The notes under the pieces: model-generated
The model's database searches: none
What the model was told of the DNA's origin: nothing
What the model saw: only the letters and a program-made list of their open reading frames with translations
DNA from: an uncultured Bacilli bacterium
GTDB lineage: Bacteria; Bacillota_I; Bacilli_A; RF39; UBA660
Length of the DNA stretch: 64,000 nt
Direction of reading: 5' to 3'
Assembly: GCA_934090735.1 (NCBI GenBank)
Contig: CAKOJR010000002.1
Span: 22,337 to 86,336, forward strand
In this document: positions 1 to 64,000 of the stretch, one piece after another
Layout: each line of letters begins with the position of its first letter
How positions within the stretch are numbered: the first letter of the stretch is position 1
Made by a program: the position numbers and the translations under genes

Positions 1-1
1 T

Positions 2-703
2 TATAAATGGATTAATCGTTTTATCAAATTGATCAACCACATTTCTAAATTCTCTTCCAAAAGAAGTTTCCTTTTCATTTTCAATCGTTTTTAAATATTT
101 TTCACCGTTTTCTTTATCTGCTGCCATCCATTCAGTAGATGTTATGCAAGGATTTACTTTTTTTAAAATACTACCCATTATAGTACTCATTATTTCATCA
201 TATCTTTGAACTTCCGTTTCAGGTAGTCCCTTTTTTCTAGCGCAATAATCCTTTAATTCAGTTAAAAAAATAATTAGTTCTTCCTTTGAATCAATACAAT
301 ACTCTTCAATATATTTATCTTCATTTGGTCTATTTAACATATCACTTCTTATTTTTTTTAATCTTTCATTATACTCATAGTCATCCTTATCAAGACGTTC
401 TCTTAATAATTTACGTACCTCTTTACCACATTGTTCATCAGTTGCTTGTTCTATCGGAATATATCCTACTCCACCATTAATTCTCATTTTCTGATGGCTT
501 TCTGGATACTTATTATAAAGAATATTTGCAAATTCTAAAGGAATATTGCCTTTAATTATCGCATGATCTGTACCGCTAAAACATATTAAAAGATTATTCC
601 AAAAATATACTTCCTGTTCTAAACCATTTGCTCCTCTAGCATTTAATATATGATTATCAATACCAAGTGTGTCTAAAATTTCATAAAATTCTAATCTTGT
701 CAT
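2..703 (-). CDS. hypothetical protein, 3' end runs off left window edge (>=234 codons)
   Basis: Absent from the ORF track because it is edge-truncated. I read the - strand frame codon by codon. ATG is at 703-701 (MTRLEFYEILDTLGIDNHILNARG...), with no in-frame stop down to position 2 and a weak GAAAGG SD upstream. No family recognised. Confidence 0.55.
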   Translation of the reverse strand, partial: MTRLEFYEILDTLGIDNHILNARGANGLEQEVYFWNNLLICFSGTDHAIIKGNIPLEFANILYNKYPESHQKMRINGGVGYIPIEQATDEQCGKEVRKLLRERLDKDDYEYNERLKKIRSDMLNRPNEDKYIEEYCIDSKEELIIFLTELKDYCARKKGLPETEVQRYDEIMSTIMGSILKKVNPCITSTEWMAADKENGEKYLKTIENEKETSFGREFRNVVDQFDKTINPFI

Positions 704-780
704 AAGTTAAACCTTTCTTTGATATTTGTATATTATAACATAATTCTTTCTTTTGGATTATAAAATTTCGTTAAAAATTT

Positions 781-806
781 AAAAAAGTATTGAACTTAGT
801 CAATAC
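781..806 (-). terminator. rho-independent terminator after parE
   Basis: On the - strand: GTATTGA-ctaagt-TCAATAC hairpin followed by TTTTTT, immediately 3' of the 812 stop. Confidence 0.6.
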
Positions 807-811
807 CCTTT

Positions 812-2716
812 TTAAATCTTATAATCATCTTCTAATGAGAACTCAACATTTTCATTAATCCATTCTTTACGAGGTTCTACTACATCACCCATTAGAACAC
901 TAACTCTCTTTTCAGCAAGAACGGCATCATTAATACTTACCTTAATTAAATTACGTCTATCAGGGTCCATTGTTGTTTCCCAAAGTGGCTCTGGGTTCAT
1001 TTCACCTAAACCTTTATATCTTTGAACTTTATAGTTTTCTTTATTTTTAGTTACTGCTTTTAGTTCTTCATTTGTCCAGCAGTAGATATGATTTTTACCA
1101 AAGTCTACTTTATATAGAGGTGGCATTGCAATGTATAGGTGTCCCTCTTCAATTAGAGGTTTCATGAAACGATAGAAGAATGTTAGAAGTAAGCACTGAA
1201 TGTGCGCTCCATCATCATCGGCATCAGTCATAATAATTATTTTATCATAATTAATGTCTTTTATTTGGAAGTCACTTCCATAGCCTGCACCAATGCAGTG
1301 AATCATAGTATTAATTTCTTCGTTTTTAAAGATGTCTGCACTTGTTGCTTTTTCAGTATTAATTATTTTACCTCTAAGTGGAAGAATTGCTTGAAATTTA
1401 CGATCTCTACTCTTTTTAGCAGTTCCACCAGCTGAGTTTCCCTCTACGATGAATAATTCATTTATTTTAGGGTTTCTTGCTTGTGCTGGAGTAAGTTTAC
1501 CACTTAAGCTTCTTGCTTCACTTTTTTTGCTTTTACCATTACGAACATCTTCTCTAGCTTTTCTTGCTGCTTCTCTAGCACTTTTACTTTTTAACATTTT
1601 ATCTAGGATAGCAACAGCACTTTCTTTAGTTTCTTCTAGGTAATATTTTAGAGAATCTGTTACGATAGCTTCTACTACACTTCTTGCTTCTGGTGTACCT
1701 AATTTACCCTTAGTCTGTCCTTCAAATTGTAATAGATTTTCAGGTATCTTCATATTAATAACAGCAGTTAATCCTTCTCTTACGTCTGTACCTTCTAAGT
1801 TATTGTCCTTAGTTTTTAACATACCATTATTACGAGCATAGTCATTAAATACTTTAGTAATAGCAGTTTTAAAACCTACTTCATGAGTTCCGCCATCACC
1901 TGTTTTAACATTATTAACAAATGAGATAATGTTTTCACTATATTCATCTGTGTACTGAAGCGCTATATCTACTTCCATACCACTCTTTTCTCCATGAATA
2001 GGAACTACTTTATGAAGTACTCCTTTTCCTTCGTTAATGTACTCGACAAATGAAGTAATGCCATTTTCATAGTGATATGTAACTTTTTTCTCGTCAGCTA
2101 CGTCTTCTACTTCACATGTTAAATTTTTAAGTAAGAAGGCACTTTCTTGCATTCTTTCACAGATAGTTGTATAACTGAAATTTAAGTTTTTAAATATTTC
2201 ATGATTAGGCATGAATGTTACAATAGTACCTGTTTTATTAGTTGTACCAACTTTATGAAGTGGGATATCTACTTTACCACCATCTTTAAATCTTATTTGA
2301 TGAATAGCTCCATCTCTTAGGATAGTTACTTCCATCCACTCTGATAAGGCGTTAACTACACTTGCGCCTACTCCGTGAAGTCCACCAGATACTTTATATC
2401 CGTTAGTTTCAAATTTACCACCAGCATGAAGTATTGTATAAATAACCTCTGGAGTGCTTTTACCACTTTTATGCATACCAGTTGGTACACCACGACCATT
2501 GTCTGCTACAGTTAAACTATTATCTTTATTTATTTTTACAGTAATTTTATTACCGAAACCATTAATTATTTCATCTACGCAGTTATCGATAATTTCCCAA
2601 GCAAGATGATGTAATCCTCTTTTATCTGTACTACCTATGTACATACCCGGTCTTTTTCTAACTGCCTCTAATCCTTCTAATATGGTTATTGAACTTTCAT
2701 CATACTTATTATTCAT
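812..2716 (-). CDS. parE: type IIA topoisomerase ATPase subunit B, ParE-like (topoisomerase IV subunit B)
   Basis: 634 aa. GHKL N-terminus LEGLEAVRKRPGMYIGS, Toprim EGNSAGG..DRKFQAILPLRGKIINTEKA, IIMTDADDDGAHIQ. The C-terminal motifs DIFKNEEINT and KRVSVLMGDVVEPRKEWI resemble staphylococcal/Bacillus ParE more than GyrB, judged from memory. No gyrA or parC is adjacent. Confidence 0.65.
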   Translation of the reverse strand: MNNKYDESSITILEGLEAVRKRPGMYIGSTDKRGLHHLAWEIIDNCVDEIINGFGNKITVKINKDNSLTVADNGRGVPTGMHKSGKSTPEVIYTILHAGGKFETNGYKVSGGLHGVGASVVNALSEWMEVTILRDGAIHQIRFKDGGKVDIPLHKVGTTNKTGTIVTFMPNHEIFKNLNFSYTTICERMQESAFLLKNLTCEVEDVADEKKVTYHYENGITSFVEYINEGKGVLHKVVPIHGEKSGMEVDIALQYTDEYSENIISFVNNVKTGDGGTHEVGFKTAITKVFNDYARNNGMLKTKDNNLEGTDVREGLTAVINMKIPENLLQFEGQTKGKLGTPEARSVVEAIVTDSLKYYLEETKESAVAILDKMLKSKSAREAARKAREDVRNGKSKKSEARSLSGKLTPAQARNPKINELFIVEGNSAGGTAKKSRDRKFQAILPLRGKIINTEKATSADIFKNEEINTMIHCIGAGYGSDFQIKDINYDKIIIMTDADDDGAHIQCLLLTFFYRFMKPLIEEGHLYIAMPPLYKVDFGKNHIYCWTNEELKAVTKNKENYKVQRYKGLGEMNPEPLWETTMDPDRRNLIKVSINDAVLAEKRVSVLMGDVVEPRKEWINENVEFSLEDDYKI

Positions 2717-2765
2717 CTTGTATCACCACAATAAATTATACCAAATCCCTTATAAAAAGACAAAT

Positions 2766-2801
2766 AAAAACTCGGGTAGACGTATGCAAGACCTACCCGA
2801 G
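2766..2801 (-). terminator. rho-independent terminator after surface paralog P1
   Basis: 9-bp stem CTCGGGTAG/CTACCCGAG followed on the - strand by TTTTTATTT. Confidence 0.7.
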
Positions 2802-2815
2802 AGTATGTTTAAAAC

Positions 2816-4999
2816 TTAATTAACAACGTATGGATCTTCTGACGTGCCAGTTCCACCAGAAATTTTAATAATTGAAACTAAACTTATAGCTGGACGAAGA
2901 GCCGAACTGGCATATCCAACAGTACCACCCGTGTAGAACAAATCACCGGCACTTATACCCCAAACAGAAGCTTGCGTATCATCTCCAAGTTTAATAGGTG
3001 TTAAAGTCCACCAATAAGTAGAACTATAACAATTGCCAGCATTTTCTTGTAAATAAGCAACACAATTATTATAAAAAGCAATAGATCCGGAAAATGCTGC
3101 TTCATCTGCGGTTAATAGTCCTATTTTATAGGTTAAATTACCATTATCGTTTGTAGTATCATCAACAGTAAACTTAGATAACTTACCACCATTATTATCG
3201 CTTGGGCATTTTAATGTCGGCTGTTTAGTAGAATTCAATCTATTATACGCAGCGTAATCTGTTACATTTGTTCCATAACCAAGTCCTCCACTTACTGTAC
3301 TCTTATCATTACACCATATTGTATCTGCTAGTTTACTTTCATATGATGCTAAATTATTTGTATACCATGTTTCTAAATTAGTTAAAATTGTGCTTTTATT
3401 TATATTTGCATGTGTATTTGCGTAATCACTAGAACCGGCTTTTCCATACATAAAACCGATATAGGCATTATCATTATCGTTTGAATTAAATGTTGTATTA
3501 AAAGTACTTCCGGAATACCTTGCGAATGCTGCTGAAAAACTGTTATTTGATGATGCGCATGGATTTATAACTTTATTAATATTATCGTTATGAAGAATAA
3601 GCTTTATTGAACCATCTCCAGTTATTCTTACTATTCGCCAGCATTTATTCGCGAACTGGACATAATTATTTTTTACAGTGCCTCTATAATAATAAGATGT
3701 GCCGTAATCATCTTCTGTACTTGCTAAGAGTGCCTCTGTTGTATTTTTATTTGAAGTTATTGCTTTGTAAACAAAACTACTTGACGTTGCACTTACTATA
3801 TAAGCTACCATTTCTAAATCAGTTGTATCCTTCATAGTTCCTGCCGTGTTTGAACCAGCCTGGAAAACACTAAGAGACCCATATTTTAATGGTAAAAATT
3901 TGCCAACTAAGTCCGAATAAGAATTTATGTATGTATCATTCGTTACAGTGGCACCAGTTAAATTAAACTTTGTACCATTCGCTTCATATCCCGTTCCATA
4001 AGTAAAATAATATGCTTGATATGTAGAAGATACACTTTTAGTTTCGGTATATGTTATATCATCTTTTGTATATGCGCTAACTTCTTTTCCTGGCGTTGTA
4101 ATTGGAGATTTTAATTCGTTGTTTTCTCTTAATGCTGCAAGTAATGTTCCGCTTTCTGCATCATACCACCCATCCGGTGCCGGTGCAAATGGTTCGAATG
4201 TAGCATTACATCTTACATTACCATCTGTTATAGATGAAGTTAAAACCCATTTTGAACCATTCCATTTTATACTTTCGTTGGCATCTATCTTCTTACCATT
4301 TTTAGTGCATTCCACAGATGCTGTGTATTTATTTGTCGTTGGAAAGCTTGTGCTTGCTTCTCCATCAATGAATGCGACTACATACAAGTCATCGGGTGGC
4401 CTTGTTTTAACAGTGCCTACCACTGATATTTTTACCTCGTAATCTTTATTCTCTACTTCTTCACTGGTCCAAATATCTTTATTGTTACCATCTAACCACA
4501 TTCTAAAGTTAAATGTACGAGATTCATCTTTTGTGATGCCATCGCCTTTTTTAAGGATATAGTTTTCTGTTATATTATATTTAGATAAGCTTTGAGGTGT
4601 TGATATAGACTCTAGGGTATTTATTATTGTTCCATTTAAGTCATTATCTCCAAGTAAAGATACTTTTACATATTTTGAGTCTACTTTATTAGTTGTACTT
4701 ATTACTGATGCGATAACATAATACTCGATGTAGTTATCACAGTTATTCTTAATTGTGAATGTGTATGGTGTTTGTTCTAAGGCTTCACCATCACTTATTG
4801 GATAGGTATTAAGTAAATTTATTTCATTTTGGCCATTATATTCTAGATCCATACATGATGCTGCTAAGGTATTTGCATCATTTTGACTTGTATAATTTGT
4901 AAATATAGCGTAACTATCGCCGTTTGTCAGAAGAACAACTGCCAGCATCACACATAAAATTAACATTCTCTTTTTATATCTACGGATATTCTGGTTCAT
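2816..4999 (-). CDS. large secreted protein, paralog P1 (SipW/TasA-type signal; CWRIVRI core; WWTLTP..LRPAISL; GTGTSEDPY tail)
   Basis: 727 aa. N-terminus has a K/R-rich n-region, a hydrophobic h-region and SYAIFTN..NTLAASCMDL, comparable to TasA AAFND..ATFASGTLDL. Long identical blocks are shared with 48160-50076 and 57054-58637. Confidence 0.8.
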   Translation of the reverse strand: MNQNIRRYKKRMLILCVMLAVVLLTNGDSYAIFTNYTSQNDANTLAASCMDLEYNGQNEINLLNTYPISDGEALEQTPYTFTIKNNCDNYIEYYVIASVISTTNKVDSKYVKVSLLGDNDLNGTIINTLESISTPQSLSKYNITENYILKKGDGITKDESRTFNFRMWLDGNNKDIWTSEEVENKDYEVKISVVGTVKTRPPDDLYVVAFIDGEASTSFPTTNKYTASVECTKNGKKIDANESIKWNGSKWVLTSSITDGNVRCNATFEPFAPAPDGWYDAESGTLLAALRENNELKSPITTPGKEVSAYTKDDITYTETKSVSSTYQAYYFTYGTGYEANGTKFNLTGATVTNDTYINSYSDLVGKFLPLKYGSLSVFQAGSNTAGTMKDTTDLEMVAYIVSATSSSFVYKAITSNKNTTEALLASTEDDYGTSYYYRGTVKNNYVQFANKCWRIVRITGDGSIKLILHNDNINKVINPCASSNNSFSAAFARYSGSTFNTTFNSNDNDNAYIGFMYGKAGSSDYANTHANINKSTILTNLETWYTNNLASYESKLADTIWCNDKSTVSGGLGYGTNVTDYAAYNRLNSTKQPTLKCPSDNNGGKLSKFTVDDTTNDNGNLTYKIGLLTADEAAFSGSIAFYNNCVAYLQENAGNCYSSTYWWTLTPIKLGDDTQASVWGISAGDLFYTGGTVGYASSALRPAISLVSIIKISGGTGTSEDPYVVN

Positions 5000-5118
5000 A
5001 TTATACCTCTACTATTCTATGGATATTATATAACAACCCCGTGTCCAGTTAATTTTTGCATTTTTTTGCTCTATTAACGTTTTTTTGGATTTTGCCAAGA
5101 AAAAAAGCCTTTTGGGCT

Positions 5119-5829
5119 TTACTTATGTCTTATGTTATTTAGTCTATTTCTTAAATCGTCTAGTGATTGAGTTTGCTCGATTTTAGGTTCTTCTAGATTT
5201 GGCTCTTCGGCAAGAAGTTCTGATATTGGTGCATCTGTTATAACTTCTGGTTCTGCATCACTATTTATTAGTTTACTTATATCATCTTCACTAGATTCAT
5301 TTATTTTTGGTAGTTCTATTTCTGGAAGTTCTTCTGTAACTGAAACTACTGGTTCTTCTTTGATTGTTTCAACTGCTGGTTCGATAACTGGTTCAATTAC
5401 AGGCTCTACAATATTTTCTGCTTGAACTTCAACTTGTTCAGTTTTAATTTCTGGAGTTTCTTCTACTGCTGGAGTTATTTCTGATTTATATGCAGGCTCT
5501 TCTTTTACTGATTCGATAGCAGGAGGCTCAGTTATTACCGGTTCTACTACACTTTCTTCTTTTTGAATTTCAACTGGTTCTGGTTTAACTTCAGCTTGTG
5601 AAGGCTCAACTACTGGTGTTACCTCTGTTTTGGGAGTACCAGTTTCAACTAGAACTTCATCACTCTTATTAATTTTCTTTTGAGTTCTCTTAATTCTAAT
5701 GCTAGTTATAATAATTAATAAGATTAAGAATGCTGCTATAGTTCCTAGAACTATATAGAAGTATAACATCGATTCCTCATTTGTGTATAGTTTATCAAAT
5801 ACACCATTTAATTTGTCTAAAAATTTCAT
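5119..5829 (-). CDS. membrane-anchored acidic E/P/V-rich low-complexity protein
   Basis: 236 aa with one TM helix (YFYIVLGTIAAFLILLIIITSI), followed by EPVIEPVIEP-type acidic repeats. A hairpin plus T-run overlaps the stop (about 5100-5120). Confidence 0.6.
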   Translation of the reverse strand: MKFLDKLNGVFDKLYTNEESMLYFYIVLGTIAAFLILLIIITSIRIKRTQKKINKSDEVLVETGTPKTEVTPVVEPSQAEVKPEPVEIQKEESVVEPVITEPPAIESVKEEPAYKSEITPAVEETPEIKTEQVEVQAENIVEPVIEPVIEPAVETIKEEPVVSVTEELPEIELPKINESSEDDISKLINSDAEPEVITDAPISELLAEEPNLEEPKIEQTQSLDDLRNRLNNIRHK

Positions 5830-5890
5830 TTTATATCACCTTTTTATTCTATAAATATAATATAACAAAACTCTTTAAAAAATGCAAATC

Positions 5891-6949
5891 TTATTTGAAA
5901 AGTCTTAAAATATCCTGGAATGTTATGTAAAGCATTAAGAGCATTAGTAGAGCAAAACCAATCATATGAATGTATCCTTCAACTTTTTGGTCTATTTTCT
6001 TTCCTCTTATCCACTCAATTAAGATGAAGAATACTCTACCACCGTCAAATGCTGGGAATGGTAAAGCATTAATTACTGCTAGGTTAATGCTTAAGTAGGC
6101 AGTTAAATATAGAACGTTTACTAATCCTACTTTCATAGTTTCACCTACTATAGAGTACATTCCGACTGGGCCTGCTAGATTATTTAATGATAATTTACCT
6201 GTAAATAGTGAGCCTAACGTTAGCCACATGCTTGATACAATTGATCCAAGTTTAACAAATGTGTATTTAATTGCACTAAAGAAGCCTTTGTGAACTTCAG
6301 AACTTGCTCCGATACCGAAGACTTTTGTTTCTGTTCCGTCTTCAGCTTTTACGGTTTTTGGTATTATTTTATATTCTTTAATATCACCATTTTGTTTTTT
6401 TACAGTGAATGTGTATGTATCTTCTTTATGTTTTAAGTTTAGGACAATTGTAAGTTTATCCCAAGTGTTTACATGGTAACCATTTACTTTTGTTACTATG
6501 TCACCTACTTCGATACCGGCTTCACTTACTGGGTATCCTTCTGGAGCATTACCAACGATGGATTTTTGCTCAGTGCTACCCCAAATTAGTCCTTGAAAAA
6601 ATAGAATAATAAGGGCAAGAATAATGTTGTTTGTAACACCAGCGATAAGAATAAGAAATCTTTCCCATTTGCTTCGATTGCACATGTACTGATTCTTTTT
6701 AAGTTTTAATTCGCCAGCGTCTTCTTCATTTTCACCAGCCATTGCACAGAAGCCACCGATTGGCAGTAGTCTTATTGAGTAGACTGTTGGATCTTTTTTA
6801 TTTTTTCTTTTGAATGAGAAAATTCTTGGCCCCATTCCAATTGCAAATTCGTGAACGTATACACCAATCATTTTAGCTGCAATGAAGTGACCTAGTTCAT
6901 GAACAAATACAAGTACTCCTAGAATTAAAATTAATACAATTATTGTCAT
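5891..6949 (-). CDS. rseP: RIP (site-2) zinc metalloprotease, M50 family with PDZ domain
   Basis: HELGHF zinc motif at the N-terminus, a central PDZ-like segment, a C-terminal LPFPAFDGGR motif, and the uppS-cdsA-rseP context. Confidence 0.9.
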   Translation of the reverse strand: MTIIVLILILGVLVFVHELGHFIAAKMIGVYVHEFAIGMGPRIFSFKRKNKKDPTVYSIRLLPIGGFCAMAGENEEDAGELKLKKNQYMCNRSKWERFLILIAGVTNNIILALIILFFQGLIWGSTEQKSIVGNAPEGYPVSEAGIEVGDIVTKVNGYHVNTWDKLTIVLNLKHKEDTYTFTVKKQNGDIKEYKIIPKTVKAEDGTETKVFGIGASSEVHKGFFSAIKYTFVKLGSIVSSMWLTLGSLFTGKLSLNNLAGPVGMYSIVGETMKVGLVNVLYLTAYLSINLAVINALPFPAFDGGRVFFILIEWIRGKKIDQKVEGYIHMIGFALLMLLMLYITFQDILRLFK

Positions 6950-6955
6950 TTCTAC

Positions 6956-7741
6956 CTATAACCTTTCTATAAATATCATAAATATAATTGCAACAAATAT
7001 TAAACTGTCTAGTCTATCTAATACTCCGCCATGGCCTGGGATAAGATTACTAAAATCTTTAATATTATGTTTTCTTTTAATTGCACTGAAGAATAAGTCG
7101 CCTATTTGACCTACAACTGTCATAAAAAAGATGATTAAGATTACTGGCAGTAGTTTGGCTTGCATGTTTATAAAGTTAAAATAATACATGCTCATCATAA
7201 ATGTTCCCATTAGTGAACCTACTGTGTAACCTTCCCAAGTTTTGTTAGGGCTTAACTTTGTTACTTTATGTTTACCAATAAGTTTTCCACCAACGTATGC
7301 AAATGTATCTGTTATGATTGGGGTTAGTACCATTAGCATAAAGTATTTTAAGCTGTATGCTCTAATTAGGATAAAGTAGTTAAGTCCTAGCCCTATTAGT
7401 AGTATGAAACCTAACATTTTAAAGGCATCTTCTGTTGAATATTTATCTTTTACTTGATAAAAGATAATAGGGGTTAGTACTAAAAGCATTACTATGCCAA
7501 TAATTTTATAGTTTAAACCTAAGAAAATATTGTTAGCATCAAAGTTACTATATACTAGTGTTAAAAGGGCGATAAATCCAGTTATTTTTACTGGAAGTGG
7601 ATAATCGTATAGATCACTCATTTCTTTAAAGGCCATAACACTTACTAAACCTACAAAGATAGCAAATGGTATTTTACCAATTATTACTAGGGGTAAGATG
7701 ATTGCTATCATAATAGCTGCACTAATTACTCTTTTTTTCAT
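6956..7741 (-). CDS. cdsA: phosphatidate cytidylyltransferase
   Basis: Polytopic protein with the C-terminal signature SAIKRKHNIKDFSNLIPGHGGVLDRLDS. I moved the start to the ATG at 7741 (GGAGG 8 nt upstream), because the track's TTG at 7756 lies inside that SD. Confidence 0.9.
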   Translation of the reverse strand: MKKRVISAAIMIAIILPLVIIGKIPFAIFVGLVSVMAFKEMSDLYDYPLPVKITGFIALLTLVYSNFDANNIFLGLNYKIIGIVMLLVLTPIIFYQVKDKYSTEDAFKMLGFILLIGLGLNYFILIRAYSLKYFMLMVLTPIITDTFAYVGGKLIGKHKVTKLSPNKTWEGYTVGSLMGTFMMSMYYFNFINMQAKLLPVILIIFFMTVVGQIGDLFFSAIKRKHNIKDFSNLIPGHGGVLDRLDSLIFVAIIFMIFIERL

Positions 7742-7742
7742 A

Positions 7743-8426
7743 TTAATTTCCTCCAAATCTTCTATTTCTATTATTGTATATTTCTAGAGCTTTATCAAAT
7801 TCTTTTTCGTCAAAGTCAGGAAAATATACTTTGGGAAAGTAAAATTCTGCATAACTTATTTGCCATAGCATGAAGTTTGATATTCTCTCTTCCCCACTTG
7901 TTCTTATAACGTAATCTAAATCTGGTAAGTCATTGTATAAGTATTTACCAAATGTTTCCTCTGTTACGGTTATGTTTGCTTCTTTTATTTTGTTTACTGC
8001 ATCAACTATTTCTCTTCTTCCACCATAGTTAAGGCATACGTTTAGAACGCCACCTGTATTATCTTTTGTTAGGTCTACAACGTTATCAATACATTTTAGA
8101 ACTTCTTTACTTAGATTATCTCTTAAGCCAGATACTACTATTTTAATGTTATAGTCGTGCAGTTCGTTTACTCTTTCATTAAAAAACTTTATTATTAGTC
8201 CCATTAAGTAACTAACTTCTTCAGCACTTCGGTTAAAGTTTTCGGTTGAAAAAGCATAGATACTTAAATATTTTACGCCTTTATCAAAGATATATTTAGC
8301 TAGGCTGATTATTCTGTTTGCTCCGGCTAAGTGTCCTTCGATAGTTTTTTTATTTTTTTCTTTAGCCCATCTTCGGTTACCATCCATAATGATGCCGATA
8401 TGATTAGGTACTATTATATTATTCAT
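7743..8426 (-). CDS. uppS: isoprenyl transferase (undecaprenyl-diphosphate synthase)
   Basis: HIGIIMDGNRRWA, ..FSTENFNRS.., RTSGEERISNFMLWQ motifs. Confidence 0.92.
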   Translation of the reverse strand: MNNIIVPNHIGIIMDGNRRWAKEKNKKTIEGHLAGANRIISLAKYIFDKGVKYLSIYAFSTENFNRSAEEVSYLMGLIIKFFNERVNELHDYNIKIVVSGLRDNLSKEVLKCIDNVVDLTKDNTGGVLNVCLNYGGRREIVDAVNKIKEANITVTEETFGKYLYNDLPDLDYVIRTSGEERISNFMLWQISYAEFYFPKVYFPDFDEKEFDKALEIYNNRNRRFGGN

Positions 8427-8492
8427 AAATCCACCCTAATATCAATTTTACTAAAATACTTGTTAAAAGTCTATAGTTTATCTTTTTCTATG

Positions 8493-11327
8493 TTATATTT
8501 TTATAATTTCTATTTTGTTAATTATTATTTGGTATCTATCTAGTCTTTTTTTGACATGACCATTTATTTTTAGAAGGTCTCCTTCTTTTATTTGATTAAT
8601 ATATATTATTCTATTTGGAAAGATAGTTGCAGATGCAGTTCCGGTTTCATCAGTAAGGTCTAAAAATGCCATAGTATCGCCTTTTTTGGTTTTGATTGTT
8701 TTAACTTTTTCTAGAAGACCATAGGCTTCAATATTTTTATCAAAATATTCTTTGATGCAGTTGAATTTTACGCCATTATATTTACTTGCTGGGTGATTAC
8801 TAACGTAGAAACCAAATAATTCAATTTCTTTTTGCATTAGAGTGCTTAGCGCTAGTTCTTCTTCTTTGATTAATTCAGGTTTAGATACTAGAGCATCACC
8901 TACTCCACTAACAAGTTCAGCATATATTAGAACGTTTTTAAGACTTGTTAAAAGGGTATTTCTAGTTTCTCCCATTTCATCAAATGTGCCTGCATAGATT
9001 AAGTTTTCAATTGTTTTATTATTTATCCCTTTGTTATAGATTCTTGATACAAAATCGGTAAAATCAGTAAATGCGCCTTTTTTTCGTTCTTCAGTTATTT
9101 CTTTGATAGCAACGGGGCCAATGTTTTTAATAATTGTTAGAGGCATTCTGATGCCACTTTCTTCAAAGGTGTATACGTCAGTGCTTTTATTTATTTCAGG
9201 TTTTAATATTTTTAATCCTAGAGTTTTGGCTTCATCAATGTATTCTTTGGTTTTAGTTGTGTTTATATTGATTGTTAGTAAAGATGCATAGAACTCTTTT
9301 GGATAGTTTATTTTTAAGTACATCATTTCGTATGCAAGCATGGCATAAGCTACTGAGTGTGATTTGTTAAAACCGTAACTAGCAAATTTCATGATAAGAT
9401 CATATATTTTTTCAGCATTTTCTTTTTTATAACCGTTATTTACAGATTTAGTAATAAATTTTTCTTTTTCATTTATAATGATATCTTCTTTTTTCTTGGA
9501 GATTGCTCTTCTTATAAGGTCAGCTTCTGCATATGTGTATGATGCTAGTTTATTAAATATTTGCATTATTTGTTCTTGATAGATGATGATGCCGTAAGTT
9601 TCTTTTAGGATGCTTTCTAAATCTTTTTCAATGTAGGTTACTTCTTCTTTGCCATTTCTTCTATTTATAAAAGAGTCAATGCTTTGCATAGGTCCTGGTC
9701 TATATAAAGCTAGAGCTAGGCTTAGGTCAGTGAATGTGCTTGGTTTTAGTCTTCTTAAGAAACTTTTCATGCCTTCACTTTCAAACTGAAAGATACCAAC
9801 TGTTTGAGCATTACTGAAAGCGTTAAATACTTTTTCATCATTTAAACTAATTTTATTAATATTTATTTTAGGATTAATGCTTTCTAGAATATTAGATATT
9901 GTTGTTAAATCCTTGATTGCTAGGAAGTCCATTTTAAGCAAGCCTAGACTTTCTAAATAGTTCATGGTGTAGCCTGTTAAGTAGTTATCACCACTTTTAA
10001 TTATGGGAATTACTTCGTCAAGAGCTTTACTTGAGATTACGACACCTGCGGCATGCGTACTAATATGTTTTTTTAGTCCTTCGATTTTAGTTGCTTCGTA
10101 GTATACTTTTTTGGTGTCTTCGTTATTATTTAATACGTTTATTACTTCTTTAGTTAAATTTTCTTTTAGAGTTTTTTTGGCATCTATTAATGGTGAAAGC
10201 ATGCTTATATCGACATTTAGGATTTTAGATACCGAAAGTAACGCTTGTTTAGATGCAAATGTTCCATAAGTCATTATAGGCATGGCGTTAGATGAACCAT
10301 ATCTTTCTTTGACATATGTAATCATTTCTCCTCTTTTTTCAGCGTCGAAGTCGATGTCAATATCTGGCATGGTGATTCTTCCTGGATTAAGGAAACGCTC
10401 AAAAAGAAGGCCATATTTAATGGGGTCTATTTGGGTTATTCCTAGAGAGTATGTTACTAGGGAGCCCGCTGCAGATCCTCTTCCTGGACCAACTAAAATA
10501 TTATGAGTAATTGCATATTTTACATAGTCATAAACAATAAGAAAGTAATCGGTAAAACCCATCTTTTTAATTACCGATAGTTCATAGATAAGTCTTTGTT
10601 TATAGTTATCTGGTACGTTGCCATTTAATCTTTTGGTTAAGCCTTTAACTGATAAGCTTTCTAGAAATTTATAGCTATCTTTAATATTGATATCATAGTG
10701 AGGAATTAGATTTTCTTCTCTTTCTATTTCAATATTAATAAGGTTAGTAAAATGTTTGTTATTTGCTAATATTAGGTAATCGTTTTTATATAAGTCCAAA
10801 TTTTCTTTAGAGTCATCATCTATTTCTCTTAAGTAAGATAGATATTTAGTATCTTCTTTTTTTATAGTTCTAGCTATATTGAAGATGACTTTATTTTTAA
10901 TTTCTGGGTGAGCATCCATATTTTGAACTCCTAAGAAAATATTTTGAGTAATTTTTAGTAGTTCATTATAAAGATTAAGATTTGTAGTTACTAGGTAAGC
11001 ATTTATAATGTATTTTTTTAGGATTTCTAAAGTCAGTTTATTATCTAATAAGTATGTATTTAGTTTAAATAAATCTTTTAGTCCTTGATAGTTTTTAGCA
11101 TATATATAGATATGGTCTTCAAGTGTTACATCTAAGGCGATTAAGGGTTTAATATTGTTTTTTTTACATTCTTCGTAAAACTCGATAGATGATGATAAAT
11201 TATCATCAATAATACCAAGTGTATCTATGTTATTAGCTTTAGCATATGTGATAAGCTCTTTAATCTTGATGAGACTTTTTAAAACTTCATAGTCTGTTTT
11301 GATACTTATTGCGTCCAACTTTATCAC
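8493..11327 (-). CDS. dnaE: DNA polymerase III alpha subunit, DnaE type (short form, degenerate PHP)
   Basis: 944 aa with GSAAGSLV, MPDIDIDF, FNKSHSVAYA and a C-terminal OB fold. The track start is GTG; a TTG three codons downstream (11318) has better spacing to the AGAGGTGAT SD, so the start is uncertain by 3 codons. Confidence 0.88.
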   Translation of the reverse strand: MIKLDAISIKTDYEVLKSLIKIKELITYAKANNIDTLGIIDDNLSSSIEFYEECKKNNIKPLIALDVTLEDHIYIYAKNYQGLKDLFKLNTYLLDNKLTLEILKKYIINAYLVTTNLNLYNELLKITQNIFLGVQNMDAHPEIKNKVIFNIARTIKKEDTKYLSYLREIDDDSKENLDLYKNDYLILANNKHFTNLINIEIEREENLIPHYDINIKDSYKFLESLSVKGLTKRLNGNVPDNYKQRLIYELSVIKKMGFTDYFLIVYDYVKYAITHNILVGPGRGSAAGSLVTYSLGITQIDPIKYGLLFERFLNPGRITMPDIDIDFDAEKRGEMITYVKERYGSSNAMPIMTYGTFASKQALLSVSKILNVDISMLSPLIDAKKTLKENLTKEVINVLNNNEDTKKVYYEATKIEGLKKHISTHAAGVVISSKALDEVIPIIKSGDNYLTGYTMNYLESLGLLKMDFLAIKDLTTISNILESINPKININKISLNDEKVFNAFSNAQTVGIFQFESEGMKSFLRRLKPSTFTDLSLALALYRPGPMQSIDSFINRRNGKEEVTYIEKDLESILKETYGIIIYQEQIMQIFNKLASYTYAEADLIRRAISKKKEDIIINEKEKFITKSVNNGYKKENAEKIYDLIMKFASYGFNKSHSVAYAMLAYEMMYLKINYPKEFYASLLTININTTKTKEYIDEAKTLGLKILKPEINKSTDVYTFEESGIRMPLTIIKNIGPVAIKEITEERKKGAFTDFTDFVSRIYNKGINNKTIENLIYAGTFDEMGETRNTLLTSLKNVLIYAELVSGVGDALVSKPELIKEEELALSTLMQKEIELFGFYVSNHPASKYNGVKFNCIKEYFDKNIEAYGLLEKVKTIKTKKGDTMAFLDLTDETGTASATIFPNRIIYINQIKEGDLLKINGHVKKRLDRYQIIINKIEIIKI

Positions 11328-11378
11328 CTCTTTCTTTTTGATTATATCATTTTTATTTTAAAGTTACCATAAAAGAGT

Positions 11379-11407
11379 TTGACAGGTAGCTTATTTTATG
11401 ATAAAAT
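11379..11407 (+). promoter_or_regulatory. sigma-A type promoter for rpmB
   Basis: TTGACA-17 nt-TAAAAT, with a TGn extended -10 (TGaTAAAAT). Confidence 0.6.
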
Positions 11408-11438
11408 CTAGAAGAATTCGAATTAAGGAGGAAATATA

Positions 11439-11606
11439 ATGGCAAAGAAAATTTCTAATAAAAAACCTTTATCTGGAAACTTAGTATCTCATGCTGAAAA
11501 TAGAACAAGAACTAAACAAAATCCTAATTTACAAACTTATAAAATTAATGGAGTTAAAGTTAGACTTACAGCAAGAGAAGCAAGAACTTTAAAGAAAGCT
11601 GCATAA
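11439..11606 (+). CDS. rpmB: 50S ribosomal protein L28
   Basis: 55 aa, below the ORF-track size cutoff. MAKKISNKKPLSGNLVSHAENRTRTKQNPNLQTYKINGVKVRLTAREARTLKKAA, with an AAGGAGG SD upstream. Confidence 0.85.
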   Translation: MAKKISNKKPLSGNLVSHAENRTRTKQNPNLQTYKINGVKVRLTAREARTLKKAA

Positions 11607-11631
11607 GTATCAGGTGATTGATACTTTTTTT
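11607..11631 (+). terminator. rho-independent terminator after rpmB
   Basis: GTATCA-ggtgat-TGATAC followed by T7. Confidence 0.65.
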
Positions 11632-11638
11632 ATGCAAG

Positions 11639-11660
11639 AAAAAACTGAGAAGATTCTCAG
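11639..11660 (-). terminator. rho-independent terminator after HerA-like gene
   Basis: On the - strand: CTGAGA-atct-TCTCAG followed by T6. Confidence 0.6.
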
Positions 11661-13409
11661 TTAAAACCATCTTGATGCGATATCGACGCTTGTTGACTCT
11701 GGCATAGGGTTTGGTAATTCTAGTTTAGATATTAATGGTATTTTAAAGGCTGTTCCAAATGTTATGGCAGTTCCCGGTGTTAAATTTTTTAGTTTTTCAA
11801 TTGTTTCATCACTTACAGAACTGGTGATGTTTTTTATTATTTTAATATCTTCTGGGTGGAACATTCTAAAAGCGATAAAGTTAGAACATTGTGATAATGC
11901 TGTATTTGATAGTTCACTTGGTCTTTGTGTAATAAGGCCTAGAATAACACCATATTTTCTTCCTTCTTTAGTAATGCGGTCAAATATATTATATCCTAAA
12001 ACGTTTATGTCATTATCATTTTGAACATATCTATGGGCTTCTTCTAAGATTATATGAATCGGATAACTTGCTCTTTCTTCTAGCTCTGTTGCAAAGTCAA
12101 AGAACATTTTAGCAAAGATTTTAGTTAAGGTTTTAGCAAAGCGCTCATCGATATAGTTTAAGTTCATATTGATAATCTGGTATCTACCTAGGTGGTTATT
12201 AAATAGATTTTTTATATAGGTTTCTTTAGTTATTCTCGTTTCTCCTACTTCAAAGAATTTTTTATTTTCACTGTTGATTATTTGTTGTAGTCTTACTTTT
12301 AGTTCATTATATTCATCATAGGCTTTATCACTTTTTAGGACGCCTTCACTTATTAGAGCAAACTCTAGAGCATAATATAAATCGTCTAAACTATAAGCAA
12401 TATCTTTTGATACTTCTAGAGAGCTTAAATCTAGTTTTTGATATTTTTCTAGGAAGTCAACTACAGACTGAACAGCGTTCATTTTACCTTGATTATCGAT
12501 GTTTAAGCACTGACGGATTGTTCTTGAATAGCCTGGTTGGTAAATCTCAGTTTCAGCATTTAAATCTTCTGTGTTATATCTCGAAAGAATTGCTAGGACT
12601 TGGTCTCTTATTTGGGTACTGTTACGCCCACTTGATAAGATATCTAGTAAGCATGAAGCAATAATATCATTTTTATAAGAAATCATTTTTTCATCCTGAC
12701 TTTTGAAGATATAAACCAGTTTGATTGCTTTTTCTAAGATAGGAAGTGATGAAGAGTTTGTTACGTGTAATAGTAGTGCTAGGTCATCTACTTCTAGGAA
12801 GTATGCGGGAATGTTTATTATTTCACCATCGCTTAAGTCTAATTTTGTTGTTAAATTTTTATAACCCATTCCATCAATATCATTTAAGTGTGATAGAGCA
12901 TTTTTATATTCTCCGTAGACATCAAATAAAACGATATGGGAGTTTACTGGCATGGATTCTTTGTTACTGTAAAGATTTTGAAGAATTCTTGCTACACCGC
13001 ATGATTTACCAGAACCAGTATTTCCTATAATTGCAAAGTGATTAGCAAAAAAAGCGTTTAAGTCAGCACAGATATTAAATCCTTCATAAGTATTTGATTT
13101 ACCAATATATACGCATCTTTTACCTTCCCCGCATCCTAGAAATAGTTCAGCTTCATTTTTGTATACTAATCTGGGGATTGATGAAAAATGTGGCTTTTTT
13201 AGAACACCTGAAGTAAATACACCATTTTTAATTTCACCAACTAGAAAGATTTTAATTTCATTTTCATCTATACCGACTATTTCACCTACTACGCCTCTAT
13301 TTTTTTCGGGAAATACTACGTGATAGTTTAAGTAGTTAACTTCTAATTTTTCACTTATATTTTCAACTATAACATAATTAGTTTCGATTGATTTGATTTT
13401 TCCAAACAT
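11661..13409 (-). CDS. HerA/DUF87-like P-loop ATPase (FtsK-HerA superfamily)
   Basis: N-terminal barrel-like region, Walker A GNTGSGKS, Walker B IILEEAHRY, and ITQRPSELS..SQCSNFIAFRM. Start moved to the ATG at 13409 (GGTG SD 8 nt upstream); the track start is GTG. Confidence 0.75.
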   Translation of the reverse strand: MFGKIKSIETNYVIVENISEKLEVNYLNYHVVFPEKNRGVVGEIVGIDENEIKIFLVGEIKNGVFTSGVLKKPHFSSIPRLVYKNEAELFLGCGEGKRCVYIGKSNTYEGFNICADLNAFFANHFAIIGNTGSGKSCGVARILQNLYSNKESMPVNSHIVLFDVYGEYKNALSHLNDIDGMGYKNLTTKLDLSDGEIINIPAYFLEVDDLALLLHVTNSSSLPILEKAIKLVYIFKSQDEKMISYKNDIIASCLLDILSSGRNSTQIRDQVLAILSRYNTEDLNAETEIYQPGYSRTIRQCLNIDNQGKMNAVQSVVDFLEKYQKLDLSSLEVSKDIAYSLDDLYYALEFALISEGVLKSDKAYDEYNELKVRLQQIINSENKKFFEVGETRITKETYIKNLFNNHLGRYQIINMNLNYIDERFAKTLTKIFAKMFFDFATELEERASYPIHIILEEAHRYVQNDNDINVLGYNIFDRITKEGRKYGVILGLITQRPSELSNTALSQCSNFIAFRMFHPEDIKIIKNITSSVSDETIEKLKNLTPGTAITFGTAFKIPLISKLELPNPMPESTSVDIASRWF

Positions 13410-13488
13410 TATTATCACACCTATTCTATAGATAATTTTACTAGAGTTATTTAAAAAAGTCCACTAAAAAAAGAGGCAAAGCTCTTTA

Positions 13489-13590
13489 TTAGATGAAAAC
13501 TGCTCCAAGGATTATTGCTAAAAGAATAAATAAGACTAAGACAATAAATGCTTCGCTTGCAAATCCTTGGTTTTCATTATTTTTGCACAT
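13489..13590 (-). CDS. tiny transmembrane protein, YjcZ-like
   Basis: 33 aa, MCKNNENQGFASEAFIVLVLFILLAIILGAVFI, with an AAGGAGG SD. Not in the ORF track because of its size. Confidence 0.6.
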   Translation of the reverse strand: MCKNNENQGFASEAFIVLVLFILLAIILGAVFI

Positions 13591-13605
13591 AGTAACCTCC
13601 TTTAC

Positions 13606-13710
13606 TTAAATAACTGCGGCACCTACAATGATTACTAATAGAATAAATAATACTAAAATGAAAGCTGCTCCGCTTATTCCGTAATTGTTATTTCCACAAC
13701 AACCGTTCAT
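13606..13710 (-). CDS. tiny transmembrane protein, YjcZ-like
   Basis: 34 aa, MNGCCGNNNYGISGAAFILVLFILLVIIVGAAVI, with an AAGGAGGG SD. It shares the FILVLFILL core with 13489-13590 and 38876-39073. Confidence 0.6.
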   Translation of the reverse strand: MNGCCGNNNYGISGAAFILVLFILLVIIVGAAVI

Positions 13711-13767
13711 AGTCTCCCTCCTTTTCATTACTCACTTTATTGTACGCGAAAAGTCTTAATTGTGTTC

Positions 13768-13796
13768 TTGTATTTTGGTTTAAGGACGTGTATAAT
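13768..13796 (+). promoter_or_regulatory. sigma-A type promoter for prsA
   Basis: TTGTAT-17 nt-TATAAT, with a TGn extended -10 (gTGTATAAT). Confidence 0.55.
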
Positions 13797-13814
13797 AGAT
13801 AACTAGGAGGATTT

Positions 13815-14834
13815 ATGAAGAAGAAAATTATAATGGCTTTAGTAATACTTGGATTTGCTACTGGATGTGGTAAAGTTCCTGTAATGAAAGATGGCGACCA
13901 AGCAGTTGTTACTTTTGAAAAGGAAGGCTTAAATATTAGTGCTACAAATCTTTATGAGAAGATCAAAGTTAATTATGCTTTATCTAATTTAATTGATATG
14001 GTTGATACTAAGATATTTAGTGAAAAGTATGCTGATAAGACTAGTGAAGCTGAAAAGAGCGCAGAAAAACAGCTAGAACAAATTAAAACTTACTATGTTG
14101 ATGATAATGGTAAATATGATGAAAGTGCCCTTCTAAAAGCATTAAACTCTTATTATGGAATTAATTCTATAAAAGATTTTAAAGAAACGCTTAAACTAAG
14201 TTTCTATCGTGATTTAGCAGTTGATGATTATGCTAAAGAAAGCATTACTGATAAAGAGATTGAAAAGTATTATAAAGAAAAGACCGTTGGAGATATTTCT
14301 TGTAGTCATATTTTAATTTCACCAAAAACTACTGATAGTATGACAGATGATGAAAAGAAAAAGGCTGAAGAAGAAGCATTAAATAAAGCTAAAGAAGTTA
14401 TTAAGAAGCTTAATGATGGAGCTGATTTTGCTGAGCTTGCTAAAGAATACTCTGATGATAGTTCTAATGCTAGCAAAGGCGGAGATTTAGGATACTTCAA
14501 TACCGGTGATATGGTTGAGGAGTTTGAAACTGCTGCGTATAAGTTAAAACTTAATGAGTATACTAAAGATCCTGTTAAGACTAAGTTTGGTTATCATATC
14601 ATTTTAAAAACTGGCGAAAAAGAAAAACCAAGTTTAGATGATTCTAAAGAGTCTATTATTGAAAAGTTAGCTAGTGAAAAAATTGATAGTGATAAAACAT
14701 TATCTATTAATGCTTTAGTTGAACTTCGTAAGAGTTATGGCATGACTATTGAAGATTCTGAACTTAAGAGTCAATATGAAAAGTATATTAGTAATCAATT
14801 ACTAAATGCTAATACTACTACAAGTAATAATTAA
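13815..14834 (+). CDS. prsA: foldase lipoprotein PrsA (parvulin-type peptidyl-prolyl isomerase)
   Basis: Lipobox LGFATGC, plus a parvulin domain with SHILI..GGDLGYF..FGYHII. Confidence 0.85.
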   Translation: MKKKIIMALVILGFATGCGKVPVMKDGDQAVVTFEKEGLNISATNLYEKIKVNYALSNLIDMVDTKIFSEKYADKTSEAEKSAEKQLEQIKTYYVDDNGKYDESALLKALNSYYGINSIKDFKETLKLSFYRDLAVDDYAKESITDKEIEKYYKEKTVGDISCSHILISPKTTDSMTDDEKKKAEEEALNKAKEVIKKLNDGADFAELAKEYSDDSSNASKGGDLGYFNTGDMVEEFETAAYKLKLNEYTKDPVKTKFGYHIILKTGEKEKPSLDDSKESIIEKLASEKIDSDKTLSINALVELRKSYGMTIEDSELKSQYEKYISNQLLNANTTTSNN

Positions 14835-14859
14835 TACGCTTATATTAGCGTATTTTTTT
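14833..14859 (+). terminator. rho-independent terminator after prsA
   Basis: AATACGCT-tatatt-AGCGTATT followed by a T-run. A second hairpin (AAAATCCT..AGGATTTT, 14862-14888) serves the convergent miaA. Confidence 0.65.
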
Positions 14860-14871
14860 ATAAAAAAAATC

Positions 14872-15738
14872 CTATTTTTTAGGATTTTCGTCTATATATT
14901 TGATAACTTCTTCGACTGTTTTATTAAAGTCTTGATAATTTGTTTCAAACCATTTAATATTCATTTGGTTATTAAACCATGTATATTGTCTTTTTGCATA
15001 GTGTCTACTATTTTTCTTTATTAAGTCTATTGCTTCTTCTAAAGATATTTCTTTATCAAAGTATTTATATAATTCTTTATAACCAATACCAGTCATAATT
15101 GCTTTTGATTTAATCCCCTTATCATAAAGAGCTTTTACTTCTTCTAGCAAACCATCACGAACCATAACATCTACTCTATCGTCGATTCTTTTATATAAAT
15201 TATCTCTATCTGTTGTTAGTCCTATAAAAATGGCTGGATAAAGAAGATTATTGCCAGATGTGTCATATTCACTTTCTTTATTTAAAGCGCGAACTAGTCT
15301 TTTACGATTATTTTCATGAATATCATTTTGAGGATATTTTTCATCGACTAGTTTTTTTAGTTCTTCATTTGAGTAGTTATCATATGCATCATTATTTTTT
15401 TCTTCTTCAGTAAATTTATAATCATATAAGCCAGCTTTAATGTATAAGCCAGTGCCACCAACGATGATATAGTTTTTATCTTTATTATTATCTAAAATAT
15501 TTCTTAGATCTTTTTGGTAGTCGTAAACTGTGTAGAGCTCATCCGGTTCTTTGATATCAAATAAGTGGTGAGGAACATTCTCTTTTTCTGTTTCAGTTAC
15601 TTTAGCTGTACCAATGTTTAGATCTTTATACACTTGCATAGAGTCAGCATTAATTACTTCAGCATTATATTTTTTAGCGAGTTCGACACTTAAACGAGTT
15701 TTGCCAACACCGGTTGGACCAGCTACAACAATTATCAT
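14872..15738 (-). CDS. miaA: tRNA dimethylallyltransferase
   Basis: P-loop AGPTGVGKT at the N-terminus, family-typical length, and an ATGA overlap with the upstream gene. Confidence 0.9.
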   Translation of the reverse strand: MIIVVAGPTGVGKTRLSVELAKKYNAEVINADSMQVYKDLNIGTAKVTETEKENVPHHLFDIKEPDELYTVYDYQKDLRNILDNNKDKNYIIVGGTGLYIKAGLYDYKFTEEEKNNDAYDNYSNEELKKLVDEKYPQNDIHENNRKRLVRALNKESEYDTSGNNLLYPAIFIGLTTDRDNLYKRIDDRVDVMVRDGLLEEVKALYDKGIKSKAIMTGIGYKELYKYFDKEISLEEAIDLIKKNSRHYAKRQYTWFNNQMNIKWFETNYQDFNKTVEEVIKYIDENPKK

Positions 15739-16076
15739 TTTAATACCTTTTCTATTTCAATAGCAATGCAACCATATTTTTTAATTTCTTCTTTTGAGTA
15801 GTATTCTTCCATGTCTTCTGGTTTAGCATCATCTTCTTCATTATAACCCATAGCTACTTTAGAATATTTTTCGTAGATAGGTTCAAAGCTATCTGCTTTA
15901 AATAAGTTTGTAATTACAACATCGATTTTTTCATTGTTAGCTCTATTTGTAAAGATTATTTTATCACCTACTCTTAAAGCTTTTCTTTTTTCGTCTAATA
16001 GTCTTAATTCAACTGTTTTTGTTCCTCCTTTAATTTTGTTAAAAGGTTCGTTATTTAAACGCATTTCATGAATCAT
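15735..16076 (-). CDS. ASCH-domain protein
   Basis: 113 aa. The pattern MRLNNEPFNKIKGGTKTVELRL..VGDKIIF is typical of ASCH/PUA-like domains. Strong AAGGAGG SD. Confidence 0.55.
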   Translation of the reverse strand: MIHEMRLNNEPFNKIKGGTKTVELRLLDEKRKALRVGDKIIFTNRANNEKIDVVITNLFKADSFEPIYEKYSKVAMGYNEEDDAKPEDMEEYYSKEEIKKYGCIAIEIEKVLK

Positions 16077-16088
16077 TTTATCTCCTCC

Positions 16089-17867
16089 TTAATTCATTAC
16101 TCTTTTAAACATTCTTTCTAGTTCATATCTAGTAAATGAGATTATTGTTGGCCTACCATGTGGGCAGTTATAAGGGTTATCACATTTTACTAAATCGTTA
16201 AGTAAGTTTTCGGCTTGCTCAGTAGTAGTGGCTTCGTTTCCTTTAACACTCATCTTGCAGGCAGCTGTAGCAGCTAAGTGGTCTTGGAATTTAGCTCTTT
16301 CAAAGGTTGTTGGGGTATTTATTAGAAAATCAATTATTTTTCTTATTTGTTCTTCTTCATAACCTGTTATTAGCCATGTTGGGTGTGATTTTACAATAAT
16401 TGTATTGATACCAAATTCTTCAAAGTTAAATCCAAGTTCTTTAAATGTTTCTTCTTTCTCCTTAAAAGCTAGATAATCACTTGGTGAAAGCTCAACACTT
16501 ACTGGGAATAATAAATCAGTTATAGTTATCTTTTCTTCTCTTAGAGCTTTTAATACTTTTTCATAATTGATTCTTTCTTGAGCCGCATGCTGGTCAATTA
16601 AGTACATGCTTTCTTCATTTTGTGCTACTATATATGTACCAAAAACTAAGCCGCATGGGTAAAGCTCTAAGTGTTTTACTTCTTCATTTTTTTCATTTAG
16701 CTTAAAGTCCATTTGAGTTTCTTCTGGTTTAGGTTCATTAAAAGTTGCTACTAAATCATTATTTGCAAATAATTCTTCTGAATAATCAATGGTTGGAGTT
16801 TGAAACTCAGTAATTTGCTGGTAATTTTGCATAGGTGCTTCAGCATTTTCTTCTGGTTTAGTTATTTCAATTTTGGGTATTAAAAGTGAATTATATAGAG
16901 CATTTTTAATTAGTTCTGTTGTTAAATTAATAAGCGTATCTATTTTACTAAATTTAATATCTTGTTTTGTCGGATGGATGTTAACGTCGATTAAGGTTGG
17001 GTCGGTTTCTATTTTGATTACGACAACTGGATACCTTATATCTGGTTTATATGTATGATATGCATCATTTATAGCTTTATTAAGTTCAGCATTTCTTACT
17101 ACTCTACCATTAACAATTGTAGTCATGTAGTTACGATTACTTTTTAACACTACAGGTTTGCAGATATAACCATAAACGTCATAATCATCACTGGTACCTT
17201 TTATCTCAAGCATGTTTTTACTTACCGTTTGACCATAAAGTTCATGGATACATTTTAGAAGGTTACCACTACCAGTTGTTTTAATTATAGTTGTGTCATT
17301 ATTAGTTAAAGTAAATGATATTTCTGGGTAAGATAGAGCTAACTTCTCCATATACTGAGTTGTATTAGATAATTCTGTTTGCTCACTTTTTAGATATTTT
17401 AGTCTTGCTGGTGTGTTATAAAATAAATCATTTACTTTAATAACAGTTCCTTTTCTTGCAGCACACTTGGTGTTCTCGATTAGCTTTCCGCCTTCAATTA
17501 CTATTTTTGTGCCAACGTCTCCTTCACTGGTTTCTAAAGTTACTTTTGATACGCTTGCAATTGAGGGAAGAGCTTCACCACGGAAACCTAAAGTGTTTAT
17601 GAAAAATAAGTCTTCTGGTTTATATATCTTACTTGTAGCGTGTCTTTTGAAGGCATTTAGAGCATCATTTGGGTCCATGCCTATTCCATTATCCATTACT
17701 TTAATTTCTTTACTTCCAGCATTTTCTAAAGAGACAGCTATTTCTGTACTTTGGGCATCAATACTGTTTTCAGTAAGTTCTTTAATAACGTTAGCAATGC
17801 GCTCTACTACTTCTCCGGCTGCTATTTTGTTGCTTAAGTCTTCACTCATTATTTTTATGCGATCCAT
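16089..17867 (-). CDS. mutL: DNA mismatch repair protein MutL
   Basis: IAAGEVVERIANVIKELTENSIDA, DNGIGM, GFRGEAL, and a C-terminal endonuclease-type region (DQHAAQERINYE). Confidence 0.9.
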   Translation of the reverse strand: MDRIKIMSEDLSNKIAAGEVVERIANVIKELTENSIDAQSTEIAVSLENAGSKEIKVMDNGIGMDPNDALNAFKRHATSKIYKPEDLFFINTLGFRGEALPSIASVSKVTLETSEGDVGTKIVIEGGKLIENTKCAARKGTVIKVNDLFYNTPARLKYLKSEQTELSNTTQYMEKLALSYPEISFTLTNNDTTIIKTTGSGNLLKCIHELYGQTVSKNMLEIKGTSDDYDVYGYICKPVVLKSNRNYMTTIVNGRVVRNAELNKAINDAYHTYKPDIRYPVVVIKIETDPTLIDVNIHPTKQDIKFSKIDTLINLTTELIKNALYNSLLIPKIEITKPEENAEAPMQNYQQITEFQTPTIDYSEELFANNDLVATFNEPKPEETQMDFKLNEKNEEVKHLELYPCGLVFGTYIVAQNEESMYLIDQHAAQERINYEKVLKALREEKITITDLLFPVSVELSPSDYLAFKEKEETFKELGFNFEEFGINTIIVKSHPTWLITGYEEEQIRKIIDFLINTPTTFERAKFQDHLAATAACKMSVKGNEATTTEQAENLLNDLVKCDNPYNCPHGRPTIISFTRYELERMFKRVMN

Positions 17868-17881
17868 AAAGCACTTCCTTT

Positions 17882-18832
17882 CTATTTAAAGATGCTTGGT
17901 CTAACTTCTAAATATTTTTTATCGATGTTAAAGATATTTATTTGGGTCTCATTTTTGATATTGATAAAACCTGTGCCAATAATGATTAGGTCACTATTTG
18001 CTGGAACTTGGATGTCATAAGAGAAAGCTTTTTGCTTGTAGTCTTTGTGACTTTTTACATTGTTTGGAATATATAATGTTGCGCTTGTTTCTGTTTCAAA
18101 GTTGATATATCTTTCATCAATTATATTTAAGGTTTCTCTTTTACGCATTTGATATGTTCTAGGTTTTATCGCATATTTAAATGTGTCTTTAGTGTTTTCA
18201 CTTAAACTAATATTAGCAAAGCCTGGTGAATCAATTACGAGTAAGTTATTAGCTAGTTCCAATCTTATAAAGTCTTTAGTCGTATTTGTTTTATGGCTTG
18301 TTACTACTTCATTTAGTTTAGAGTTTGTTTCTTTAATAAGGTTGTTTACTAAAGTTGATTTACCACTTCCACTGATGCCTAGAAGATATGTTTTATGAAT
18401 ATTATTTTTTTCTAGATAATTAATTATCTTTTTAGCACTTCCAAGAGATTTATTTATAAAGATAATATTGTCATTAATTTCATAGTATTCTTTGATAAAT
18501 TCTCTGATGTTTTCCCATTTAACTGATTTAGGTAAGATATCACATTTACTTATTACGAGTGTTTTACTTCCTTTTATTTTTTTATAGATGTTTAGTGAGT
18601 AGTTATTAATATTATAAAAGTCTGTTAAAAATAATGTATGAGCAGTTTCTTTATTAATAGCATTTATTATAACGTTTTCATCTTTTGGTAAGTTATCATC
18701 TTTGTGCACACCATAGTGCATTTGTTTAAAACAGTTTTGGCAATATATGCTTCCTTCTTTAGGAGTGTAACCAGCTTTAGATGAGTCTTCCATTTGGAGT
18801 TTTACTCCACATCCGTAACATATTTTATTCAT
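17882..18832 (-). CDS. yqeH: ribosome biogenesis GTPase YqeH (circularly permuted)
   Basis: N-terminal zinc finger CYGCG..CQNC, with G4 (SKCD) preceding G1 (GISGSGKST). It overlaps yqeG as in Bacillus. Confidence 0.8.
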   Translation of the reverse strand: MNKICYGCGVKLQMEDSSKAGYTPKEGSIYCQNCFKQMHYGVHKDDNLPKDENVIINAINKETAHTLFLTDFYNINNYSLNIYKKIKGSKTLVISKCDILPKSVKWENIREFIKEYYEINDNIIFINKSLGSAKKIINYLEKNNIHKTYLLGISGSGKSTLVNNLIKETNSKLNEVVTSHKTNTTKDFIRLELANNLLVIDSPGFANISLSENTKDTFKYAIKPRTYQMRKRETLNIIDERYINFETETSATLYIPNNVKSHKDYKQKAFSYDIQVPANSDLIIIGTGFINIKNETQINIFNIDKKYLEVRPSIFK

Positions 18833-19358
18833 AATATCTTCCTTTTTTTAGTAAATCTTGTTTTTTTAATTTATCATAAATTGATGTTTCAATAAATCTA
18901 TTTAGTTTTGTTAAGGTAAAGTCAGTTTTACCAATTGGGTTTACAAGAATGCTAGTAAAATCCATGCGGTTTGCTCCCCATATGTCGGTTAGAAGCTGAT
19001 CACCAATACAAGCAATTTCTTCTTTTTTGTAATTATAAGATTTTAAGATTTTATTATATTTTCTTTTAAGTGGCTTAAATGAAAAGTACGCTGAATCAGT
19101 ACATAAGTAATCTTTAAATGGTGCTACTCTTTTTTTAGGAGAGTTACTAGCAATTATTAGTTTAAAGCCTTTTCTTTTTAAATCTTCGAAGAGGTCACTA
19201 ACTTTTTTAGTTGGTTTTTTTACAGTAACCGGAACAAGTGTATTGTCTAAATCAAATATTAGACACTTGATTCCTCTTTTCTTTAAGGTATTATAATTTA
19301 TATCATAAATGCTTTTTTGATAAATATCAGGCACGAATTTTTCTAACACTTCAATCAC
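18825..19358 (-). CDS. yqeG: YqeG-family HAD phosphatase
   Basis: DLDNTL motif, ..SNS.., GDQLLTDI, and the yqeG-yqeH arrangement. The GTG start is uncertain by a few codons. Confidence 0.8.
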   Translation of the reverse strand: MIEVLEKFVPDIYQKSIYDINYNTLKKRGIKCLIFDLDNTLVPVTVKKPTKKVSDLFEDLKRKGFKLIIASNSPKKRVAPFKDYLCTDSAYFSFKPLKRKYNKILKSYNYKKEEIACIGDQLLTDIWGANRMDFTSILVNPIGKTDFTLTKLNRFIETSIYDKLKKQDLLKKGRYYE

Positions 19359-19424
19359 CTAATTAATTATATCAAAATTTTTAGTTTTAATATATAGAGA
19401 AAAAGAAAAATGATAAGCTAGTTA

Positions 19425-21014
19425 TCATTTAAAAACTTTTTTCTTTAAAATTATAACAATTGTGATTATTCCGAGTGATGATGCACTTATGATTACATTT
19501 TTTATTATATTATCACCAGTTGCTGGGTTAACTATTTCTGGAGTTTCAGATTTATCATTATCCTTTTTTGATGCTAAGGCATATGTACTAAAGTGATTTG
19601 TTTTGAATTTAGCATATTTTTTATCATCTTTTGCAATAATTATGCCTTTTAGAGTCTCACTAGTTTTACCATCTTCTTTTATATAATATATTTCTACTTC
19701 TTCATTTTCTTTGTAATTATCGTTTACTGGTAAAAGAACTTCTATGCCATTTTTTATTTGAGTTATTAGTTTATTATCAAACATTTTACTTAAGTTAATA
19801 TCATAAGCAACTTCAATGTTTAATTTGCTTTCGTCACCAGCTTTTTTAACGTATTCATTATCAGTTACATTTTGTGCTTTAACTTTTGCGTCTAGTGGAA
19901 CTTCATAACTATTTGTGCTTACCATAACTCCACTATCAATATCTTTTGAGGTAACATTATAGCTGTCTAGTTTATCTTTAGGTATTTCGACAATTACTAT
20001 ATGATTGCTTGTATTACCAATTTTGATTTCTGCAAAATGACCCACATAATGTTCAGATTTGGTTCCTAAATTTTTATTTATAATTTCATTTATTTTATCG
20101 CCATCTAATTTCCAAGTTTGCGAGCCATCTATTTTAACCAAAACCGCATTTTTAAAATATTCGTTTAATCTTCTTTCGGCTTTTTCAAAAACTGTACCTG
20201 TTTCATTTTTATCTACGTAAACGATATTATATTCTTTAAAAAAGATTTCTTTTGTATCGTATAGGATACCATCTTTCATTACACCTACAGCACTTGAAAA
20301 TGTTGCATAGTATGGAGCACCACCTCCACCTAAAAAATAATTTACAAACTTATATTCTTTTTCATTTTCAAATATTTCTTTAACATTACCATATCTAGCG
20401 ATTAAAGCATCATTTAAATAGGCATCTTCATTTGTAAGACCATAATGATACACTGAATTTATAACATTTAAACCAAACATTGAATATTCATTACTGAAAA
20501 CTTTTAGTTTTGCTTTTGCTACGTTATAATTTTCCGAGTCTTTAATAAACTTAATTTTAAGAGGGTTTTCCATTGGCGTATTTTCACCATTCTCATCTGT
20601 ATAACTAAGTCTTACTGACATTTCATTATCGAATAGAAAGTCATCAATCATATATCCACTTGAATTGTCGTTAAACTCATAACCTAAGTTTTTTAAATAT
20701 ATACCAAGTGTTCTAGACATGATACTATTTTTACATGCACTTATTCTTTCTTCAATCCATTTTTCACTGGTTATTCCTGCTATTTCAAAGTACCCCGGGT
20801 CTTTACTATCTTCTTTTTGATAATCTTCTTCGGTAAAAACACATTCTTTAGCTAGTTTTTCTGTTGGGTCTACTATTTTAGTGTTTAAATATTTTTCACT
20901 ATTTTCTTCTATGATTGGAAGTTCATTTAATTTAGCAAGTCTTTCTTCATTTGTTAAAGCACTTACACCTAAGGGAATATTTAAGCAAGTTATTAAAATT
21001 AAGAATCTTTTCAT
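19425..21014 (-). CDS. cell-wall-sorted surface protein with NPATG sorting signal
   Basis: N-terminal signal peptide. C-terminus is VNPATGDN, then a hydrophobic segment, then KKKVFK. Confidence 0.7.
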   Translation of the reverse strand: MKRFLILITCLNIPLGVSALTNEERLAKLNELPIIEENSEKYLNTKIVDPTEKLAKECVFTEEDYQKEDSKDPGYFEIAGITSEKWIEERISACKNSIMSRTLGIYLKNLGYEFNDNSSGYMIDDFLFDNEMSVRLSYTDENGENTPMENPLKIKFIKDSENYNVAKAKLKVFSNEYSMFGLNVINSVYHYGLTNEDAYLNDALIARYGNVKEIFENEKEYKFVNYFLGGGGAPYYATFSSAVGVMKDGILYDTKEIFFKEYNIVYVDKNETGTVFEKAERRLNEYFKNAVLVKIDGSQTWKLDGDKINEIINKNLGTKSEHYVGHFAEIKIGNTSNHIVIVEIPKDKLDSYNVTSKDIDSGVMVSTNSYEVPLDAKVKAQNVTDNEYVKKAGDESKLNIEVAYDINLSKMFDNKLITQIKNGIEVLLPVNDNYKENEEVEIYYIKEDGKTSETLKGIIIAKDDKKYAKFKTNHFSTYALASKKDNDKSETPEIVNPATGDNIIKNVIISASSLGIITIVIILKKKVFK

Positions 21015-21075
21015 ATCATCACCTAGTGTAATTATAGCATATACTTTGTAATTACAAAAGAAAAAGTAAGAAAAT

Positions 21076-22821
21076 TTAATCTCTTACTTTAATATGTAGT
21101 TCTCTTAATTGTTTTTCTTCTAGTTCAATTGGTCCACCCATTAGTAAGTCAACACCAGATACGTTTGGTGGGAAGATTTGAACTTCTCTTAAGTTTTCTT
21201 CACCAGTTAGAAGCATTATAATACGGTCGATTCCAGGAGCCATACCTGCATGAGGAGGAGCACCAAATTGGAACGCTGTATATAGTGATCTAAATTTATT
21301 TTTAATAACTTCTTCATCATATCCAGCAATTTCAAAAGCTTTTTTCATGATTTCAATATCATGATTACGAACTGCACCAGAGCTCATTTCATATCCGTTA
21401 CATACGAAGTCATACTGAATAGCAGTTATATTTAGTGGATCTTCATTATTTAATGCTTCAAGTCCACCTTTTGGCATACTAAATGGATTGTGTCCAAAAT
21501 CAATTGCACCTGTTTCTTCATTTTCTTCATACATTGGGAAGTCATTTATGATGCAGAACTCAAATTTATCTTTATTTATTAAGTTTAATTCTTCACCTAG
21601 ATGAGTTCTAAGGATACCGGTTAATTTAGGACACTTTTTAGGTTCATCGGCTAAAATAAACAAGGCATCTCCAGCTTTTAATTCATATTCATCTTTTAAT
21701 TCAGTACGGATTTCATCAGTCATGAATTTATCTAGTGATGATTTAAATGTGCCATCCTCAGCTACTTTTATAGTTGCTAGACCACTAGCACCTTTACCTT
21801 TAATGAACTCTTCCACTTGTTTATACCAAGAGTTTGATTTATCCATATTTTCAGTTTTAATTACTCTAATCATTTTGCCGTTAAATGGAGCAAAGTCCAT
21901 TTTACTTAAAATACTAGTTGCATCTTTAATGATTAATGGATTTCTTAAATCTGGTTTATCAGAGCCATAATTTAACATGGCATCTTTATAAGCAATTCTC
22001 CTAAATGGATATGGAGATACTTCTTTACCACCAAATGTTTTAAAGACATTATAGAATACTTTTTCACCTACTGCATATACGTCTTCTTCGGTAGCAAAAC
22101 TCATTTCTAAGTCTAATTGGTAGAATTCTAAAGTTCTATCTGCACGGCAATCTTCATCTCTAAAACATGGAGCAATTTGAAAGTATTTGTTAAAACCACT
22201 AACCATAAGAAGTTGTTTATAAATTTGTGGTGCTTGAGGAAGAGCATAGAACTTTCCTTTATAATTACGTGATGGAATAACAAAGTCTCTTGCTCCTTCT
22301 GGACTACTTGTAGTAATAATTGGTGTTGCTATTTCAGTAAAGCCCATTTCTTTCATTAGTGAGCGAATATAGTCAATTACTTTAGATCTAAATAAAACTG
22401 TATTATGATGTTTTTCGTTTCTTAAGTCTAAGTATCTATATTTTAGTCTTGTTTCCTCACTAGCATTTTCTGGGTGATTGATTTCAAACGGAAGATTGCT
22501 TGCACATTTTCCTAAGATTTCAAATGATGTAAGCTCAAGCTCAATATCACCTGTTTTCATGTTAGGATTAATCATTTCTTTTGTTCTTTTAGCAATTTTA
22601 CCAGATAGTGTGATAGTGCTTTCCCTAGTTACTCCATTGAATTTTTCAGGATTATTACAGATAACTTGAACCGTACCAGTTTCATCTCTGATAAGTAGGA
22701 ACATAAGGTTTGTTCCTAAATTTCTTATTTGTTCTATCCAACCAGCAATACGAATTTCTTTTCCTTCTAGCTCGCTAGATAATTCACCTATATATAGGTC
22801 TCTATAAATGTTTCCTTTCAT
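21076..22821 (-). CDS. aspS: aspartate--tRNA ligase
   Basis: 581 aa class IIb aaRS with FRDEDCRADR and GAPPHAGMAPGIDR. A T-box leader lies upstream. Confidence 0.93.
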   Translation of the reverse strand: MKGNIYRDLYIGELSSELEGKEIRIAGWIEQIRNLGTNLMFLLIRDETGTVQVICNNPEKFNGVTRESTITLSGKIAKRTKEMINPNMKTGDIELELTSFEILGKCASNLPFEINHPENASEETRLKYRYLDLRNEKHHNTVLFRSKVIDYIRSLMKEMGFTEIATPIITTSSPEGARDFVIPSRNYKGKFYALPQAPQIYKQLLMVSGFNKYFQIAPCFRDEDCRADRTLEFYQLDLEMSFATEEDVYAVGEKVFYNVFKTFGGKEVSPYPFRRIAYKDAMLNYGSDKPDLRNPLIIKDATSILSKMDFAPFNGKMIRVIKTENMDKSNSWYKQVEEFIKGKGASGLATIKVAEDGTFKSSLDKFMTDEIRTELKDEYELKAGDALFILADEPKKCPKLTGILRTHLGEELNLINKDKFEFCIINDFPMYEENEETGAIDFGHNPFSMPKGGLEALNNEDPLNITAIQYDFVCNGYEMSSGAVRNHDIEIMKKAFEIAGYDEEVIKNKFRSLYTAFQFGAPPHAGMAPGIDRIIMLLTGEENLREVQIFPPNVSGVDLLMGGPIELEEKQLRELHIKVRD

Positions 22822-22840
22822 ATTTATTCCTTCTTTCTAT

Positions 22841-23030
22841 AAAAAAACAGTGAACATCCTTACAAAGGACGAATCACTGTTAATCCGCGGTACCACCTTA
22901 ATTACTTAATAGTCTCTCTTTAAGGATAACGGTCTATAGCCGGCTTAGTCTACTTAATTCTTTAAGCACTCATGGTGTCTAAAAGGTTAGCTCTATATTA
23001 ACTTCCACCATATGTTAACTCTCTATAATA
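22841..23030 (-). promoter_or_regulatory. T-box leader (tRNA-sensing riboswitch) of aspS
   Basis: On the - strand: AGAGAG box, then the T-box core GGTGGTACCGCGG (22897-22885), then the terminator ACAGTGATTCGTCC..GGATGTTCACTGT plus T7 (22880-22841). The candidate specifier is GAC followed by A at 22979-22976. Confidence 0.8.
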
Positions 23031-23112
23031 TTACTAATCTTCCTTTTCCAATCAACGTTTATACATATATTTATAATACTTTTTTTATTTAAAATCAAGT
23101 GTTTTTAGTTAT

Positions 23113-24195
23113 TTAGTCAATTTTGTATGGGTCTTCTGAGGTGCCAGTTCCAGAAACTGATACGGATGGTGCTAAACTAATTGATGGTCTAATTACGTAG
23201 CTACCACCTACTCCACCATTTCCTAAAAGGCCTGAACTAATAGCCCAAATGAAAGCTGAACTGCCATTATAGTTAGTTGGTTTCATAGTCGTCTTCTTTA
23301 CTTGCAATTAGAGCTTCTGTACTGTTTTTACTCGAGGTAATTCTTTTTGTTGTGTAGCTTGATGATGTGGCACTAACTACATAATATATTGTTGTTAAAT
23401 TGGTTGTTGTTTTCTTTGAGCCAGCTGTACTTGAGCTATTGTTAGCTGGAGATGAACTAACTAAATACTTACCAACTAAACCAGAATATGAGTTTGCATA
23501 GGTGGCTGTTGTTACTCCAGTTCCTAGTAGATTAAAATTAATATCATTTGCTTCCTTTCCTGGTGTTGATAGTGGTGTTTTTACTTCGTTGTTTGCAAGA
23601 ATAACATCTTTAAATATAGGAGCAATATCTGCACTTGCTTCTGCAACAACTTTTCCTTTATATTTTTTACTAGTTCCTTGTTCTTTGGTCATGCTTTCGT
23701 CAAACCATAATCTTAAATCATAAGTTTTTGATGATTTAGCTGAGAGATTATCTGTTAAAAGTGCGTAGGTATTTCCATTATTTTGGGATTCCATTATTTT
23801 ACCAGAAGATATGATTATTGCTGAAGTTGGAGTTACTCCATTTTTTATAATTACACCTTTAATTAAAGATGCAGGTATTTCACTTGTGTTTAGCGTTTCA
23901 ACGCCTATGTTAAGTGTTAAATACTGATTACAGTTATTAGTTATTTTAAATGTATAATGATTTCTTTGCAGTCCTTCTTTATCCGGAACTAGATAATTAT
24001 TTGCTAGATTTAAGGCATTAGTAACGTCCCCCGAAGGTTATACTAAAGCAATCGGCTGCACTTAAATTATTGCTACTACTTTGTCTTGTAAAATTTTGTA
24101 ATAGGGCAAATTATGTGCCAATTAGAACAACGATTATAAGCATTAAGTATAATGAAGCAAGTTGTTTTTTATATTGCTTAAGCTGTTGCTGCATT
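23113..24195 (-). pseudogene. decayed copy of the secreted-protein paralog family
   Basis: The ATG at 24195 is out of frame with the signal-peptide region (..KQYKKQLASLYLMLIIVVLIGT). There is an in-frame TAA at 24113-24111 and a frameshift at a C5/G5 run (24028-24032). The frame ends ..EDDYETN* at 23273. The tail (..IRPSISL..GTGTSEDPYKID) is in another frame, and the roughly 250-300-codon CWRIVRI core is missing. Confidence 0.85.
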
Positions 24196-24288
24196 GCAAT
24201 CCCCTATCTTTCTATATAAAGAATTGCAAAATAACGGCACTATTATGTCAAGTTAATAAGCTATTTTATTTTATCTATTTAAAGTTAA

Positions 24289-25608
24289 TTATTTAAGACT
24301 TTCCTTGATATTTAGAATCGCTTCTTTACGGTAATTATCAAGGATTTGATGAGCTACTTCTATAGCAATTTCTCTTTGTGTTTTTTTTGTTGTATCAAAA
24401 ACATAGGCTTTGTTTTCAAACATTTTTAACGTGTTTTCTAGTGATACATTGTATTCATTAACATTTTCTTCATTTAGGAAGTTTCTTTTTTCTAGAGAAA
24501 GGTTTGCTGTGTAGTCTCTTTTAAGAGAGGTTATTGCATCTGTTTTTAAAGCAATTATGATGTCAATTTTTTCATTTACTAATGGGATATATGTATTTAG
24601 ATAATTTTGATATTCAGCTTCTTCCATCCCACCTTTAAGATACAATCTATTTACCCAAATGATACGATCGAAAAGTGATCTATCAATTAGAACTATATCT
24701 AAATCTTTTTGCATTTCTTCTTCTAAATCTTTTAATACATATTTTGGTATTTCAGTATTTACTACGTTTTTATATTCGTTTTTTAGTTTAGGATAAATTT
24801 GTTCTTTATATTTTTTAGAGGTGGTAAATTCTTCTAAAATTGATGTTTTAAATTTACCTTTTTTAAAGAAGTCATATAAATTGTTTATTAAGGTTGTTTT
24901 ACCTGTTCTAGGTGTTCCGGTAAATTCAATAACATACTTATTAATATTAAATAGTCTTTTTAATTTTGCTAATTCCCATTTTTTAGCATCTAGTTTTTTT
25001 AATTCTAAGTATTCATCTTCTTTATTTTTGAAGATTGTATTTTTTAAAAATTCGTCTTCTTTATTATTAAAAATTTCATCAATTAGAGATTTTAATCTTT
25101 TAAAGTATTCTTTTTCTTCATCTTCGTTTAGAATAAGACTTTGATATAAGCTTTCAAAATACCATTTTTGTTCTTCAAAACCTTGATTAAATGCTGAAAA
25201 GTCTTTCTTACCTAATTTATTAAAATATATTAGCATGTCTTCTAAATTGCTTATTTTATCTGCGATGACGATAGACTTGTGTCTTATGTCTAAATATTTA
25301 ACTTCATTTACTGTTATAGTTTTTCTTTCTTTCCAAGATAAAGATTTATCTATTTCGGTATCACCTATAATTAAAGATAAAATATCTTCATTAAAGTTAT
25401 TTAAAATATCTTCTTTAGTTGTTTTAGTGTCCTCAAGTGTGTCATGAAGAAAACCAGCTGCAATAACATTATCGTCAAATCCATATAATTTTAAAATACT
25501 TGCTACGTCAAAAAGGTGCACTATCATAGGTTTATCTTTTTCGGTTTTTCTAACTTGACCATCGTGGGCTTTAATTGCAAATTCTTTTGCTTTATCTACT
25601 ACATTCAT
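24289..25608 (-). CDS. fusion protein: RelA/SpoT-type HD (ppGpp-hydrolase-like) domain + P-loop nucleoside/nucleotide-kinase-like domain
   Basis: N-terminal half: AHDGQVRK..PMIVHLFDVA..GFLHDTLEDT. C-terminal half: Walker A GTPRTGKTT and a DRS-type motif LIDRSLFDRIIW. Start moved to the ATG at 25608 (GGTGA SD); the track start is TTG. Confidence 0.65.
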   Translation of the reverse strand: MNVVDKAKEFAIKAHDGQVRKTEKDKPMIVHLFDVASILKLYGFDDNVIAAGFLHDTLEDTKTTKEDILNNFNEDILSLIIGDTEIDKSLSWKERKTITVNEVKYLDIRHKSIVIADKISNLEDMLIYFNKLGKKDFSAFNQGFEEQKWYFESLYQSLILNEDEEKEYFKRLKSLIDEIFNNKEDEFLKNTIFKNKEDEYLELKKLDAKKWELAKLKRLFNINKYVIEFTGTPRTGKTTLINNLYDFFKKGKFKTSILEEFTTSKKYKEQIYPKLKNEYKNVVNTEIPKYVLKDLEEEMQKDLDIVLIDRSLFDRIIWVNRLYLKGGMEEAEYQNYLNTYIPLVNEKIDIIIALKTDAITSLKRDYTANLSLEKRNFLNEENVNEYNVSLENTLKMFENKAYVFDTTKKTQREIAIEVAHQILDNYRKEAILNIKESLK

Positions 25609-25645
25609 TTTATCACCAATCTTATTATATAAAATATTAGGCAAA

Positions 25646-25846
25646 TTAAAAAGACCTTGTTGGTCTTTTTAGAAGTATGTCTTTTACTAGGTATAATCCT
25701 AGAAATAGTATAAGCGTTTCGATGTGAGTTAGGCAGTATATTAGATAATCTATGATATTTTTATCTATTGTTAGTAAGTTTAAATTTATTATCCAAAAGA
25801 CTAAGGAATAGCTTGTTAGGATAATACCTATAAATATTTTTATCAT
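25646..25846 (-). CDS. small hydrophobic protein (2 predicted TM)
   Basis: 66-aa ORF with no clear SD, followed by an AAGACC..GGTCTT hairpin terminator. Coding status is uncertain. Confidence 0.35.
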   Translation of the reverse strand: MIKIFIGIILTSYSLVFWIINLNLLTIDKNIIDYLIYCLTHIETLILFLGLYLVKDILLKRPTRSF

Positions 25847-25865
25847 ACTTAATTATATGTTTAAT

Positions 25866-26867
25866 TTATTTTTTTAGTAATTTAATCATTGTTCTAAGCA
25901 TTTGGCAAGTGTAACCTAATTCATTATCATACCAAGCAATGACTTTTACTAAGTGTTTATTAGAGTCTAAAACTTTAGTGGCTGATCCATCTACTAGAGA
26001 ACCGCATCTATTACCAATAACATCACTTGATACTACTGGGTCATCTGTATATTTTAATACAACATTTGTGTTAGACTTAAATGCATTATTAATCATTTCT
26101 TTAGTTACTTCTATTTTTAAATTAAGAGTTAGATCAACGCATGAACCGTCTACTACTGGAACTCTAAAAGCTAAGCCATCAAGTTTCCCATCTAAATTAG
26201 GTAATACTTTACCTACAGCAGAAGCTGCTCCAGTTGATGTTGGAATAATATTGTTTACTGCGGCTCTTCCTCTTCTACTCGTAATACCCTTCTTGTGAGA
26301 ACCATCTAAAATATTTTGGTCATTTGTTAGAGCATGAATTGTTGACATAAAGCCTGATTCAATGCCAAAGTAATGATCAATTACTCTTAATACTGGAGTT
26401 AAACAGTTTGTTGTACATGATGCAGCTGAGATTATTTCCTCATCACCAGTAAGTTCGTTATCATTTACACCAAAGACGATTGTTTTCATATCTCCTTTAC
26501 CAGGTGCTGAAATTACAACGTGTTTTGCTCCTGCTTTAATGTGTTTATATGCTCCTTCATATTTAGTAAATGCTCCTGTACATTCTAGGACACAGTCTAC
26601 ATCCAATTCTTTCCAAGGACACTCTTCGGGGTCATCAAATTGGTATGTTCTAATTAGTTCATCTTCAAAGATAATACCTTCATCTGTAAAAGATACTGAT
26701 GATTCTTCAAATCCTCCTTGTGCTGAGTCATATTTAAGAAGATAAGCCATCTCTTCACTTGATCCTCTTCCATTGATTGCAACTACTTTATATTCTTTAC
26801 TTCCAATAAGTTCTCTAAATGCTAAACGGCCAATACGACCAAAGCCATTAATTACTATTTTTTTCAT
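25866..26867 (-). CDS. gap: type I glyceraldehyde-3-phosphate dehydrogenase
   Basis: NGFGRIGR, and the active site SCTTNCLTP. Start moved to MKKIVINGFGRIGR (ATG at 26867, AAAGGGA SD), which removes the overlap with the upstream gene. Confidence 0.92.
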   Translation of the reverse strand: MKKIVINGFGRIGRLAFRELIGSKEYKVVAINGRGSSEEMAYLLKYDSAQGGFEESSVSFTDEGIIFEDELIRTYQFDDPEECPWKELDVDCVLECTGAFTKYEGAYKHIKAGAKHVVISAPGKGDMKTIVFGVNDNELTGDEEIISAASCTTNCLTPVLRVIDHYFGIESGFMSTIHALTNDQNILDGSHKKGITSRRGRAAVNNIIPTSTGAASAVGKVLPNLDGKLDGLAFRVPVVDGSCVDLTLNLKIEVTKEMINNAFKSNTNVVLKYTDDPVVSSDVIGNRCGSLVDGSATKVLDSNKHLVKVIAWYDNELGYTCQMLRTMIKLLKK

Positions 26868-26880
26868 ATTATATCCCTTT

Positions 26881-27894
26881 CTATATCTTTTTAAATATTT
26901 GTTTTTTTCTTGTGATAGCAAGCATTATAACACCTACTATAAGTGAAGTTCCTAAAACTAAGTAGTTATCTTTAATTCCAGTTTTAGGGTTTGTTTCTTC
27001 ATTACCTGTACTTTTAGTTTGTTCAGTTGTACTGTCTGATATGCTAGTATCTTTTGAGTCTGCTTCTTTATCATCTTTGGTATCGGATGGTTCTTTATTT
27101 GGCACGTCTATATCCGGTGTGTCAGAGATTTTATCTGCAAAGCCAATAAGTTTAGAAAAGTCGGCATTTGGGTTAATAGTTAATTCACCTATTATATAAA
27201 ATTCGTCTTCTTTTTGAGTAAGACCAGGAATTTTACTTAAATCGTTACTATAACCATATGAGTAAGAATTAATCATACCTTCTTGATCATCTTTTAGCAC
27301 TTGTTTATTAAATGAATCAGCATATTGTTTTTTTGCTAAATCAAGAGAGTATTGGCCAAATTCGCTTTCTTTAATAACTTGTACTCCTTCATCTGCTGTA
27401 GTTTCTTGATCATCTGGAACCACTATAAATGATGGTTTTGATGTTCCTGTGCCAGTTGAAGAGCCTAAAACAAATTGTAAAATGCTAAACCCATAATAGA
27501 TCATTGAATCTTCTAATTCGATTTTATTTATCTGTGATATGATGCCATACTCTATCATTCCCAAGGATAAACCTATGTCAGCATTTTTGTACTCTTCATA
27601 TGTCATTCCTTTATAAAATCTTCCGGATGTAATAAATGTAATAGTGTTATCATCATTTATTTTGTAATATGATTTTAATGTTTCGTCATTAACAGTAATA
27701 ATCAATTGTTTATTTGTTCTGTCTAAAGTGATTATAATATCTCCGGAGTCTTGCTCTTCACTATTATTTTTTAAACTTTCCATAAGACTTTTTATTCCCT
27801 GTTCTAATACGTCATCTGTAAGCGTTATTTCAGCATTTACAATTACTGGAAATAGTGCTAAAACTACTAATACTATTTTTACAATATTTTTCAT
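26881..27894 (-). CDS. cell-wall-sorted surface protein with NPKTG sorting signal
   Basis: Signal peptide MKNIVKIVLVVLALFPVIVNA. C-terminus is ETNPKTG, then a hydrophobic segment, then RKKQIFKKI. Confidence 0.7.
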   Translation of the reverse strand: MKNIVKIVLVVLALFPVIVNAEITLTDDVLEQGIKSLMESLKNNSEEQDSGDIIITLDRTNKQLIITVNDETLKSYYKINDDNTITFITSGRFYKGMTYEEYKNADIGLSLGMIEYGIISQINKIELEDSMIYYGFSILQFVLGSSTGTGTSKPSFIVVPDDQETTADEGVQVIKESEFGQYSLDLAKKQYADSFNKQVLKDDQEGMINSYSYGYSNDLSKIPGLTQKEDEFYIIGELTINPNADFSKLIGFADKISDTPDIDVPNKEPSDTKDDKEADSKDTSISDSTTEQTKSTGNEETNPKTGIKDNYLVLGTSLIVGVIMLAITRKKQIFKKI

Positions 27895-27899
27895 ATTAC

Positions 27900-29366
27900 T
27901 TACCTTTCTTCAAAATAACTTCCACCAATGAATTCTCTTAAAACATTTGTGTCAGTGATATATTCACTTGGAATTGGGAAAAACATTTGAAGTTCGTTGA
28001 TAAGTCTTTTGGCTTCTCTGTAAAATTTTGAGTTCATTGGAATGCTATATAAAAGTGGTTCTATATATACACGAAGAACTCCAAGTTCATAAATATATGC
28101 AGTATTTATGATCATGTCAGCATCTTTAGTAAATGGGAAGATATATTTTGTTTCACCATTTCTTACGCTTTCCCATGCTTCTAAAGTTTTGGTTATGTCA
28201 TAACCTCGTGTTCGGTTATCTCTTACTATTCTTCTGATAAGTCTCATATCTACCGTTGATAGATGGTTATGTCTATCAATATTTAGCGGGATAAATGGAC
28301 TTAAATATACTTTCATTTTATCTTTACTATCGATGTGACTTGTAAGAGTTTCATTTAAGCAGTGCAATCCTTCAATAAGCAAGATGTCATTTTCTTTCAT
28401 AGTAATTTCTTTGCCTTTATATTCTTTAGTACCAGTTATAAAGTTAAATGTTGGAATGCTTACTGTTTTACCTGCAAGTAGGTCTGTTACCTGATTATTA
28501 AATAGTTCTAAATCAATTGCTTCTAAACATTCGAAATTGTAGGAGCCATCTTCATTTTTAGGATTGTTTTTACGTTCTACAAAGTAGTCATCTAAACTTA
28601 AATATATTGGATTAAGTCCTAGAGCAGATAAGTATAGTGATAGCTTTCTGGTAGTAGTTGTTTTTCCACTTGATGATGGACCACCAAGTAGGATTAGTCT
28701 TTTACCTTCGTGTTTAATTACACTAGCTGCTTCACTTAAAGTACTATCCATTATAATATCGTTCTTTTTAATAAATGATTTAATTTCACTATTTGAGATT
28801 ATTCTGTTTAGGTCAGCTACATATTTAATATTTTGTTTATTCATCCAAGAAGTGTACTCAGCAAAACTTTTTATAATAAGGTCTTGAGGAACATACTCTG
28901 GAACTACTTCAGTATCTTCTACTGGTATAGATAGAACTACCATATTATTTCCTAGGTAAGTTAACCTATAGTTTTTAAGTTCTCCAGTAGTTTTTGGCAT
29001 GTCACTCATAAAATAATTATAGTAACCATCTAATTCGTATAGAGTTACAGTTTTGGTATTCAAATTTTGAATATTACCAGCTTTTTCATATAATGCTTTT
29101 TTTATATAATAGTTATAAGCATCGGTTTTTGTTACTACCTTTTTAGTTATTTTTAAATTTTTATTTATAAGTTCATTTATATAGTTTTTTATTTTTTCGA
29201 TATCTTCATCTGTTAAGGTTTTTGTTGCAATGATTTGTGAGTATAGTCCTTTATCGATACTGTGCAGGTAATTAATATCTATATATCCTAAATGTTTTAT
29301 AGCAACATATAAAAGAAATTTCATACCAGATTGATATTTCTTTTGGTCAGCTCTATCTAACAACAT
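27900..29366 (-). CDS. uridine-kinase/phosphoribulokinase-family nucleoside kinase with long N-terminal domain
   Basis: Walker A GGPSSSGKTTT, LLIEGLHCLNE, and a family-typical C-terminus. Start moved to the ATG at 29366 (GGAGTGAT SD). Confidence 0.7.
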   Translation of the reverse strand: MLLDRADQKKYQSGMKFLLYVAIKHLGYIDINYLHSIDKGLYSQIIATKTLTDEDIEKIKNYINELINKNLKITKKVVTKTDAYNYYIKKALYEKAGNIQNLNTKTVTLYELDGYYNYFMSDMPKTTGELKNYRLTYLGNNMVVLSIPVEDTEVVPEYVPQDLIIKSFAEYTSWMNKQNIKYVADLNRIISNSEIKSFIKKNDIIMDSTLSEAASVIKHEGKRLILLGGPSSSGKTTTTRKLSLYLSALGLNPIYLSLDDYFVERKNNPKNEDGSYNFECLEAIDLELFNNQVTDLLAGKTVSIPTFNFITGTKEYKGKEITMKENDILLIEGLHCLNETLTSHIDSKDKMKVYLSPFIPLNIDRHNHLSTVDMRLIRRIVRDNRTRGYDITKTLEAWESVRNGETKYIFPFTKDADMIINTAYIYELGVLRVYIEPLLYSIPMNSKFYREAKRLINELQMFFPIPSEYITDTNVLREFIGGSYFEER

Positions 29367-29483
29367 CTTTATCACTCCTCGTTATTCTATAGTTAAGTAT
29401 ATCAAAATTTGTCTTAAAAAAAAACTATTTTTAATGTATATTTTGCTTTTATTTTATTTAAAATAGTATTAGGTGAAAAAATA

Positions 29484-30056
29484 ATGGTCTTAATTCCAAA
29501 TATTATTGAGAAAAGTATTAGTGGTGAGAAGATTTATGATATTTATACGAAGTTACTTAGTAGTCGTATTATTTTTTTAAATGGAGAGATTGATGACAAT
29601 ATGGCTGGATTGATTATTTCGGAGCTTCTTTATTTAGATTCAATTAATCACGATGATATTTATATTTATATTAGTAGTCCAGGTGGTTCGGTTACTAGTG
29701 GAATGAGTATTTTCGATACAATGAATTATGTTAAGAGTGATGTTTCAACAGTGGCTTGCGGGATGTGTGCCAGTATGGCAGCAATTATTCTTGCTAATGG
29801 TGCTAAAGGTAAAAGGCTAATCTTGCCTAATTCTGAGGTGATGATTCATCAAGTTTTAGGTGGAACTCAAGGGCAAGCAACTGAAATAAAGATACAAGCA
29901 GAAAGAATTCTTAATTTAAAGAAGAGGCTTAATAATATTTTAGCTAATCTTACTGGTCAAAGTATAAAAAAAATAGATAATGATACAGAAAGAGATCATT
30001 ATCTAAGTAGTGCTGAAGCACTTGAGTATGGTATTGTGGATAAGGTGCTTAACTAA
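29484..30056 (+). CDS. clpP: ATP-dependent Clp protease proteolytic subunit
   Basis: 190 aa. IYDIYTKLLSSRIIFLNGEIDD, catalytic-Ser context CGMCASMAA, and MIHQ. Confidence 0.93.
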   Translation: MVLIPNIIEKSISGEKIYDIYTKLLSSRIIFLNGEIDDNMAGLIISELLYLDSINHDDIYIYISSPGGSVTSGMSIFDTMNYVKSDVSTVACGMCASMAAIILANGAKGKRLILPNSEVMIHQVLGGTQGQATEIKIQAERILNLKKRLNNILANLTGQSIKKIDNDTERDHYLSSAEALEYGIVDKVLN

Positions 30057-31179
30057 CCCAGTTTAGGTCAATTGCTTTACTTCTTGATGTGTTTCCAGAA
30101 GCATCTTTAGCCCAAATATAATAGGTTCCTTTTTTAGTGATTTGATAATTTAGTTTATCAAATTTTTTTGTGTTTTCAATTATTATCCAACTAGTCGGTT
30201 TAGAGATGGTTTTAGTAACAGCGTAAGCTACTACACCTGATGAAGCATCCGTTATTTCCCCTTTTATTATTTTATTTTCTTCGTCAAATTCATTTATATT
30301 TATTTCTGGCGCGATGTTATCAATGTTTGTAATATTTACTTCTTCTTTTGTCATGTTTCCAGATAAATCTTTAACGCAGATATACCATATGCCATTTTCA
30401 TCAATTGTAGCTTCAATTTTGTTTGCAGTTATATTTTGATAATTTTTGCATGTTTTGGAAATGCTGTATGAAGCAAGGCCGGAGTCTTCATCTGTAACAG
30501 TAGCGCTTATTATTATGCTGCTTGCATACTTTTCTTTATTGTAGGTTATGTCACTTATTATAGGAGCTTTATCATCTACAACAATTACATTAGTTTTATA
30601 TTCTTTATCTTTAAAGATATAGGTTATTTCATAAAGACCTATTTCATCTAGATTATACTCTTCTTTTAATTTAATATTTTTTAAGGTTAAATAATCACTT
30701 ATTATTTTTCCATTGTACGCAAATGAAAGAGATGGGGTATTTAAAATATCTTTTAAGTTTAATGATTTGTTGCTTAAGTTTTTAACAATATTTTTCGTAA
30801 AAAGACCACTATCATATTTTGAAGGATATGTTACTGATATATTTTCATATTCATCTAGAGTTATGCCTATTTTATCGTTTAGTGCAGATTTTTTAGTTTT
30901 GGGATTTTTAATATTTTTGCTTAAATATGAATCGTTTACTAAGTCCTCTACTTTCAAATTAATATAAGCATAGTCTTTTTTTAATTTATTAATAATATCT
31001 TTATGATTGTCTAGATATTTATATGTGCTTTCGGTTATTAACATTTCATAATCGTTATACTTTTTGATATTTTGTTTTTTAAAGTGATTCGTTATTATTA
31101 AAGTTATACTTAAGATTATTAATAAAGCTGTTACTATTATAGATATATATTCAATATATGAATGGTCTTTTGTTTTCAT
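30049..31179 (-). CDS. membrane-anchored protein with repeated Ig-like modules
   Basis: N-terminal TM helix. Two similar modules (..DEDSGLASYSISKT..VKDLSGN.. and ..DASSGVVAYAVTKT..AKDASGN..). There is an 8-bp convergent overlap with clpP. Confidence 0.55.
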   Translation of the reverse strand: MKTKDHSYIEYISIIVTALLIILSITLIITNHFKKQNIKKYNDYEMLITESTYKYLDNHKDIINKLKKDYAYINLKVEDLVNDSYLSKNIKNPKTKKSALNDKIGITLDEYENISVTYPSKYDSGLFTKNIVKNLSNKSLNLKDILNTPSLSFAYNGKIISDYLTLKNIKLKEEYNLDEIGLYEITYIFKDKEYKTNVIVVDDKAPIISDITYNKEKYASSIIISATVTDEDSGLASYSISKTCKNYQNITANKIEATIDENGIWYICVKDLSGNMTKEEVNITNIDNIAPEININEFDEENKIIKGEITDASSGVVAYAVTKTISKPTSWIIIENTKKFDKLNYQITKKGTYYIWAKDASGNTSRSKAIDLNWVS

Positions 31180-31181
31180 TA

Positions 31182-32601
<1,420 letters not shown>

Positions 32602-32610
32602 TCACTTCCT

Positions 32611-33636
32611 TTATTTGATTAACATGGCATCGCCAAAACTAAAGAAACGATATTTCATTTTTACGGCTTCGTTATAAGCGTTTAAAATATTTTCTTTGCT
32701 TGAAAATGCTGATACTAACATTACTAATGTACTTTTTGGTAAGTGGAAGTTAGTAATAAGGCCATCTATGCCTTTGAATTTAAATCCTGGGTAGATAAAA
32801 ATACTTGTGTCTCCACTTGTTGGAACAAATTTTTCGTTATTTTGCATAATTGTTTCCAGAGTTCTTACACTTGTTGTACCAACTGCATAGATCTTGCCAC
32901 CAGCTTTTCTAATCTCATTAAGAGCATCTGCTGCTTCTTTTGACATTATGTAGTGTTCTTTATGCATAACATGTTTTGTTACGTCTTCAACGTTTACTGG
33001 CCTAAATGTTCCTAGTCCGACATGCAAAGTAATATGAACTATTTTAATACCTTTTTCTTCTATTTTCTCTAGAAGTTCTTTAGTGAAGTGTAAGCCAGCA
33101 GTTGGCGCCGCAGCTGAACCATATTCTTTTGCATACACTGTTTGATACATGTCTTTATTTTCTAGTTTTTCATGAATATATGGAGGTAGTGGCATTGTTC
33201 CTAGTTTTTCTAGAATTTCCATTAGAATTCCATTGTAGATTAATTCTACTTCAGTTATTCCTTCTTCTTTAATCTTTATAACTTTTGCTTTTAGAGAGCC
33301 ATCACCAAAGGTAATAATAGTGCCTTCTTTTAGTCTTTTTTGAGGTTTTGCTAAACATTTCCAGATATCTTTTTCTTCAGGATTTAGGAGTAATAACTCA
33401 ATAACTGCTCCAGTTTCTTCTTTAATACCAATTATTCTTGCAGGGATTACTTTAGTATCATTTATTACTAAGGCATCACCTTTATTTAGATAATCTATAA
33501 CGTCATAAAAATATTTATGAGTAAGCTCTCCTGTTACTCTATCCATTACGAGAAGTCTACTTTCATCTCTTTTTTCTAGCGGAGTTTGAGCAATAAGTTC
33601 TTTTGGTAGGTAGTAATCAAATTCTTCTGTTTTCAT
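32611..33636 (-). CDS. queA: S-adenosylmethionine:tRNA ribosyltransferase-isomerase
   Basis: [35 protein letters not shown], and the queA-tgt context. Confidence 0.93.
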
Positions 33637-33997
33637 TTTTAGTTACACTTCTTTCTGATAATATTTGCAAAATTGTTTCGTAGTCTGGATAGTCAATTAC
33701 TTTCATGTACATAAGGGTTTCTGTTAATATTATTAATTCATTTATGCGAAATTTTAATATTTCCGGATCATAATAAGTACAAGCAAAAATAATTGTAAGT
33801 ATAGCGTCTTTTTGTTCATTTTTAGCAACTACTTCTAAGATATAATCAATGTAATCACGTAGTCTTGCAAGTTCTCTAAAGGTTAATGATGGTAATTTTT
33901 TTATTGATTCCATTTTTATTATGTCTTCATCATTTTCTGGTACTATCCAGCTGATTCTTCTTTTAATTGGATTTATAAGGTCGGTTTCTTTTGACAT
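33617..33997 (-). CDS. hypothetical protein
   Basis: 126 aa from the ATG at 33997 (AAAGGAG SD 7 nt upstream; the track's earlier ATG is part of the SD). It overlaps the queA start by 20 nt. No family recognised. Confidence 0.5.
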
Positions 33998-34041
33998 AAT
34001 GACTCCTTTCATAGATTATTATAAAACAAAAAGACCTTGTT

Positions 34042-34527
34042 TTAAAGCCTTTTCGTGTATTTCATGAATGTAAAGTTTATACCATCTTCAGTGCATTTTT
34101 TTATTTCTTCAGCAGTGTAATCTTCTTTATTAAATTCTGGAAAGAAAGTGTCTGCTTTTTTTTCAAGATCAACTAAGGTTAAGTAAAGATATTTACAGTA
34201 CGGAAGAAATTCTTTATAGATTTTAGCTCCACCTATTATGAAACATTCTTCATCTGTTTGTTTTATGTAGTTAAGTATTTCTTCTTTAGTGTGCATTATG
34301 ATAGCACCATCTACATTGTAGGACTCATTAGATGATAAGATAATGTGTTTCCTTCCTTTTAGGAGTCCAGGAAGTGATTCAAAAGTTTTTCTACCCATAA
34401 TAATAGTTTTGCTTGCCGTAGTTTCCCTAAAAAACTTCATATCTTCTTTTAGGTGCCATAGTAGATGATTATCAATTCCTAATTCATTATTTTTGCCGAT
34501 AGCAGCAATTAAAGATAAATTATTCAT
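34042..34527 (-). CDS. folA: dihydrofolate reductase
   Basis: LIAAIGKNNELG..LLWHLKEDMKFFRETT..IIMGRKTFESL, and the thyA-folA pair. ATG at 34527 is preferred over the track's TTG at 34542. Confidence 0.88.
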   Translation of the reverse strand: MNNLSLIAAIGKNNELGIDNHLLWHLKEDMKFFRETTASKTIIMGRKTFESLPGLLKGRKHIILSSNESYNVDGAIIMHTKEEILNYIKQTDEECFIIGGAKIYKEFLPYCKYLYLTLVDLEKKADTFFPEFNKEDYTAEEIKKCTEDGINFTFMKYTKRL

Positions 34528-34531
34528 AATA

Positions 34532-35431
34532 TTACTGCGCAATTGGGAATTTAATTGATCCCATATGCTTGTATCCTTCTATTTTAATATCTTTTAAATC
34601 TTTACTATTATCAAATTTGAAGAAATCAGTTACTTCTGGATTAATCCATAGCGTTGGTGCTTTAATGTCTTCACTAGTTTTTGATCTTTCAATCTGCTCT
34701 TTGATACCATCTATTTGATTTACGTATATGTGTGCATCTTTTAAACTCCAGTCAATTGTTCCTGGTTTTAATCCGGTTACGTGAGCAATTAATGATAAAA
34801 GCACTGCATACTGAGTAACATTAAATGGCAAGCCTAGTGGTACATCACAGCTTCTTTGATGAACCCAAAGATTTAGTTTACCATCTGTTACATCCCATTC
34901 ACTAGACCATACACATGATGGCAATACTGCAGTTTCTAGATAATCATTTTGCCATAAACTCATTACCATACGGCGGTCTGTTGAATTGTTTTTTATTGTG
35001 TCTATTAGATTTTGAGTAAGCTTAAATTTATTTGTAATATATCCGTAAGCTGTACCAATTGTATGAGCATATTCTTTAGGAAATTTTCTTATTACTTCTT
35101 TTTTTACGTACTCGCCGTTTTCAACAACATTTTGAGTTGCTTTCCATAATCCTTCTTCATCAATTTCCCATTCGTCCCAGATATGGACATTACGTTCTTG
35201 AAGCCATCTTACGTCATTGGACTGTGCTTGATAAATCCATAACATTTCAAGTATTGCTTGTCTAAAGAAAAGCTGTTTAGAAGCTAGGACAGGAAACTCT
35301 TCACTTAAATCAAAATGCAAGTGATAAGATGGTATTTTAATTGTGTCTATTCCAGTTCTATTTTGCACTCTTACTCCTTCATCTAATATTTTTGTGCATA
35401 GTTTGATATACTCTTTATCCCATTTAGTCAT
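34532..35431 (-). CDS. thyA: thymidylate synthase (ThyA type)
   Basis: DRTGIDT-like NRTGIDT, the catalytic region LPSCVWSSEWDV (Cys-containing), and the VHQRSCDVPLGLPFN motif. Confidence 0.9.
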   Translation of the reverse strand: MTKWDKEYIKLCTKILDEGVRVQNRTGIDTIKIPSYHLHFDLSEEFPVLASKQLFFRQAILEMLWIYQAQSNDVRWLQERNVHIWDEWEIDEEGLWKATQNVVENGEYVKKEVIRKFPKEYAHTIGTAYGYITNKFKLTQNLIDTIKNNSTDRRMVMSLWQNDYLETAVLPSCVWSSEWDVTDGKLNLWVHQRSCDVPLGLPFNVTQYAVLLSLIAHVTGLKPGTIDWSLKDAHIYVNQIDGIKEQIERSKTSEDIKAPTLWINPEVTDFFKFDNSKDLKDIKIEGYKHMGSIKFPIAQ

Positions 35432-35432
35432 G

Positions 35433-36665
35433 TTATACTCCCTTTCTATATAGTGGATGACTACTTGTTAACCTTAATACTTGTTTTCTTAAATTATCTA
35501 AAATTTCTTCATTATCCCTATTTCTTAGAGCCTCAATAATTATGATACCAACTTCTTCGAAGTCTTCTTCATTAAATCCTCTTGTAGTCATAGCTGGAGT
35601 ACCAATTCTTAGGCCTGATGTTTTAAATGGACTTTCAGTATCGTTTGGAATAGTATTTTTATTGGTTGTAATGTTTATCTTGTCTAGAATGGTTTCAGCT
35701 TCTTTACCAGTGATACCGAATGATGATTTAACATCGATAAGCATTAAGTGATTATCAGTTCCACCAGAAATAACTTTAACGCCATTATCCATAAACGTTT
35801 TGCTTAGCGCTTTAGCATTCTTAATTATGTTTGTAGCGTACTCTTTAAAACTAGGCTCCATTGCTTCATAGAAACACTGGGCTTTAGCTGCAATAACGTG
35901 CATTAATGGTCCGCCTTGAATTCCTGGGAAGATTGTTTTATTTATTTTAGTTATGATTTCTTCATTATTTGTTAGGATAAGTCCACCTCTAGGTCCTCTT
36001 AGAGTTTTATGAGTTGTTGTAGTTATAACGTCTGCATATGGTGCTGGTGATGGATGAAGGCCAGTAGCAACAAGTCCAGCAATATGAGCCATATCTACCA
36101 TTAGATATGCTCCTACTTCGTTAGCTATTTCTCTAAATTTAGCAAAGTCGATCATTCTTGAGTAAGCACTAGCTCCGGCAATAATCATTTTAGGTTTGCT
36201 TTCTAGAGCTATGTTTCTTAATTCGTTATAGTCAATGATGCCACTATCTTTATCAACTGTGTATGATACGATATTGTATTCTTTGCCACTAAAGCTCATT
36301 GGGTGTCCGTGAGTTAGATGCCCACCATTAGATAGGTCCATGCCTAAAACAGTATCACCAATGTTAAGAAGTGCTTTATAGACTGCCATGTTTGCGGATG
36401 ATCCAGAGTGTGGCTGAACGTTAGCATATTTAACATGAAATAACTTGCATGCATAATCAATTGCTAAATTTTCAATTTCATCTATATAGGTGCATCCTCC
36501 ATAATATTTTTTGCCTGGGTAACCTTCAGCATATTTATTTGTTAGAATACTTCCTTGAAGTTTTAAAATATCTTTTGATACATAGTTTTCACTTGCAATA
36601 AGTTCAATATTTTCTTCTTGTCTTTGAGTTTCTTTTCTTAATAAGCTTGATATTTTTCTATCCAT
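35433..36665 (-). CDS. glyA: serine hydroxymethyltransferase
   Basis: [18 protein letters not shown], and the PLP-lysine region [14 protein letters not shown]. Confidence 0.94.
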
Positions 36666-37660
36666 TATAATAATCCTCCTTTAATGTGATTGTAACTTTT
36701 ATCAGTAGCCATTCTTCCTCTAGGTGTTCTTTTTAAAAATCCTTCTTGCATTAGATATGGCTCAACAACATCTTCTAGGGTTGAAACTTCTTCGCCAATT
36801 GATGATGCGATTGTTTCAACTCCTACTGGACCCCCATTGAATTTATAAATTAAACTTTCTAAGTATTCGATATCTATTTGATCCAGACCGTAGTTATCTA
36901 CTTTTAGTCTGTCTAAGGCTTCCATCGTTGTTTCTAAGTCGATTTCATCTAAACCTTTTACTTGAGCAAAGTCTCTAACTCTTTTAAATAATCTATTAGC
37001 GATTCTTGGTGTTTTACGGCTTCTTTTAGATAATTCTGCAGCTGCTTCTTTATTTATTTTCATGTTTAGTACGCGGCTTGTTCTTTCAATTATTTTTTGT
37101 AGTTCTTCATCTGTGTAGTAGTTTAGTTTTGAGACGATACCAAATCTATCTCTTAAAGGTGCAGAAATATCTCCTGCTCTAGTTGTTGCACCAACTAAGG
37201 TAAATGGTGGAAGATCTATTTTGATGCTTCTACTACTTCCTTCACTACCAACAACAATATCAAGTTCAAAGTCTTCCATTGCTGGATATAAAATTTCTTC
37301 AATAAATTTAGGAATGCGGTGAATTTCGTCTATGAATAAGACGTCACCTGGTTCTAGCGTACTTAAAACAGCGGCCAAGTCACCACTCTTTTCTAGAGAT
37401 GGCCCTGTGGTCGTTTTAATATTTGTGCCAAGCTCATTAGCAATGATATGAGCTAAAGTTGTTTTACCTAGTCCTGGAGGGCCATAAAGTAAAACGTGAT
37501 CTAAAGCTTCATCTCTCATTTTGGCTGCCTCAACAAAAACGCGAATATTTTCTTTTACTTCATTTTGTCCAATATATTCATCTAAAACTTGGGGTCTTAA
37601 TGTTTCTTCTAAATTATTATCACTAGGTAATTCTTCGTTTGTTATTACTCTTTCTTCCAT
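36665..37660 (-). CDS. ruvB: Holliday junction branch migration helicase RuvB
   Basis: Walker [10 protein letters not shown], Walker B LFIDEIHR, and the family C-terminus. Confidence 0.94.
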
Positions 37661-38194
37661 TTAATTACTTCTTTCTATTATGTAGTTTGCTATATCTAGC
37701 CAGTTACTAAAAATTAAATGTTTGCTCTCTTTCTTTTCGTTTGTATACCAAATTGTTTGAATTCCATATTCTTTTACTTCATCAAGAATTTTTTCTTTAT
37801 CATCAATGAAGTATGATACATTTAATTCTTTAGCTGTTTTTCCCTTTTTATTTTGTTTATAATAGATTTCATCGTATGGTAAATCATATTTTTCTAGCAT
37901 TTCAACGCTTGCTTTTTCGTATTCGTAATTTAAATCATAACCACGAGCTGTAATAATAACAATCTTATAACCATGTTCTTTAAGCATGGTAAGAGCTTCT
38001 TTTACAAATGGTTTTAATGTAAGATTTTTTTGGATATTGTAAGCATGTACTTCTAGAAATGCTTTAACATCTTTATTTTTAATATCATCACAGTAGTCGT
38101 TAAATTTTAAGTTTGGGGCATATTTTTTTACATATTTTAAAGCTTCATCGTGAGTATTTGTGATTGTTTCATCTATATCTATACCAATTACCAT
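37661..38194 (-). CDS. HAD-superfamily hydrolase (NT5C-like nucleotidase?) inserted between ruvA and ruvB
   Basis: DIDETITN (DxDxT) at the N-terminus, ..ITAR.., ..YFIDDK... Substrate unknown. Confidence 0.55.
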   Translation of the reverse strand: MVIGIDIDETITNTHDEALKYVKKYAPNLKFNDYCDDIKNKDVKAFLEVHAYNIQKNLTLKPFVKEALTMLKEHGYKIVIITARGYDLNYEYEKASVEMLEKYDLPYDEIYYKQNKKGKTAKELNVSYFIDDKEKILDEVKEYGIQTIWYTNEKKESKHLIFSNWLDIANYIIERSN

Positions 38195-38197
38195 AGG

Positions 38198-38746
38198 TTA
38201 CCTCAACATTAATTTTAATGCTTCCTTTATTTGATTTTCGATGCTTAATTCAGAATCAACTTTTGGCAGAATCTTCTTGATGTCTGCACTTTTATATCCA
38301 AGGTTAAGTAGTACCTCAACAAGCTCTTCATTACTGCTTGTACTTGTAACTTCAATATTAATTTTTCCTTTTAAATCTAGAATAATTTGTCTTGCGAGTT
38401 TATCTCCAACTTTAGGAAATTTAGTTAAATAAAGGATATTTTCTCTATCTATTGCATCAATGATTCCACTTACTGAACCAGAGGCAAACATTGGTAAAGC
38501 TGTTTTTGGACCTAATCCTTTTACTGCTATTAGTCTTAAAAATAATTCTTTTTCATCCATACTTTTGAATCCATATAATGAGTTTTCGTTTTCTGTTATA
38601 TTTTGATAAGTATAGACTGTGTATTCTTTACCTATTTCATATGCGTATGGGTTTGCGACAAAGATAATATAACCAATGCCATTATTTTCAAGAACTATAT
38701 GATTACTTGTTAAATATTTTACGCTTCCTATTATGTATCCGAACAT
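38198..38746 (-). CDS. ruvA: Holliday junction DNA-binding protein RuvA
   Basis: 182 aa with an OB N-terminus, LYGF, and HhH region LIAVKGLGPKTA. Confidence 0.9.
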   Translation of the reverse strand: MFGYIIGSVKYLTSNHIVLENNGIGYIIFVANPYAYEIGKEYTVYTYQNITENENSLYGFKSMDEKELFLRLIAVKGLGPKTALPMFASGSVSGIIDAIDRENILYLTKFPKVGDKLARQIILDLKGKINIEVTSTSSNEELVEVLLNLGYKSADIKKILPKVDSELSIENQIKEALKLMLR

Positions 38747-38875
38747 TGTTTATCACCTTTTTAATTATAACATGATGCTTATCTTTAACCAAGAATATTT
38801 AGAAAGTTTTAAAAATTTATTAACAACTTTGAATACTTTTGAGTAAACTATAGTAGATACAAAGGAGGTATTAAC

Positions 38876-39073
38876 ATGTATTACTACGGATACAATGGTG
38901 GTTATAATGGAATGAATACTCCATATAACCCTTGTTACAATACTGGTTATGTTGGAAACACTAATGGTGGATACGGACTAGGTGCTGCTTTATGGATCGT
39001 ATTATTTATTCTTTTAGTAATTATTATTGGTGCTGGATGGTCTTGGGGAAACAACAATAACGGAAACATCTAA
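38876..39073 (+). CDS. small Gly/Asn/Tyr-rich protein with YjcZ-like TM core
   Basis: 65 aa, MYYYGYNGGYNG...GAALWIVLFILLVIIIGAGW..., with an AAGGAGG SD. Confidence 0.6.
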   Translation: MYYYGYNGGYNGMNTPYNPCYNTGYVGNTNGGYGLGAALWIVLFILLVIIIGAGWSWGNNNNGNI

Positions 39074-39099
39074 AAAAGGAAGCCTTCGTGGTTTCCTTT

Positions 39100-40818
39100 T
39101 TATATTTTATCTGGAACATCTATTGCTAGGATGTCTAGTAGATATTTATTTGTTTCATAAACTAATTTTGTTAAAACTAGTAAGCTTTCTTTTGTTTCTG
39201 CATCTTTTTCAGTAAGAACTTCGCAGTTAGAGTATAGAGCATTAAATGAGCTTGTTAATCTGTATAAGTACTCACATATTTCATTTAATGAGCGTGATGC
39301 GAAAGACTTTTCTAAAGTGTTTCTTAAGTTTATGATATTCATAATAATATTTCTTTCATATGCACTAGATATTTTATGATATGTTTTGTAGTCTGTATCG
39401 CATTTATTTAGTAAGGACTTCATTCTTACTGTGCTATAAAGTAAGTATGTACCAGTTTTACCATTAATATCACTAAATTTTACAGGATCAAAGATATAGT
39501 CACTTGTTCTATTTGGAAGAAGGTCGGCATATTTGATTGCAGCAATTGCTAGATTGCAAGCAAGCTCGTCTTTATCTTCTTCTTTAATATTATCTTTAAT
39601 TACTTTTCTAGTTTCTTCTTTAACTAAATCAATTAGTTTTCTTAGTGGCATTACTCCGCCATCTCTGGTCTTAAATGGTTTTCCATCAGGGCCATTCATT
39701 GTTCCAAAACCAAACCATTCTAAGCTTACATCTTTTGGTACTAAGTTAGTTTTGTACGCTGCTCTAAAGGCTTGAACAAAGTGTAGTTCTTGACGAATAT
39801 CTGTTAGATAGAAATATTTTTGAGCATTAAATCTTTTAATTCTTGAGTAAAGAGTAGCTAGCTCTGTTGTATCATATAATACTCCACCATTACTTTTAAT
39901 AAGAATAACTGGTGGCATTTCTTTTTTATCAGTTTCTTCTTTAACATCAATTATAGTTGCTCCATCGCTAATCTCGGTGTAGTTTCCTTTTTTAAAGTAA
40001 TCTAGAAGTTCTGGAATGTACTCGTCAGCATCTTTCTCACCTTCATATAAATCGAATGTTGCATTAAGCATATGATAGATATCTTTGATGTCATCAATAG
40101 CTATACTTGTAAAGGCTTCATATAGTTCATAGATGCCTTTTTCTTTACTTTGAAGTTTTCTAGTATATTCACGTGCTTCTTCCATGTAAGCTTCATCCTC
40201 TTTAGCTTTAGAGCTTGCTAATGGATAGATGTCGTATAAGTCTTCTAAACTTACTGGGCTTTCTTTTGGATAGCTTTCTAAATTAGGATTAAAGAAGTCT
40301 AAATCTGGATATCTATGTTTAATTTCACAAATGATAAGTCCCATGGGTCTACCCCAGTCACCAAAGTGAACATCACTGATAGTTTTGTAACCTACTGCTT
40401 CACATAGTCTTTTTAGAGCTTCACCAATATTTGGACTACGTAGGTGTCCAGCGTGAAGTGCTTTTGCCACATTAGCTCCACCATAATCTAAGAAGATAGT
40501 TTCGTCAGTATCAATTTTATATGTATTTATATCAAAATTATTATTTACTTCATTCATGTAATTAACAAGGAATTCATCACTTAAAGTTAAGTTTACGAAG
40601 CCATTTGCATTTGTTACATTTTTAAAGTTTTTGTTGTCTTTTAGTTTTTCAACTATTTCGTCTGCAATCATTACTGGGCTTTTATGATATACCCGTGCTA
40701 GATTGAAAGCTCCATTAAACTGGTAATCGCCTAAATCTGGTCTATTACTTACAGTTACCTTAGCGTTTTCATATCCTAAATCACTAAGGATTTTTTCAAT
40801 CTCTAATATTATATTCAT
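39100..40818 (-). CDS. argS: arginine--tRNA ligase
   Basis: 572 aa class I aaRS with a HIGH-type motif (ANVAKALHAGHLRS), the anticodon-binding DALR-type C-terminus, and family-typical length. Confidence 0.9.
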   Translation of the reverse strand: MNIILEIEKILSDLGYENAKVTVSNRPDLGDYQFNGAFNLARVYHKSPVMIADEIVEKLKDNKNFKNVTNANGFVNLTLSDEFLVNYMNEVNNNFDINTYKIDTDETIFLDYGGANVAKALHAGHLRSPNIGEALKRLCEAVGYKTISDVHFGDWGRPMGLIICEIKHRYPDLDFFNPNLESYPKESPVSLEDLYDIYPLASSKAKEDEAYMEEAREYTRKLQSKEKGIYELYEAFTSIAIDDIKDIYHMLNATFDLYEGEKDADEYIPELLDYFKKGNYTEISDGATIIDVKEETDKKEMPPVILIKSNGGVLYDTTELATLYSRIKRFNAQKYFYLTDIRQELHFVQAFRAAYKTNLVPKDVSLEWFGFGTMNGPDGKPFKTRDGGVMPLRKLIDLVKEETRKVIKDNIKEEDKDELACNLAIAAIKYADLLPNRTSDYIFDPVKFSDINGKTGTYLLYSTVRMKSLLNKCDTDYKTYHKISSAYERNIIMNIINLRNTLEKSFASRSLNEICEYLYRLTSSFNALYSNCEVLTEKDAETKESLLVLTKLVYETNKYLLDILAIDVPDKI

Positions 40819-40936
40819 AAAAATCCCTTCCTTAAAGATATGATATCATACTTTTATTATAAAGCAAACCAAAAGTGTGTTTTTTTCTAGATTTTTCGCA
40901 GATTTTAAAAGTCTGGAAGCTAGGTAAATAAAGGGA

Positions 40937-40965
40937 TTGCAATGGTTTTATGAATGTACTATTAT
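40937..40965 (+). promoter_or_regulatory. sigma-A type promoter of candidate toxin mRNA
   Basis: TTGCAA-17 nt-TATTAT. Confidence 0.5.
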
Positions 40966-40973
40966 ACCTACTT

Positions 40974-40998
40974 GAAGAGTACTATGTTAGGCTTCTCC
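40974..40998 (+). repeat. left arm of 25-nt inverted repeat (5' UTR of toxin mRNA)
   Basis: GAAGAGTACTATGTTAGGCTTCTCC. Its reverse complement matches 41176-41188 (13/13) and 41199-41209 (11/11), split by a 10-nt insertion (41189-41198) in place of a single A. Confidence 0.8.
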
Positions 40999-41025
40999 CC
41001 TCTTAAAAAGAAGGGAGTGATGTAT

Positions 41026-41115
41026 ATGAAACAGTTAAAATCTATTTTAGATAAGTTAATGTCCATAATCATCCTTTTAATTATTTTAAAAGTTATAGTT
41101 ATAATTTTTAGATAA
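41026..41115 (+). CDS. 29-aa hydrophobic peptide, candidate type I toxin
   Basis: MKQLKSILDKLMSIIILLIILKVIVIIFR. The GAAGGGAG SD lies 8 nt upstream and can pair with the upstream CTCCCCTC (a possible SD-sequestering hairpin). Confidence 0.45.
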   Translation: MKQLKSILDKLMSIIILLIILKVIVIIFR

Positions 41116-41211
41116 AAAAAAGAAGCTACCTAACATTTTAATGCCTTGTTTAAGTAGCTTCATCAAGAAATACTTGGAGAAGCCTAACTTTCAGGGGTTA
41201 GTACTCTTCCT
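41114..41211 (-). ncRNA. candidate cis-antisense antitoxin sRNA (~100 nt)
   Basis: - strand promoter TTGTAT(41247-41242)-18 nt-TATAAT(41223-41218). - strand terminator GAAGCTAC..GTAGCTTC (41161-41122) plus T8 (41121-41114), which abuts the peptide stop codon. Confidence 0.4.
41176..41209 (+). repeat. right arm of inverted repeat (3' UTR of toxin mRNA / 5' end of antisense RNA)
   Basis: GGAGAAGCCTAAC-tttcaggggt-TAGTACTCTTC. Confidence 0.8.
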
Positions 41212-41259
41212 AAATTTATTATACTACAAAGTATTTATTTTATACAAGTACTTTTCTTT

Positions 41260-42138
41260 TTAGTCAATGTTTATAAGTTCATACTCTCTAGATCCTATGC
41301 CACGTTTTTCAGCTTCTTCTATAGTATGTAATCCGTTTCGGCTATTTACTCTTTCCATAAAGTGTTCTTTTCCTGGATCTTCTGAATTTCTTACTAAATC
41401 AATAGATGCTTCATCGATAGCAGCTGGATCTAAACTTGCTAGAATACCTATATCTTTTAAACAAGGGTCTTCAGCAACAGCACAGCAGTCACAGTCAACG
41501 CTCATGTTACATAGTACATTAATAAATGCCATGTTACCATTAAAATAATTTACAACACTTGATGCAGCATCAACCATTGATTCTAGAAATAAATTTTGTT
41601 CTGGAACATTATCCCATAGTTCTTCTTGTTTAGTTGTTTTGCCAGCAGTATGAATATAAGCTTTACCAGATGAAGAAGCCACACCGATTGATAATTGTTT
41701 TAAGGCTCCACCGTAGCCACCCATAGGATGACCTTTAAAGTGTGATAAAACAAGCATACTATCGTACTTTTCAATATCTTTACCTACATAATTTTTATGA
41801 ATTACTTTACCATTTGGTATGTTTAGTTCAGTGTCACTTTCAGCATCCATAATGTCAACGTCAAAATACTTATTCCATCCATGTTTTTCCATTAAAGCTT
41901 TATGTTTTTCTGTAGTGTTTCTTGCACCATTATATGCAGTATTGCATTCTACGACTGTCCCATGAACGTGATTAATTAATTCACGAACAAATTCTGGTTT
42001 TAAATAGTTTTGATTTCCGTCTTCTCCAGAATGAAGTTTAACTGCTACGTTACCTTTTAATTCTTTGCCTAACTCTTCGTAGATTTTAACTAAACTTTCT
42101 GGACTTAGGTTTTTTGTAAACAATACTTTTGATTTCAT
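41260..42138 (-). CDS. DUF362-domain protein (putative Fe-S binding)
   Basis: 292 aa. The N-terminal pattern LKGNVAVKLHSGE, the Cys cluster CNMSVDCDCCAV, and the overall length match my memory of DUF362 proteins. Confidence 0.55.
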   Translation of the reverse strand: MKSKVLFTKNLSPESLVKIYEELGKELKGNVAVKLHSGEDGNQNYLKPEFVRELINHVHGTVVECNTAYNGARNTTEKHKALMEKHGWNKYFDVDIMDAESDTELNIPNGKVIHKNYVGKDIEKYDSMLVLSHFKGHPMGGYGGALKQLSIGVASSSGKAYIHTAGKTTKQEELWDNVPEQNLFLESMVDAASSVVNYFNGNMAFINVLCNMSVDCDCCAVAEDPCLKDIGILASLDPAAIDEASIDLVRNSEDPGKEHFMERVNSRNGLHTIEEAEKRGIGSREYELINID

Positions 42139-42142
42139 ATAA

Positions 42143-43174
42143 TCACCTTTCTAATTTTTTTATTAATTTTTTTACCATTTTAGGATTTTTATAATTTGTT
42201 TTGTCTCTTTTTAAGTTTGTGATGTCTTCACCATAGGCTAGTCCAACACCTCGTTCAGCAGTAATGCCTACTGCACCATAATATAGGTAATATGTGTCAT
42301 CTAAATAGATCATACTTGATCGGTAAATACCACTATTGTCCCAGTTAAGCGTTCCTCTTTCTGGTTCTAATATTTTGATTGCATCTTTAAAGTCTGTTCC
42401 ATTTTCACTTATGGTATAGTATAGGTCCATTTTATTATGATGTTTCCATTTATCATAAGCTACGGTTATCATTTCATAACCTTTTTCCGTTTTGATAACA
42501 TCTAAATGCCATGTATCTAGCTTGGTAGGATATCCAAATTTTATTTTGCTTTTATCGGTCCACTTCATTCCATCCTTGCTTTCAGCATAGGTTATCGTGT
42601 TACATATGTTAACGTACCACATTTTGTATATTCCATTATCATAAATGATTGCAGGACTAACATAATCTTTTTTATGTCTGTTTTTAGAAAATAAAACTTT
42701 CTCCTTATCTGTCCATGTTATACCATCACTGGTCTCCCTTTTATAAATTGTAACACTACCAGTAACATCATCAACATAGCGCCAATAGCAAATTATAATA
42801 TCCTTATCTTTATTATACACTATATGAGCGTCAGAATTATATCTTTTTTTCTTATATTTATTTTTAACTTCATCTAGACTTTTATTCTGGCCTTTTGGAG
42901 CATACCAATTTATTAGGTCGTTAGATACTGCTATATGAGGATTTTCGTAGCCAGAATTACCTCCTGGGTAAGGGGTGTAACTCATCCAGTATTTATAACC
43001 GTTCCACTTTTTATCGAAAGTAATTACTTTTGGATGATATGCCTCATTATCTCCATAAGAACTAATTATTTCAAGTTTATATGTTCTTTTTTCATGGTCA
43101 AAAATTAGGCCATAGCCTAGTACTAATATTAGAATAATAATTATAATAATATAATATTTTACAAGCCTTCTCAT
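42143..43174 (-). CDS. membrane-anchored beta-propeller-like protein (possible glycoside-hydrolase-like fold)
   Basis: N-terminal TM, W/Y/D-rich repeats, and the motif YHPKV..WNGYKYWMSYTPYP..ENPHIAVSND..W. Translationally coupled to DUF362 (the SD overlaps the stop). Confidence 0.35.
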   Translation of the reverse strand: MRRLVKYYIIIIIILILVLGYGLIFDHEKRTYKLEIISSYGDNEAYHPKVITFDKKWNGYKYWMSYTPYPGGNSGYENPHIAVSNDLINWYAPKGQNKSLDEVKNKYKKKRYNSDAHIVYNKDKDIIICYWRYVDDVTGSVTIYKRETSDGITWTDKEKVLFSKNRHKKDYVSPAIIYDNGIYKMWYVNICNTITYAESKDGMKWTDKSKIKFGYPTKLDTWHLDVIKTEKGYEMITVAYDKWKHHNKMDLYYTISENGTDFKDAIKILEPERGTLNWDNSGIYRSSMIYLDDTYYLYYGAVGITAERGVGLAYGEDITNLKRDKTNYKNPKMVKKLIKKLER

Positions 43175-43222
43175 TTTTTCACCATGTTTTTCTTCGCTTA
43201 AGATTATAGCACATAAGATATT

Positions 43223-43250
43223 AAAACAAAAGCACTTCTCGAGTGCTTTT
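43223..43250 (-). terminator. rho-independent terminator ending the rSAM operon
   Basis: AAAAGCACT-cgaga-AGTGCTTTT hairpin followed by a T-rich run on the - strand. Confidence 0.65.
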
Positions 43251-43262
43251 TAATAATTATAT

Positions 43263-44273
43263 TTAATTATCTATTATCCATTCGTTAAGTGGTTCTATTT
43301 GCGTACCACAATATCCACATTTTCCTTTTGTAGCGTCTACTGATGCACCACAATTTTGACATTTAATGAAATTTATACCATTTTTTAGTTCAAAAATGTC
43401 CATGTTTACTCTTTTCATATTGTAAGTATCAACTTTATATTCAGATTTTATGTTTCCATTATTGTATCTTACTATTCTCACATATGCTTTTACTTCAACA
43501 TTTAATATGGAGTTATTATTGTTTTCAGTAAACTCGTCATAATCTAAGATATCATAGTCGATGATATCTTCCTGATTGTAGTATTTTTTTGCCACTTCGT
43601 AATTTAGATTATTAAAGAATTTCTTTTTATCAATTTTGGTTCTTTCCCAAAAGGCTTCTTGAACGGCTTTTTGATTATCTTTATATTTTTTTATTGGTCC
43701 TAATACTATGTAACCATCAATTACATAAAAGAAGTAGTATAGAATTGCAGATAAGATAAAACCATAAATAAAGATTTTAGAAATATCGTAGGCGTTAAAG
43801 GTTCTTGAAGTTGACCTTATAAAGCTTTCTGCTAATATTAAGCTGAATATTAAATCGATAATACCAGTTATAATACGGTATTTATTACTTCTTAGAATTC
43901 GGTCATAGTGGTACTTACTTCCTAAATCTTTTTCAGTGTAGTCTAAATTATAATATGTTCCACAGTATGGACAACCATCAATAAAATTTTGGAGATTAGC
44001 TTGCATACCACAGTTAGGACATGTATATGTTTTATCTTCATCTACTGTTATGAATGTGTATTCTATTCTTGAATCAAACTGGCTTTCTGTTTTTACTAGT
44101 TTATCCTTAATGTAATATTCTTTTTGACATCTAATTCCGTTTCTTATATTATCGTTGTGACTGTTATTAGTGTTTTTTTCTAAAATTTTATCGCCAACGA
44201 TGTATTTTGTTTTGATGTTTATGCCATACTTTTTTAATTTATTGTTTTGACTATTATCAGAAATTAAAGGCAT
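43263..44273 (-). CDS. membrane protein with two Cys4 zinc ribbons flanking two TM helices
   Basis: CPNCG..CPYCG and CQNCG..CGYCG, with TM helices at about residues 145-190. Its SD overlaps the stop of the upstream gene. Confidence 0.6.
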   Translation of the reverse strand: MPLISDNSQNNKLKKYGINIKTKYIVGDKILEKNTNNSHNDNIRNGIRCQKEYYIKDKLVKTESQFDSRIEYTFITVDEDKTYTCPNCGMQANLQNFIDGCPYCGTYYNLDYTEKDLGSKYHYDRILRSNKYRIITGIIDLIFSLILAESFIRSTSRTFNAYDISKIFIYGFILSAILYYFFYVIDGYIVLGPIKKYKDNQKAVQEAFWERTKIDKKKFFNNLNYEVAKKYYNQEDIIDYDILDYDEFTENNNNSILNVEVKAYVRIVRYNNGNIKSEYKVDTYNMKRVNMDIFELKNGINFIKCQNCGASVDATKGKCGYCGTQIEPLNEWIIDN

Positions 44274-44284
44274 AACTGCACTTC

Positions 44285-44659
44285 CTATCTATTATTATTG
44301 TTGTTATTGTTATTGTTATTATTATTTGATGATGAGCCCCCATGGTAACCGCCACCTCCAGAGCCTCTTACAACAGGATTATAATGAGGTATAACTGAAA
44401 AATAAGTATTAGTTAATTTAACCCCATCAATTGTGCTGTCGGTGCATATAGCAGGCATTATTTCTGGAGTTATTCCATCTTGATAATTTAATTTAAGTGT
44501 TAAGCCATTTTTGTTTCCAATAACAATTCCATTTTCATTGTTAGCAAGATAATTATATATTTTATTTAGATTTTCTTCTGATAGTTGATAATATTTCGTT
44601 AAATCGATGCATCTTTTATATCTTATTAACTCTTCATAGGTTTCTGGTTCTTTATTCAT
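44285..44659 (-). CDS. 124-aa soluble protein with Gly-rich/poly-Asn C-terminal tail (candidate rSAM substrate or partner)
   Basis: Ends ..NPVVRGSGGGGYHGGSSSNNNNNNNNNNNNR. Its ATG overlaps the rSAM TGA (ATGA at 44659-44656). Confidence 0.6.
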   Translation of the reverse strand: MNKEPETYEELIRYKRCIDLTKYYQLSEENLNKIYNYLANNENGIVIGNKNGLTLKLNYQDGITPEIMPAICTDSTIDGVKLTNTYFSVIPHYNPVVRGSGGGGYHGGSSSNNNNNNNNNNNNR

Positions 44660-46392
44660 TTTTTAAACTCCTTATCTAAATAGTAGAATTCTATATTTTG
44701 AAACGGTAGATTTATTGCTTCGATGTGATAATAAGCGTTATTTTTTTGCTTTAGGTAATGATAATCTCTTAGTGATGAAGTTGTGAAAAATATATTATTT
44801 GGGTTTTCTTCAGAATAGTATTTCTTATATTCTGCAAGCATATTTGTTAAGTTAATTACATAATAATCTTTTGAAACGTTATCATCTAATATACCCTTAT
44901 ATATTTGATTAGTTGCTAAGTGTCTTTGCTTGGTGCGTCCTTCATCTCCATAAGTAACTAGATTACCACTAAGAAGCATTATGTATAATGAGTTATTTTC
45001 TTGGTAGTCACAAACTTCTTCAATTAAATGTTTTTTCATCAGCAATTCTACTTTATTTTCTGGTGTTATATAAATTATCTCTCTAGATTTTTTAGTTATT
45101 TGAGATGCTAGTTTGTATTCTTTTTCATCAATTTTTAGAATGAAGCTGTCATTATCATATATATATTTAAGATTAGCATCTTTACTTATTATTTCTTCTA
45201 AAGATGGATAATCATTTTTGTTTCTAGTTGGAACATATTTGTCTTTATCATCAAGTCGCATATTTTTTACATATTCGTAAACAAATTCATCATTATATTC
45301 ATCTTTTTCATAACCACGGTCTTGATACATTTGTTGTTGTAGTTTGCAGGTGTAACTTTTATTTGTATGGTATGTATTTTTTACAAATGGACAACCAGTT
45401 TTGCATAAATAAAGGTATCCACATTTGGTACATTCGTCGTTAAGTGGTTCTTTATTGTGATTTAGAAAAATTTTATTCTTGGCAGTTGTTAAAATTTCTT
45501 CGACTGAATTATCATAGATATTGCCATAATAGTAGTCAGGATTTTTTTGGCCTCTTACGCAGGAATATATGTCACCATTTTTTTCAAGAAGGAAAAACTT
45601 CTCACCACAGTTATCACAGTTAGTGCAATATTCCGGGCCGAATTCGTCAAACCATGGTCCGTTTACGCCTTGATCTAGGTCTGTGCCATCAAACTCTTCA
45701 TGCATTTTTTTATAAAGCTCTAATTGTTCTTCTTCAGTAAGATGGTGTAGCATACCATTTGAATTATAATCAAAACCAATCATAAAATTAAAATCGTTCA
45801 TATCAAGACAAGTATTTTCATGTAAAAATTTTATATCTTTAATCATATCGTCAAGATGAGCAAAATGTTCTTTAAAAATTGTTGCAGATACTTTCTTTTT
45901 GTTAGGAATATCTTTTAATAATTCAATATTTTTTAATATTTTATCTAATGTTTTTTGATTTCCTTTTGTTACTCTATATTTGTCGTGAAGTATTAGGGGC
46001 AAATCTAAACTGCCTGATATAGATACATTAAACTCTTTTATTGTTTCTATGTGTTCTTCTAAGTTATACATGTTAGTTTTAATGTGAGGACTACTAATTT
46101 TAAATCCAGCATTAGTAATTATATCTTTATTTACATTGTAGTAGTTGTCTATATATTTAATTAATTCATGAAATTCATTTTTAGATAATGTTGTAACTTC
46201 TCCACCGTGTAAGGAAATATTAAAAGGAATTACGTTGCTTTCCCGAAATTTATCAATAGCAAATTTAAGAGTATTAAGTGAGTTTTTGTCTGTTTTTTCA
46301 TCTATCGTATTATCTTCTAAATAGCAATACTTGCATCCCATATTGCAGGCCATTGTTGGAACATATAGTAAATGTATAAATTTATAATTCAT
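44656..46392 (-). CDS. radical SAM enzyme with SPASM-like auxiliary Cys clusters and ~200-aa C-terminal extension
   Basis: CNMGCKYC (CX3CX2C) at residues 16-23. Later clusters are CTNCDNCG..YSC and CTKCGYLYLCKTGCPF. 578 aa. Confidence 0.8.
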   Translation of the reverse strand: MNYKFIHLLYVPTMACNMGCKYCYLEDNTIDEKTDKNSLNTLKFAIDKFRESNVIPFNISLHGGEVTTLSKNEFHELIKYIDNYYNVNKDIITNAGFKISSPHIKTNMYNLEEHIETIKEFNVSISGSLDLPLILHDKYRVTKGNQKTLDKILKNIELLKDIPNKKKVSATIFKEHFAHLDDMIKDIKFLHENTCLDMNDFNFMIGFDYNSNGMLHHLTEEEQLELYKKMHEEFDGTDLDQGVNGPWFDEFGPEYCTNCDNCGEKFFLLEKNGDIYSCVRGQKNPDYYYGNIYDNSVEEILTTAKNKIFLNHNKEPLNDECTKCGYLYLCKTGCPFVKNTYHTNKSYTCKLQQQMYQDRGYEKDEYNDEFVYEYVKNMRLDDKDKYVPTRNKNDYPSLEEIISKDANLKYIYDNDSFILKIDEKEYKLASQITKKSREIIYITPENKVELLMKKHLIEEVCDYQENNSLYIMLLSGNLVTYGDEGRTKQRHLATNQIYKGILDDNVSKDYYVINLTNMLAEYKKYYSEENPNNIFFTTSSLRDYHYLKQKNNAYYHIEAINLPFQNIEFYYLDKEFKK

Positions 46393-46400
46393 GTTGCACC

Positions 46401-48047
46401 TCAGTATCTAGGGTATACTTTTGTAATATTTGTTGGGCTTTCTTTAAAAGCACGCTCGTTTACATATGTTATTGATGGGATTGATATATTGTATAAACTA
46501 TAGCATCTTCTAAAAGCAGATGAGCCTATTTCTTGTAAATTACTTCTTTCACTTATAATAACTTCAGAAAGGCTTGAAGCTTCATAAAAAGCATGAGCTC
46601 CTATTCTTTTTACTTTGTCTGGAATTGTTATACTTTTTAGTGAACTGCAATATTCAAAGGTGTCCCCTCTTATTTCTGTTAAGTTTTCTGACAATTTAAT
46701 GGTTTCTAATGAAGTGGCTCCGTAAAAAGATTCACCGCCTAAGAATGTTAAAGTATCTGGTAACTCAATTTCTTTTATTTTGCTAGCATTATAAAATGCT
46801 CCACCGCCAAGATATTCTAACTCTTTTGGTATATTTACAGAAACTAAATTTTTGCAGTTTTTAAATGCTTGCCCTCTTATTTCTTTGATGGTATCTGGGA
46901 GTTTAATACTTTCTAGAAATATCATGTTTGAAAAAGTATTACCTCTTAAGCTGATAACTTTTTTATTGTTATGAGTTTCTGGAATTGTTGCAGTTTTGAA
47001 GTTTGTTAAACCATATGCGTAGAATCTAACACCATAACCATCTTCAGTTTTTTCGTAAAGAATTTTTGGCGTAGAAAATATTATTAGTGGGAAGATAATT
47101 GCTATTAGGATGCTAATTACAAAAGATAGCCTGCTATTATCAGTTGTTAAATTACTTTTTTCTAGCATTATTATATTTGATATTTTTTCTTCTGGTCTAG
47201 CTTTTACTTGCTTTATAAGATATTTCATGAAGTTATATTTTCTTGAAAGTTTAAAGAAGATAAAGAGAAGGATAATTCCAATAATATATGTGCTTAAAGG
47301 AAAGTGAAAAAAGATTATTGTAATGTAGAAACAAAGTAATACAGAAAAAATAATATTTAATACTTTTTTCCTTTTTAAAACTTCATTTGGTATTAATTTA
47401 TTTGGCTCTTTGACTCCTAAATTGGCCATTTGTCTGCGTATAAATTCTTCAACGACCTCTTCTTCTGATAAAAGATACATTGGGTCAAAGTCAGTTATCT
47501 TTTTTATTGTTTGAGATAAATCTTTAGCAACAGCATTTGATAATGTCTTTTGGGCATCAAATGGTTCCCCGCAGTTTGTACAAAAATGATCAGTTATAAG
47601 TAGCGTTGTACCGCATTTGCTACACTTTAATTCTAAATTTTGTGGTTTTGTTTGAGCAGCTAGTTCGGCAAATTTTATAGCTTCTCTCTTTTTAAGTTTT
47701 CCAGATATGAAATAACAAATTGGAACAATAATAAAAGCTCCTATAAATACACTTATAAAATCTACTATAGCGATGCTTGTCGTAACAAAAAAGTCAAAAA
47801 ATAGTAATATTGCAGCTCTTATTGCAAACAAGATCCAGAAAAGTTTCTTACTATTTACCGGCGAAAATGCTTTAGCTATTGGTAGTAAGACAAAAATTGA
47901 CATATGTATAGAAACAAATGCTTCAATAAATAATGCAGATTTTATATCAAAATCGCCATTACTAGGCATGGTATAGGCATAAACTAGACTTGGATAAAGT
48001 AATAAACTATATATCAACATTATTTTAACAATTTTTTTAAACTTCAT
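46401..48047 (-). CDS. polytopic membrane protein with internal zinc ribbon and C-terminal BspA-type leucine-rich repeats
   Basis: Several TM helices, CSKCG..CTNCG, and repeats of the type LESIKLPDTIKEIRGQAFKNCKNLVSVNIP (LRR_5-like). Confidence 0.65.
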   Translation of the reverse strand: MKFKKIVKIMLIYSLLLYPSLVYAYTMPSNGDFDIKSALFIEAFVSIHMSIFVLLPIAKAFSPVNSKKLFWILFAIRAAILLFFDFFVTTSIAIVDFISVFIGAFIIVPICYFISGKLKKREAIKFAELAAQTKPQNLELKCSKCGTTLLITDHFCTNCGEPFDAQKTLSNAVAKDLSQTIKKITDFDPMYLLSEEEVVEEFIRRQMANLGVKEPNKLIPNEVLKRKKVLNIIFSVLLCFYITIIFFHFPLSTYIIGIILLFIFFKLSRKYNFMKYLIKQVKARPEEKISNIIMLEKSNLTTDNSRLSFVISILIAIIFPLIIFSTPKILYEKTEDGYGVRFYAYGLTNFKTATIPETHNNKKVISLRGNTFSNMIFLESIKLPDTIKEIRGQAFKNCKNLVSVNIPKELEYLGGGAFYNASKIKEIELPDTLTFLGGESFYGATSLETIKLSENLTEIRGDTFEYCSSLKSITIPDKVKRIGAHAFYEASSLSEVIISERSNLQEIGSSAFRRCYSLYNISIPSITYVNERAFKESPTNITKVYPRY

Positions 48048-48136
48048 AATACCACCTTACAATACATTTTATATTATAAATATTATAACATAACTTAATA
48101 TATTATTTGTATATTTTTTTGTGTGATTTATATAAC

Positions 48137-48161
48137 AAAAAAGATAGGTGTTAAACCTATC
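48137..48161 (-). terminator. rho-independent terminator after surface paralog P2
   Basis: GATAGGT-ttaac-ACCTATC followed by T6 on the - strand. Confidence 0.7.
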
Positions 48162-50076
48162 AATTAACAATGTAAGGGTCTTCTGAAGTGCCTGTGCCAC
48201 CTGAAATTGTTGTTGAGGATATAAGACTTATCGAAGGTCGAAGTCCAGTACCATCTTCAATGTCGCCTCGCACATTAAAATTATTAAATTCACCACTAGC
48301 CTTGACACCATAAATGAGAGAAATATAACCATCGTTATTTTGAGGTGACAAAGTCCACCAAGATGACCCACTTGCATTTTCGAGTAAGTAATAATTAGGA
48401 TTAAATCCTCCATTAAATCCACCTGCAAAAGAAATTTCATCAGCTGTTAATAATCCTATTTTATAAGTTAAATTACCATTACCATTTGTCGTATCACTTA
48501 CAGTAAATTTAGATAACTTGCCACCATTGTTGTCATTAGGACATTTTAGTGTTGGCTGTTTAGTTGAATCTATTCTATTATATGCACCATAATAGGTAAT
48601 ATTTTTGGCATAACCAAGCCCACTTGAAATACTTTTATCATTACACCATATTGTATCTGCTAATTTACTTTCATATTCAGTTAAATTATTTTTATACCAT
48701 GTTTCTAAATTTGTTAGTATTGTACTTTTATTTGTATTTGCATGCGTGCTTGCATAATCACTCGATCCGACCGTTCCATACATAAATCCAATGCTTGCAT
48801 TATCATAATAGTTATCATTAAATGCGGTTGTGTATGAACTTCCAGAATATCTTGCAAAGGTTGCTGTATTACTATTATTAGCAGATGAACATGGGTTAGA
48901 AACTTTATTTATATTATCATTATGTAAAATTAATTTTATTGAACCATCACCAGTTATTCTAACTATTCTCCAGCATTTACCCGCAAACTGCACATAATTA
49001 TTTTTTACAGCACCCCTAAAATAATACGACGTTCCATAATCATCTTCTGTGCTTGCTAAAATTGCTTCAGTTGTATTTTTATTTGATGATATTATTTTAT
49101 AAGTAAAACTATCTTTAGTTGCACTGACTATATAATATACCCTGCCTAAATTAGTTGCAGGTTGCATTGTACCTGCGGTACTTGATCCAGCATAATATAA
49201 AGAACTATCCGTCAAATATTTACCAACTAAACTAGAGTACGAATTTGCATATGTATCACTAGTTACTGCTGTTCCAGTTAAATTAAATTTTGTTCCATTT
49301 GCTGTCCATCCCGTTCCATACGTAATATAATGATTTTGAGCACTCGTTGATACACTTACTGTTTTACTCTCAGCGTCATCTAAAGTATAGGCACTCACTT
49401 CTTTACCAGGTACTGTGATTGCTTGTTTAACTTCATTGTTTTCACTCAATGTTGCAATAAATGTTCCACTATTTGCTTCATACCATCCTGATGGAGCTTG
49501 GGTAGCAAGGTTGCCTTTTTCATCTGTAATTTCAACATGAGCATTGAATGTCGCTCCTTGATTACTGTTTTGGTCTATGTCTTTTAATGGATAATATATT
49601 TTTAACTGATATGTATGAACTGCACTATCTGCTTTTAGAAAGTTACCTTTACCTAGTTCTAGTGAAGTACCTGTTAAATTAGTTTTTGATATAGTTGGCA
49701 CTACTTTCCCATTATCACTTGTATTAATACTTACTAATTCATATTGTAATGGATCAGAAGTAATAAATGTATTAGAGTCTACTACTAAAGTAAGTTTATA
49801 ATACATCTCAGCATCTGTATTATTATTACCAGTTACAGTTATTATTTTAGTAGCCCATACTTCATCTCTTGGGTATACTCCACTTAAACTTATTGTATTA
49901 CCACCATTATAGTTTATTTTCATAGTACCACCTTCAGCGGTTACTGTTGTTTCATCTTCCGAAGTTATACCTGAGGTAAAGTAAGCATAAGAAGCCCCTA
50001 CTGCTAGTACTATACATAATAGCATTACATAAACCATAACTTTTTTCTGTTTCTTTTGGATATCTTCTAGGTTCAT
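48160..50076 (-). CDS. large secreted protein, paralog P2
   Basis: 638 aa from the ATG at 50076 (MNLEDIQKKQKK..LAVGASYAYFTS). It shares the CWRIVRITGDGSIKLILHNDNINK block and the GTGTSEDPYIVN tail. The track's extra 16 codons run into the promoter. Confidence 0.8.
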   Translation of the reverse strand: MNLEDIQKKQKKVMVYVMLLCIVLAVGASYAYFTSGITSEDETTVTAEGGTMKINYNGGNTISLSGVYPRDEVWATKIITVTGNNNTDAEMYYKLTLVVDSNTFITSDPLQYELVSINTSDNGKVVPTISKTNLTGTSLELGKGNFLKADSAVHTYQLKIYYPLKDIDQNSNQGATFNAHVEITDEKGNLATQAPSGWYEANSGTFIATLSENNEVKQAITVPGKEVSAYTLDDAESKTVSVSTSAQNHYITYGTGWTANGTKFNLTGTAVTSDTYANSYSSLVGKYLTDSSLYYAGSSTAGTMQPATNLGRVYYIVSATKDSFTYKIISSNKNTTEAILASTEDDYGTSYYFRGAVKNNYVQFAGKCWRIVRITGDGSIKLILHNDNINKVSNPCSSANNSNTATFARYSGSSYTTAFNDNYYDNASIGFMYGTVGSSDYASTHANTNKSTILTNLETWYKNNLTEYESKLADTIWCNDKSISSGLGYAKNITYYGAYNRIDSTKQPTLKCPNDNNGGKLSKFTVSDTTNGNGNLTYKIGLLTADEISFAGGFNGGFNPNYYLLENASGSSWWTLSPQNNDGYISLIYGVKASGEFNNFNVRGDIEDGTGLRPSISLISSTTISGGTGTSEDPYIVN

Positions 50077-50101
50077 ATTATATCTACTTCTTTCTATTAT
50101 T

Positions 50102-50129
50102 AGTATATAATACACCCCCCCCATGTCAA
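50102..50129 (-). promoter_or_regulatory. promoter of P2 with G8 tract in the spacer
   Basis: - strand TTGACA(50129-50124)-16 nt-TATACT(50107-50102). The spacer contains G8 (C8 on the + strand, 50115-50122). Confidence 0.55.
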
Positions 50130-50212
50130 GTTAATATTTGGCTGATTTTGTTCTATGGCTTGCATTTTATTTAATATAAATAATCAGCTGTAAAACTGAT
50201 TTATTTCTTTAG

Positions 50213-50289
50213 TGGCGTCCTTGGGCAGATTCGAACTGCCGACCTATCGCTTAGGAGGCGATTGCACTATCCTACTGTGCTACAAGGAC
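50213..50289 (-). tRNA. tRNA-Arg (anticodon CCU)
   Basis: 77-nt cloverleaf GTCCTTG..ATCGC-CTCCTAA-GCGAT..GGCAG-TTCGAAT-CTGCC-CAAGGAC-G-CCA. Confidence 0.9.
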
Positions 50290-50337
50290 ATATTAAGATT
50301 ATACCACAATAAGCATAAAAAAAATAGGAATTTCTTC

Positions 50338-50796
50338 CTATTTGTCTGTTGAACCAAATCCACCAGTACGTTTACCAGTTGCGTTATCATTATCAGTAAT
50401 TAAATATTTTTGAAAGATAACTTGACCGATAACGTCGCCTTTTTTAATAGTAATATCTTCATTAAAGAAGTTATAATAAGCAAACATAAAGTGTCCATCG
50501 TTATCTGGGTTATTATAGTAATCACTGTCAATTACACCAATACTATTTGCCATTACTAGTCCTTTTTTAAATGGGTTTGAACTTCTATTAGCAAGCATGA
50601 ACCATTCGTCACTTTGGCAGTATGCTTTTAGTCCTGTTGGTATAAGGGTCGGCTTGTCTCCTAATTTAAATGGATGAATTACAACGTCTTCAGCAGCTTC
50701 TACGTCATAACCGGCGGAATTTGCTGTTTTTCTAATTGGAATATTTATATTTTTATCTTCCCAGCCTTTTGCTACTTCAAAACCTCTTAACTTCAT
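50338..50796 (-). CDS. dut: dUTP diphosphatase (trimeric dUTPase family)
   Basis: SAGYDV, GVIDSDYYN, RTGGFGSTDK. Confidence 0.85.
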   Translation of the reverse strand: MKLRGFEVAKGWEDKNINIPIRKTANSAGYDVEAAEDVVIHPFKLGDKPTLIPTGLKAYCQSDEWFMLANRSSNPFKKGLVMANSIGVIDSDYYNNPDNDGHFMFAYYNFFNEDITIKKGDVIGQVIFQKYLITDNDNATGKRTGGFGSTDK

Positions 50797-51293
50797 AAAT
50801 TTTTCTCCTCTACTACTTTGCCTTTTTTCATTGTTTTTTTTACATTAATAACTCTTTGATTGCTTGAGCCAGAATATAAAAGTTTGGGATTTTTATTTTC
50901 TTCTTCAAACTGGCCATCTACAATGAAATCGGCGTATTTTGTTATTTCTTTATCCATAACATAATCTTCAAAATTAAAGCCGGTCCATATCCAAATGCTT
51001 TTATCAGGATATTTTTCTTTAAAGGCTTTTGCTAGCTTTGTAGTGGCTTCAATATTTTTATTATGAAGTGGCTCACCACCTAAAATAGATAGACCTACTA
51101 TGTAACTGTTACTTGCAAGTGATAATATTTCATTTATAGTATCGTCAGTGAATTCTTTGCCACCATTAAAGTCATGGGTTTCTGGGTTAAAACAATTTTT
51201 ACAGTTAAATGTACAACCTTGCATGAATATGGAAACTCTAACGCCAGGGCCATTAGAGATATCCATTTTTCTTATTTTATTAAACCTAGCCAT
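50793..51293 (-). CDS. nrdG: anaerobic ribonucleoside-triphosphate reductase activating protein
   Basis: GPGVRVSIFMQGCTFNCKNCFNPET radical-SAM motif. It overlaps the nrdD stop. Confidence 0.9.
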   Translation of the reverse strand: MARFNKIRKMDISNGPGVRVSIFMQGCTFNCKNCFNPETHDFNGGKEFTDDTINEILSLASNSYIVGLSILGGEPLHNKNIEATTKLAKAFKEKYPDKSIWIWTGFNFEDYVMDKEITKYADFIVDGQFEEENKNPKLLYSGSSNQRVINVKKTMKKGKVVEEKNL

Positions 51294-53446
51294 TATGCAT
51301 CCTTATTGTCTAAGTGTAAAACTCTTTCTTTAATTTCTTGAGTTCGTCCTTTATTCCAGAATTTGGTACCAATGTAACCACATGTTCTTCTGGCTACATT
51401 AAGTGTGTCATGGTCTTTGTTTCCACAGTTTGGGCAGTACCATTCTAAATCATCATTAATTAAGATTTCTCCATCATATCCACATTTTTGGCAGTAGTCA
51501 CTTTTAGTGTTTAATTCAGCATACATAATATTGTCATAAATGAATTTAATAACTTCGATAACAGCTGGAATATTATTTTGTAAGTTAGGTGTTTCAATGT
51601 ATGAGATTGCTCCACCTGGGGATAATTTTTGGAATTCACTTTCAAGTGATAATTTTGTAAAGGCATCTATTTCTTCAAATACTGGTACATGATAAGAGTT
51701 AGTAATATAGTTGCGGTCAGTGATTCCTTTAATAATGCCAAAACGTTCTTTTAAGCATTTAGCAAATTTATATGTAGTGCTTTCAATTGGAGTTCCGTAA
51801 ACACTGTAGTCCATGTTTTCAGCTTCTTTCCACTCTTTACATTTATCATTTAATTTTTGCATTACTTCTAAGGCAAATTCTTTTCCTTTTCCATTATCTG
51901 TGTGTGAGTGTCCTGTCATAAATTTAACACATTCATATAGGCCGGCATAACCTAAACTGATTGTTGAGTATCCGCCATGTAATAGTTCATGAATGCTTTC
52001 ACCTTTACCTAATCTAGCAAGAGCACCATGTTGCCATAATATAGGAGCTACATCACTTGTTGCTTTAGCTAGACGTTTATGTCTAATTTGAAGAGCTCTA
52101 TGACATAGTTCTAGTCTTTCATCAAAGATTTTCCAGAATAGTTCTTCGTCTTTGTCTGCGGATAGTGCCACGTCAACTAAATTGATAGTAACAACACCTT
52201 GATTAAATCTACCATAATATTTTGGTTTACCTTCTTTATCTAAATATGGTGTTAAGAAGCTTCTGCATCCCATGCATGGATAGCACTGGCCATCACCATT
52301 TTTATCAACTTTAAGCTTCTTCATCATTTTTTCTGAAATATAATCTGGTACCATTCTTTTTGCAGTACATTTAGCGGCTAACTCTGTTAGGTAATAGTAT
52401 TTACTATTTTCATGAATGTTATCTTCTTCTAATACGTATAGAAGTTTTGGAAATGCTGGAGTGATATAAACGCCTTTTTCATTTTTCATACCTTCAATTC
52501 TTTGATTTAAGAATTCTTCAATAATCATTGCTAGTTCTTCTTTATATTCTTTTGTTTCACCTAAATACATACAAACACTTAGAAATGGTGCTTGACCATT
52601 AGTGGTTGTCATTGAGTTAACTTGATATTGGAATGTTTGAACGCCAGCTGTTATTTCAGTTTTTAAATCTTCTTTTGCGTATTTTTCACAATCTTCTTTT
52701 GAGAATTTTCTATTTTTATAAATTTTTAAGTAGCGGTTATAACTATCTCTAACAAATGGGGCTAAGTGAGTAAGAGTTATTGTGCATCCACCATATTGGC
52801 TAGAAGATACTGCAGTTATAATTTGTGTTGCAATAGTTACTGCTGTTAAGAATTTATGTGGCTTTTCAATCATCACGCCATTGATATTTGTTCCATTTTG
52901 AAGCATGTCTTCTAAATTGATAAGGTCACAGTTGTGAAGTGCATTTTGGGCAAAATAATCTGCATCATGGAAGTGAATAATTCCTGCGTCGTGAGCTTCA
53001 ACAATTTCTTCTGGTAATAAGAATCTTCTTGTAATATCTGTACTTGTAATACCAGCTAGATAGTCTCTTTGGGTTGTTACGATTTTAGCATTTTTATTTG
53101 AGTTTTCAGTGTTCCAGTATTCATTTTCACCGTCGATAAGTTCTTTAATTGCTAAATCAGTTGTATTACTTCTTCTAACTAGTTCTCTAGTGTATCGATA
53201 TGTAATATACTTTTTAGCTAGTTGATATTTACCAATACTCATAAGTTTCATTTCAATAATATCTTGAATGTCTTCTACTAGAATTCTTTTCTTACCTAAA
53301 GACTCAATATATTTAATAATATTTTTTATTTGAGTGTTGCTTGCTTGCTCGCTTTCCTCAACTTCTTTGTTAGCTTTTAAAATAGCTTCTTCAATTTTTT
53401 CTGGACAATAATCCACCATATGTCCGTCTCGTTTAATTACTTTCAT
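51293..53446 (-). CDS. nrdD: anaerobic ribonucleoside-triphosphate reductase
   Basis: 717 aa with an ATP-cone N-terminus, a C-terminal zinc ribbon CQKCG..CPNCG, and the glycyl-radical motif RRTCGYIG. Confidence 0.93.
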   Translation of the reverse strand: MKVIKRDGHMVDYCPEKIEEAILKANKEVEESEQASNTQIKNIIKYIESLGKKRILVEDIQDIIEMKLMSIGKYQLAKKYITYRYTRELVRRSNTTDLAIKELIDGENEYWNTENSNKNAKIVTTQRDYLAGITSTDITRRFLLPEEIVEAHDAGIIHFHDADYFAQNALHNCDLINLEDMLQNGTNINGVMIEKPHKFLTAVTIATQIITAVSSSQYGGCTITLTHLAPFVRDSYNRYLKIYKNRKFSKEDCEKYAKEDLKTEITAGVQTFQYQVNSMTTTNGQAPFLSVCMYLGETKEYKEELAMIIEEFLNQRIEGMKNEKGVYITPAFPKLLYVLEEDNIHENSKYYYLTELAAKCTAKRMVPDYISEKMMKKLKVDKNGDGQCYPCMGCRSFLTPYLDKEGKPKYYGRFNQGVVTINLVDVALSADKDEELFWKIFDERLELCHRALQIRHKRLAKATSDVAPILWQHGALARLGKGESIHELLHGGYSTISLGYAGLYECVKFMTGHSHTDNGKGKEFALEVMQKLNDKCKEWKEAENMDYSVYGTPIESTTYKFAKCLKERFGIIKGITDRNYITNSYHVPVFEEIDAFTKLSLESEFQKLSPGGAISYIETPNLQNNIPAVIEVIKFIYDNIMYAELNTKSDYCQKCGYDGEILINDDLEWYCPNCGNKDHDTLNVARRTCGYIGTKFWNKGRTQEIKERVLHLDNKDA

Positions 53447-53502
53447 TTTACTTCCTCCCTACATTGAACAACTTCATTATAACGTCTTAATAATAAATTC
53501 CA

Positions 53503-53520
53503 TTGTTGCAATTGCAACAA
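53503..53520. promoter_or_regulatory. 18-bp perfect palindrome, candidate operator between nrdD and the Crp/Fnr gene
   Basis: TTGTTGCAATTGCAACAA. The right half supplies the -35 (TTGCAA, 53512-53517) of the regulator promoter (17 nt to TGaTAAAAT, 53535-53540). Confidence 0.5.
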
Positions 53521-53558
53521 AATCGAAATAATGATAAAATTGTTTTGGGTGATAAAAA

Positions 53559-54200
53559 ATGAACGATCTTTTTAAAAATATTCATCCCAGTAAACAAGGT
53601 CTTTTACTAAAAATGTTGGAGTCAATCACTTTACATTTTAATGTAAATGAACTTATTTTGAGTAAAATTAAAATAGATGATTTTATCGCGATTATTACTG
53701 AAGGAGAAGCCAACCTTATAAAGACTGATAGTAATGGTAATAAGTTAATTATTGAAGAACTTGCAGAAGGTAATATCTTTGGTACTAATATTTCTAATTT
53801 AAATAATAAAGAGTATGAAATAGAATCAAAGTCTGATATTACTATTACATTTATTGAAATGCATTTTATTTTAAATCCTAAAAATACTACTTCACAAATC
53901 TATGCACAATTTTTGATGAATTTATTAGAACTTTTAAATAATAAGTATACAGAAGCAAGCCGAAGAATAGATATACTAACTAATAAAACTATAAGAAATA
54001 AGTTACTTGAATATTTTAAGAATTCATATCAAGAAACAAATGCCAGGGTATTATATTTAAAATCTAGTTTTACGGCTTTGGCAGATTATCTTGCCGTTGA
54101 TAGGAGTGCTATGACAAGAGAGCTTAAAAATCTTAAGGATGAGGGATTAATTGAAATAAAAAATAAAAAAATTAAACTATTGTATTTTCCACTTGACTAG
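53559..54200 (+). CDS. Crp/Fnr-family transcriptional regulator (no Cys residues)
   Basis: An N-terminal cNMP-binding-like beta-roll and a C-terminal HTH (LADYLAVDRSAMTRELKNLKDEGLI). The 213-aa sequence has no cysteine, so it is not an Fe-S FNR. Confidence 0.75.
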   Translation: MNDLFKNIHPSKQGLLLKMLESITLHFNVNELILSKIKIDDFIAIITEGEANLIKTDSNGNKLIIEELAEGNIFGTNISNLNNKEYEIESKSDITITFIEMHFILNPKNTTSQIYAQFLMNLLELLNNKYTEASRRIDILTNKTIRNKLLEYFKNSYQETNARVLYLKSSFTALADYLAVDRSAMTRELKNLKDEGLIEIKNKKIKLLYFPLD

Positions 54201-54220
54201 TGTTATAATTGACATGTACT

Positions 54221-54306
54221 GCTCGTATGGCGGAATTGGTAGACGCGATAGACTCAAAATCTATTTCCCACAAGGAGTATCGGTTCGACTCCGATTACGA
54301 GCACCA
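54221..54306 (+). tRNA. tRNA-Leu (anticodon CAA)
   Basis: 86 nt with a long variable arm, anticodon arm ATAGA-CTCAAAA-TCTAT, acceptor GCTCGTA/TACGAGC, and encoded CCA. The extended -10 TGTTATAAT at 54201-54209 is upstream. Confidence 0.9.
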
Positions 54307-54307
54307 G

Positions 54308-54383
54308 TGCCCAGTAGCCAAGCGGTAAGGCATTAGGCTCTGACCCTAACATTTCATAGGTTCGAATCCTATCTGGGCAGCCA
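54308..54383 (+). tRNA. tRNA-Gln (anticodon CUG)
   Basis: 76 nt with D arm GCCAAGCGGTAAGGC, anticodon arm TTAGG-CTCTGAC-CCTAA, and encoded CCA. Confidence 0.85.
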
Positions 54384-54393
54384 TAAAAAAATA

Positions 54394-54421
54394 ACAGACA
54401 CATTTAGTGCCTGTTTTTTTA
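54394..54421. terminator. bidirectional terminator (tRNA operon / convergent - strand operon)
   Basis: ACAGACAC-attta-GTGCCTGT, flanked by an A-run on the left and a T-run on the right. Confidence 0.6.
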
Positions 54422-54790
54422 TTGTAGTACATCTTGATAATAAAATTTTAAAACATATACTGCTTGTTGTGCATATAGTTTATCTTCTTCACTTAAGCCT
54501 TTGCTTGTGATAAGACTATCTAATTCACCATAATATTCAAGTTTGTTTCTATAGTGCATTTCCACTCCTGGTTTAAACATTCCAGTATAGCCTTCACTTT
54601 TAATGTATGGTGATGGTAATGTGTTAAATGTTCTTCTTAAAAAGTCGTTAGCACTAAAAACATAAGTTTTTACTACGTCTTTAAAAGCATTATATATTTT
54701 AGTGCATTCTTCTTTATCTTGTGCATTATTTATACTTGCATTGTATTTATCTAGATCAGCTTTAAACTCCCTTATATCCTTATTAATCAT
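54419..54790 (-). CDS. hypothetical protein downstream of scpB
   Basis: 123 aa from the ATG at 54790 (AAGGAGG SD). It overlaps the scpB stop by 8 nt. The track's longer form is rejected. Confidence 0.55.
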   Translation of the reverse strand: MINKDIREFKADLDKYNASINNAQDKEECTKIYNAFKDVVKTYVFSANDFLRRTFNTLPSPYIKSEGYTGMFKPGVEMHYRNKLEYYGELDSLITSKGLSEEDKLYAQQAVYVLKFYYQDVLQ

Positions 54791-55349
54791 TCTTATCCTC
54801 CTTATACATCGAATAATATAAATCGTCACTATCATTTGGATGAAGTGTGCTTTCTACTTTAGGTAAGTCGTTTAAACTTCCTAGGCCAAAAAAATCTAAA
54901 AAGTATTTTGATACCGAATATAGATTAGGTCTTCCTGCTAAATCACTTTTGCCACTTACATATATTAAATCCTTTGCTAGGAGTTTTCTTAAAGTATAAG
55001 ATGATGATACGCCTCTCATTTCATCTATTTCTAATCTAGTTAGTGGACCATTATATGCAATAATTGCTAAGGTTTCTAAGGCTGCATTACTAAGTTCATC
55101 ACTTTCAGGAGTTTCAATAAGTCTTTGATAATATTCTTTGTGTTCTCTTTTGGTTGTTAGTTTAAATCTCTCTCCTAAATAGCTTATTCTTAAACCAAAT
55201 TCATCACTTTCGTATCTTTTTTGAAGCATGCTAAGTAGATTTTTTGCTTCTGTTTCATTAATTTCTAAAATTGCTTTTATGTTTTCTATAGTAAGGCCTT
55301 CGTCTCCTACGGCAAATAGTAAGCCTTCTAAAATACCTAATTTATTCAT
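54783..55349 (-). CDS. scpB: segregation and condensation protein B
   Basis: LEGLLFAVGDEGLT, ..LETLAIIAYNGPLTRLEIDEMRG.., and the scpA-scpB context. Confidence 0.9.
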   Translation of the reverse strand: MNKLGILEGLLFAVGDEGLTIENIKAILEINETEAKNLLSMLQKRYESDEFGLRISYLGERFKLTTKREHKEYYQRLIETPESDELSNAALETLAIIAYNGPLTRLEIDEMRGVSSSYTLRKLLAKDLIYVSGKSDLAGRPNLYSVSKYFLDFFGLGSLNDLPKVESTLHPNDSDDLYYSMYKEDKND

Positions 55350-56071
55350 TATGATAACCTCTCTTCAATAAATATATCACCAAAATTATATTCCTGACTG
55401 ATTACTGCTTCTTTAGATTTTACTAGATTAAGAATTCCTAAAAAAGTTACAATTACATAAGGCTTGTCTACTTTATCAAATAGTTCTAGGAAGTTAACTT
55501 TTCCCCTATTATGAAGATAATTTTTAATACTAATGCATCTATCTTCTACGCTTAATTCTCTTTTAGTAACTGCTTTATTTACTGGTTCGTCTAGTTTTTT
55601 TCTATTTAAGTAGTCTTCAAATGCCTTAAGTAAATCATCTAGTGTTATGTCATTACTAAGTTTAATATTTTTATCTGCGTATTCATTTAGATTAGAAGGC
55701 ATTTTAGTTAATACTTCTTTTCTTTTATCTTCAAGTTCACTTAATTTATCGGCAGCTGCTTTTAACTTTTCATATTCAATTAGTCTATTTCTTAAATCGT
55801 CTTCCGTGTTAATTTCGTATTCTGCATCGTCTTCTTCGTCATTTTTATTAAGTAGTAGTTTACTTTTTAAATGGATAAGTTCTGATGCCATAACTAAATA
55901 CTCACTAGCTCCGTCGATAGTGAGTTCTTTGTGCTTGTTAATAAAGTTTAAATATTCTTTAGTTATCTTTTCTATGTTTATGTCATATATATCCATTTTG
56001 TGGGCTTTGATTAAATGCCATAATAAATCTAATGGCCCATCAAAATCGTTAATTTTTATATTCACTTGCAA
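55349..56071 (-). CDS. scpA: segregation and condensation protein A
   Basis: FDGPLDLLWHLIKAHKMDIYDI. The track start is TTG; a GTG two codons downstream (56065-56063) overlaps the upstream TGA (GTGA) and may be the real start. Confidence 0.88.
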   Translation of the reverse strand: MQVNIKINDFDGPLDLLWHLIKAHKMDIYDINIEKITKEYLNFINKHKELTIDGASEYLVMASELIHLKSKLLLNKNDEEDDAEYEINTEDDLRNRLIEYEKLKAAADKLSELEDKRKEVLTKMPSNLNEYADKNIKLSNDITLDDLLKAFEDYLNRKKLDEPVNKAVTKRELSVEDRCISIKNYLHNRGKVNFLELFDKVDKPYVIVTFLGILNLVKSKEAVISQEYNFGDIFIEERLS

Positions 56072-56967
56072 TCAAATCCTTTAGTTAACATATCATAGCT
56101 AACCTCTTTAAGTGGTGCATTCATATAGAAATAGTTATAGTCGTAGTCATCACTTAAAGTTTCCCTTATATTCTCTGAAAGTGTAATTTCCGCATTGAAA
56201 ACAAAGCCATCATTAGTTTCCTCTGTTGTGCTTATAATGCCATTATTGTTTAGTCTAGTTGATAATTCTTGATATGAATTAAATGAATTCATGTAGGCAG
56301 TAATATCTGAAGTATCGTTATTGGTAAATGTGGTTTTTACTGTTTTTAGGGTATTATTTTCAAAAGAATATATATATGTCTGATTATCAAGTTCGCAAGT
56401 TAAAGTGTTTGCTTCGCTTACTTCTGGATAATCATCGGTTGTAATATTTACAATTTTACCATAATAATTTTCACCAGTATTAATTGTTAATTTATATAAT
56501 GTAGTGCTTACGTTTGTTACTTCTTTATTGATATTACCTGTTAGTTTTACTCTTGTTAGTAAGTCTTTGGTCCCATAAATTTCTAAAAATAGTTTGTGCT
56601 CGTCTAAATTGAAATCTATATTTGATGACATATCAAAACTTATTTTATTTCCTTCTAAAGTAAAATTGGTAAGTTTGATATTTTGATAAGAAACCGCACT
56701 AGTTTTATTTAAAATTTGTCTATCTTCAGCAGGCACGTCTGGCTGTGGCGTTGGCTCTTCATCTTTAGTAAAGCTATTTAATATTTGTCTTACTAATACT
56801 GAAAAGGAATCATTGTTGTTGTTAATATAATCTTTAATATATGGAAGTCCAAAACAGGTTCCTAAAAGTAATATAAAGCAGAATAAAACAAAAAATGGTT
56901 TACTTGATTTTTCTTTTTTTAATACTCCTAATGTAATAGGTTCATTGTTTTCATTATCACTTTTCAT
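56062..56967 (-). CDS. membrane-anchored hypothetical protein
   Basis: 301 aa with one N-terminal TM (FFVLFCFILLLGTCFGL). No family recognised. Confidence 0.55.
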   Translation of the reverse strand: MKSDNENNEPITLGVLKKEKSSKPFFVLFCFILLLGTCFGLPYIKDYINNNNDSFSVLVRQILNSFTKDEEPTPQPDVPAEDRQILNKTSAVSYQNIKLTNFTLEGNKISFDMSSNIDFNLDEHKLFLEIYGTKDLLTRVKLTGNINKEVTNVSTTLYKLTINTGENYYGKIVNITTDDYPEVSEANTLTCELDNQTYIYSFENNTLKTVKTTFTNNDTSDITAYMNSFNSYQELSTRLNNNGIISTTEETNDGFVFNAEITLSENIRETLSDDYDYNYFYMNAPLKEVSYDMLTKGFDCK

Positions 56968-57012
56968 AACAAATCCCTTTCATTCTAAAAGTATTATATC
57001 AAAAACCAAAAT

Positions 57013-57039
57013 AAAAAAAAAGTAGTTAAGTTAAACTAC
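57013..57039 (-). terminator. rho-independent terminator after surface paralog P3
   Basis: GTAGTT-taactt-AACTAC followed by T9 on the - strand. Confidence 0.65.
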
Positions 57040-57053
57040 GTTGTATTTGAGTG

Positions 57054-58637
57054 TTAAACTACTTTATAAGGATTTTCTGGGGTACCGGCTCCAATAACAT
57101 TAACACTTGAAACTAAGCTTATTGATGGTCTGATGCCATATAAATTATCAACGTCATCGTAAACAAAGATTGTTTCATCATATGACTGATAAACAATCCA
57201 AACTATTGCTTTATAATTGTAATAAGCATAAGGCGACAAACTCCACCATTCGGTGTTTCCTGTATTTTCTTTTAAATATGTTAATTGATTATTTATATTG
57301 AATGCATAGCCTGCATAAGCTATTTCATCTGCTGATAATAGACCTATTTTACTTTGTACTTTATTTAGGGCTCCATTGCATTTTAAACTTGGGCCGGTTT
57401 CGTTATCATCATTCTGTCTTAATCTTTTTGTTGCTTCATAATAAGTCTCATTATCATTGTAACCAAGACCATTCATTTTCCAACCGTCGATACGGTAATC
57501 AGTATCAGTTACGTTTGTCTTATCTGTACACCATATTGTATCTGAGATATTTTCTTCGTATGAAGCTAAATTATTCGTATACCATGTTTCTAAATTAGTA
57601 AGTATTGTGCTTTTGGTTGTGTTAGCATGCGTGCTTGTGTAGTCATTTACCTCTGTTTCGCCATACATCAAACCAACATAGGCGTTGTCATCTACATTTG
57701 TATTAAAGGCACTTCTATATGTGCTTCCCGAATATCTTGCAAAGGCAGCGTCATTACTATTGTTAGTTGATGAGCATGGATTTATGCTCTGATTTATATT
57801 ATCATTGTGTAAAATTAGCTTTGTTGTCCCATCACCTGCTATTCTTACTATGCGCCAACATTTATTTGCAAACTCTAAATAGTTATTTTTTACGTTACCT
57901 CTAAAATAGTAAGAGATTCCGTAATCATCTTCTGCATCCGCCAGTAGTGCTTCACTAGCCAATGATATATCTGTTCCTGGAGTTGTTAGTGGAGTATTTA
58001 ATTTGTTATTATTGAGAATTGCTTTATTTAATAATATGGGAGATTGAATGGCACTGGTTATTACTACAATCTTGCCTGCCCATATTTTGTCTAGGCCTTG
58101 TTCTGTTGTGACCGCACTATCCATCCATATTCTTAAATCATAACTCTTTTCTTCATTTGAATTTAAGCCAGTATCTACTATTATATATCCTTTACTGTTA
58201 TTATCTAAATCTGTTAATGTTTGGCTTCCAAGTATTACTGAAGAATTTTTAGTAGTATCCTTTGGAGATATATTTACTTTAATATAGTTATCTTTTAGAT
58301 AAGCTGAGTCTGTGCTTGTTCTGTATGTGCTTTTAATTGTGATATATGCTTTTACGTAACTATCACAGTTATTCTTGATTATAAAAGTAAATGGTGTTTG
58401 TTTTAAACCATCTTTATCTTTTATTGGAAATGCATCTGTTAGTTCTATTTTAGAAGTATCTTCGGTTAGAGTTGTGCTAAAGCATGTTCTTGAAGCTAGT
58501 GTATTAGCTTCGCTTTGACTTAAATATAATCTAAACCAAGCAAAAGATACACCGATTATACAGATTACTGTAATTAGCAGACTATAATATATTTTTAGTT
58601 TTTTCTTTTTATTATCAATATTAACTTCTTGGTTCAT
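57054..58637 (-). CDS. large secreted protein, paralog P3 (short form)
   Basis: 527 aa with ..IIGVSFAWF..EANTLASRTCFSTTL, the CWRIVRIAGDGTTKLILHNDNINQ block, WWSLSP..YGIRPSISL, and the tail GAGTPENPYKVV. Confidence 0.8.
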   Translation of the reverse strand: MNQEVNIDNKKKKLKIYYSLLITVICIIGVSFAWFRLYLSQSEANTLASRTCFSTTLTEDTSKIELTDAFPIKDKDGLKQTPFTFIIKNNCDSYVKAYITIKSTYRTSTDSAYLKDNYIKVNISPKDTTKNSSVILGSQTLTDLDNNSKGYIIVDTGLNSNEEKSYDLRIWMDSAVTTEQGLDKIWAGKIVVITSAIQSPILLNKAILNNNKLNTPLTTPGTDISLASEALLADAEDDYGISYYFRGNVKNNYLEFANKCWRIVRIAGDGTTKLILHNDNINQSINPCSSTNNSNDAAFARYSGSTYRSAFNTNVDDNAYVGLMYGETEVNDYTSTHANTTKSTILTNLETWYTNNLASYEENISDTIWCTDKTNVTDTDYRIDGWKMNGLGYNDNETYYEATKRLRQNDDNETGPSLKCNGALNKVQSKIGLLSADEIAYAGYAFNINNQLTYLKENTGNTEWWSLSPYAYYNYKAIVWIVYQSYDETIFVYDDVDNLYGIRPSISLVSSVNVIGAGTPENPYKVV

Positions 58638-58661
58638 ATATACTCACTATCTTTCTATTAT

Positions 58662-58691
58662 TAGTATATAATACACGCCCCCCCATGTCAA
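58662..58691 (-). promoter_or_regulatory. promoter of P3 with G8 tract in the spacer
   Basis: - strand TTGACA(58691-58686)-18 nt-TATACT(58667-58662). The spacer contains G8 (C8 on the + strand, 58677-58684) plus an extra CG relative to the P2 promoter. Confidence 0.55.
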
Positions 58692-58825
58692 GTTAATATT
58701 TGGTTAATTTTATTCTGTGCCTGTAAAATTTGTACTGGTATTGTACTGATATACTTAAAGTGGATGACTCTGAAAGTTAAGTGAACAACTAAAATAATAA
58801 CGCAACAAAAAAGTTAAACTTAAAT

Positions 58826-60229
58826 TTAACTTTCTTTAATTCCGTCTAGACTAAAGCTTTTTGCTTCAGTAATTTTAACATTAATAATTTTACCAATATC
58901 TTCTTTAGGTGCATCAACATTAACTAACTTCATGTTTTCAGTGTAGCCACATACTTTAGTGTCATCTTTTTCACTTATTCCAGTTATAAGGACTTTTACG
59001 GTTTGATTTAGCATTTTCATATTGCTTTCTTTAGAATATTTATTAATTAATTCATTAAGTTCATGTAATCTATTTTCTTTTTCTTCTAAAGTTACGTCAT
59101 CTTTAAGTGTTGCTGCTGGGGTATTTTCTCTTGGTGAGAATATAAAAGTAAATGCTCCATCATATTTGCATTCATTAACAACTGCTAAGGTATCTTCAAA
59201 ATCTTCTCTAGTTTCTCCTGGGAAACCTACAATAATGTCTGTTGTAATACTAGCGTTTTTAACTTTGTTTCTAATCTTATTATATAAAGTTAAGTAATCA
59301 TCTTTACTGTAACGTCTACCCATTAATTTTAGTATTCTGCTTGAGCCACTTTGTAATGGTAAATGAATATATGGCATAATATTATCACGCTGTGCAATAA
59401 CATCTATCATTTCATCAGTAAAGTCCCAAGGATGACTAGTTACAAATCTAATTCTTGGAATTCCTGTGTCACTTACTAGTTCTAAAAGTCTTGCAAAAGT
59501 TACATCATCTAAATCTTTTCCATAAGCATTAACGTTTTGTCCTAGTAAGGTAATTTCTTGATATCCGGCTTCTTTTAATTCTTTAACTTCTTTGATTATG
59601 TCTTCTGACTTTCTACTTCTTTGTTTACCTCTTGTATAAGGAACAATACAGTAAGTACAGAATTTATCACAGCCATACATTATATTAACCCATGCAGATA
59701 TTTTTGAGTCTCTTTTGTAAAGGTTACCGAATTCAATGACGTCTCCTTCTTTGCTGTATACTTCGATATCTTGTTTTCCATAGTAATTAGTAAGCATTTT
59801 AGGTAAGTCATTCATGTTATGAGTACCAAATACAATATCTATGTATGGATGTTTTTCTCTAATTTCATTTACTACACTTTCTTCTTGAGCCATGCAGCCA
59901 CATAAACCAATAATAAGGTCTTTCTTTTCTTTTTTTAGATGCTTGCATCTTCCAAGAAAGCCGAATACTTTATCGTGAGCATTTTCTCTAATGGCACACG
60001 TGTTTAAAATTATAAAGTCAGCATTTTCCATCTCTTCTGTTTTAATATAACCTAAAGACTCAATTAAAGCACTTATTTCTTCAGAGTCATGAACGTTCAT
60101 CTGACAGCCATAAGTTTTAATAAAATATTTTTTTCCTTTAAATAGTTCATTATTTTCTCTATTTTCGTAAATATAATTAACTTTACTTTGATTTCTAATT
60201 TTTGCATCATTCATATTAGGTAAATGCAT
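58826..60229 (-). CDS. miaB: tRNA (i6A37) methylthiotransferase MiaB
   Basis: UPF0004 N-terminus FIKTYGCQMNVHDSE, radical-SAM motif GCDKFCTYCIVP, and a C-terminal TRAM domain. The start may be a few codons downstream. Confidence 0.85.
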   Translation of the reverse strand: MHLPNMNDAKIRNQSKVNYIYENRENNELFKGKKYFIKTYGCQMNVHDSEEISALIESLGYIKTEEMENADFIILNTCAIRENAHDKVFGFLGRCKHLKKEKKDLIIGLCGCMAQEESVVNEIREKHPYIDIVFGTHNMNDLPKMLTNYYGKQDIEVYSKEGDVIEFGNLYKRDSKISAWVNIMYGCDKFCTYCIVPYTRGKQRSRKSEDIIKEVKELKEAGYQEITLLGQNVNAYGKDLDDVTFARLLELVSDTGIPRIRFVTSHPWDFTDEMIDVIAQRDNIMPYIHLPLQSGSSRILKLMGRRYSKDDYLTLYNKIRNKVKNASITTDIIVGFPGETREDFEDTLAVVNECKYDGAFTFIFSPRENTPAATLKDDVTLEEKENRLHELNELINKYSKESNMKMLNQTVKVLITGISEKDDTKVCGYTENMKLVNVDAPKEDIGKIINVKITEAKSFSLDGIKES

Positions 60230-60309
60230 ATTATCACCACCACGAGTTAGATTATAACACGCGAGTGCTTAAAAGTAAATGAATTTATTTGATAGTCTTA
60301 AACAATTGT

Positions 60310-60338
60310 TTGACACGAACAAAAAATTGTGTTAATAT
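60310..60338 (+). promoter_or_regulatory. sigma-A type promoter of lexA
   Basis: TTGACA-17 nt-TAATAT. Confidence 0.55.
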
Positions 60339-60357
60339 ACAGCTAGGAGTTGAAATT

Positions 60358-60978
60358 ATGGAACAAAAACTAACTAAAAAGCAGGAAGAAGTTTTAACAT
60401 TTATTAAAAAGTATATTGTAAAATATGGGTTTCCACCTTCTGTAAGGGAGATATGTGCTGGGCTTAATTTATCTAGTCCTGCTACTGTTCATACTCATTT
60501 AAAACAATTGGAACTTAAGGGTGCGATAAGTAAAACAAAATCTAAATTCAGAACTATAGAGGTTACTGGTGAAAACGAGTATATGCCTAAAAATGAAGAG
60601 ATTGTTAAAGTTCCTTTACTTGGTAAAGTTACTGCAGGTATGCCTATTGAAGCAATTGAGCAACCAGATGAGTTTTTCTCACTACCCGCAGATATTCTTC
60701 CTAAAAAAGAAACTATTTTTACTTTAAAGGTATCTGGATTAAGTATGATTAATGCTGGCATATTAGATGGTGATATTGTTATTGTTCAAAAGCAAAAAAC
60801 TGCTAATAATGGTGATATAGTTGTTGCTATGACTGAAGAAAATGAAGTTACACTTAAACGTTTCTTTAAAGAGGAGGATCATATAAGATTACAACCGGAA
60901 AATGATTCAATGGATCCAATAATTCTACCTAATTGTACTATTTTAGGTAAAGCAATTGGCTTATACAGGAGATTTTAA
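60358..60978 (+). CDS. lexA: SOS repressor LexA (S24 peptidase)
   Basis: From the ATG at 60358 (AGGAG SD): MEQKLTKKQEEVLTFIKKYIVKYGFPPSVREI. Also VSGLSMINAGI (Ser) and VTLKRF (Lys). Confidence 0.9.
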   Translation: MEQKLTKKQEEVLTFIKKYIVKYGFPPSVREICAGLNLSSPATVHTHLKQLELKGAISKTKSKFRTIEVTGENEYMPKNEEIVKVPLLGKVTAGMPIEAIEQPDEFFSLPADILPKKETIFTLKVSGLSMINAGILDGDIVIVQKQKTANNGDIVVAMTEENEVTLKRFFKEEDHIRLQPENDSMDPIILPNCTILGKAIGLYRRF

Positions 60979-60980
60979 AA

Positions 60981-61006
60981 AAGTTATCCACGAGATAACT
61001 TTTTTT
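60981..61006. terminator. bidirectional terminator (lexA / convergent zinc-ribbon gene)
   Basis: AAGTTATC-cacga-GATAACTT with flanking A and T runs. Confidence 0.65.
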
Positions 61007-62255
61007 AGTCTTTGTTAGAATTTAATTTTTTATTTTTACTAGTACTAGAATGAGTATAAGAGTCTTTAATCTTATTTACTTCCGTTGTGTCTTCATTTAA
61101 ATAATCAAAGGCATAATACTCAGCATTAACTAACTTATACCTACTATGTAAAATAAAACCAAATATAATTACTGCAATAATGCTTACAAAAGCAGATGCA
61201 ACAAGTGCTCCATTTTCATTCATATCTGTATTATTTAAAAGAAAAAACAATCCTAAAAATAGAATTAAGAAAAAACTAACAATAGATAATGTATATCTAA
61301 TCTTACCAATCGGCAAATTACCAACTAACTTACCTGTTTGACCATTCATCGCAAAAGTATAAATCTTCTTTTTAAATGGAATATTAAGAATATATACTGG
61401 TAAATATATATGATAGGTCTTACTTTTATCAAACATTAAATTATCGCCTTCATAATATTCTTCATCATGAGGAGATTCTCTTCTAGCTACTGAAACGCAA
61501 GAATTTCTGGCACGTTCTTTGGCAATCCCATAAGACTCTTCTTTACTAACATCATATCTATCAGCTAAATATCCACATAAAAATGCATGATTATACTTAA
61601 CTAACTTATCTAACTCAAAAGGTGAAATACTATCCATTAAATCATCGTTAAAAAATCTACTTGCATCGCATAAAACTTTTTCATATTCATAGTGTCCTCT
61701 AACAACAACGTCATAGTATTCCCTTTTCTCATACTCGTACTCATCATCTTCCCACTTCTCTATATCAACGCCTTCAAAATTAATATCGCCATCACAAATA
61801 ATATCATAAGCCCAAAATGGAATGTATATTCCCCTTATTTTTTCACTCATCTTAGCTTTTCTGAATTTTCTTGGAAGAAGTCTCTTACCTTTTAATAATT
61901 CGTTATAAGCATTTTTAGCGTCCTCTTCTGTTTTTTTGAAGGGAATTATATAGTCTGGTGTATCTTCACTTTTTATTTTATCTTTAAGGATTGCAGTGCT
62001 TCCACAATAAACGCAGAATGTAGAAAAAGTATTTATGTCGGAAATTATTTCTGCTCCACAGTTATTGCATTTAAAAGATATTAATTCTTCTGTATTTTCA
62101 TTTTTTATTATTTTATTTCCTTGTGATGAAATAAGCTCTTCAGAGGTAAATTTTGATGAGCAGTATTCACATTTGAATTTTTCTATAGCTGGATCCCAAA
62201 TTATTTGAGCTCCGCATGAAGGACATTTACTATCTAATGCATTATATTTTTTCAT
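61005..62255 (-). CDS. double zinc-ribbon protein with C-terminal TM helices
   Basis: CPSCG..CEYC and CNNCG..CVYCG at the N-terminus, with two TM helices near the C-terminus. Confidence 0.6.
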   Translation of the reverse strand: MKKYNALDSKCPSCGAQIIWDPAIEKFKCEYCSSKFTSEELISSQGNKIIKNENTEELISFKCNNCGAEIISDINTFSTFCVYCGSTAILKDKIKSEDTPDYIIPFKKTEEDAKNAYNELLKGKRLLPRKFRKAKMSEKIRGIYIPFWAYDIICDGDINFEGVDIEKWEDDEYEYEKREYYDVVVRGHYEYEKVLCDASRFFNDDLMDSISPFELDKLVKYNHAFLCGYLADRYDVSKEESYGIAKERARNSCVSVARRESPHDEEYYEGDNLMFDKSKTYHIYLPVYILNIPFKKKIYTFAMNGQTGKLVGNLPIGKIRYTLSIVSFFLILFLGLFFLLNNTDMNENGALVASAFVSIIAVIIFGFILHSRYKLVNAEYYAFDYLNEDTTEVNKIKDSYTHSSTSKNKKLNSNKD

Positions 62256-62324
62256 GCTATCACCAATTTAATTATAAAATAATTACATAATAAAATAAAT
62301 AAAAAAGAGTTTTTAATAAAACTC

Positions 62325-63440
62325 CTATCTAAAAAATAATAAATAACTTAAGAATGCAAAATATATTATAAAGATTATCCAGCCATTTATTCTTGATGAT
62401 GTATCGTCTTTTTTGGATAGTCCTAAGGCCATAGAAATAAATAAGCCACCTACTAGTCCACCTATATGGGCTGCATTATCTATACCATTAAAGCTAAATC
62501 CTAAAAATAAGTTAAGCAAGATAACTGGTACTATTTGAGATAATAGAACTGTTCCTAAATATAATCTGTAATGATAGCCAAAGTATAGTAAGCATCCCAT
62601 TAAACCAAAGATAGCACCACTTGCTCCTAAGCTATAGCCTTGTGTAAGAATTGCAGATAGCATGGATGCTGTTATACCACTAACTAAATATATTATTAAG
62701 AACTTTATTTTACCAATAAAAGTTTCGACTTGATTACCAATAACATATAAAGCGTACATGTTAAAACCTAAATGGATAATACTCGCATGTAAGAATGTAC
62801 TTGTTAATAGCAAATAGATTTTGCCAGCCTTAACTGCTTGACCATCTAGAATAAACATTCTAACAAGATCTGGGTATATAGTGCATAAGATATACATAGC
62901 GATGTTTAAAGCAATAATTGCATTTGTAACGAAGTTTTTCTTTGGTTTAAATATTTTTTCATATTCTTTGTTATTTTCTTCTGTTTTTTCATTAATATCA
63001 TTAGTAATATTTACAATCATATCAATATCACTTTCTTTATTTAAACCGGCTGTTTTTAATTTTGGAAAAACTTCACCAATTGTATTTCTTACGTCTTTAA
63101 TTGTTTTAACATTATAAACGTCAATATTTTTGTCTGGGTCAATTTTTACATCGTCATTTAAATCTAAAAGAATATTCATTGTTTTCATTTTTAGTGAGAA
63201 TGTTTTCTTTTTGATCTGTTTAACGATATTTTTTATTTTAAATACGTCGAATTTATATTGTTCTTCATTATGTATGTAATTTGAATTGATTCTGATAACT
63301 TTATATGGAGCATCTAAATTTTCAAGCCATACTTCATTTTTTACGCCATTAACTAAAATGGGTTCATAGTCTTCTTCTGTAACAAAATAATGAACTAATT
63401 GCATTATAATTTCATCTTTATTACTAACTACTACGCTCAT
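62325..63440 (-). CDS. rhomboid-family intramembrane serine protease with N-terminal cytoplasmic domain
   Basis: The C-terminal half is polytopic, with GASGAIFGLMG (catalytic Ser) and AAHIGGLVGG (His). Confidence 0.8.
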   Translation of the reverse strand: MSVVVSNKDEIIMQLVHYFVTEEDYEPILVNGVKNEVWLENLDAPYKVIRINSNYIHNEEQYKFDVFKIKNIVKQIKKKTFSLKMKTMNILLDLNDDVKIDPDKNIDVYNVKTIKDVRNTIGEVFPKLKTAGLNKESDIDMIVNITNDINEKTEENNKEYEKIFKPKKNFVTNAIIALNIAMYILCTIYPDLVRMFILDGQAVKAGKIYLLLTSTFLHASIIHLGFNMYALYVIGNQVETFIGKIKFLIIYLVSGITASMLSAILTQGYSLGASGAIFGLMGCLLYFGYHYRLYLGTVLLSQIVPVILLNLFLGFSFNGIDNAAHIGGLVGGLFISMALGLSKKDDTSSRINGWIIFIIYFAFLSYLLFFR

Positions 63441-63502
63441 AATACTTCACCTCTTGCATATATATTTTATAACAAATAAAGTTTTTAGTAAAGGAGAATG
63501 CT

Positions 63503-63949
63503 ATGTCTAAAAAAATCATTTGTTTTCTTTTATTATTAGTTCCATGGTTTACTTCTGGTCTTTTATTTCCATTTGATCCTGGATTTTATAATTCTTTAAC
63601 TCTGCCTAATTTTACTCCGCCTAAATTATTCTTTATTATAATTTGGCCTGTTTTATTTATATTAATTACGATTACGGTTTATTGTATTTTAAAAAAAGAT
63701 AATCAAAATAATGACTATCTTTATATTCTGATTATGAATTTTATTGGTGTAGAGACTTATAATTTGTTTTTCTTTTATATGAATAATTTATTTTTATCTT
63801 TAGTAAGTACGGTTGTTACACTTGTAACTAGCATCTTTTTAACTCTTGAGACAAAAAAACTAGATGAGTTATGGCCGCTTCTAATACCATATAATATCTG
63901 GAATATTTATGCTTTTATTTTGATAACTTCTATTTATCTTACTAATTAA
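63503..63949 (+). CDS. tspO: TspO/MBR-family membrane protein (divergent)
   Basis: 148 aa with 5 TM helices. The motif YNSLTLPNFTPPKLFFIIIWPVLFILI resembles Y..L.kP.w.PP...F.vW..LY. Confidence 0.5.
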   Translation: MSKKIICFLLLLVPWFTSGLLFPFDPGFYNSLTLPNFTPPKLFFIIIWPVLFILITITVYCILKKDNQNNDYLYILIMNFIGVETYNLFFFYMNNLFLSLVSTVVTLVTSIFLTLETKKLDELWPLLIPYNIWNIYAFILITSIYLTN

Positions 63950-64000
63950 GTGTATCTAGAAAGTCTTTAAATTCTTTAGGAAGATCACACTCAAAATGAA

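What the first reader, a model, noticed from the sequence alone, without database searches (positions are those of the whole stretch)
2816..58637. Dispersed, mosaic family of large secreted proteins (3 intact + 1 decayed copy) with TasA/SipW-type signals
P1 (2816-4999), P2 (48160-50076), P3 (57054-58637) and the pseudogene (23113-24195) share several parts:
- An N-terminal K-rich plus hydrophobic segment ending S(Y/F)A(Y/I/W)F, followed by ..NTLA(A/S)..C.., which resembles the SipW-cognate signal and N-terminus of TasA/camelysin (TIGR04088, from memory).
- A beta-rich region with FT(F/I)(I/K)NNC(D/N).
- A nearly invariant core, EDDYG(T/I)SYY(Y/F)RG.VKNNY..FA.KCWRIVRI.GDG..KLILHNDNIN...NPC.S.NNS..A.FARYSGS, through ..THAN..KSTILTNLETWY.NNL..YE...(A/S)DTIWC.DK.
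- YKIGLL(T/S)ADE, WW(T/S)L(T/S)P, (L/I)RP(A/S)ISL, and a G(T/A)GT(S/P)E(D/N)PY tail.

The W..VRI / ..W(Y/L).N / LL(S/T)..E / WW..SP / RPA..L order resembles DUF6273-type domains, again from memory. Between the conserved blocks the copies differ by whole segments. P1 and P2 share a ~150-aa insert (..GWY(D/E)A(E/N)SGT..VSAYT..NGTKFNLTG..) that P3 lacks. P1 has an extra module before it.

Each copy sits alone between housekeeping genes with its own promoter and terminator. No sipW-type signal peptidase is in the window. The pattern looks like a variable surface or secreted antigen repertoire that could exchange cassettes by recombination.
Basis: partly seen in the sequence, partly recalled or inferred. 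Interest (0 to 1): 0.7.

Follow-up and report, generated by a model that had tools for sequence, protein, structure and literature searches.

The report
Variable lectin-like surface protein gene family
Three intact genes and one broken copy encode exported proteins with a lectin-like binding head, all behind a shared promoter that carries a slippery run of G; close relatives hypermutate the same head with a retroelement (DGR), but this genome shows no sign of doing so.

Summary
P1, P2, P3 and a decayed fourth copy are paralogues with the stated motif blocks and module differences.

The family is huge: more than 5,400 clusters at 50% identity. None of P1-P3 reaches any Pfam or NCBIfam threshold. 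The last ~100 residues of the core link to DUF6273, a C-type-lectin-like domain, through intermediate homologues and through a confident AlphaFold model.

The TasA/SipW reading is not confirmed. TIGR04088 does not score, TasA is not among the fold matches, and hhalign gives only 51% probability.

Two features were not in the finding:
- All four copies share an ~80-bp promoter. In P2 and P3, and in every relative carrying this promoter that I examined, a G7-G10 run sits between -35 and -10. These are the only G/C runs of 6 or more in the 64 kb. The run's length differs (G8/G9/G10) between samples whose flanks are otherwise identical.
- In a well-sampled sister species, the WWSLSP...RPxISL segment is the variable region of a DGR (diversity-generating retroelement). 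Template repeat, reverse transcriptase and adenine-only mismatches were all found. The window copies lack this signature.

The copies show no recent gene conversion with each other. One strain has deleted P3.

The parts
2816..4999 (-). P1, 727 aa: signal/anchor helix, N-terminal beta-sandwich, ~65-aa Cys module, ~150-aa insert, ~300-aa core
   Evidence: exact protein on 3 contigs; same context on another contig
2879..3013 (-). P1 segment WWTLTP..RPAISL, equivalent to the DGR variable region of sister-species orthologues; here without a DGR signature
   Evidence: C-ending codons 4/45; K and Q at positions that are hypervariable in orthologues
5025..5052 (-). P1 promoter-like site TTAACT-16-TATAAT; homologous to the P2/P3 promoter but with only G4
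48160..50076 (-). P2, 638 aa: divergent N-domain, shared insert, core
48223..48360 (-). P2 segment equivalent to the DGR variable region; no DGR signature
48143..48161 (-). terminator-like hairpin at the P2 stop codon
50102..50129 (-). P2 promoter TTGACA-16-TATACT
50115..50122 (-). G8 homopolymer inside the P2 promoter spacer
57054..58637 (-). P3, 527 aa: signal/anchor helix, beta-sandwich (residues ~50-196), core (residues 197-527)
57114..57248 (-). P3 segment equivalent to the DGR variable region; identical in a 97%-identical strain
58663..58691 (-). P3 promoter TTGACA-17-TATACT
58678..58684 (-). G7 homopolymer (followed by CGTG) inside the P3 promoter spacer
   Evidence: orthologues have G8 and G9 here
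23113..24194 (-). decayed fourth copy: early stop, frame changes, core deleted, tail retained
24200..24256 (-). promoter remnant of the decayed copy (TTAACTTGACAT kept, G-run lost)

Best explanation
P1-P3 are paralogous genes for Sec-exported, cell-surface or secreted ligand-binding proteins of an uncultured, spore-forming gut member of the class Bacilli.

Each protein has four parts. First comes a basic N-terminus plus one hydrophobic helix ending in G-x-S-(Y/F)-A-x-F. This is either cleaved after S-(Y/F)-A by a type I signal peptidase or kept as a membrane anchor. Next is a ~150-residue beta-sandwich 'stalk'. Optional inserted modules follow. Last is a ~330-residue disulfide-containing head whose final ~100 residues are DUF6273-like (C-type-lectin-like).

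The loops between WW(S/T)L(S/T)P and RP(A/S)ISL form the likely binding surface. In a sister species exactly this segment is rewritten by a diversity-generating retroelement (DGR). In the window genome the segment is not DGR-written. Variation there comes from having several diverged paralogues, from decay or deletion of copies, and probably from expression switching.

All copies inherited one promoter. In P2 and P3 its -35/-10 spacer contains a G8 or G7 run. Slippage in the run would change the spacer length (15/16/17 nt) and therefore promoter strength.

Shown: paralogy, family membership, the fold model, the shared promoter, tract position and between-sample length polymorphism, the DGR in relatives and its absence here, and loss of P3 in one strain.

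Inferred: export, ligand binding, and any effect of tract length on transcription.
For: Paralogy and decay.

Family size and architectures: 6,433 hits; 5,462 clusters at 50% identity, with proteins up to 4,905 aa. Some members carry type IV pilin N-termini in place of the SYAxF type.

Fold of the core: pLDDT 96, pTM 0.94. No PDB neighbour. Best BFVD matches are DUF6273 proteins, probability 0.99-1.0. DUF6273 passes the Pfam threshold in homologues P0127 (49 bits) and P0139 (29 bits). DUF6273 has been described as C-type-lectin-like and as a DGR target (PMC10743442).

Four invariant Cys in the core.

Shared promoter.

G-runs: the only G/C runs of 6 or more in 64 kb are the two in the promoter spacers. 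Observed 2 runs of 7 or more against 0.15 in shuffles. The same tract is the only G/C run of 7 or more in each of eleven 9-22 kb relative loci checked.

Tract length with otherwise identical upstream sequence:
- G9 in 8 and G8 in 3 samples at one locus.
- G10 in 3 and G9 in 3 at another, where the G9 set also differs by two substitutions in the 110 nt, one in the -10 hexamer.
- P3-type promoters with 15-, 16- and 17-nt spacers.

DGR in the sister species:
- 19 hypervariable columns restricted 99.4-99.9% to NNY-encodable residues.
- C-ending codons 18-23 of 43 in the segment against ~11% gene-wide.
- Template repeat at L041:12424-12548, with mismatches to the variable region only at template adenines inside the repeat block.
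- RVT_1 reverse transcriptase downstream.
- Identical template repeats with different variable regions in three samples.

Absence of the DGR in the window.

Loss of P3 in one strain.
Against: No experiment supports export, binding or switching.

P1-P3 themselves fail every Pfam and NCBIfam threshold. The fold matches to DUF6273 have modest TM-scores (0.35-0.58) and E-values around 1e-3.

No wall-anchoring motif is present, so 'surface' against 'released' is open.

The G-tract was G9 in 10 of 10 samples at one sister locus. P1 has only G4. The length differences come from consensus assemblies, where homopolymers are error-prone. A mutL gene is present. A fixed structural or regulatory role of the G-run is therefore not excluded.
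Confidence: 0.6

Rival explanations
1. One reading: these are TasA/camelysin-like proteins with SipW-cognate signal peptides. A SipW-type peptidase encoded elsewhere cleaves them, and they possibly assemble into fibres through the conserved N-terminal strand, with the lectin-like head as cargo.
For: The motif G-x-S-Y-A-x-F followed by ..N-T-L-A-(A/S)..C..L lies in the same register as TasA GGGTWAAFND..ATFASGTLDL. hhalign of 52 family N-termini against TasA gives probability 51%, pairwise E 1.5e-4, over 70 columns. P2 has a weak TIGR04090 hit (E 0.028, 14 bits). The stretch after the helix is low-confidence in the model, as a free donor strand would be. Weak fold matches to donor-strand pilins CfaB and Caf1.
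Against: TIGR04088 scores genuine TasA at 40.6 bits but not P1-P3, and only 2 of 52 family N-termini at E<=0.01. No Peptidase_M73/TasA Pfam hit. TasA is absent from the top 50 PDB fold matches of the full model. No S26 peptidase was seen in the window or next to any of the relative loci inspected. S-(Y/F)-A also fits the ordinary -3/-1 rule of SPase I, and AlphaFold continues the helix through the motif.
Confidence: 0.15
2. The G-run is a fixed promoter element, for example a spacer-structure or factor-binding feature, and not a switch. The G8/G9/G10 differences are neutral polymorphism or homopolymer assembly error.
For: G9 in 10 of 10 samples at one locus. At the P1-like locus tract length co-varies with a -10 substitution (TATACT with G10, TATAAT with G9), which looks like lineage history rather than rapid switching. 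mutL is present.
Against: A G7-G10 run in a 30% G+C genome is costly to keep and is exactly the substrate of slipped-strand mispairing. At the RRF-X-HrcA locus the surrounding 100 nt are identical while the tract is G8 in 3 and G9 in 8 samples, with no link to the assembler used. The tract is conserved in position across paralogues and species while its length varies from 7 to 10.
Confidence: 0.3
3. P1-P3 are active targets of a DGR located outside the window.
For: Orthologues in the sister species are DGR targets. DGRs can act on remote targets (established knowledge).
Against: No NNC/NNT codon bias in the equivalent segments. K, Q and E occur at positions that would be templated by adenines, and there are indels and scaffold changes relative to the sister variable region. 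The GC-rich 3' end of the sister variable region (GGTTTGCGGCCTGCC) is degenerate in P1. No template-repeat-like copy and no reverse-transcriptase-like ORF in 64 kb, nor in ~10 kb beyond the high-coordinate end. Two P3 strains differing at 56 nt are identical in the segment.
Confidence: 0.05
4. The conserved core is an enzyme, for example a secreted hydrolase, rather than a binding module.
For: The core is large (~330 aa) with several invariant polar residues: D237, D238, N252, R265, E438 and H in THAN. The N-terminal two thirds of the core has no annotated relative.
Against: No match to any catalytic family in Pfam, NCBIfam or PDB. The only relatives recognised are DUF6273 binding-type domains. 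A DGR diversifies surface loops of the same domain in relatives, which is the hallmark of ligand-binding proteins.
Confidence: 0.1

Closest known systems
DGR variable proteins with a C-type-lectin fold, including DUF6273-type targets of gut phages (e.g. 'tentaclins', PMC10743442) and the classic Mtd/TvpA type (established knowledge)
   Same: The C-terminal domain has the conserved scaffold W-W-x-L-x-P ... R-P-x-I-S-L around a loop array. Sister-species orthologues have a true variable region/template repeat pair, a reverse transcriptase and adenine-only mutagenesis. The best fold matches are DUF6273 proteins.
   Different: The window copies have no template repeat, no reverse transcriptase and no NNC signature. 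The core is about twice the size of the Pfam DUF6273 model (172 positions) and misses its threshold. The proteins are chromosomal and multi-copy, and carry an unannotated N-terminal beta-sandwich and signal.
DGR-diversified adhesins of Bacteroides type V pili (bioRxiv 10.1101/2024.11.15.621889; abstract only)
   Same: Gut bacterium, chromosomal surface adhesin-type targets. In this family some members carry pilin-type (type IV, N_methyl) N-termini.
   Different: Different phylum and different pilus system. P1-P3 have no pilin signature.
TasA / SipW-dependent signal peptide proteins (TIGR04088, TIGR04090)
   Same: Basic N-terminus, hydrophobic helix, aromatic-A-aromatic-F motif and the following strand in a similar register.
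   Different: The curated HMM thresholds are not reached. No TasA-like fold match. No sipW was seen. The proteins are 2-3 times longer and have a lectin-like head.
Phase-variable promoters with a homopolymeric tract between -35 and -10 (Neisseria meningitidis porA poly-G and opc poly-C; Mycoplasma hyorhinis vlp poly-A; established knowledge, not checked in papers here)
   Same: The homopolymer lies inside the spacer of a surface-protein promoter. Several paralogues share the design. Tract length is polymorphic between otherwise identical sequences.
   Different: No expression data. Switching within a population is not shown. The organism is an uncultured spore-forming gut Bacilli member. I found no paper describing such a tract together with a DGR.

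Membership tests
Pfam DUF6273 (PF19789) | HMM score at or above the gathering cut-off (23.5 bits) | tested here: not met
   P1-P3: no hit at E<=1. 67%-identical homologues: no hit at E<=10, although some carry a precomputed PF19789 tag.
Pfam DUF6273 (PF19789) | Homology through intermediates and a shared fold | tested here: met
   Family members P0127 (49.1 bits) and P0139 (29.4 bits) pass the threshold over the equivalent last ~100 residues. The top BFVD fold matches of the core model are DUF6273 proteins, probability 0.99-1.0, TM 0.35-0.58.
SipW-dependent signal peptide (TIGR04088) | HMM score at or above 19 bits | tested here: not met
   TasA control 40.6 bits. P1-P3 no hit at E<=10. 2 of 52 family N-termini at E<=0.01.
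SipW-dependent signal peptide (TIGR04088) | A SipW-type signal peptidase in the genome | not testable with these tools
   None in the window by motif search or in the 40 ORFs scanned with Pfam, and none in ~10 kb beyond the high-coordinate end. The rest of the genome was not available.
TasA / camelysin (Peptidase_M73) fold | N-terminal domain homologous to the TasA jelly-roll | tested here: inconclusive
   No Pfam hit. TasA is not in the top 50 Foldseek PDB matches of the full-length model. hhalign of the first ~80 residues against TasA: probability 51%.
DGR target (variable protein) | Variable region/template repeat pair differing only at template adenines | tested here: not met
   Window: no second copy of any 3' segment other than the paralogues. 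Sister species: met (L041 variable region 11960-12083, template repeat 12424-12548).
DGR target (variable protein) | Reverse transcriptase with accessory gene nearby | tested here: not met
   No reverse-transcriptase-like ORF in the window or beyond its high-coordinate end. Sister species: RVT_1 ORF with IGNMTSQ and YMDD 1.3 kb downstream of the target.
DGR target (variable protein) | NNC/NNT codon signature and hypervariable columns restricted to NNY-encodable residues | tested here: not met
   Window P1-P3: 4-7 of 45 codons end in C, and K/Q/E are present. P3 against a 97%-identical strain: no difference in the segment. Sister species: met.
Phase-variable (contingency) promoter | Long homopolymer placed between -35 and -10 | tested here: met
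   P2 G8 with a 16-nt spacer; P3 G7 with a 17-nt spacer. These are the only G/C runs of 6 or more in 64 kb. P1 has only G4 and the pseudogene has none.
Phase-variable (contingency) promoter | Tract-length polymorphism with otherwise identical flanks | tested here: met
   Sister species: G9 x8 and G8 x3; G10 x3 and G9 x3; but G9 x10 at a third locus. P3-type promoters from other samples: G8 and G9 against G7C here. Based on assemblies, not reads.
Phase-variable (contingency) promoter | Expression changes with tract length; heterogeneity within a population | not testable with these tools
   No reads, no transcript data.
Type IV pilin-like proteins (N_methyl, PF07963) | G-F-T-L-x-E prepilin cleavage/methylation motif | tested here: not met
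   Absent from P1-P3. Present in other family members: P0128, P0139, P0180, P0255.

The most novel reading that the evidence does not exclude
A large family of lectin-like surface proteins in spore-forming gut Bacilli may be controlled at two levels. A slippery poly-G tract in a promoter that travels with every gene copy would switch or tune each paralogue. A DGR would rewrite the binding loops. The window genome would then be a natural DGR-free state of this system, in which only the promoter switch, paralogue choice and gene loss remain. In addition, the conserved N-terminal strand may be a TasA-like donor strand that mounts the heads on a fibre.
Probability: 0.3. Interest if true: 0.65.

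Novelty: new variant of a known kind. Interest (0 to 1): 0.5.

Why it matters
The family is very abundant in human gut metagenomes, with thousands of sequence clusters, yet it is essentially unannotated: no Pfam or NCBIfam hit, and no source-given name among the 240 top hits listed.

This work places it next to DGR variable proteins. It gives exact coordinates for the likely binding loops. It also identifies a promoter feature that could make expression of each paralogue stochastic.

That makes several questions directly testable. What do these heads bind: host glycans, mucus, phage or other bacteria? Do gut Firmicutes use homopolymer phase variation together with DGR hypermutation? What happens to such a family in a lineage without the DGR?

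For the window itself the result is more modest. It holds a diverged, partly decaying paralogue set with no sign of active cassette exchange.

Tried and rejected
- Direct Pfam, NCBIfam and PHROGs scans of P1-P3: nothing useful. The only hit was phrog_9958, of unknown function, at E 5e-5 on the P1 tail.
- PDB sequence searches with P1 and with a 36-sequence profile: nothing.
- Foldseek of the full-length model against PDB: only weak generic beta-sandwich hits (Pgp3, EphA4, CfaB, Caf1), which I did not interpret.
- Foldseek of the core against PDB: no significant match; a few C-type lectin domains at E 5-8.
- Gene conversion between the window copies: rejected. Identity is ~76% and the longest exact match is 28 nt.
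- Synteny with the GTDB representative genomes: none apart from the family gene itself.
- Regular-expression search for SPase I/SipW boxes in the window and loci: none. This is low-sensitivity.
- Template-repeat search in viral contigs with a degenerate pattern of the P3-type variable region: 0 hits. The template for the P3-type variable regions of the sister species therefore remains unlocated. Only the P1-type cassette was found.
- A conserved partner gene: the neighbouring 236-aa and 301-aa proteins are not conserved next to relatives.
- A wall-less (Mollicutes-like) host: rejected. MurT, FtsZ, SpoIIGA and sigma-factor genes (probably sigE/sigG) flank the window, and VanY and LysM occur in relatives.
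- The metagenome-wide promoter pattern scan returned mostly unrelated promoters; only 2 of 13 hits were family members.

Full report
**1. Observation**

A five-way alignment reproduces every motif block. It also shows the module differences: a ~150-aa insert shared by P1 and P2, and a further ~65-aa Cys-containing module in P1.

The fourth copy has a stop after codon 27 and frame changes. It has lost the whole core between EDDY and the C-terminal tail. The paralogues are 44-58% identical in protein and ~76% identical in DNA over the core.

The window is 30% G+C. It comes from a human-gut metagenome scaffold. The nearest species-level genomes are labelled 'uncultured Bacilli bacterium'. DNA just outside the window encodes SpoIIGA, two sigma factors (probably sigE/sigG), FtsA/FtsZ and MurT. 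The host is therefore a walled spore-former.

**2. What the proteins are**

No Pfam or NCBIfam model reaches E<=1 on P1-P3. No PDB sequence matches either.

The family is nevertheless very large. There are 6,433 hits among the scored candidates and 5,462 clusters at 50% identity. Architectures run up to 4,905 aa with 22 matched stretches.

A model of P3 has three parts: an N-terminal helix (residues 10-33), a low-confidence linker (29-46) and a beta-sandwich (about 50-196). Mean pLDDT is 85.

The C-terminal 331 residues, modelled with 66 sequences, reach pLDDT 96 and pTM 0.94. This core has no significant PDB neighbour. Its best matches among predicted viral structures are 'DUF6273 domain-containing proteins' (E 6e-4 to 2e-3, probability 0.99-1.0, TM 0.35-0.58).

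Two family members pass the Pfam DUF6273 threshold over the equivalent last ~100 residues. The literature describes DUF6273 as C-type-lectin-like and as a target domain of diversity-generating retroelements, DGRs (PMC10743442). It is also the N-terminal domain of a gut IgA protease, for which no structure of that domain was solved (PMC12402451).

It fails as a direct membership test.

**3. The N-terminus**

Most family members have the same design: basic residues, a hydrophobic helix, then G-x-S-(Y/F)-A-x-(F/L). About 10 of 150 representatives instead carry type IV prepilin motifs. Others have a plain helix.

TIGR04088 recognises authentic TasA at 40.6 bits, but none of P1-P3. It reaches only 2 of 52 family N-termini at E<=0.01. 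TasA is not among the fold matches. A profile-sequence hhalign against TasA gives 51% probability in the expected register.

I therefore treat 'TasA/SipW-type' as an unconfirmed lead. S-(Y/F)-A also fits an ordinary SPase I site, and the helix may equally be an uncleaved anchor.

**4. Recombination**

Between the window copies there is no tract of near-identity. The longest exact match is 28 nt. Recent cassette exchange within this genome is therefore not supported.

Mosaicism does exist across genomes:
- Two loci of a related MAG combine a P3-type N-domain (80% identical) with the insert that P1 and P2 carry and P3 lacks.
- At one fixed locus of a sister species, two alleles have 95-100% identical flanks and a 92-98% identical N-domain, but a core only 60-93% identical.
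- Segment identities are incongruent between alleles. Part of that incongruence is explained by the DGR described in section 6.

**5. A shared promoter with a G-run (new)**

The ~80 bp upstream of all four copies align. The consensus is ATTAACTTGACA-(T/C)-Gn-...-TAT(A/T)ATA(C/A)T.
- P2 has TTGACA, a 16-nt spacer containing G8, then TATACT.
- P3 has a 17-nt spacer with G7.
- P1 keeps only G4 and appears to use the overlapping TTAACT hexamer.
- The pseudogene has lost the run.

These two tracts are the only G or C runs of 6 or more in the 64 kb. Shuffles give 0.15 runs of 7 or more.

The same tract (G8-G10) precedes every relative that carries this promoter. It is the only G/C run of 7 or more in each of eleven 9-22 kb relative loci checked.

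Its length varies while the flanks stay identical:
- At the RRF-X-HrcA locus, G9 in 8 samples and G8 in 3.
- At the P1-type locus, G10 in 3 and G9 in 3, although the G9 set also differs by two substitutions, one in the -10 hexamer.
- At a third locus, G9 in all 10 samples.

This is the anatomy of a slipped-strand phase-variable promoter. The effect on expression is inferred, not shown.

**6. A DGR in the sister species, not here (new)**

Among 119 P3-type homologues, the 43 residues between WWSLSP and RPSISL contain 19 columns with 8-13 residue types each. In those columns 99.4% of residues are encodable by NNY codons. At variable columns elsewhere in the protein, 17% are K/E/Q/M/W. In the DNA, 18-23 of the 43 codons end in C, against ~11% gene-wide.

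Among 119 P1-type orthologues (76-77% identical to P1), most of the protein is 97-100% conserved (some core stretches 83-93%). The exception is the same 19 columns.

On a 550-kb contig the P1-type gene is followed by a complete cassette:
- a 125-nt template repeat whose mismatches to the variable region all lie at template adenines;
- two small ORFs;
- an RVT_1 reverse transcriptase with IGNMTSQ and YMDD.

Three samples share an identical template repeat but have different variable regions.

The window copies lack all of this:
- no C-ending codon bias, and K/Q/E at the equivalent positions;
- no template-like repeat;
- no reverse-transcriptase-like ORF;
- P3 and a 97%-identical strain differ at 56 nucleotides, none of them in the segment.

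P1 is also flanked directly by gyrB, so there is no room for a cassette.

**7. Gain and loss**

A strain whose flanking genes are 98% identical lacks P3. It keeps only the last codons (..GEGTSENPYKVV*) between the MiaB-like gene and the 301-aa gene. Together with the pseudogene, this shows the family is being pruned in this lineage.

**8. Verdict**

The finding is real. It belongs to a known kind, the lectin-like DUF6273/DGR-target surface proteins, in an unannotated and architecturally distinct form.

In this window the copies are diverged, DGR-free paralogues. The most interesting feature is the conserved and polymorphic poly-G promoter tract. I found no paper that describes such a tract together with a DGR.

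The TasA/SipW and cassette-exchange parts of the interpretation are not supported by the tests I could run.

Noticed in passing
L041:10001-14594 (also L042, L045, L046): Complete DGR cassette in a sister species: P1-type target, variable region 11960-12083, template repeat 12424-12548, two small ORFs (one with a weak MutS_I hit), and an RVT_1 reverse transcriptase at 13485-14594.
   Followed up: yes
L049:10341-10555, compared with window 56967-58826: A strain with 98% identical flanks has deleted P3 and its promoter, leaving only the last ~13 codons of the gene.
   Followed up: yes
window 46401-48047 (-) and 44656-46392 (-): Directly downstream of P2 lies a BspA-type leucine-rich-repeat protein with a zinc ribbon, followed by a radical SAM/SPASM protein. 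P2 is therefore not flanked only by housekeeping genes.
   Followed up: partly
window 22862-23064 (-): T-box leader (97 bits) upstream of aspS, immediately downstream of the decayed copy.
   Followed up: no
window 24028-24032: One of only three other 5-nt G/C runs in the window lies inside the pseudogene, near the change of reading frame between its N-terminus and N-domain. It may be the site of a frameshift.
   Followed up: no
L041-L046, 50 nt upstream of the P1-type gene: Tract length co-varies with the -10 hexamer: G10 goes with TATACT and G9 with TATAAT.
   Followed up: partly
family members P0128, P0139, P0180, P0255 and others: The same lectin-like core is fused to type IV prepilin (N_methyl) N-termini in other lineages. 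One member (P0185) also carries an ALK/LTK-type glycine-rich domain.
   Followed up: partly
window 50077-50124: The longest P2 ORF starts at 50124, but the promoter (50102-50129) lies inside that extension.
   Followed up: yes
window 5119-5829 (-) and 56062-56967 (-): Two unannotated single-helix membrane proteins lie next to P1 (a P/E/V-rich 236-aa protein) and P3 (301 aa). They are not conserved next to relatives.
   Followed up: partly
L048:1-9938 (beyond the high-coordinate end of the window): SpoIIGA, two sigma-factor genes (probably sigE/sigG), FtsA/FtsZ, MurT and LspA. The host is a walled spore-former, not a Mollicutes-like organism.
   Followed up: partly
sister-species P3-type loci (L019-L040): The P3-type variable regions have a scaffold different from the P1-type template repeat, so a second template or a second DGR must exist. 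It was not located.
   Followed up: partly

Follow-up and report, generated by a model that had tools for sequence, protein, structure and literature searches.

Background

Type I toxin-antitoxin systems are hard to detect by homology and are known mainly from cultured Proteobacteria and Firmicutes and, lately, from beyond these groups. Several Gram-positive families, such as BsrE-G-H/as-Bsr and YonT/as-YonT, encode the antisense RNA on the 3' side of the toxin gene. The best guide to the locus described here is the bsrG/SR4 pair, which resides in the SPbeta prophage of Bacillus subtilis. In the probed bsrG mRNA, helix P1 joins nt 1-35 to nt 232-262, and the terminator lies directly after it; SR4 makes its first contact through the antisense terminator loop, and its binding frees the bsrG 5' strand while the helix holding the Shine-Dalgarno sequence (SD) grows from 4 to 8 bp (PMC3834814). 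The antisense RNAs of the Bsr families overlap the toxin ORF. The overlap also enters the ORF in txpA/RatA of B. subtilis and SprG/SprF of S. aureus, which encode longer toxins than the one considered below.

Other systems are built differently. In hok/Sok of plasmid R1 and aapA1/IsoA1 of Helicobacter pylori, the mRNA is locked until 3' trimming releases it, and the antisense RNA has its target in the 5' part of the mRNA. In par (fst/RNA II) of Enterococcus faecalis pAD1, the repeats at the RNA 5' ends are direct in the DNA; consequently, the 5' end of one RNA can pair with that of the other, beyond the region of overlap.

Here we analyse a window of 64,000 nt (the whole stretch of DNA under study) from an uncultured Bacilli bacterium, in which the intergenic gap beside argS contains one copy of an unannotated multi-copy module with a peptide gene on the + strand and a small antisense RNA gene on the - strand. 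[quoted passage not shown] A type I reading had been proposed in an initial annotation of the DNA, and it fits all that was computable: a conserved ORF, two promoters, a terminator and a helix that covary, and a multi-copy, partly tandem distribution.

The peptide gene and its predicted mRNA

The module has a size of ~330 bp and carries both promoters and both terminators; the conserved unit reaches from ~75 nt left of the first repeat element (A) to ~50 nt right of the second (B), and its ends are not inverted repeats. Its left edge is a near-palindrome, CAGATTTTAAAAGTCTG (40899 to 40915), that lies ~20 nt 5' of the -35 hexamer, is kept in every group 1 and group 2 copy, and may serve as an UP element or an operator. 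The sequence ATTTTAAAAGTCTG is nearly invariant over 30 copies (two have GTTTG/GTTGG and one lacks the final G), and the DNA left of the near-palindrome is unrelated from copy to copy.

Every element listed in the initial annotation is present in the sequence to within 1 nt. The promoter of the peptide mRNA, TTGCAA-17-TATTAT (40937 to 40965, + strand), is also picked up by a promoter scan, and its -35 and -10 hexamers are fixed in position across 30 distinct copies around a variable spacer. The predicted mRNA of ~290 nt would extend from about 40974 to 41261. It would begin with element A, GAAGAGTACTATGTTAGGCTTCTCC (40974 to 40998, + strand), the 5' strand of a 24-bp long-range helix (11 + 13 bp), and it continues to an SD, GAAGGGAG (41010-41017, + strand), whose distance to the ATG is 7-9 nt in every copy.

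Translation bears out the 29-aa ORF, which occupies 41026 to 41115 on the + strand (ATG at 41026, TAA at 41113-41115). The putative toxin that it encodes, MKQLKSILDKLMSIIILLIILKVIVIIFR, combines an amphipathic, charged N-terminus with a single transmembrane helix after it, a shape that suggests toxicity. The ORF comprises 24-29 codons, in three length classes (24, 27 and 29 aa), and is intact in 59 of the 61 distinct full-length copies that were collected; two of the distinct copies are toxin pseudogenes. With a pN/pS of 0.27-0.49, the ORF is, on this comparison of sequences, under purifying selection. The + strand thus contains what is expected of a type I toxin gene, a hydrophobic peptide ORF of < 60 aa with its own SD and with coding conservation. 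The peptide had not been recognized as a member of a named toxin family, and it indeed has no match in Pfam or NCBIfam (E up to 10); likewise, an exact look-up of five of the peptides in a collection of 15 billion proteins returned none. The genes of the module are never called by standard annotation.

Downstream lies an element that the initial list had missed, a probable weak intrinsic terminator on the + strand (41228 to 41261; AAAGUAUUU-loop-AAGUACUUU, then UCUUUUU), which overlaps the -35 element and the spacer of the antisense promoter. A 9-bp stem is predicted here in most group 1/2 copies, with compensating variants such as AAAGUGCUU/AAGCACUUU, and in the G023/G017 group the terminator is either weak or missing. 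Where the mRNA ends is therefore uncertain, given a terminator that is weak and, in that group, poorly kept.

The predicted antisense RNA gene

The predicted antisense RNA, the putative antitoxin, is about 95-97 nt long (41114 to 41210, - strand) and is supported by a covariance model and by a covarying terminator. It consists of a 5' stem-loop (element B), a variable linker of 12-16 nt, and the terminator, and it is the full complement of the mRNA 3' UTR, ending at the peptide stop codon. The promoter, TTGTAT-18-TATAAT (41218 to 41247, - strand; -10 at 41223-41218, -35 at 41247-41242), was read from the sequence and agrees with the earlier proposal. The -10 hexamer TATAAT is kept in 30/30 aligned copies, and the -35 hexamer is TTGTAT or TTGAAT in nearly all of them. 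A simple scanner does not call this promoter because its -35 matches at only 3/6 positions in this copy, and it calls neither terminator because their loops exceed 8 nt; for these three elements the basis is thus positional conservation and covariation rather than the simple scan.

Element B, GAAGAGTACTAACCCCTGAAAGTTAGGCTTCTCC, lies at 41209-41176 on the - strand, 1 nt away from the coordinates first given. The loop of element B, CCCCUGAAA, holds a YUNR-like CUGA. The intrinsic terminator (41114 to 41161, - strand) is made up of the stem GAAGCUAC/GUAGCUUC plus inner pairs, followed by U8; the hairpin is found at 41122-41161, where it had been placed, and the AA of the stop codon falls within the T8 run (41121-41114). 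Six of the stem pairs are changed on both sides in 10-14 of 31 sequences, and an AGG trinucleotide in the terminator loop is invariant (alignment A3). Searches of Rfam with the RNAs gave no match beyond chance-level ones to unrelated families. At the level of sequence, then, the - strand holds a cis antisense gene that has its own promoter and terminator and is complementary to the toxin mRNA.

Copies and diverged relatives

The 1.06-Mb genome contains further copies: in all, seven full copies and one antisense-only copy, with the same A/B pair around the same ORF. Since A and B flank this ORF seven times in the genome and in 61 distinct copies overall, the arrangement is far beyond chance. 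Of the 24 species in the genus, 6 have the module. With covariance model R1, 40 antisense-gene copies are detected in 6/24 genomes of the genus, and 46 metagenome contigs, mostly from the human gut, contain the module. Antisense-only copies are conserved in three species.

Copies adjoin housekeeping genes (argS, tyrS, uvrC, nusA/infB) with no obvious mobile islands, and the neighbouring genes differ at each of the seven sites. At the argS site, a cassette exchange between paralogues has taken place, and 10 other species of the genus have no module upstream of argS. Phage, plasmid and IMG/VR collections contain no copies. Up to 11 copies occur in genomes of about 1 Mb.

A peptide-profile search of 150 genomes of the order and 250 of the family uncovered two diverged relatives in other genera; elsewhere in that set the matches are marginal and are situated inside large proteins or lack an SD-preceded small ORF. 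The first relative, G067, has three tandem copies with the peptide MKEKDIIILFQGVLILLLVFIIILMILIK. The second, G129, has eight matches to the peptide model, seven of them strong; of these seven, six span the same 24 residues as MFKNLEKLLNRIIVILILLFLDKE. The entire architecture recurs in both relatives, built from elements of different sequence, and the differences between A and B are again G.U in the mRNA sense. In the G129 relative, the + strand terminator and the antisense promoter overlap as they do in the argS-site copy.

The long-range helix and the anti-SD hairpin

In the mRNA, the complement of element B forms element B' (41176 to 41209, + strand), which is located in the 3' UTR and provides the 3' strand of the long-range helix. 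The initial annotation had recognized that element A is complementary to the 3' UTR over 13 + 11 nt, and the two are present as inverted repeats. The repeat is split into 11 + 13 nt, parts that lie 1 nt apart in A and on either side of a 10-nt hairpin loop in B; within B', UUUCAGGGG is left as a bulge (mean P(unpaired) 0.65). The fold of the ~290-nt mRNA is more stable than its shuffles (z = -5.5) and contains the 5'-3' helix in the minimum-free-energy structure, and this helix is also part of the RNAalifold consensus. Over 26 haplotypes, the helix cells comprise 581 Watson-Crick, 23 G.U and 9 mismatched pairs, and three pairs are fully compensated (position 6 GC/AU, position 7 UA/CG and position 19 GC/AU), although such counts overstate the number of independent events because the copies are related. 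Intermediates are mostly G.U in the mRNA sense; at position 7 there are 13 U.G versus 0 C.A. We also considered the asymmetry of single mismatches between the strands as proof that pairing occurs in the + strand RNA. It is suggestive and not clean, since A.C single mismatches appear in several haplotypes, including one lineage of seven copies. The near-identity of the two RNA 5' ends, noted at the outset, holds true; it is not an independent feature, as it is a consequence of the helix and of an antisense RNA spanning the helix's 3' strand.

A second structure involves the SD. The sequence CTCCCCTC (40995-41002) can pair with the SD (41010-41017) in an anti-SD hairpin (40995 to 41017, + strand), as had been proposed. 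This hairpin is the fold obtained for 34/34 distinct 5'-UTR haplotypes, at -7 to -14.5 kcal/mol, and it covaries, with compensatory variants that include CUCCUUUC/GAAAGGAG, CUCCUCUU/AAGAGGGG and CUCCUUUU/GAAAGGGG. The first four bases of CTCCCCTC (CUCC) are also the last four of element A and are thus common to the hairpin and the long-range helix. RNAalifold additionally pairs the SD with UCAUCCUUU inside the ORF. These pairs are mostly G.U and show no compensation; the 5'-UTR hairpin is preferred because it covaries.

Taken together, comparison of the sequences shows the ORF, a promoter on each strand, the long-range helix, the anti-SD hairpin, the terminator of the antisense RNA and the existence of a family with many copies. 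We infer, in turn, that both RNAs are transcribed, that the peptide is toxic, that RNase III cleaves the duplex, and that the switch runs in the direction set out below.

A predicted switch at the SD

In the proposed mechanism, translation of the nascent mRNA would not start, as a local hairpin would pair the SD with CUCCCCUC. Once the 3' UTR has been made, element A would pair with B' in the 24-bp helix, taking CUCC from the anti-SD hairpin and loosening the SD. The antisense RNA, probably making its first contact through its two loops, would then zip along the 3' UTR and displace element A, which the antisense 5' end copies. CUCC would return to the SD hairpin, translation would be kept off, and the ~99-bp duplex, a likely RNase III substrate, would lead to decay of the mRNA. 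When the supply of antisense RNA ends, ribosomes would translate the helix-closed mRNA, and membrane damage by the peptide would follow.

Folding is consistent with this direction of the switch. The predicted cost of opening the region from the SD to the AUG is on average 3.4 kcal/mol lower in the free full-length mRNA than in an mRNA whose 3' UTR is blocked (29/30 copies). The initial annotation had taken the helix for a lock like those of hok- or AapA-type mRNAs; this part of its interpretation is probably wrong, given that helix and hairpin compete for CUCC and that opening the SD is predicted to cost less once the helix has formed. When the mRNA and the antisense RNA are folded together, the SD hairpin is extended in the complex, and the predicted duplex has a ddG of -105 kcal/mol. 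The opening cost, at a predicted 5-13 kcal/mol, is high in every state; consequently, translation may depend on an additional event that activates the mRNA, for instance processing.

These features may amount to a minimal, naturally modular strand-displacement switch, in which the copy of the mRNA 5' end carried by the antisense RNA outcompetes the original for its 3' partner and returns CUCC to the anti-SD hairpin, and which seems to have been kept in three sequence-diverged lineages of gut Bacilli that are uncultured and have small genomes. We put this forward tentatively, as a conjecture with rather worse than even odds. If it is true, an RNA of ~97 nt that lies within the 3' UTR would control initiation ~200 nt upstream and leave the ribosome binding site untouched.

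Relation to described systems

The initial annotation had compared the module to SR4/BsrG, and the comparison is apt, since the probed bsrG mRNA is laid out alike (PMC3834814). Both toxin mRNAs are ~290-300 nt, with a long helix between the 5' end and the 3' UTR and then a terminator; in the module the 5'-3' helix appears in the folds and the weak terminator at 41228-41261 comes after it. In both, the SD lies in a short helix and a convergent antisense RNA covers the 3' part of the mRNA, including the 3' strand of the long helix, and the folds of the module predict the same rearrangement upon antisense binding. However, no similarity of peptide or RNA sequence was detected with Pfam, NCBIfam and Rfam, libraries that may lack dedicated BsrG or SR4 models. 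BsrG has 38 aa, compared with 24-29 aa for the peptides of the module. The antisense RNA is about 97 nt here and lies wholly in the 3' UTR, whereas SR4 is 183 nt, and in the module the antisense 5' end coincides with a strand of the helix. In addition, the module is chromosomal and reaches 11 copies in an uncultured, small-genome gut host, unlike the prophage gene bsrG.

Like txpA/RatA and SprG/SprF, the module has convergent genes with the antisense RNA over the mRNA 3' end, and duplex-triggered decay is expected; those systems, with their ORF overlap and longer toxins, have no sequence match to it in Pfam or Rfam. To our knowledge, no copy of the mRNA 5' end has been described at the antisense 5' end of either. 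The module shares long-distance 5'-3' closure and a cis anti-SD sequence on the SD with hok/Sok and aapA1/IsoA1, but its antisense RNA would pair with the helix's own 3' strand, and its helix is predicted to loosen the SD. Of the hok/Sok traits sought, there is no match to the Pfam model HOK_GEF and no mok-like leader ORF upstream, and the antisense RNA lies in the 3' UTR. With par, the module has in common convergent RNAs, a small hydrophobic toxin, repeats at the 5' ends and an intergenic hairpin. Its repeats, in contrast, are inverted, which makes the two 5' ends similar and turns them into competitors for one 3' partner; moreover, its hairpin has a U-run on the - strand only, and the Pfam model Fst_toxin does not match the peptide.

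Alternative readings

The same module and RNA pair could operate with the helix as a hok/AapA1-type lock, such that the mRNA is inert until 3' trimming removes B' and the antisense RNA mainly triggers decay. Pairing of 5' and 3' ends does lock the best-studied Gram-negative systems, and the T1TAdb paper places 5'-3' interactions among the determinants of toxin mRNAs. Such a helix, burying both RNA ends, would stabilize the mRNA, and even when the full-length mRNA is folded the SD remains largely base-paired (P(unpaired) 0.06-0.26). Nevertheless, when B' is removed or blocked, the predicted accessibility of the SD falls in 28-29 of 30 copies, and helix and hairpin compete for CUCC. The antisense RNA would also target the very segment that trimming removes, and the closest probed analogue, bsrG, works in the opposite way. 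A lock of this type therefore seems unlikely, with perhaps one chance in five or six. There is a smaller chance still, slight in our estimation, that the peptide is a harmless regulatory or accessory membrane protein under antisense control and that no toxin-antitoxin system is present. Its toxicity is putative, many small hydrophobic bacterial proteins do no harm, and the copies sit beside housekeeping genes rather than in obvious mobile islands. Yet amplification into multiple and tandem copies, layered repression of translation, a dedicated cis-antisense RNA, pseudogenes that keep their antisense gene and orphan antisense copies are together the typical signature of type I systems, and an accessory role predicts a fixed partner gene, whereas the neighbours differ at every copy.

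An intergenic unit that is present in many copies, has inverted repeats and has undergone paralogue cassette exchange at the argS site recalls a non-coding repeat of the MITE or REP type, of which A and B would be the inverted repeats and in which the ORF and promoters would be coincidental. But A and B are internal rather than at the termini of the unit, the ORF is open in 59/61 copies with pN/pS below 0.5, the distance from SD to ATG and the positions of both promoters are conserved, and copies are missing from phage, plasmid and viral collections. We consider such a repeat extremely improbable, and a MITE in particular was rejected on account of the internal A/B and the conserved ORF. An argS leader or T-box was also rejected: the - strand RNA points to argS, but it has no Rfam match, a different gene is found at each of the seven sites, and the 10 other species lack the module upstream of argS.

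Conclusions

The module is a new family of a known kind, well supported by the comparative data, and it leaves the field's view of type I systems as it was. It adds a type I-like family from uncultured human-gut Bacilli, backed by comparison: 61 copies, three peptide length classes and two distant relatives fix the RNA architecture without experiment. Being small and self-contained, the module is easy to test in laboratory strains and could be a portable RNA switch. Its high copy number hints at a role, for example in stabilizing genome segments or in aborting phage infection, that would be of value in reduced genomes. Finally, the module suggests that the bsrG/SR4 design, whereby an antisense RNA bound to the 3' end rearranges the 5' end of the mRNA and so reinforces the SD helix, is recurrent and not the peculiarity of one Bacillus prophage gene.

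Organization of the module

The putative type I toxin-antitoxin module occupies the 440-bp gap between argS (39100-40818, - strand) and a DUF362 gene (41260-42138, - strand; Pfam E = 1.6e-46). On the + strand, the mRNA promoter (TTGCAA-17-TATTAT, 40937-40965) is followed by element A (40974-40998), the predicted 5' end of the mRNA, an anti-SD stretch, CTCCCCTC (40995-41002), the SD, GAAGGGAG (41010-41017), and a 29-codon ORF (41026-41115), all read directly from the sequence. On the - strand, the antisense promoter (TTGTAT-18-TATAAT, 41247-41218) precedes element B (41209-41176), the predicted 5' end of the antisense RNA, and a hairpin (41122-41161) with a U8 run that overlaps the stop codon of the ORF. 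Every element listed in the initial annotation was found, element B alone being displaced by 1 nt, and to these is added a weak + strand terminator (41228-41261) overlapping the antisense promoter. A simple promoter scan detected the plus-strand promoter only; the remaining signals are supported by comparison of copies. A and B have 11 + 13 nt in common, with a 10-nt hairpin loop in B corresponding to a single T in A. In every copy the left boundary is a conserved near-palindrome, CAGATTTTAAAAGTCTG (40899-40915), roughly 20 nt before the -35 element of the toxin promoter, which could be a candidate UP element or regulator binding site. A separate 65-aa ORF (38876-39073, + strand), rich in Tyr, Gly and Asn at its head and hydrophobic in its tail, weakly matches Pfam YjcZ_2 (E = 0.003, under the curated cut-off).

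Copies and distribution

A search for further copies of the repeat element, as proposed in the initial annotation, yielded seven full modules (including two tandem pairs) and one antisense-only copy in the window's genome (assembly 1.06 Mb, 29% G+C, 69% complete). An antisense RNA covariance model detected 40 copies in 6 of the genus's 24 species; the remaining 18 had none. When 185,579 species genomes, a set that may omit the window's own genome, were scanned for the exact pattern, the element appeared only in the genus's other five carrier species (15 stretches); matching assemblies are labelled uncultured human-gut 'Tenericutes' or Bacilli MAGs. A metagenome scan gave 46 contigs with the module, most labelled human gut. 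Phage, plasmid and viral-contig collections gave no matches to the module. The copies are intergenic, each adjoining different housekeeping genes. Judged from these sequences, the module is a gene family, not a single occurrence.

An argS leader was rejected because no Rfam model matched, the module adjoins different genes at each site, and upstream of argS it occurs in just two genomes, the window's and that of its closest relative, G015; in ten other species of the genus the argS upstream gap is 46-189 bp and lacks the module. A MITE was rejected because elements A and B lie inside the conserved unit, not at its ends, and the ORF between them is conserved.

At the argS site, the window's copy and that of G015 (L073 and L074, alignment A1) are ~97-100% identical in their flanks and A/B arms, whereas the interior (anti-SD loop, ORF, terminator) is of a different subtype, a pseudogene (MR*) in G015. 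Near-identical arms around a swapped interior therefore indicate, at the level of sequence, cassette exchange between paralogues recombining through the conserved arms.

The antisense-only copy (C1:167431-167523 of the window's genome, outside the window; also G021:C8:14903-14996 and G022:C13:25629-25723 in two other genomes) has a promoter, a variant of element B, GAAGAATACTAAC, and its own diverged terminator, and is without the toxin half. The same variant is present in three species, so this copy may represent an orphan antitoxin that has been kept and gives cross-protection.

In another genome, G023, locus L066 (contig JAUNFS010000023) carries four modules in tandem, repeated every ~505 bp. 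Modules of the G023 group occur in arrays with an extra conserved ~140-bp spacer between units, holding its own inverted repeat, TAACGTTAGCTG...CAGCGTTA.

The covariance model also gave weak matches elsewhere in the same family, in two further genera, where the architecture is that of the window's module and the repeat sequences are different. In G067 (L171, C3:183700-185500), three units follow one another in tandem at a 358-bp period. Each combines a TTGACA-17-TATTAT promoter with 5' and 3' elements that pair with one another (13 + 12 bp), an anti-SD hairpin that starts where the 5' element ends, and an ORF for a hydrophobic peptide of 29 aa; on the opposite strand a hairpin and T-run abut the stop codon, followed by a convergent stem-loop RNA. 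The G067 antisense promoter lies ~30 nt further out, so that the 5' end of the RNA gains a GAAA-tetraloop hairpin. In G129 (L172, C1:93700-94800), eight peptide-model matches (seven strong) include six with the 24-residue extent of MFKNLEKLLNRIIVILILLFLDKE, a clear homologue; here too the mRNA terminator overlaps the antisense promoter, and there is a CCCCCUG loop. In both genera, differences between the two repeat copies yield G.U pairs in the mRNA. No further credible carriers emerged from a search of the family that covered 250 genomes in 214 genera.

The peptide ORF

The ORF is intact in 59 of 61 distinct full-length copies; the other two have a frameshift and a nonsense codon, respectively. 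Lengths are 29, 27 or 24 codons, with peptide classes MKQLKSILDKL...IIFR, MKQIKEILQLLCILV...IKY and MKSIKELLQLIIILVVFLIILKYI; in copy L167_501 the stop is lost and the ORF reads through to 36 aa. Pooled pN/pS, computed within each length class, is 0.27-0.49, and in all copies an SD of GGAG or GGGG precedes the start codon by 7-9 nt. The comparison of copies argues that the ORF is coding. No Pfam or NCBIfam model matched the peptides, even at E up to 10, in keeping with the initial remark that the peptide was not recognised as belonging to a named toxin family. Five peptides looked up in a 15-billion-protein collection were not present and have therefore been left uncalled by any annotation pipeline.

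Conserved RNA structures

The predicted mRNA of ~290 nt has a fold of -74 kcal/mol (z = -5.5) in which A pairs with B', the complement of B in the 3' UTR, and RNAalifold recovers this helix from 30 copies. Across 26 haplotypes and 24 pairs, 581 cells are Watson-Crick, 23 G.U and 9 mismatched; three pairs have changed on both sides (position 6, GC/AU; 7, UA/CG; 19, GC/AU), counts that exceed the number of independent events because the copies are related. The G023 group has one additional G-C pair. Most intermediates are G.U when read in the sense of the plus strand (at position 7, 13 U.G versus 0 C.A), an asymmetry that is supportive, not decisive, since A.C mismatches are also present. In each of the 34 distinct 5'-UTR haplotypes, the SD pairs with a stretch whose first four bases, CUCC, are also the last four of A; this anti-SD hairpin has compensated variants.

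In the predicted antisense RNA, a variable linker joins a 5' stem-loop to a terminator in which six pairs covary. Of 31 aligned copies, 30 retain a YUNR-like motif, CUGA, in the 5' loop. The terminator loop contains an AGG (~41143-41147), read as CCU in the hairpin that follows the stop codon of the mRNA; this AGG is unchanged across all 31 sequences (alignment A3), even though one group has a wholly different stem around it. From these patterns, the RNA structures of the module are under selection.

Predicted regulation

The CUCC is common to the A/B' helix and the full anti-SD hairpin, making their use mutually exclusive. The initial annotation took the helix for a hok-type lock on the mRNA. 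However, opening the region from SD to AUG is predicted to cost less in the free mRNA closed by the helix than in one with its 3' UTR blocked (mean difference 3.4 kcal/mol, in this direction in 29 of 30 copies), and less than in the nascent transcript as well; thus the helix is predicted to make the SD easier to open, and a hok-type lock is less favoured than a bsrG-like switch. The cofolding proposed at the outset gives an antisense-mRNA duplex of 99 bp (ddG -105 kcal/mol) with the 5' UTR in an extended SD hairpin.

In the Bacillus subtilis bsrG/SR4 system, structure probing places bsrG nt 1-35 in a helix (P1) with nt 232-262, the terminator directly following; binding of SR4, whose terminator loop makes the first contact with the mRNA, leaves nt 1-33 single-stranded, lengthens the SD helix from 4 to 8 bp and blocks translation (PMC3834814). 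The same rearrangement, shown by probing there, is here predicted by folding only. By analogy, the terminator-loop AGG is a candidate first-contact loop. Taken together, the opening costs, the cofold and the bsrG/SR4 probing favour a bsrG-like dual action as the most likely mechanism: antisense pairing with the 3' UTR would return the CUCC to the SD hairpin, tightening the translational block, and the duplex would trigger mRNA decay. Because predicted opening costs are high in every state, the mRNA may need an additional activation step.

The module does not belong to the Fst/par, hok/Sok or AapA/IsoA families. Comparison of copies supports both the original type I toxin-antitoxin reading, with the mechanism corrected, and a new sequence family of this well-known kind, with a putative toxin and predicted RNAs. 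The comparative support for the family is unusually good, and the switch model is precise and testable.

Follow-up and report, generated by a model that had tools for sequence, protein, structure and literature searches.

Radical SAM/SPASM enzymes have been a repeated source of new peptide chemistry. anSME (AtsB/ChuR; TIGR03942; structures 4K36-4K39) combines a radical SAM (rSAM) core with a full SPASM domain, has no N-terminal RRE and abstracts a side-chain C-beta hydrogen directly on a protein substrate. PapB (NF047865) and QhpD (TIGR03906) are SPASM enzymes whose substrate is a co-encoded peptide or protein; maturases of this type act on its Asp, Glu or Asn residues by removing a hydrogen at the beta or gamma carbon. 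We take NxxcB to be a thioether-forming SPASM maturase acting on Asx/Glx side chains. GrrM/OscB (TIGR04261), XyeB and FxsB, also rSAM/SPASM maturases, have Gly-rich precursors encoded with them, and in cyclophane-forming enzymes Asn can be cross-linked at its beta carbon. MftC and PqqE introduce their modifications at the C-terminal end of a polypeptide encoded alongside them, at defined Val-Tyr or Glu...Tyr sites in short precursors, and both depend on an RRE that is either separate or fused (MftB, PqqD). In phages, known fibre maturation proceeds through chaperones or autoproteolysis; we know of no radical SAM step in it, and none was found in the literature searched.

The cassette described here, A-B-C-D, lies in a 64-kb stretch of DNA (the window, meaning the whole stretch analysed) and encodes a radical SAM/SPASM enzyme, B, beside a small protein ending in an Asn run, C, and two membrane proteins, A and D. 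We consider it reasonably probable that the role of B is to mature C at its Asn-rich C-terminal tail, with A and D as lineage-specific membrane partners. The wider reading is offered more tentatively, at a little under even chances: a previously unrecognised radical SAM modification of protein oligo-Asn C-terminal tails, with an orphan docking domain, an A/D system in gut bacteria, and finishing of the fibre or receptor-binding-protein tip in phages. No description of such a B-family/Asn-tail system was found in the literature searched or among curated families.

Operon structure and expression signals

The cassette consists of four co-oriented ORFs on the minus strand, at 43263-48047 of the 64-kb window (Table 1). 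A and B are separated by 8 nt, with a GAGGTG sequence overlapping the TGA stop, B and C overlap at an ATGA through which they are translationally coupled, and C and D are 11 nt apart. The unit lies between two terminator-like hairpins, of which the 5' one ends the upstream gene and the other closes the unit; A-B-C-D is one operon. Upstream of A, two promoter-like elements (48073-48090) would, by consensus match, act as its promoter. The ORFs and their junctions had been reported in the first-pass annotation of this DNA, together with both bracketing terminators and the domain content of the four products, and all were recovered here: the ORFs and junctions on the sequence, the terminators by a scan and by eye, and the domains by Pfam/NCBIfam profiles and hydropathy.

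Table 1. Positions of the features of the A-B-C-D cassette within the window
Feature	Position	Strand	Description
Terminator-like hairpin and T run	48143-48161	-	Ends upstream gene; scan and sequence: GATAGGTttaacACCTATC TTTTTT
Promoter-like extended -10	48082-48090	-	TGTTATAAT; read from sequence, upstream of A
Second TATAAT, promoter-like	48073-48078	-	Read from sequence
Shine-Dalgarno AAGGTGG	48052-48058	-	Precedes A; read from sequence
Gene A	46401-48047	-	548 aa; signal-peptide-like N-terminus, ~6 TM helices, Cys4 zinc ribbon loop, LRR ectodomain
Gene B	44656-46392	-	578 aa; radical SAM/SPASM enzyme
B CX3CX2C motif CNMGCKYC	46324-46347	-	C16, C20, C23; invariant across B family
B SPASM region	45346-45627	-	Eight family-invariant Cys: C256, C262, C278, C321, C324, C330, C334, C349
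B family-specific C-terminal domain	44659-45330	-	Residues ~355-578, ~220 aa; profile and model
Gene C	44285-44659	-	124-aa soluble protein; conserved N-terminal domain, invariant Cys17; proposed substrate
C tail (linker, N12, Arg)	44288-44365	-	Proposed modification site; kept in all complete homologues
Gene D	43263-44273	-	336 aa; cytoplasmic N-domain with ribbon, TM hairpin, cytoplasmic C-domain with second ribbon
Terminator-like hairpin and T run	43228-43250	-	Closes A-B-C-D unit; scan and sequence: AAAAGCACTcgagaAGTGCTTTT GTTTT

Enzyme B resembles anSME and falls outside curated families

B scored above the cut-offs of PF04055 (Radical_SAM; 42.2 bits, cut-off 29.5), PF13186 (SPASM; 29.0 bits, cut-off 21.5), TIGR04085 (SPASM; 43.9 bits, cut-off 27) and Fer4_12 (Pfam cut-off), and no NCBIfam or Pfam family beyond such generic rSAM/SPASM domains reached its cut-off. 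This bears out the first-pass view that no known family fits: B matches only generic rSAM/SPASM profiles above their cut-offs, D matches only zinc-ribbon profiles, and C matches none. The protein begins directly with the radical SAM motif, without an N-terminal RRE, and the spacing of its eight SPASM cysteines is presumably that of the two auxiliary [4Fe-4S] clusters of anSME; we read B as an anSME-like radical SAM enzyme with two predicted auxiliary Fe-S clusters. Its best full-length curated matches in NCBIfam were anSME, DynA and PapB, and its closest solved relative was anSMEcpe (4K36-39), matched by the family profile at E 3e-17 over the whole length of anSMEcpe; a PDB search with the single B sequence came back empty, and only the family profile reached anSME.

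Over its first ~360 residues anSME was the best match of B; however, B does not fall cleanly into that family, scoring 95 bits against TIGR03942 (cut-off 349.45) and 63.6 bits against NF010308 (cut-off 484). In anSMEcpe, the residue directly after the third AuxI Cys, D277, is what we take to be the proposed catalytic Asp (Goldman et al. 2013). The profile alignment placed V, H or P at this position in the B family, followed by an invariant R and Q. B also differs from anSME in its additional C-terminal domain and in its neighbour, a small poly-Asn-tailed protein; no sulfatase was found in the cassette or recurring among the neighbour clusters of 80 loci.

The other described maturases were no closer fit. 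Against PapB (NF047865), among its three best full-length matches, B reached 78.5 bits (cut-off 340), and whereas PapB/QhpD-type enzymes act on Cys-rich peptides, the proposed substrate here is a folded protein with an Asn homopolymer; the tail of C has no Cys, nor do most tails of the family, including all those of the RF39-like and high-GC branches and of Campylobacter phage CAM-P21. The GRRM profile TIGR04261, for the family named in the first-pass annotation, gave 57 bits (cut-off 310) over residues 12-203 only, and C matches no precursor family; the mycofactocin rSAM profile gave 35 bits (cut-off 265). The cassette encodes no RRE, protease or exporter, and neither a peptidase nor an ABC transporter was found among the four genes or their recurrent neighbours. 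The usual features of a RiPP pathway are thus missing: there is no RRE, and the candidate substrates are a 124-aa protein with a folded domain or a 368-aa phage tail fibre. A YydG-type epimerase had been considered as the leading mechanism and was dropped because the B family alignment contains no invariant non-cluster Cys.

The C-terminal domain of B

Pfam and NCBIfam assigned nothing to B past about residue 360. The domain that follows carries the invariant motifs YGDExRTKxxH, TT, HY and NAFYHxQxxNLPF, had 102 representatives among the 1.84 billion proteins searched, and is confined to the B family, its full-length carriers all being rSAM proteins of ~590-616 aa. It is predicted to be mostly beta (model pLDDT 86); a Foldseek search of PDB and BFVD gave no match at E<=0.001, the top-ranked hits being generic beta-sandwiches (TM <=0.31). 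Since B has no N-terminal RRE, substrate recognition probably takes place through this domain, which we propose to be a substrate-docking domain.

C carries a conserved C-terminal Asn tail

C has no hydrophobic segment and matched no Pfam or NCBIfam family; conservation is highest over its N-terminal 26 residues. A Gly/Ser-rich linker (residues 99-111, GSGGGGYHGGSSS) leads into twelve consecutive Asn (residues 112-123; 44291-44326), encoded by mixed AAT and AAC codons, and a terminal Arg (44288-44290). The N12 stretch is the sole Asn run of at least 6 across the six frames of the 64-kb window. A sequence-profile search of the PDB with C returned only the poly-Asn linkers of MBP fusions (pMAL SSS-N10), and a PHROGs search returned nothing.

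Among 77 C homologues in 80 genomes, nearly all end in ...GGSSS-N(10-17), and 67 have the terminal Arg; two of those without it are truncated by a contig end. Among the 1105 ORFs of these 80 loci, 74 contained an Asn run of at least 8, and all 74 were C. The genome of the window has a GC content of ~30%, and the tail also occurs in Lachnospiraceae cassettes at 45-49% GC and in loci at 60-62% GC; it is not a composition artefact.

Conservation of the cassette

The sample comprised 80 species-level genomes with a B homologue at 68-80% identity. A was present upstream of B in 79 of them; 77 had C and 74 had D, and the gene order A-B-C-D on a single strand did not vary. No gene flanking the cassette in the window was conserved in the 80 loci, and the next commonest neighbour of the cassette was found in only 12. 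The cassette is conserved across hundreds of species of gut bacteria. Relatives of B were found in 247 species-representative genomes, as well as in phage and high-GC branches. One carrier, Waltera hominis CLA-AA-H183 (L080), is a cultured isolate.

Membrane partners A and D

The ribbon of A (C142/145/156/159) matched Zn_Ribbon_1 and its C-terminus (residues ~326-548) is a BspA-type LRR (LRR_5, E 1e-53). Hydropathy and the positive-inside rule place the ribbon loop in the cytoplasm and the LRR outside the cell; conservation within A is highest in the LRR, and 88% of 81 sequences retain the ribbon Cys. D has a Cys4 ribbon on each side of its two TM helices (residues 134-191), C85/88/101/104 and C305/308/319/322, and a mean column identity of 75%. 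No Pfam or NCBIfam match was obtained for D beyond its zinc ribbons, a sequence-profile search of the PDB gave nothing meaningful and PHROGs gave zinc-ribbon noise only; the best Foldseek matches of its model (pLDDT 70) were NTF2-like, weak and not significant (E 0.06-1), and the C-domain is possibly NTF2-like. From the topology of A and D, an envelope-associated role of the cassette may be suggested.

Divergent relatives and phage contexts

A locus was counted as having an Asn-tailed neighbour where an adjacent same-strand product carried an Asn run of at least 3 (usually 10-17) within a few residues of its C-terminus. Such a neighbour was found at 98 of 108 B-family loci, most misses being contig ends, compared with 18 of 5950 background ORFs. 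Divergent members of the family, with 27-41% identity in the C-terminal domain, had it in all clades examined, except for one short contig of 3.3 kb, and A and D were not detected in those clades. The first-pass annotation had held that its idea, in which B modifies C or else some domain of A or D, would fail if homologues of B routinely occurred without these neighbours; without a C-type neighbour they do not. Its idea thus gains support, and the co-occurrence narrows the likely target towards C.

At two loci of 60-62% GC, the tails are N17-G (L082) and N14-G (L083), both with mixed AAC/AAT codons, and at L165 the tail is N10-G. Campylobacter phage CAM-P21, an isolated phage, encodes a tail fibre (PF12571; 368 aa) ending in ...APSGSTNNNNY, a gene in the Tfa position and then a B-family gene. 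Similar three-gene sets were found on four metagenomic contigs, one of them (L164) with a Mu-like phage structural module; the tails there are ...GGGGGGSGPNNNF (L164), ...GGGGHSGNNNSKCSG (L168) and ...RNNNGNNNNSCSGGW (L097), and a collagen-like protein ending in ...GYNNNNNGNNH is the neighbour at L166. An N-x-x-C arrangement occurs in two of these phage-like tails (NNSC in L097, NSKC in L168). In hhalign comparisons, the protein in the Tfa position showed no relationship to C or to D.

An HMM of the N-terminal domain of C found no match among the ORFs of L082 and L083 or the phage partners, and a marginal one in the L165 partner (E 0.044); an 'IDG...PHY' recognition motif, which had seemed by eye to be shared, was unsupported by this HMM and was withdrawn. 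The flanks of the Asn run are variable: it is preceded by S, T, P, Y, G or R and followed by R, G, F, H, Y or SCSG(GW), and no defined motif like those of known rSAM substrates emerges, which counts against our best reading.

The phage gene set recalls the fibre-plus-chaperone pairs of Mu (S/U) and CJIE1 (H-fibre) (PMC7882524), while the cassette of the window contains no fibre, Tfa or other phage gene. A CJIE1-like Campylobacter H-fibre, with its chaperone, functioned in receptor binding in Pseudomonas and E. coli with no radical SAM enzyme (PMC7882524); any modification may therefore be dispensable for fibre binding.

Discussion

We suggest that A-B-C-D encodes a protein-maturation system in which B would recognise the co-encoded C, probably through its C-terminal domain, and perform radical chemistry on the flexible tail, (Gly/Ser)n-Asn10-17-Arg. 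The first step would most likely be abstraction of a hydrogen atom from the Asn side chain (C-beta) or a backbone carbon, followed by a cross-link or a two-electron oxidation relayed via the SPASM clusters, and A and D may use, anchor or export the matured protein. Iterative C-beta cross-linking, dehydrogenation and other changes to Asn were considered as chemistries for such tails; a three-residue cyclophane was rejected as a general mechanism because in several tails (L082, L083) no aromatic residue lies close to the Asn run. The argument for B acting on C is one of guilt by association, and we prefer C to A or D as the target because A and D were undetected in the divergent clades while an Asn-tailed neighbour persists there. 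We propose a family of 'Asn-tail' rSAM/SPASM maturases, to be recognised by an anSME-like region followed by the ~220-aa domain and by an Asn-tailed neighbour; both features are found in the window.

A different division of labour would make C an adaptor, scaffold or carrier with the Asn run as an inert tether, B acting on a cytoplasmic domain of A or D, on another protein, or on a small molecule or lipid at the membrane. Poly-Asn is indeed a neutral flexible linker in the MBP fusions matched by C, the well-conserved N-terminal residues of C would suit a binding module, D is extremely conserved, and both membrane proteins are kept in the RF39-like and Lachnospiraceae clade. However, a linker at the extreme C-terminus, with one residue after it, would link nothing, and the tail persists on unrelated N-terminal domains (phage tail fibre, collagen-like protein) in clades where A and D were not detected, and in genomes of 60% GC; we consider this division unlikely. 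That B is an ordinary anSME or other known SPASM maturase with its substrate elsewhere, its neighbours coincidental and the Asn run a product of AT-rich drift, is scarcely credible. anSME is its best curated and structural match and the genome is AT-rich, but the wide shortfall against TIGR03942, the replacement of the proposed catalytic Asp, the extra domain and the absence of a sulfatase from the cassette and from the recurrent neighbours of the 80 loci all speak against it, synteny and the tail statistics exclude coincidence, and this explanation is effectively refuted already.

The cassette might instead be an anti-phage defence or toxin/immunity module, a mobile island of a radical SAM enzyme with membrane effectors, in which C is a regulator or a decoy derived from a phage tail-fibre tip. 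Unconserved flanks, the sharing of the cassette between Bacilli and Clostridia with B at 67-69% identity, the relatives of B in phage structural modules and a weak pVip match would all fit, yet the PADLOC match of B covers the generic rSAM core only (residues 13-106, 34 bits), A and C matched no defence model, D matched a Cas12f model weakly over its zinc ribbon (17 bits), and PADLOC assigned the cassette to no defence system. The cassette was present on just one viral contig among 2.9 million, scans of viral contigs with P0171 and P0136 gave no match, the GC of the cassette follows that of the host, and it contains no nuclease, NTPase or kinase. Strong purifying selection on B across 247 species, and an LRR that is the most conserved part of A, are unlike arms-race genes, and we judge a defence role improbable.

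Maturation of the tail of C by B would matter in several respects. The B family is a whole family without a described function or curated model, and its candidate substrate signature is exceptionally simple and easy to recognise: a C-terminal run of Asn. The cultured carrier W. hominis CLA-AA-H183 and phage CAM-P21 make direct tests of the hypothesis possible. If the tail is modified, this would represent new asparagine chemistry and a new mode of protein-substrate recognition. Phage tail fibres would then gain an enzymatic step in their maturation, of relevance to host-range engineering, and the cassette, near-ubiquitous in one poorly understood and largely uncultured group of bacteria of the human and animal gut, would acquire a function.

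Organisation of the cassette

The first-pass annotation had described four co-oriented ORFs, encoding two zinc-ribbon membrane proteins (A and D), a radical SAM/SPASM enzyme (B) and a small protein with an Asn-run tail (C), and all four were present at exactly the positions it gave. Its junctions were confirmed from the sequence: A and B are separated by 8 nt, with the Shine-Dalgarno GAGGTG overlapping the TGA stop of A, B and C share an ATGA overlap, and C and D lie 11 nt apart. The bracketing terminators were both recovered by a terminator scan, while reading of the sequence 5' of A revealed an extended -10 (TGTTATAAT) and a Shine-Dalgarno AAGGTGG. GC content was about 30% throughout the window.

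Coordinates of the cassette, its signals and its flanking genes in the window
Feature	Position	Strand	Basis
Gene A	46401-48047	-	ORF, 548 aa
Gene B	44656-46392	-	ORF, 578 aa
Gene C	44285-44659	-	ORF, 124 aa
SSS-N12 of C	44291-44340		residues ~107-123
Gene D	43263-44273	-	ORF, 336 aa
Terminator-like hairpin + T run	48161-48143	-	terminator scan, legible in sequence
Terminator-like hairpin + T run	43250-43228	-	terminator scan, legible in sequence
Upstream gene	48160-50124	-	654 aa
Three overlapping/abutting genes	50338-53446	-	translations
Downstream gene	42143-43174	-	343 aa
DUF362 gene	41260-42138	-	DUF362, E 2e-46

Conservation and hosts

A search with one genome per species returned 247 relatives of B, of which the best 80 loci (68–80% identity) were retained. 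Co-occurrence of B with its three partners, a question raised in the first-pass annotation, was borne out by tblastn, which detected A at 79 of these loci, C at 77 and D at 74, without exception on a single strand and arranged A-B-C-D. The genes that flank the cassette in the window had no counterpart at these loci, save for weak partial relatives of the upstream 654-aa protein at two of them, which places that protein outside the cassette; when all ORFs were clustered, the next commonest neighbour occurred in just 12 of the 80. A-B-C-D is thus a conserved, self-contained unit.

The 654-aa product of the upstream gene has a single TM segment at its N-terminus and matched no family in Pfam, NCBIfam or PADLOC. 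The three genes beyond it look, by their translations, like those of a dUTPase-like protein, NrdG and NrdD, which would fit an anaerobic host; NrdG, the anaerobic ribonucleotide reductase activase, is another radical SAM enzyme. Downstream lie the 343-aa protein, which has a TM segment at its N-terminus and matched no family, and then the DUF362 protein; the two form a pair with its own extended -10 (TGTGCTATAAT) directly past the cassette terminator, and this pair is not conserved with the cassette.

The hosts were mostly uncultured gut MAGs with names (Bacilli, Tenericutes, Mycoplasma sp. CAG, Clostridium sp. CAG) that we take to fit RF39-type lineages, together with Lachnospiraceae, among them the isolate Waltera hominis CLA-AA-H183 (locus L080). 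Cassette GC tracks the host (0.25–0.28 in the uncultured-MAG group versus 0.45–0.49 in Lachnospiraceae), and the cassette is therefore resident in both lineages and was not recently imported. Among 2.9 million IMG/VR contigs a single one carried it (L081, IMGVR_UViG_3300029664_000120, 31865-44900; GC 0.44, Lachnospiraceae-like), and because the full A-B-C-D sits near the end of that contig, it may be host flank within a prophage call.

A radical SAM/SPASM family with an orphan C-terminal domain

B scored above the Pfam thresholds for Radical_SAM, Fer4_12 and SPASM, while in NCBIfam only the generic SPASM-domain model attained its cut-off; the best specific scores were 95 bits against a cut-off of 349 for anSME, 89 against 450 for DynA and 78.5 against 340 for PapB. 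The earlier view that no known family fits thus held for B, for which HMM searches gave no specific family at cut-off, as well as for C, which matched none in Pfam, NCBIfam, PADLOC or PHROGs, whereas the GRRM family it had named was not supported (57 against 310, N-terminal half only). An end-to-end alignment was obtained between a profile of the B family and anSMEcpe (4K36-39; E 3e-17), and the family alignment contained an invariant CX3CX2C motif and eight SPASM Cys, presumably spaced as in anSME. The position aligned to anSME Asp277, which we take to be the catalytic Asp, is V, H or P.

Residues ~361-578 of B, used as a query against 1.84 billion representative proteins, gave only 102 matches, many of them fragments; all full-length matches were 588–616 aa and carried the domain in the same position after the radical SAM/SPASM region. 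It is this C-terminal domain, with invariant YGDExRTKxxH, TT, HY and NAFYHxQxxNLPF, that makes B's relatives a family. Its AlphaFold model is confident (pLDDT 86) and mostly beta, and a Foldseek comparison with PDB and BFVD yielded nothing at E<=0.001, leaving it, for now, an orphan domain. Two database entries were unusual: P0196 (477 aa), in which an LRR segment resembling A's runs into an incomplete, internally deleted B-family sequence, is probably a chimera produced by assembly or gene calling, and P0132 (419 aa) has a (GS)n-GYSYD insertion within the C-terminal domain.

The Asn tail of protein C

C has 59 relatives among 5.8 billion proteins, none named beyond "hypothetical protein". Nearly all complete homologues (77 aligned) terminate ...IPHYxP-SSx-x-YS-GGSSS-N(10-17), followed in 67 of the 77 by one Arg; two of those that deviate are truncated at contig ends. 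Conservation in C is highest over its N-terminal 26 residues, including Cys17, which is invariant in cellular C proteins. Runs of at least 8 Asn occurred in 74 of 1105 ORFs of the 80 loci, all 74 being C, and the N12 of C, encoded by mixed AAT and AAC codons, is the only Asn run of at least 6 in any frame of the 64-kb window. Asn runs can be inert linkers, and the SSS-N12 of C is similar to SSS-N10, the engineered linker in pMAL maltose-binding-protein (MBP) fusion vectors and the sole PDB match to a profile of C; a linker with just one residue after the run, however, links nothing.

Divergent relatives retain the Asn-tailed neighbour

The decisive comparative result is that divergent relatives of B retain an Asn-tailed neighbour but not A and D. 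At two high-GC metagenomic loci (L082 and L083; 60–62% GC, B 38% identical), where A and D were not detected, the gene directly downstream of B ends ...QRSS-N17-G and ...QRNS-N14-G, respectively, with mixed AAC/AAT codons in the runs; in a further high-GC metagenomic locus (L165, entry P0129) a downstream 120-aa protein terminates ...GTWT-N10-G. Elsewhere the order is tailed protein, 140–210 aa protein and B-family enzyme: in a Mu-like phage structural module (L164) a 173-aa protein ending ...STGGGGGGSGPNNNF comes before a protein of 200 aa and the B homologue, and in L166 the order is a collagen-like G-x-y protein ending ...GYNNNNNGNNH, a related protein of 142 aa and the B-family enzyme. The same arrangement was seen in L168 (tail ...GGGGHSGNNNSKCSG) and in L097, where an 84-aa ORF two genes upstream of the B-family gene ends ...RNNNGNNNNSCSGGW. 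Campylobacter phage CAM-P21 has an annotated tail fibre (PF12571, E 4e-40) whose sequence terminates ...APSGSTNNNNY; next come a 211-aa protein at the position of a Tfa chaperone and then a B-family enzyme of 585 aa in which all the family motifs are present.

A same-strand neighbour with an Asn-run tail was present at 98 of 108 loci, against a background of 18 of 5950 other ORFs, and five of the ten loci without one were contig ends; B homologues are thus not routinely without a C-type neighbour, a situation the first-pass annotation had considered. Homology among the N-terminal parts of these partners is marginal at best, and all of them share nothing but an Asn run close to the C-terminus, which in most cases comes after a Gly/Ser-rich stretch. 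The core pair is the B enzyme family with its Asn-tailed neighbour.

In the high-GC clade, a conserved ~156–166 aa protein with two predicted TM helices and no Pfam match lies directly upstream of the B homologue (L082 4510-4980, L083 2115-2615), in place of A and D. The L097 metagenomic contig (3656-13728; 31% GC) looks phage-like, its B-family gene lying amid large proteins without family matches (869, 444, 490 and 439 aa) that have weak PHROG matches to internal-head-protein and tape-measure. CAM-P21 (L167; MW462221.2, 26302-29810) is an isolated Mu-like phage whose B-family gene, annotated "hypothetical protein", precedes the sheath and tube genes, and a member annotated "radical SAM protein" occurs in a 192-kb Campylobacter coli "plasmid" record (NZ_CP082878.1).

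Membrane partners A and D

We interpret A and D as extra components peculiar to the RF39-like and Lachnospiraceae clade. A contains LRR_5 (BspA type, E 1e-53) and a zinc ribbon by Pfam; hydropathy and the positive-inside rule predict a signal-peptide-like N-terminus, three TM segments, a K/R-rich cytoplasmic loop (113-225) bearing the Cys4 ribbon, three further TM segments and an outside LRR (326-548). Conservation within A is highest in this ectodomain, which would suit binding of a fixed ligand more than the role of an arms-race adhesin. In D, two Cys4 ribbons accompany a TM hairpin (134-191), and both termini are predicted to be cytoplasmic; its relatives among 5.8 billion proteins number 825, all those named among the matches listed being "hypothetical protein". 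Its C-terminal cytoplasmic domain may, on weak matches, be NTF2-like, and the cytoplasmic zinc-ribbon domains of A and D could tether B or C to the membrane.

Proposed maturation of the tail

By analogy, B and the tailed protein may work like known radical SAM/SPASM maturase-substrate pairs. anSME is nearest to B's catalytic half, although B falls outside anSME, GRRM and PapB alike, and the cassette departs from the usual RiPP architecture. In the simplest mechanism B would mature the Asn tail of C. Since B, like anSME, which acts on proteins, has no N-terminal RRE, its orphan domain suggests itself as the docking site for the substrate, and the flexible Gly/Ser linker would deliver the Asn run into the active site. 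The chemistry we consider most likely is abstraction at Asn C-beta and then cross-linking or oxidation, in analogy to the removal of C-beta hydrogens from Ser/Cys by anSME, from Asp by PapB and from Asn by NxxcB and cyclophane formers. A Cys-Asn thioether is one concrete possibility, given the N-x-x-C arrangement in two phage-like tails (L097 and L168) and the invariant Cys17 of cellular C, though Cys is absent from most tails. The lack of any invariant Cys in B outside the cluster ligands speaks against a Cys-dependent epimerase mechanism. A CJIE1-like H-fibre with its chaperone functioned as a receptor-binding module in Pseudomonas and E. coli without any radical SAM enzyme (PMC7882524), so any modification of phage fibres may tune stability or specificity and be non-essential.

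The distinguishing features of the system are the orphan C-terminal domain and a homopolymeric Asn C-terminal tail as conserved partner signature, together with two zinc-ribbon membrane partners and proposed substrates that would be proteins, a phage tail fibre among them; we found no description of these features in NCBIfam r20, Pfam, PADLOC, PHROGs or the literature searched. If the Asn run is the modification site, there is a substantial chance of new chemistry.
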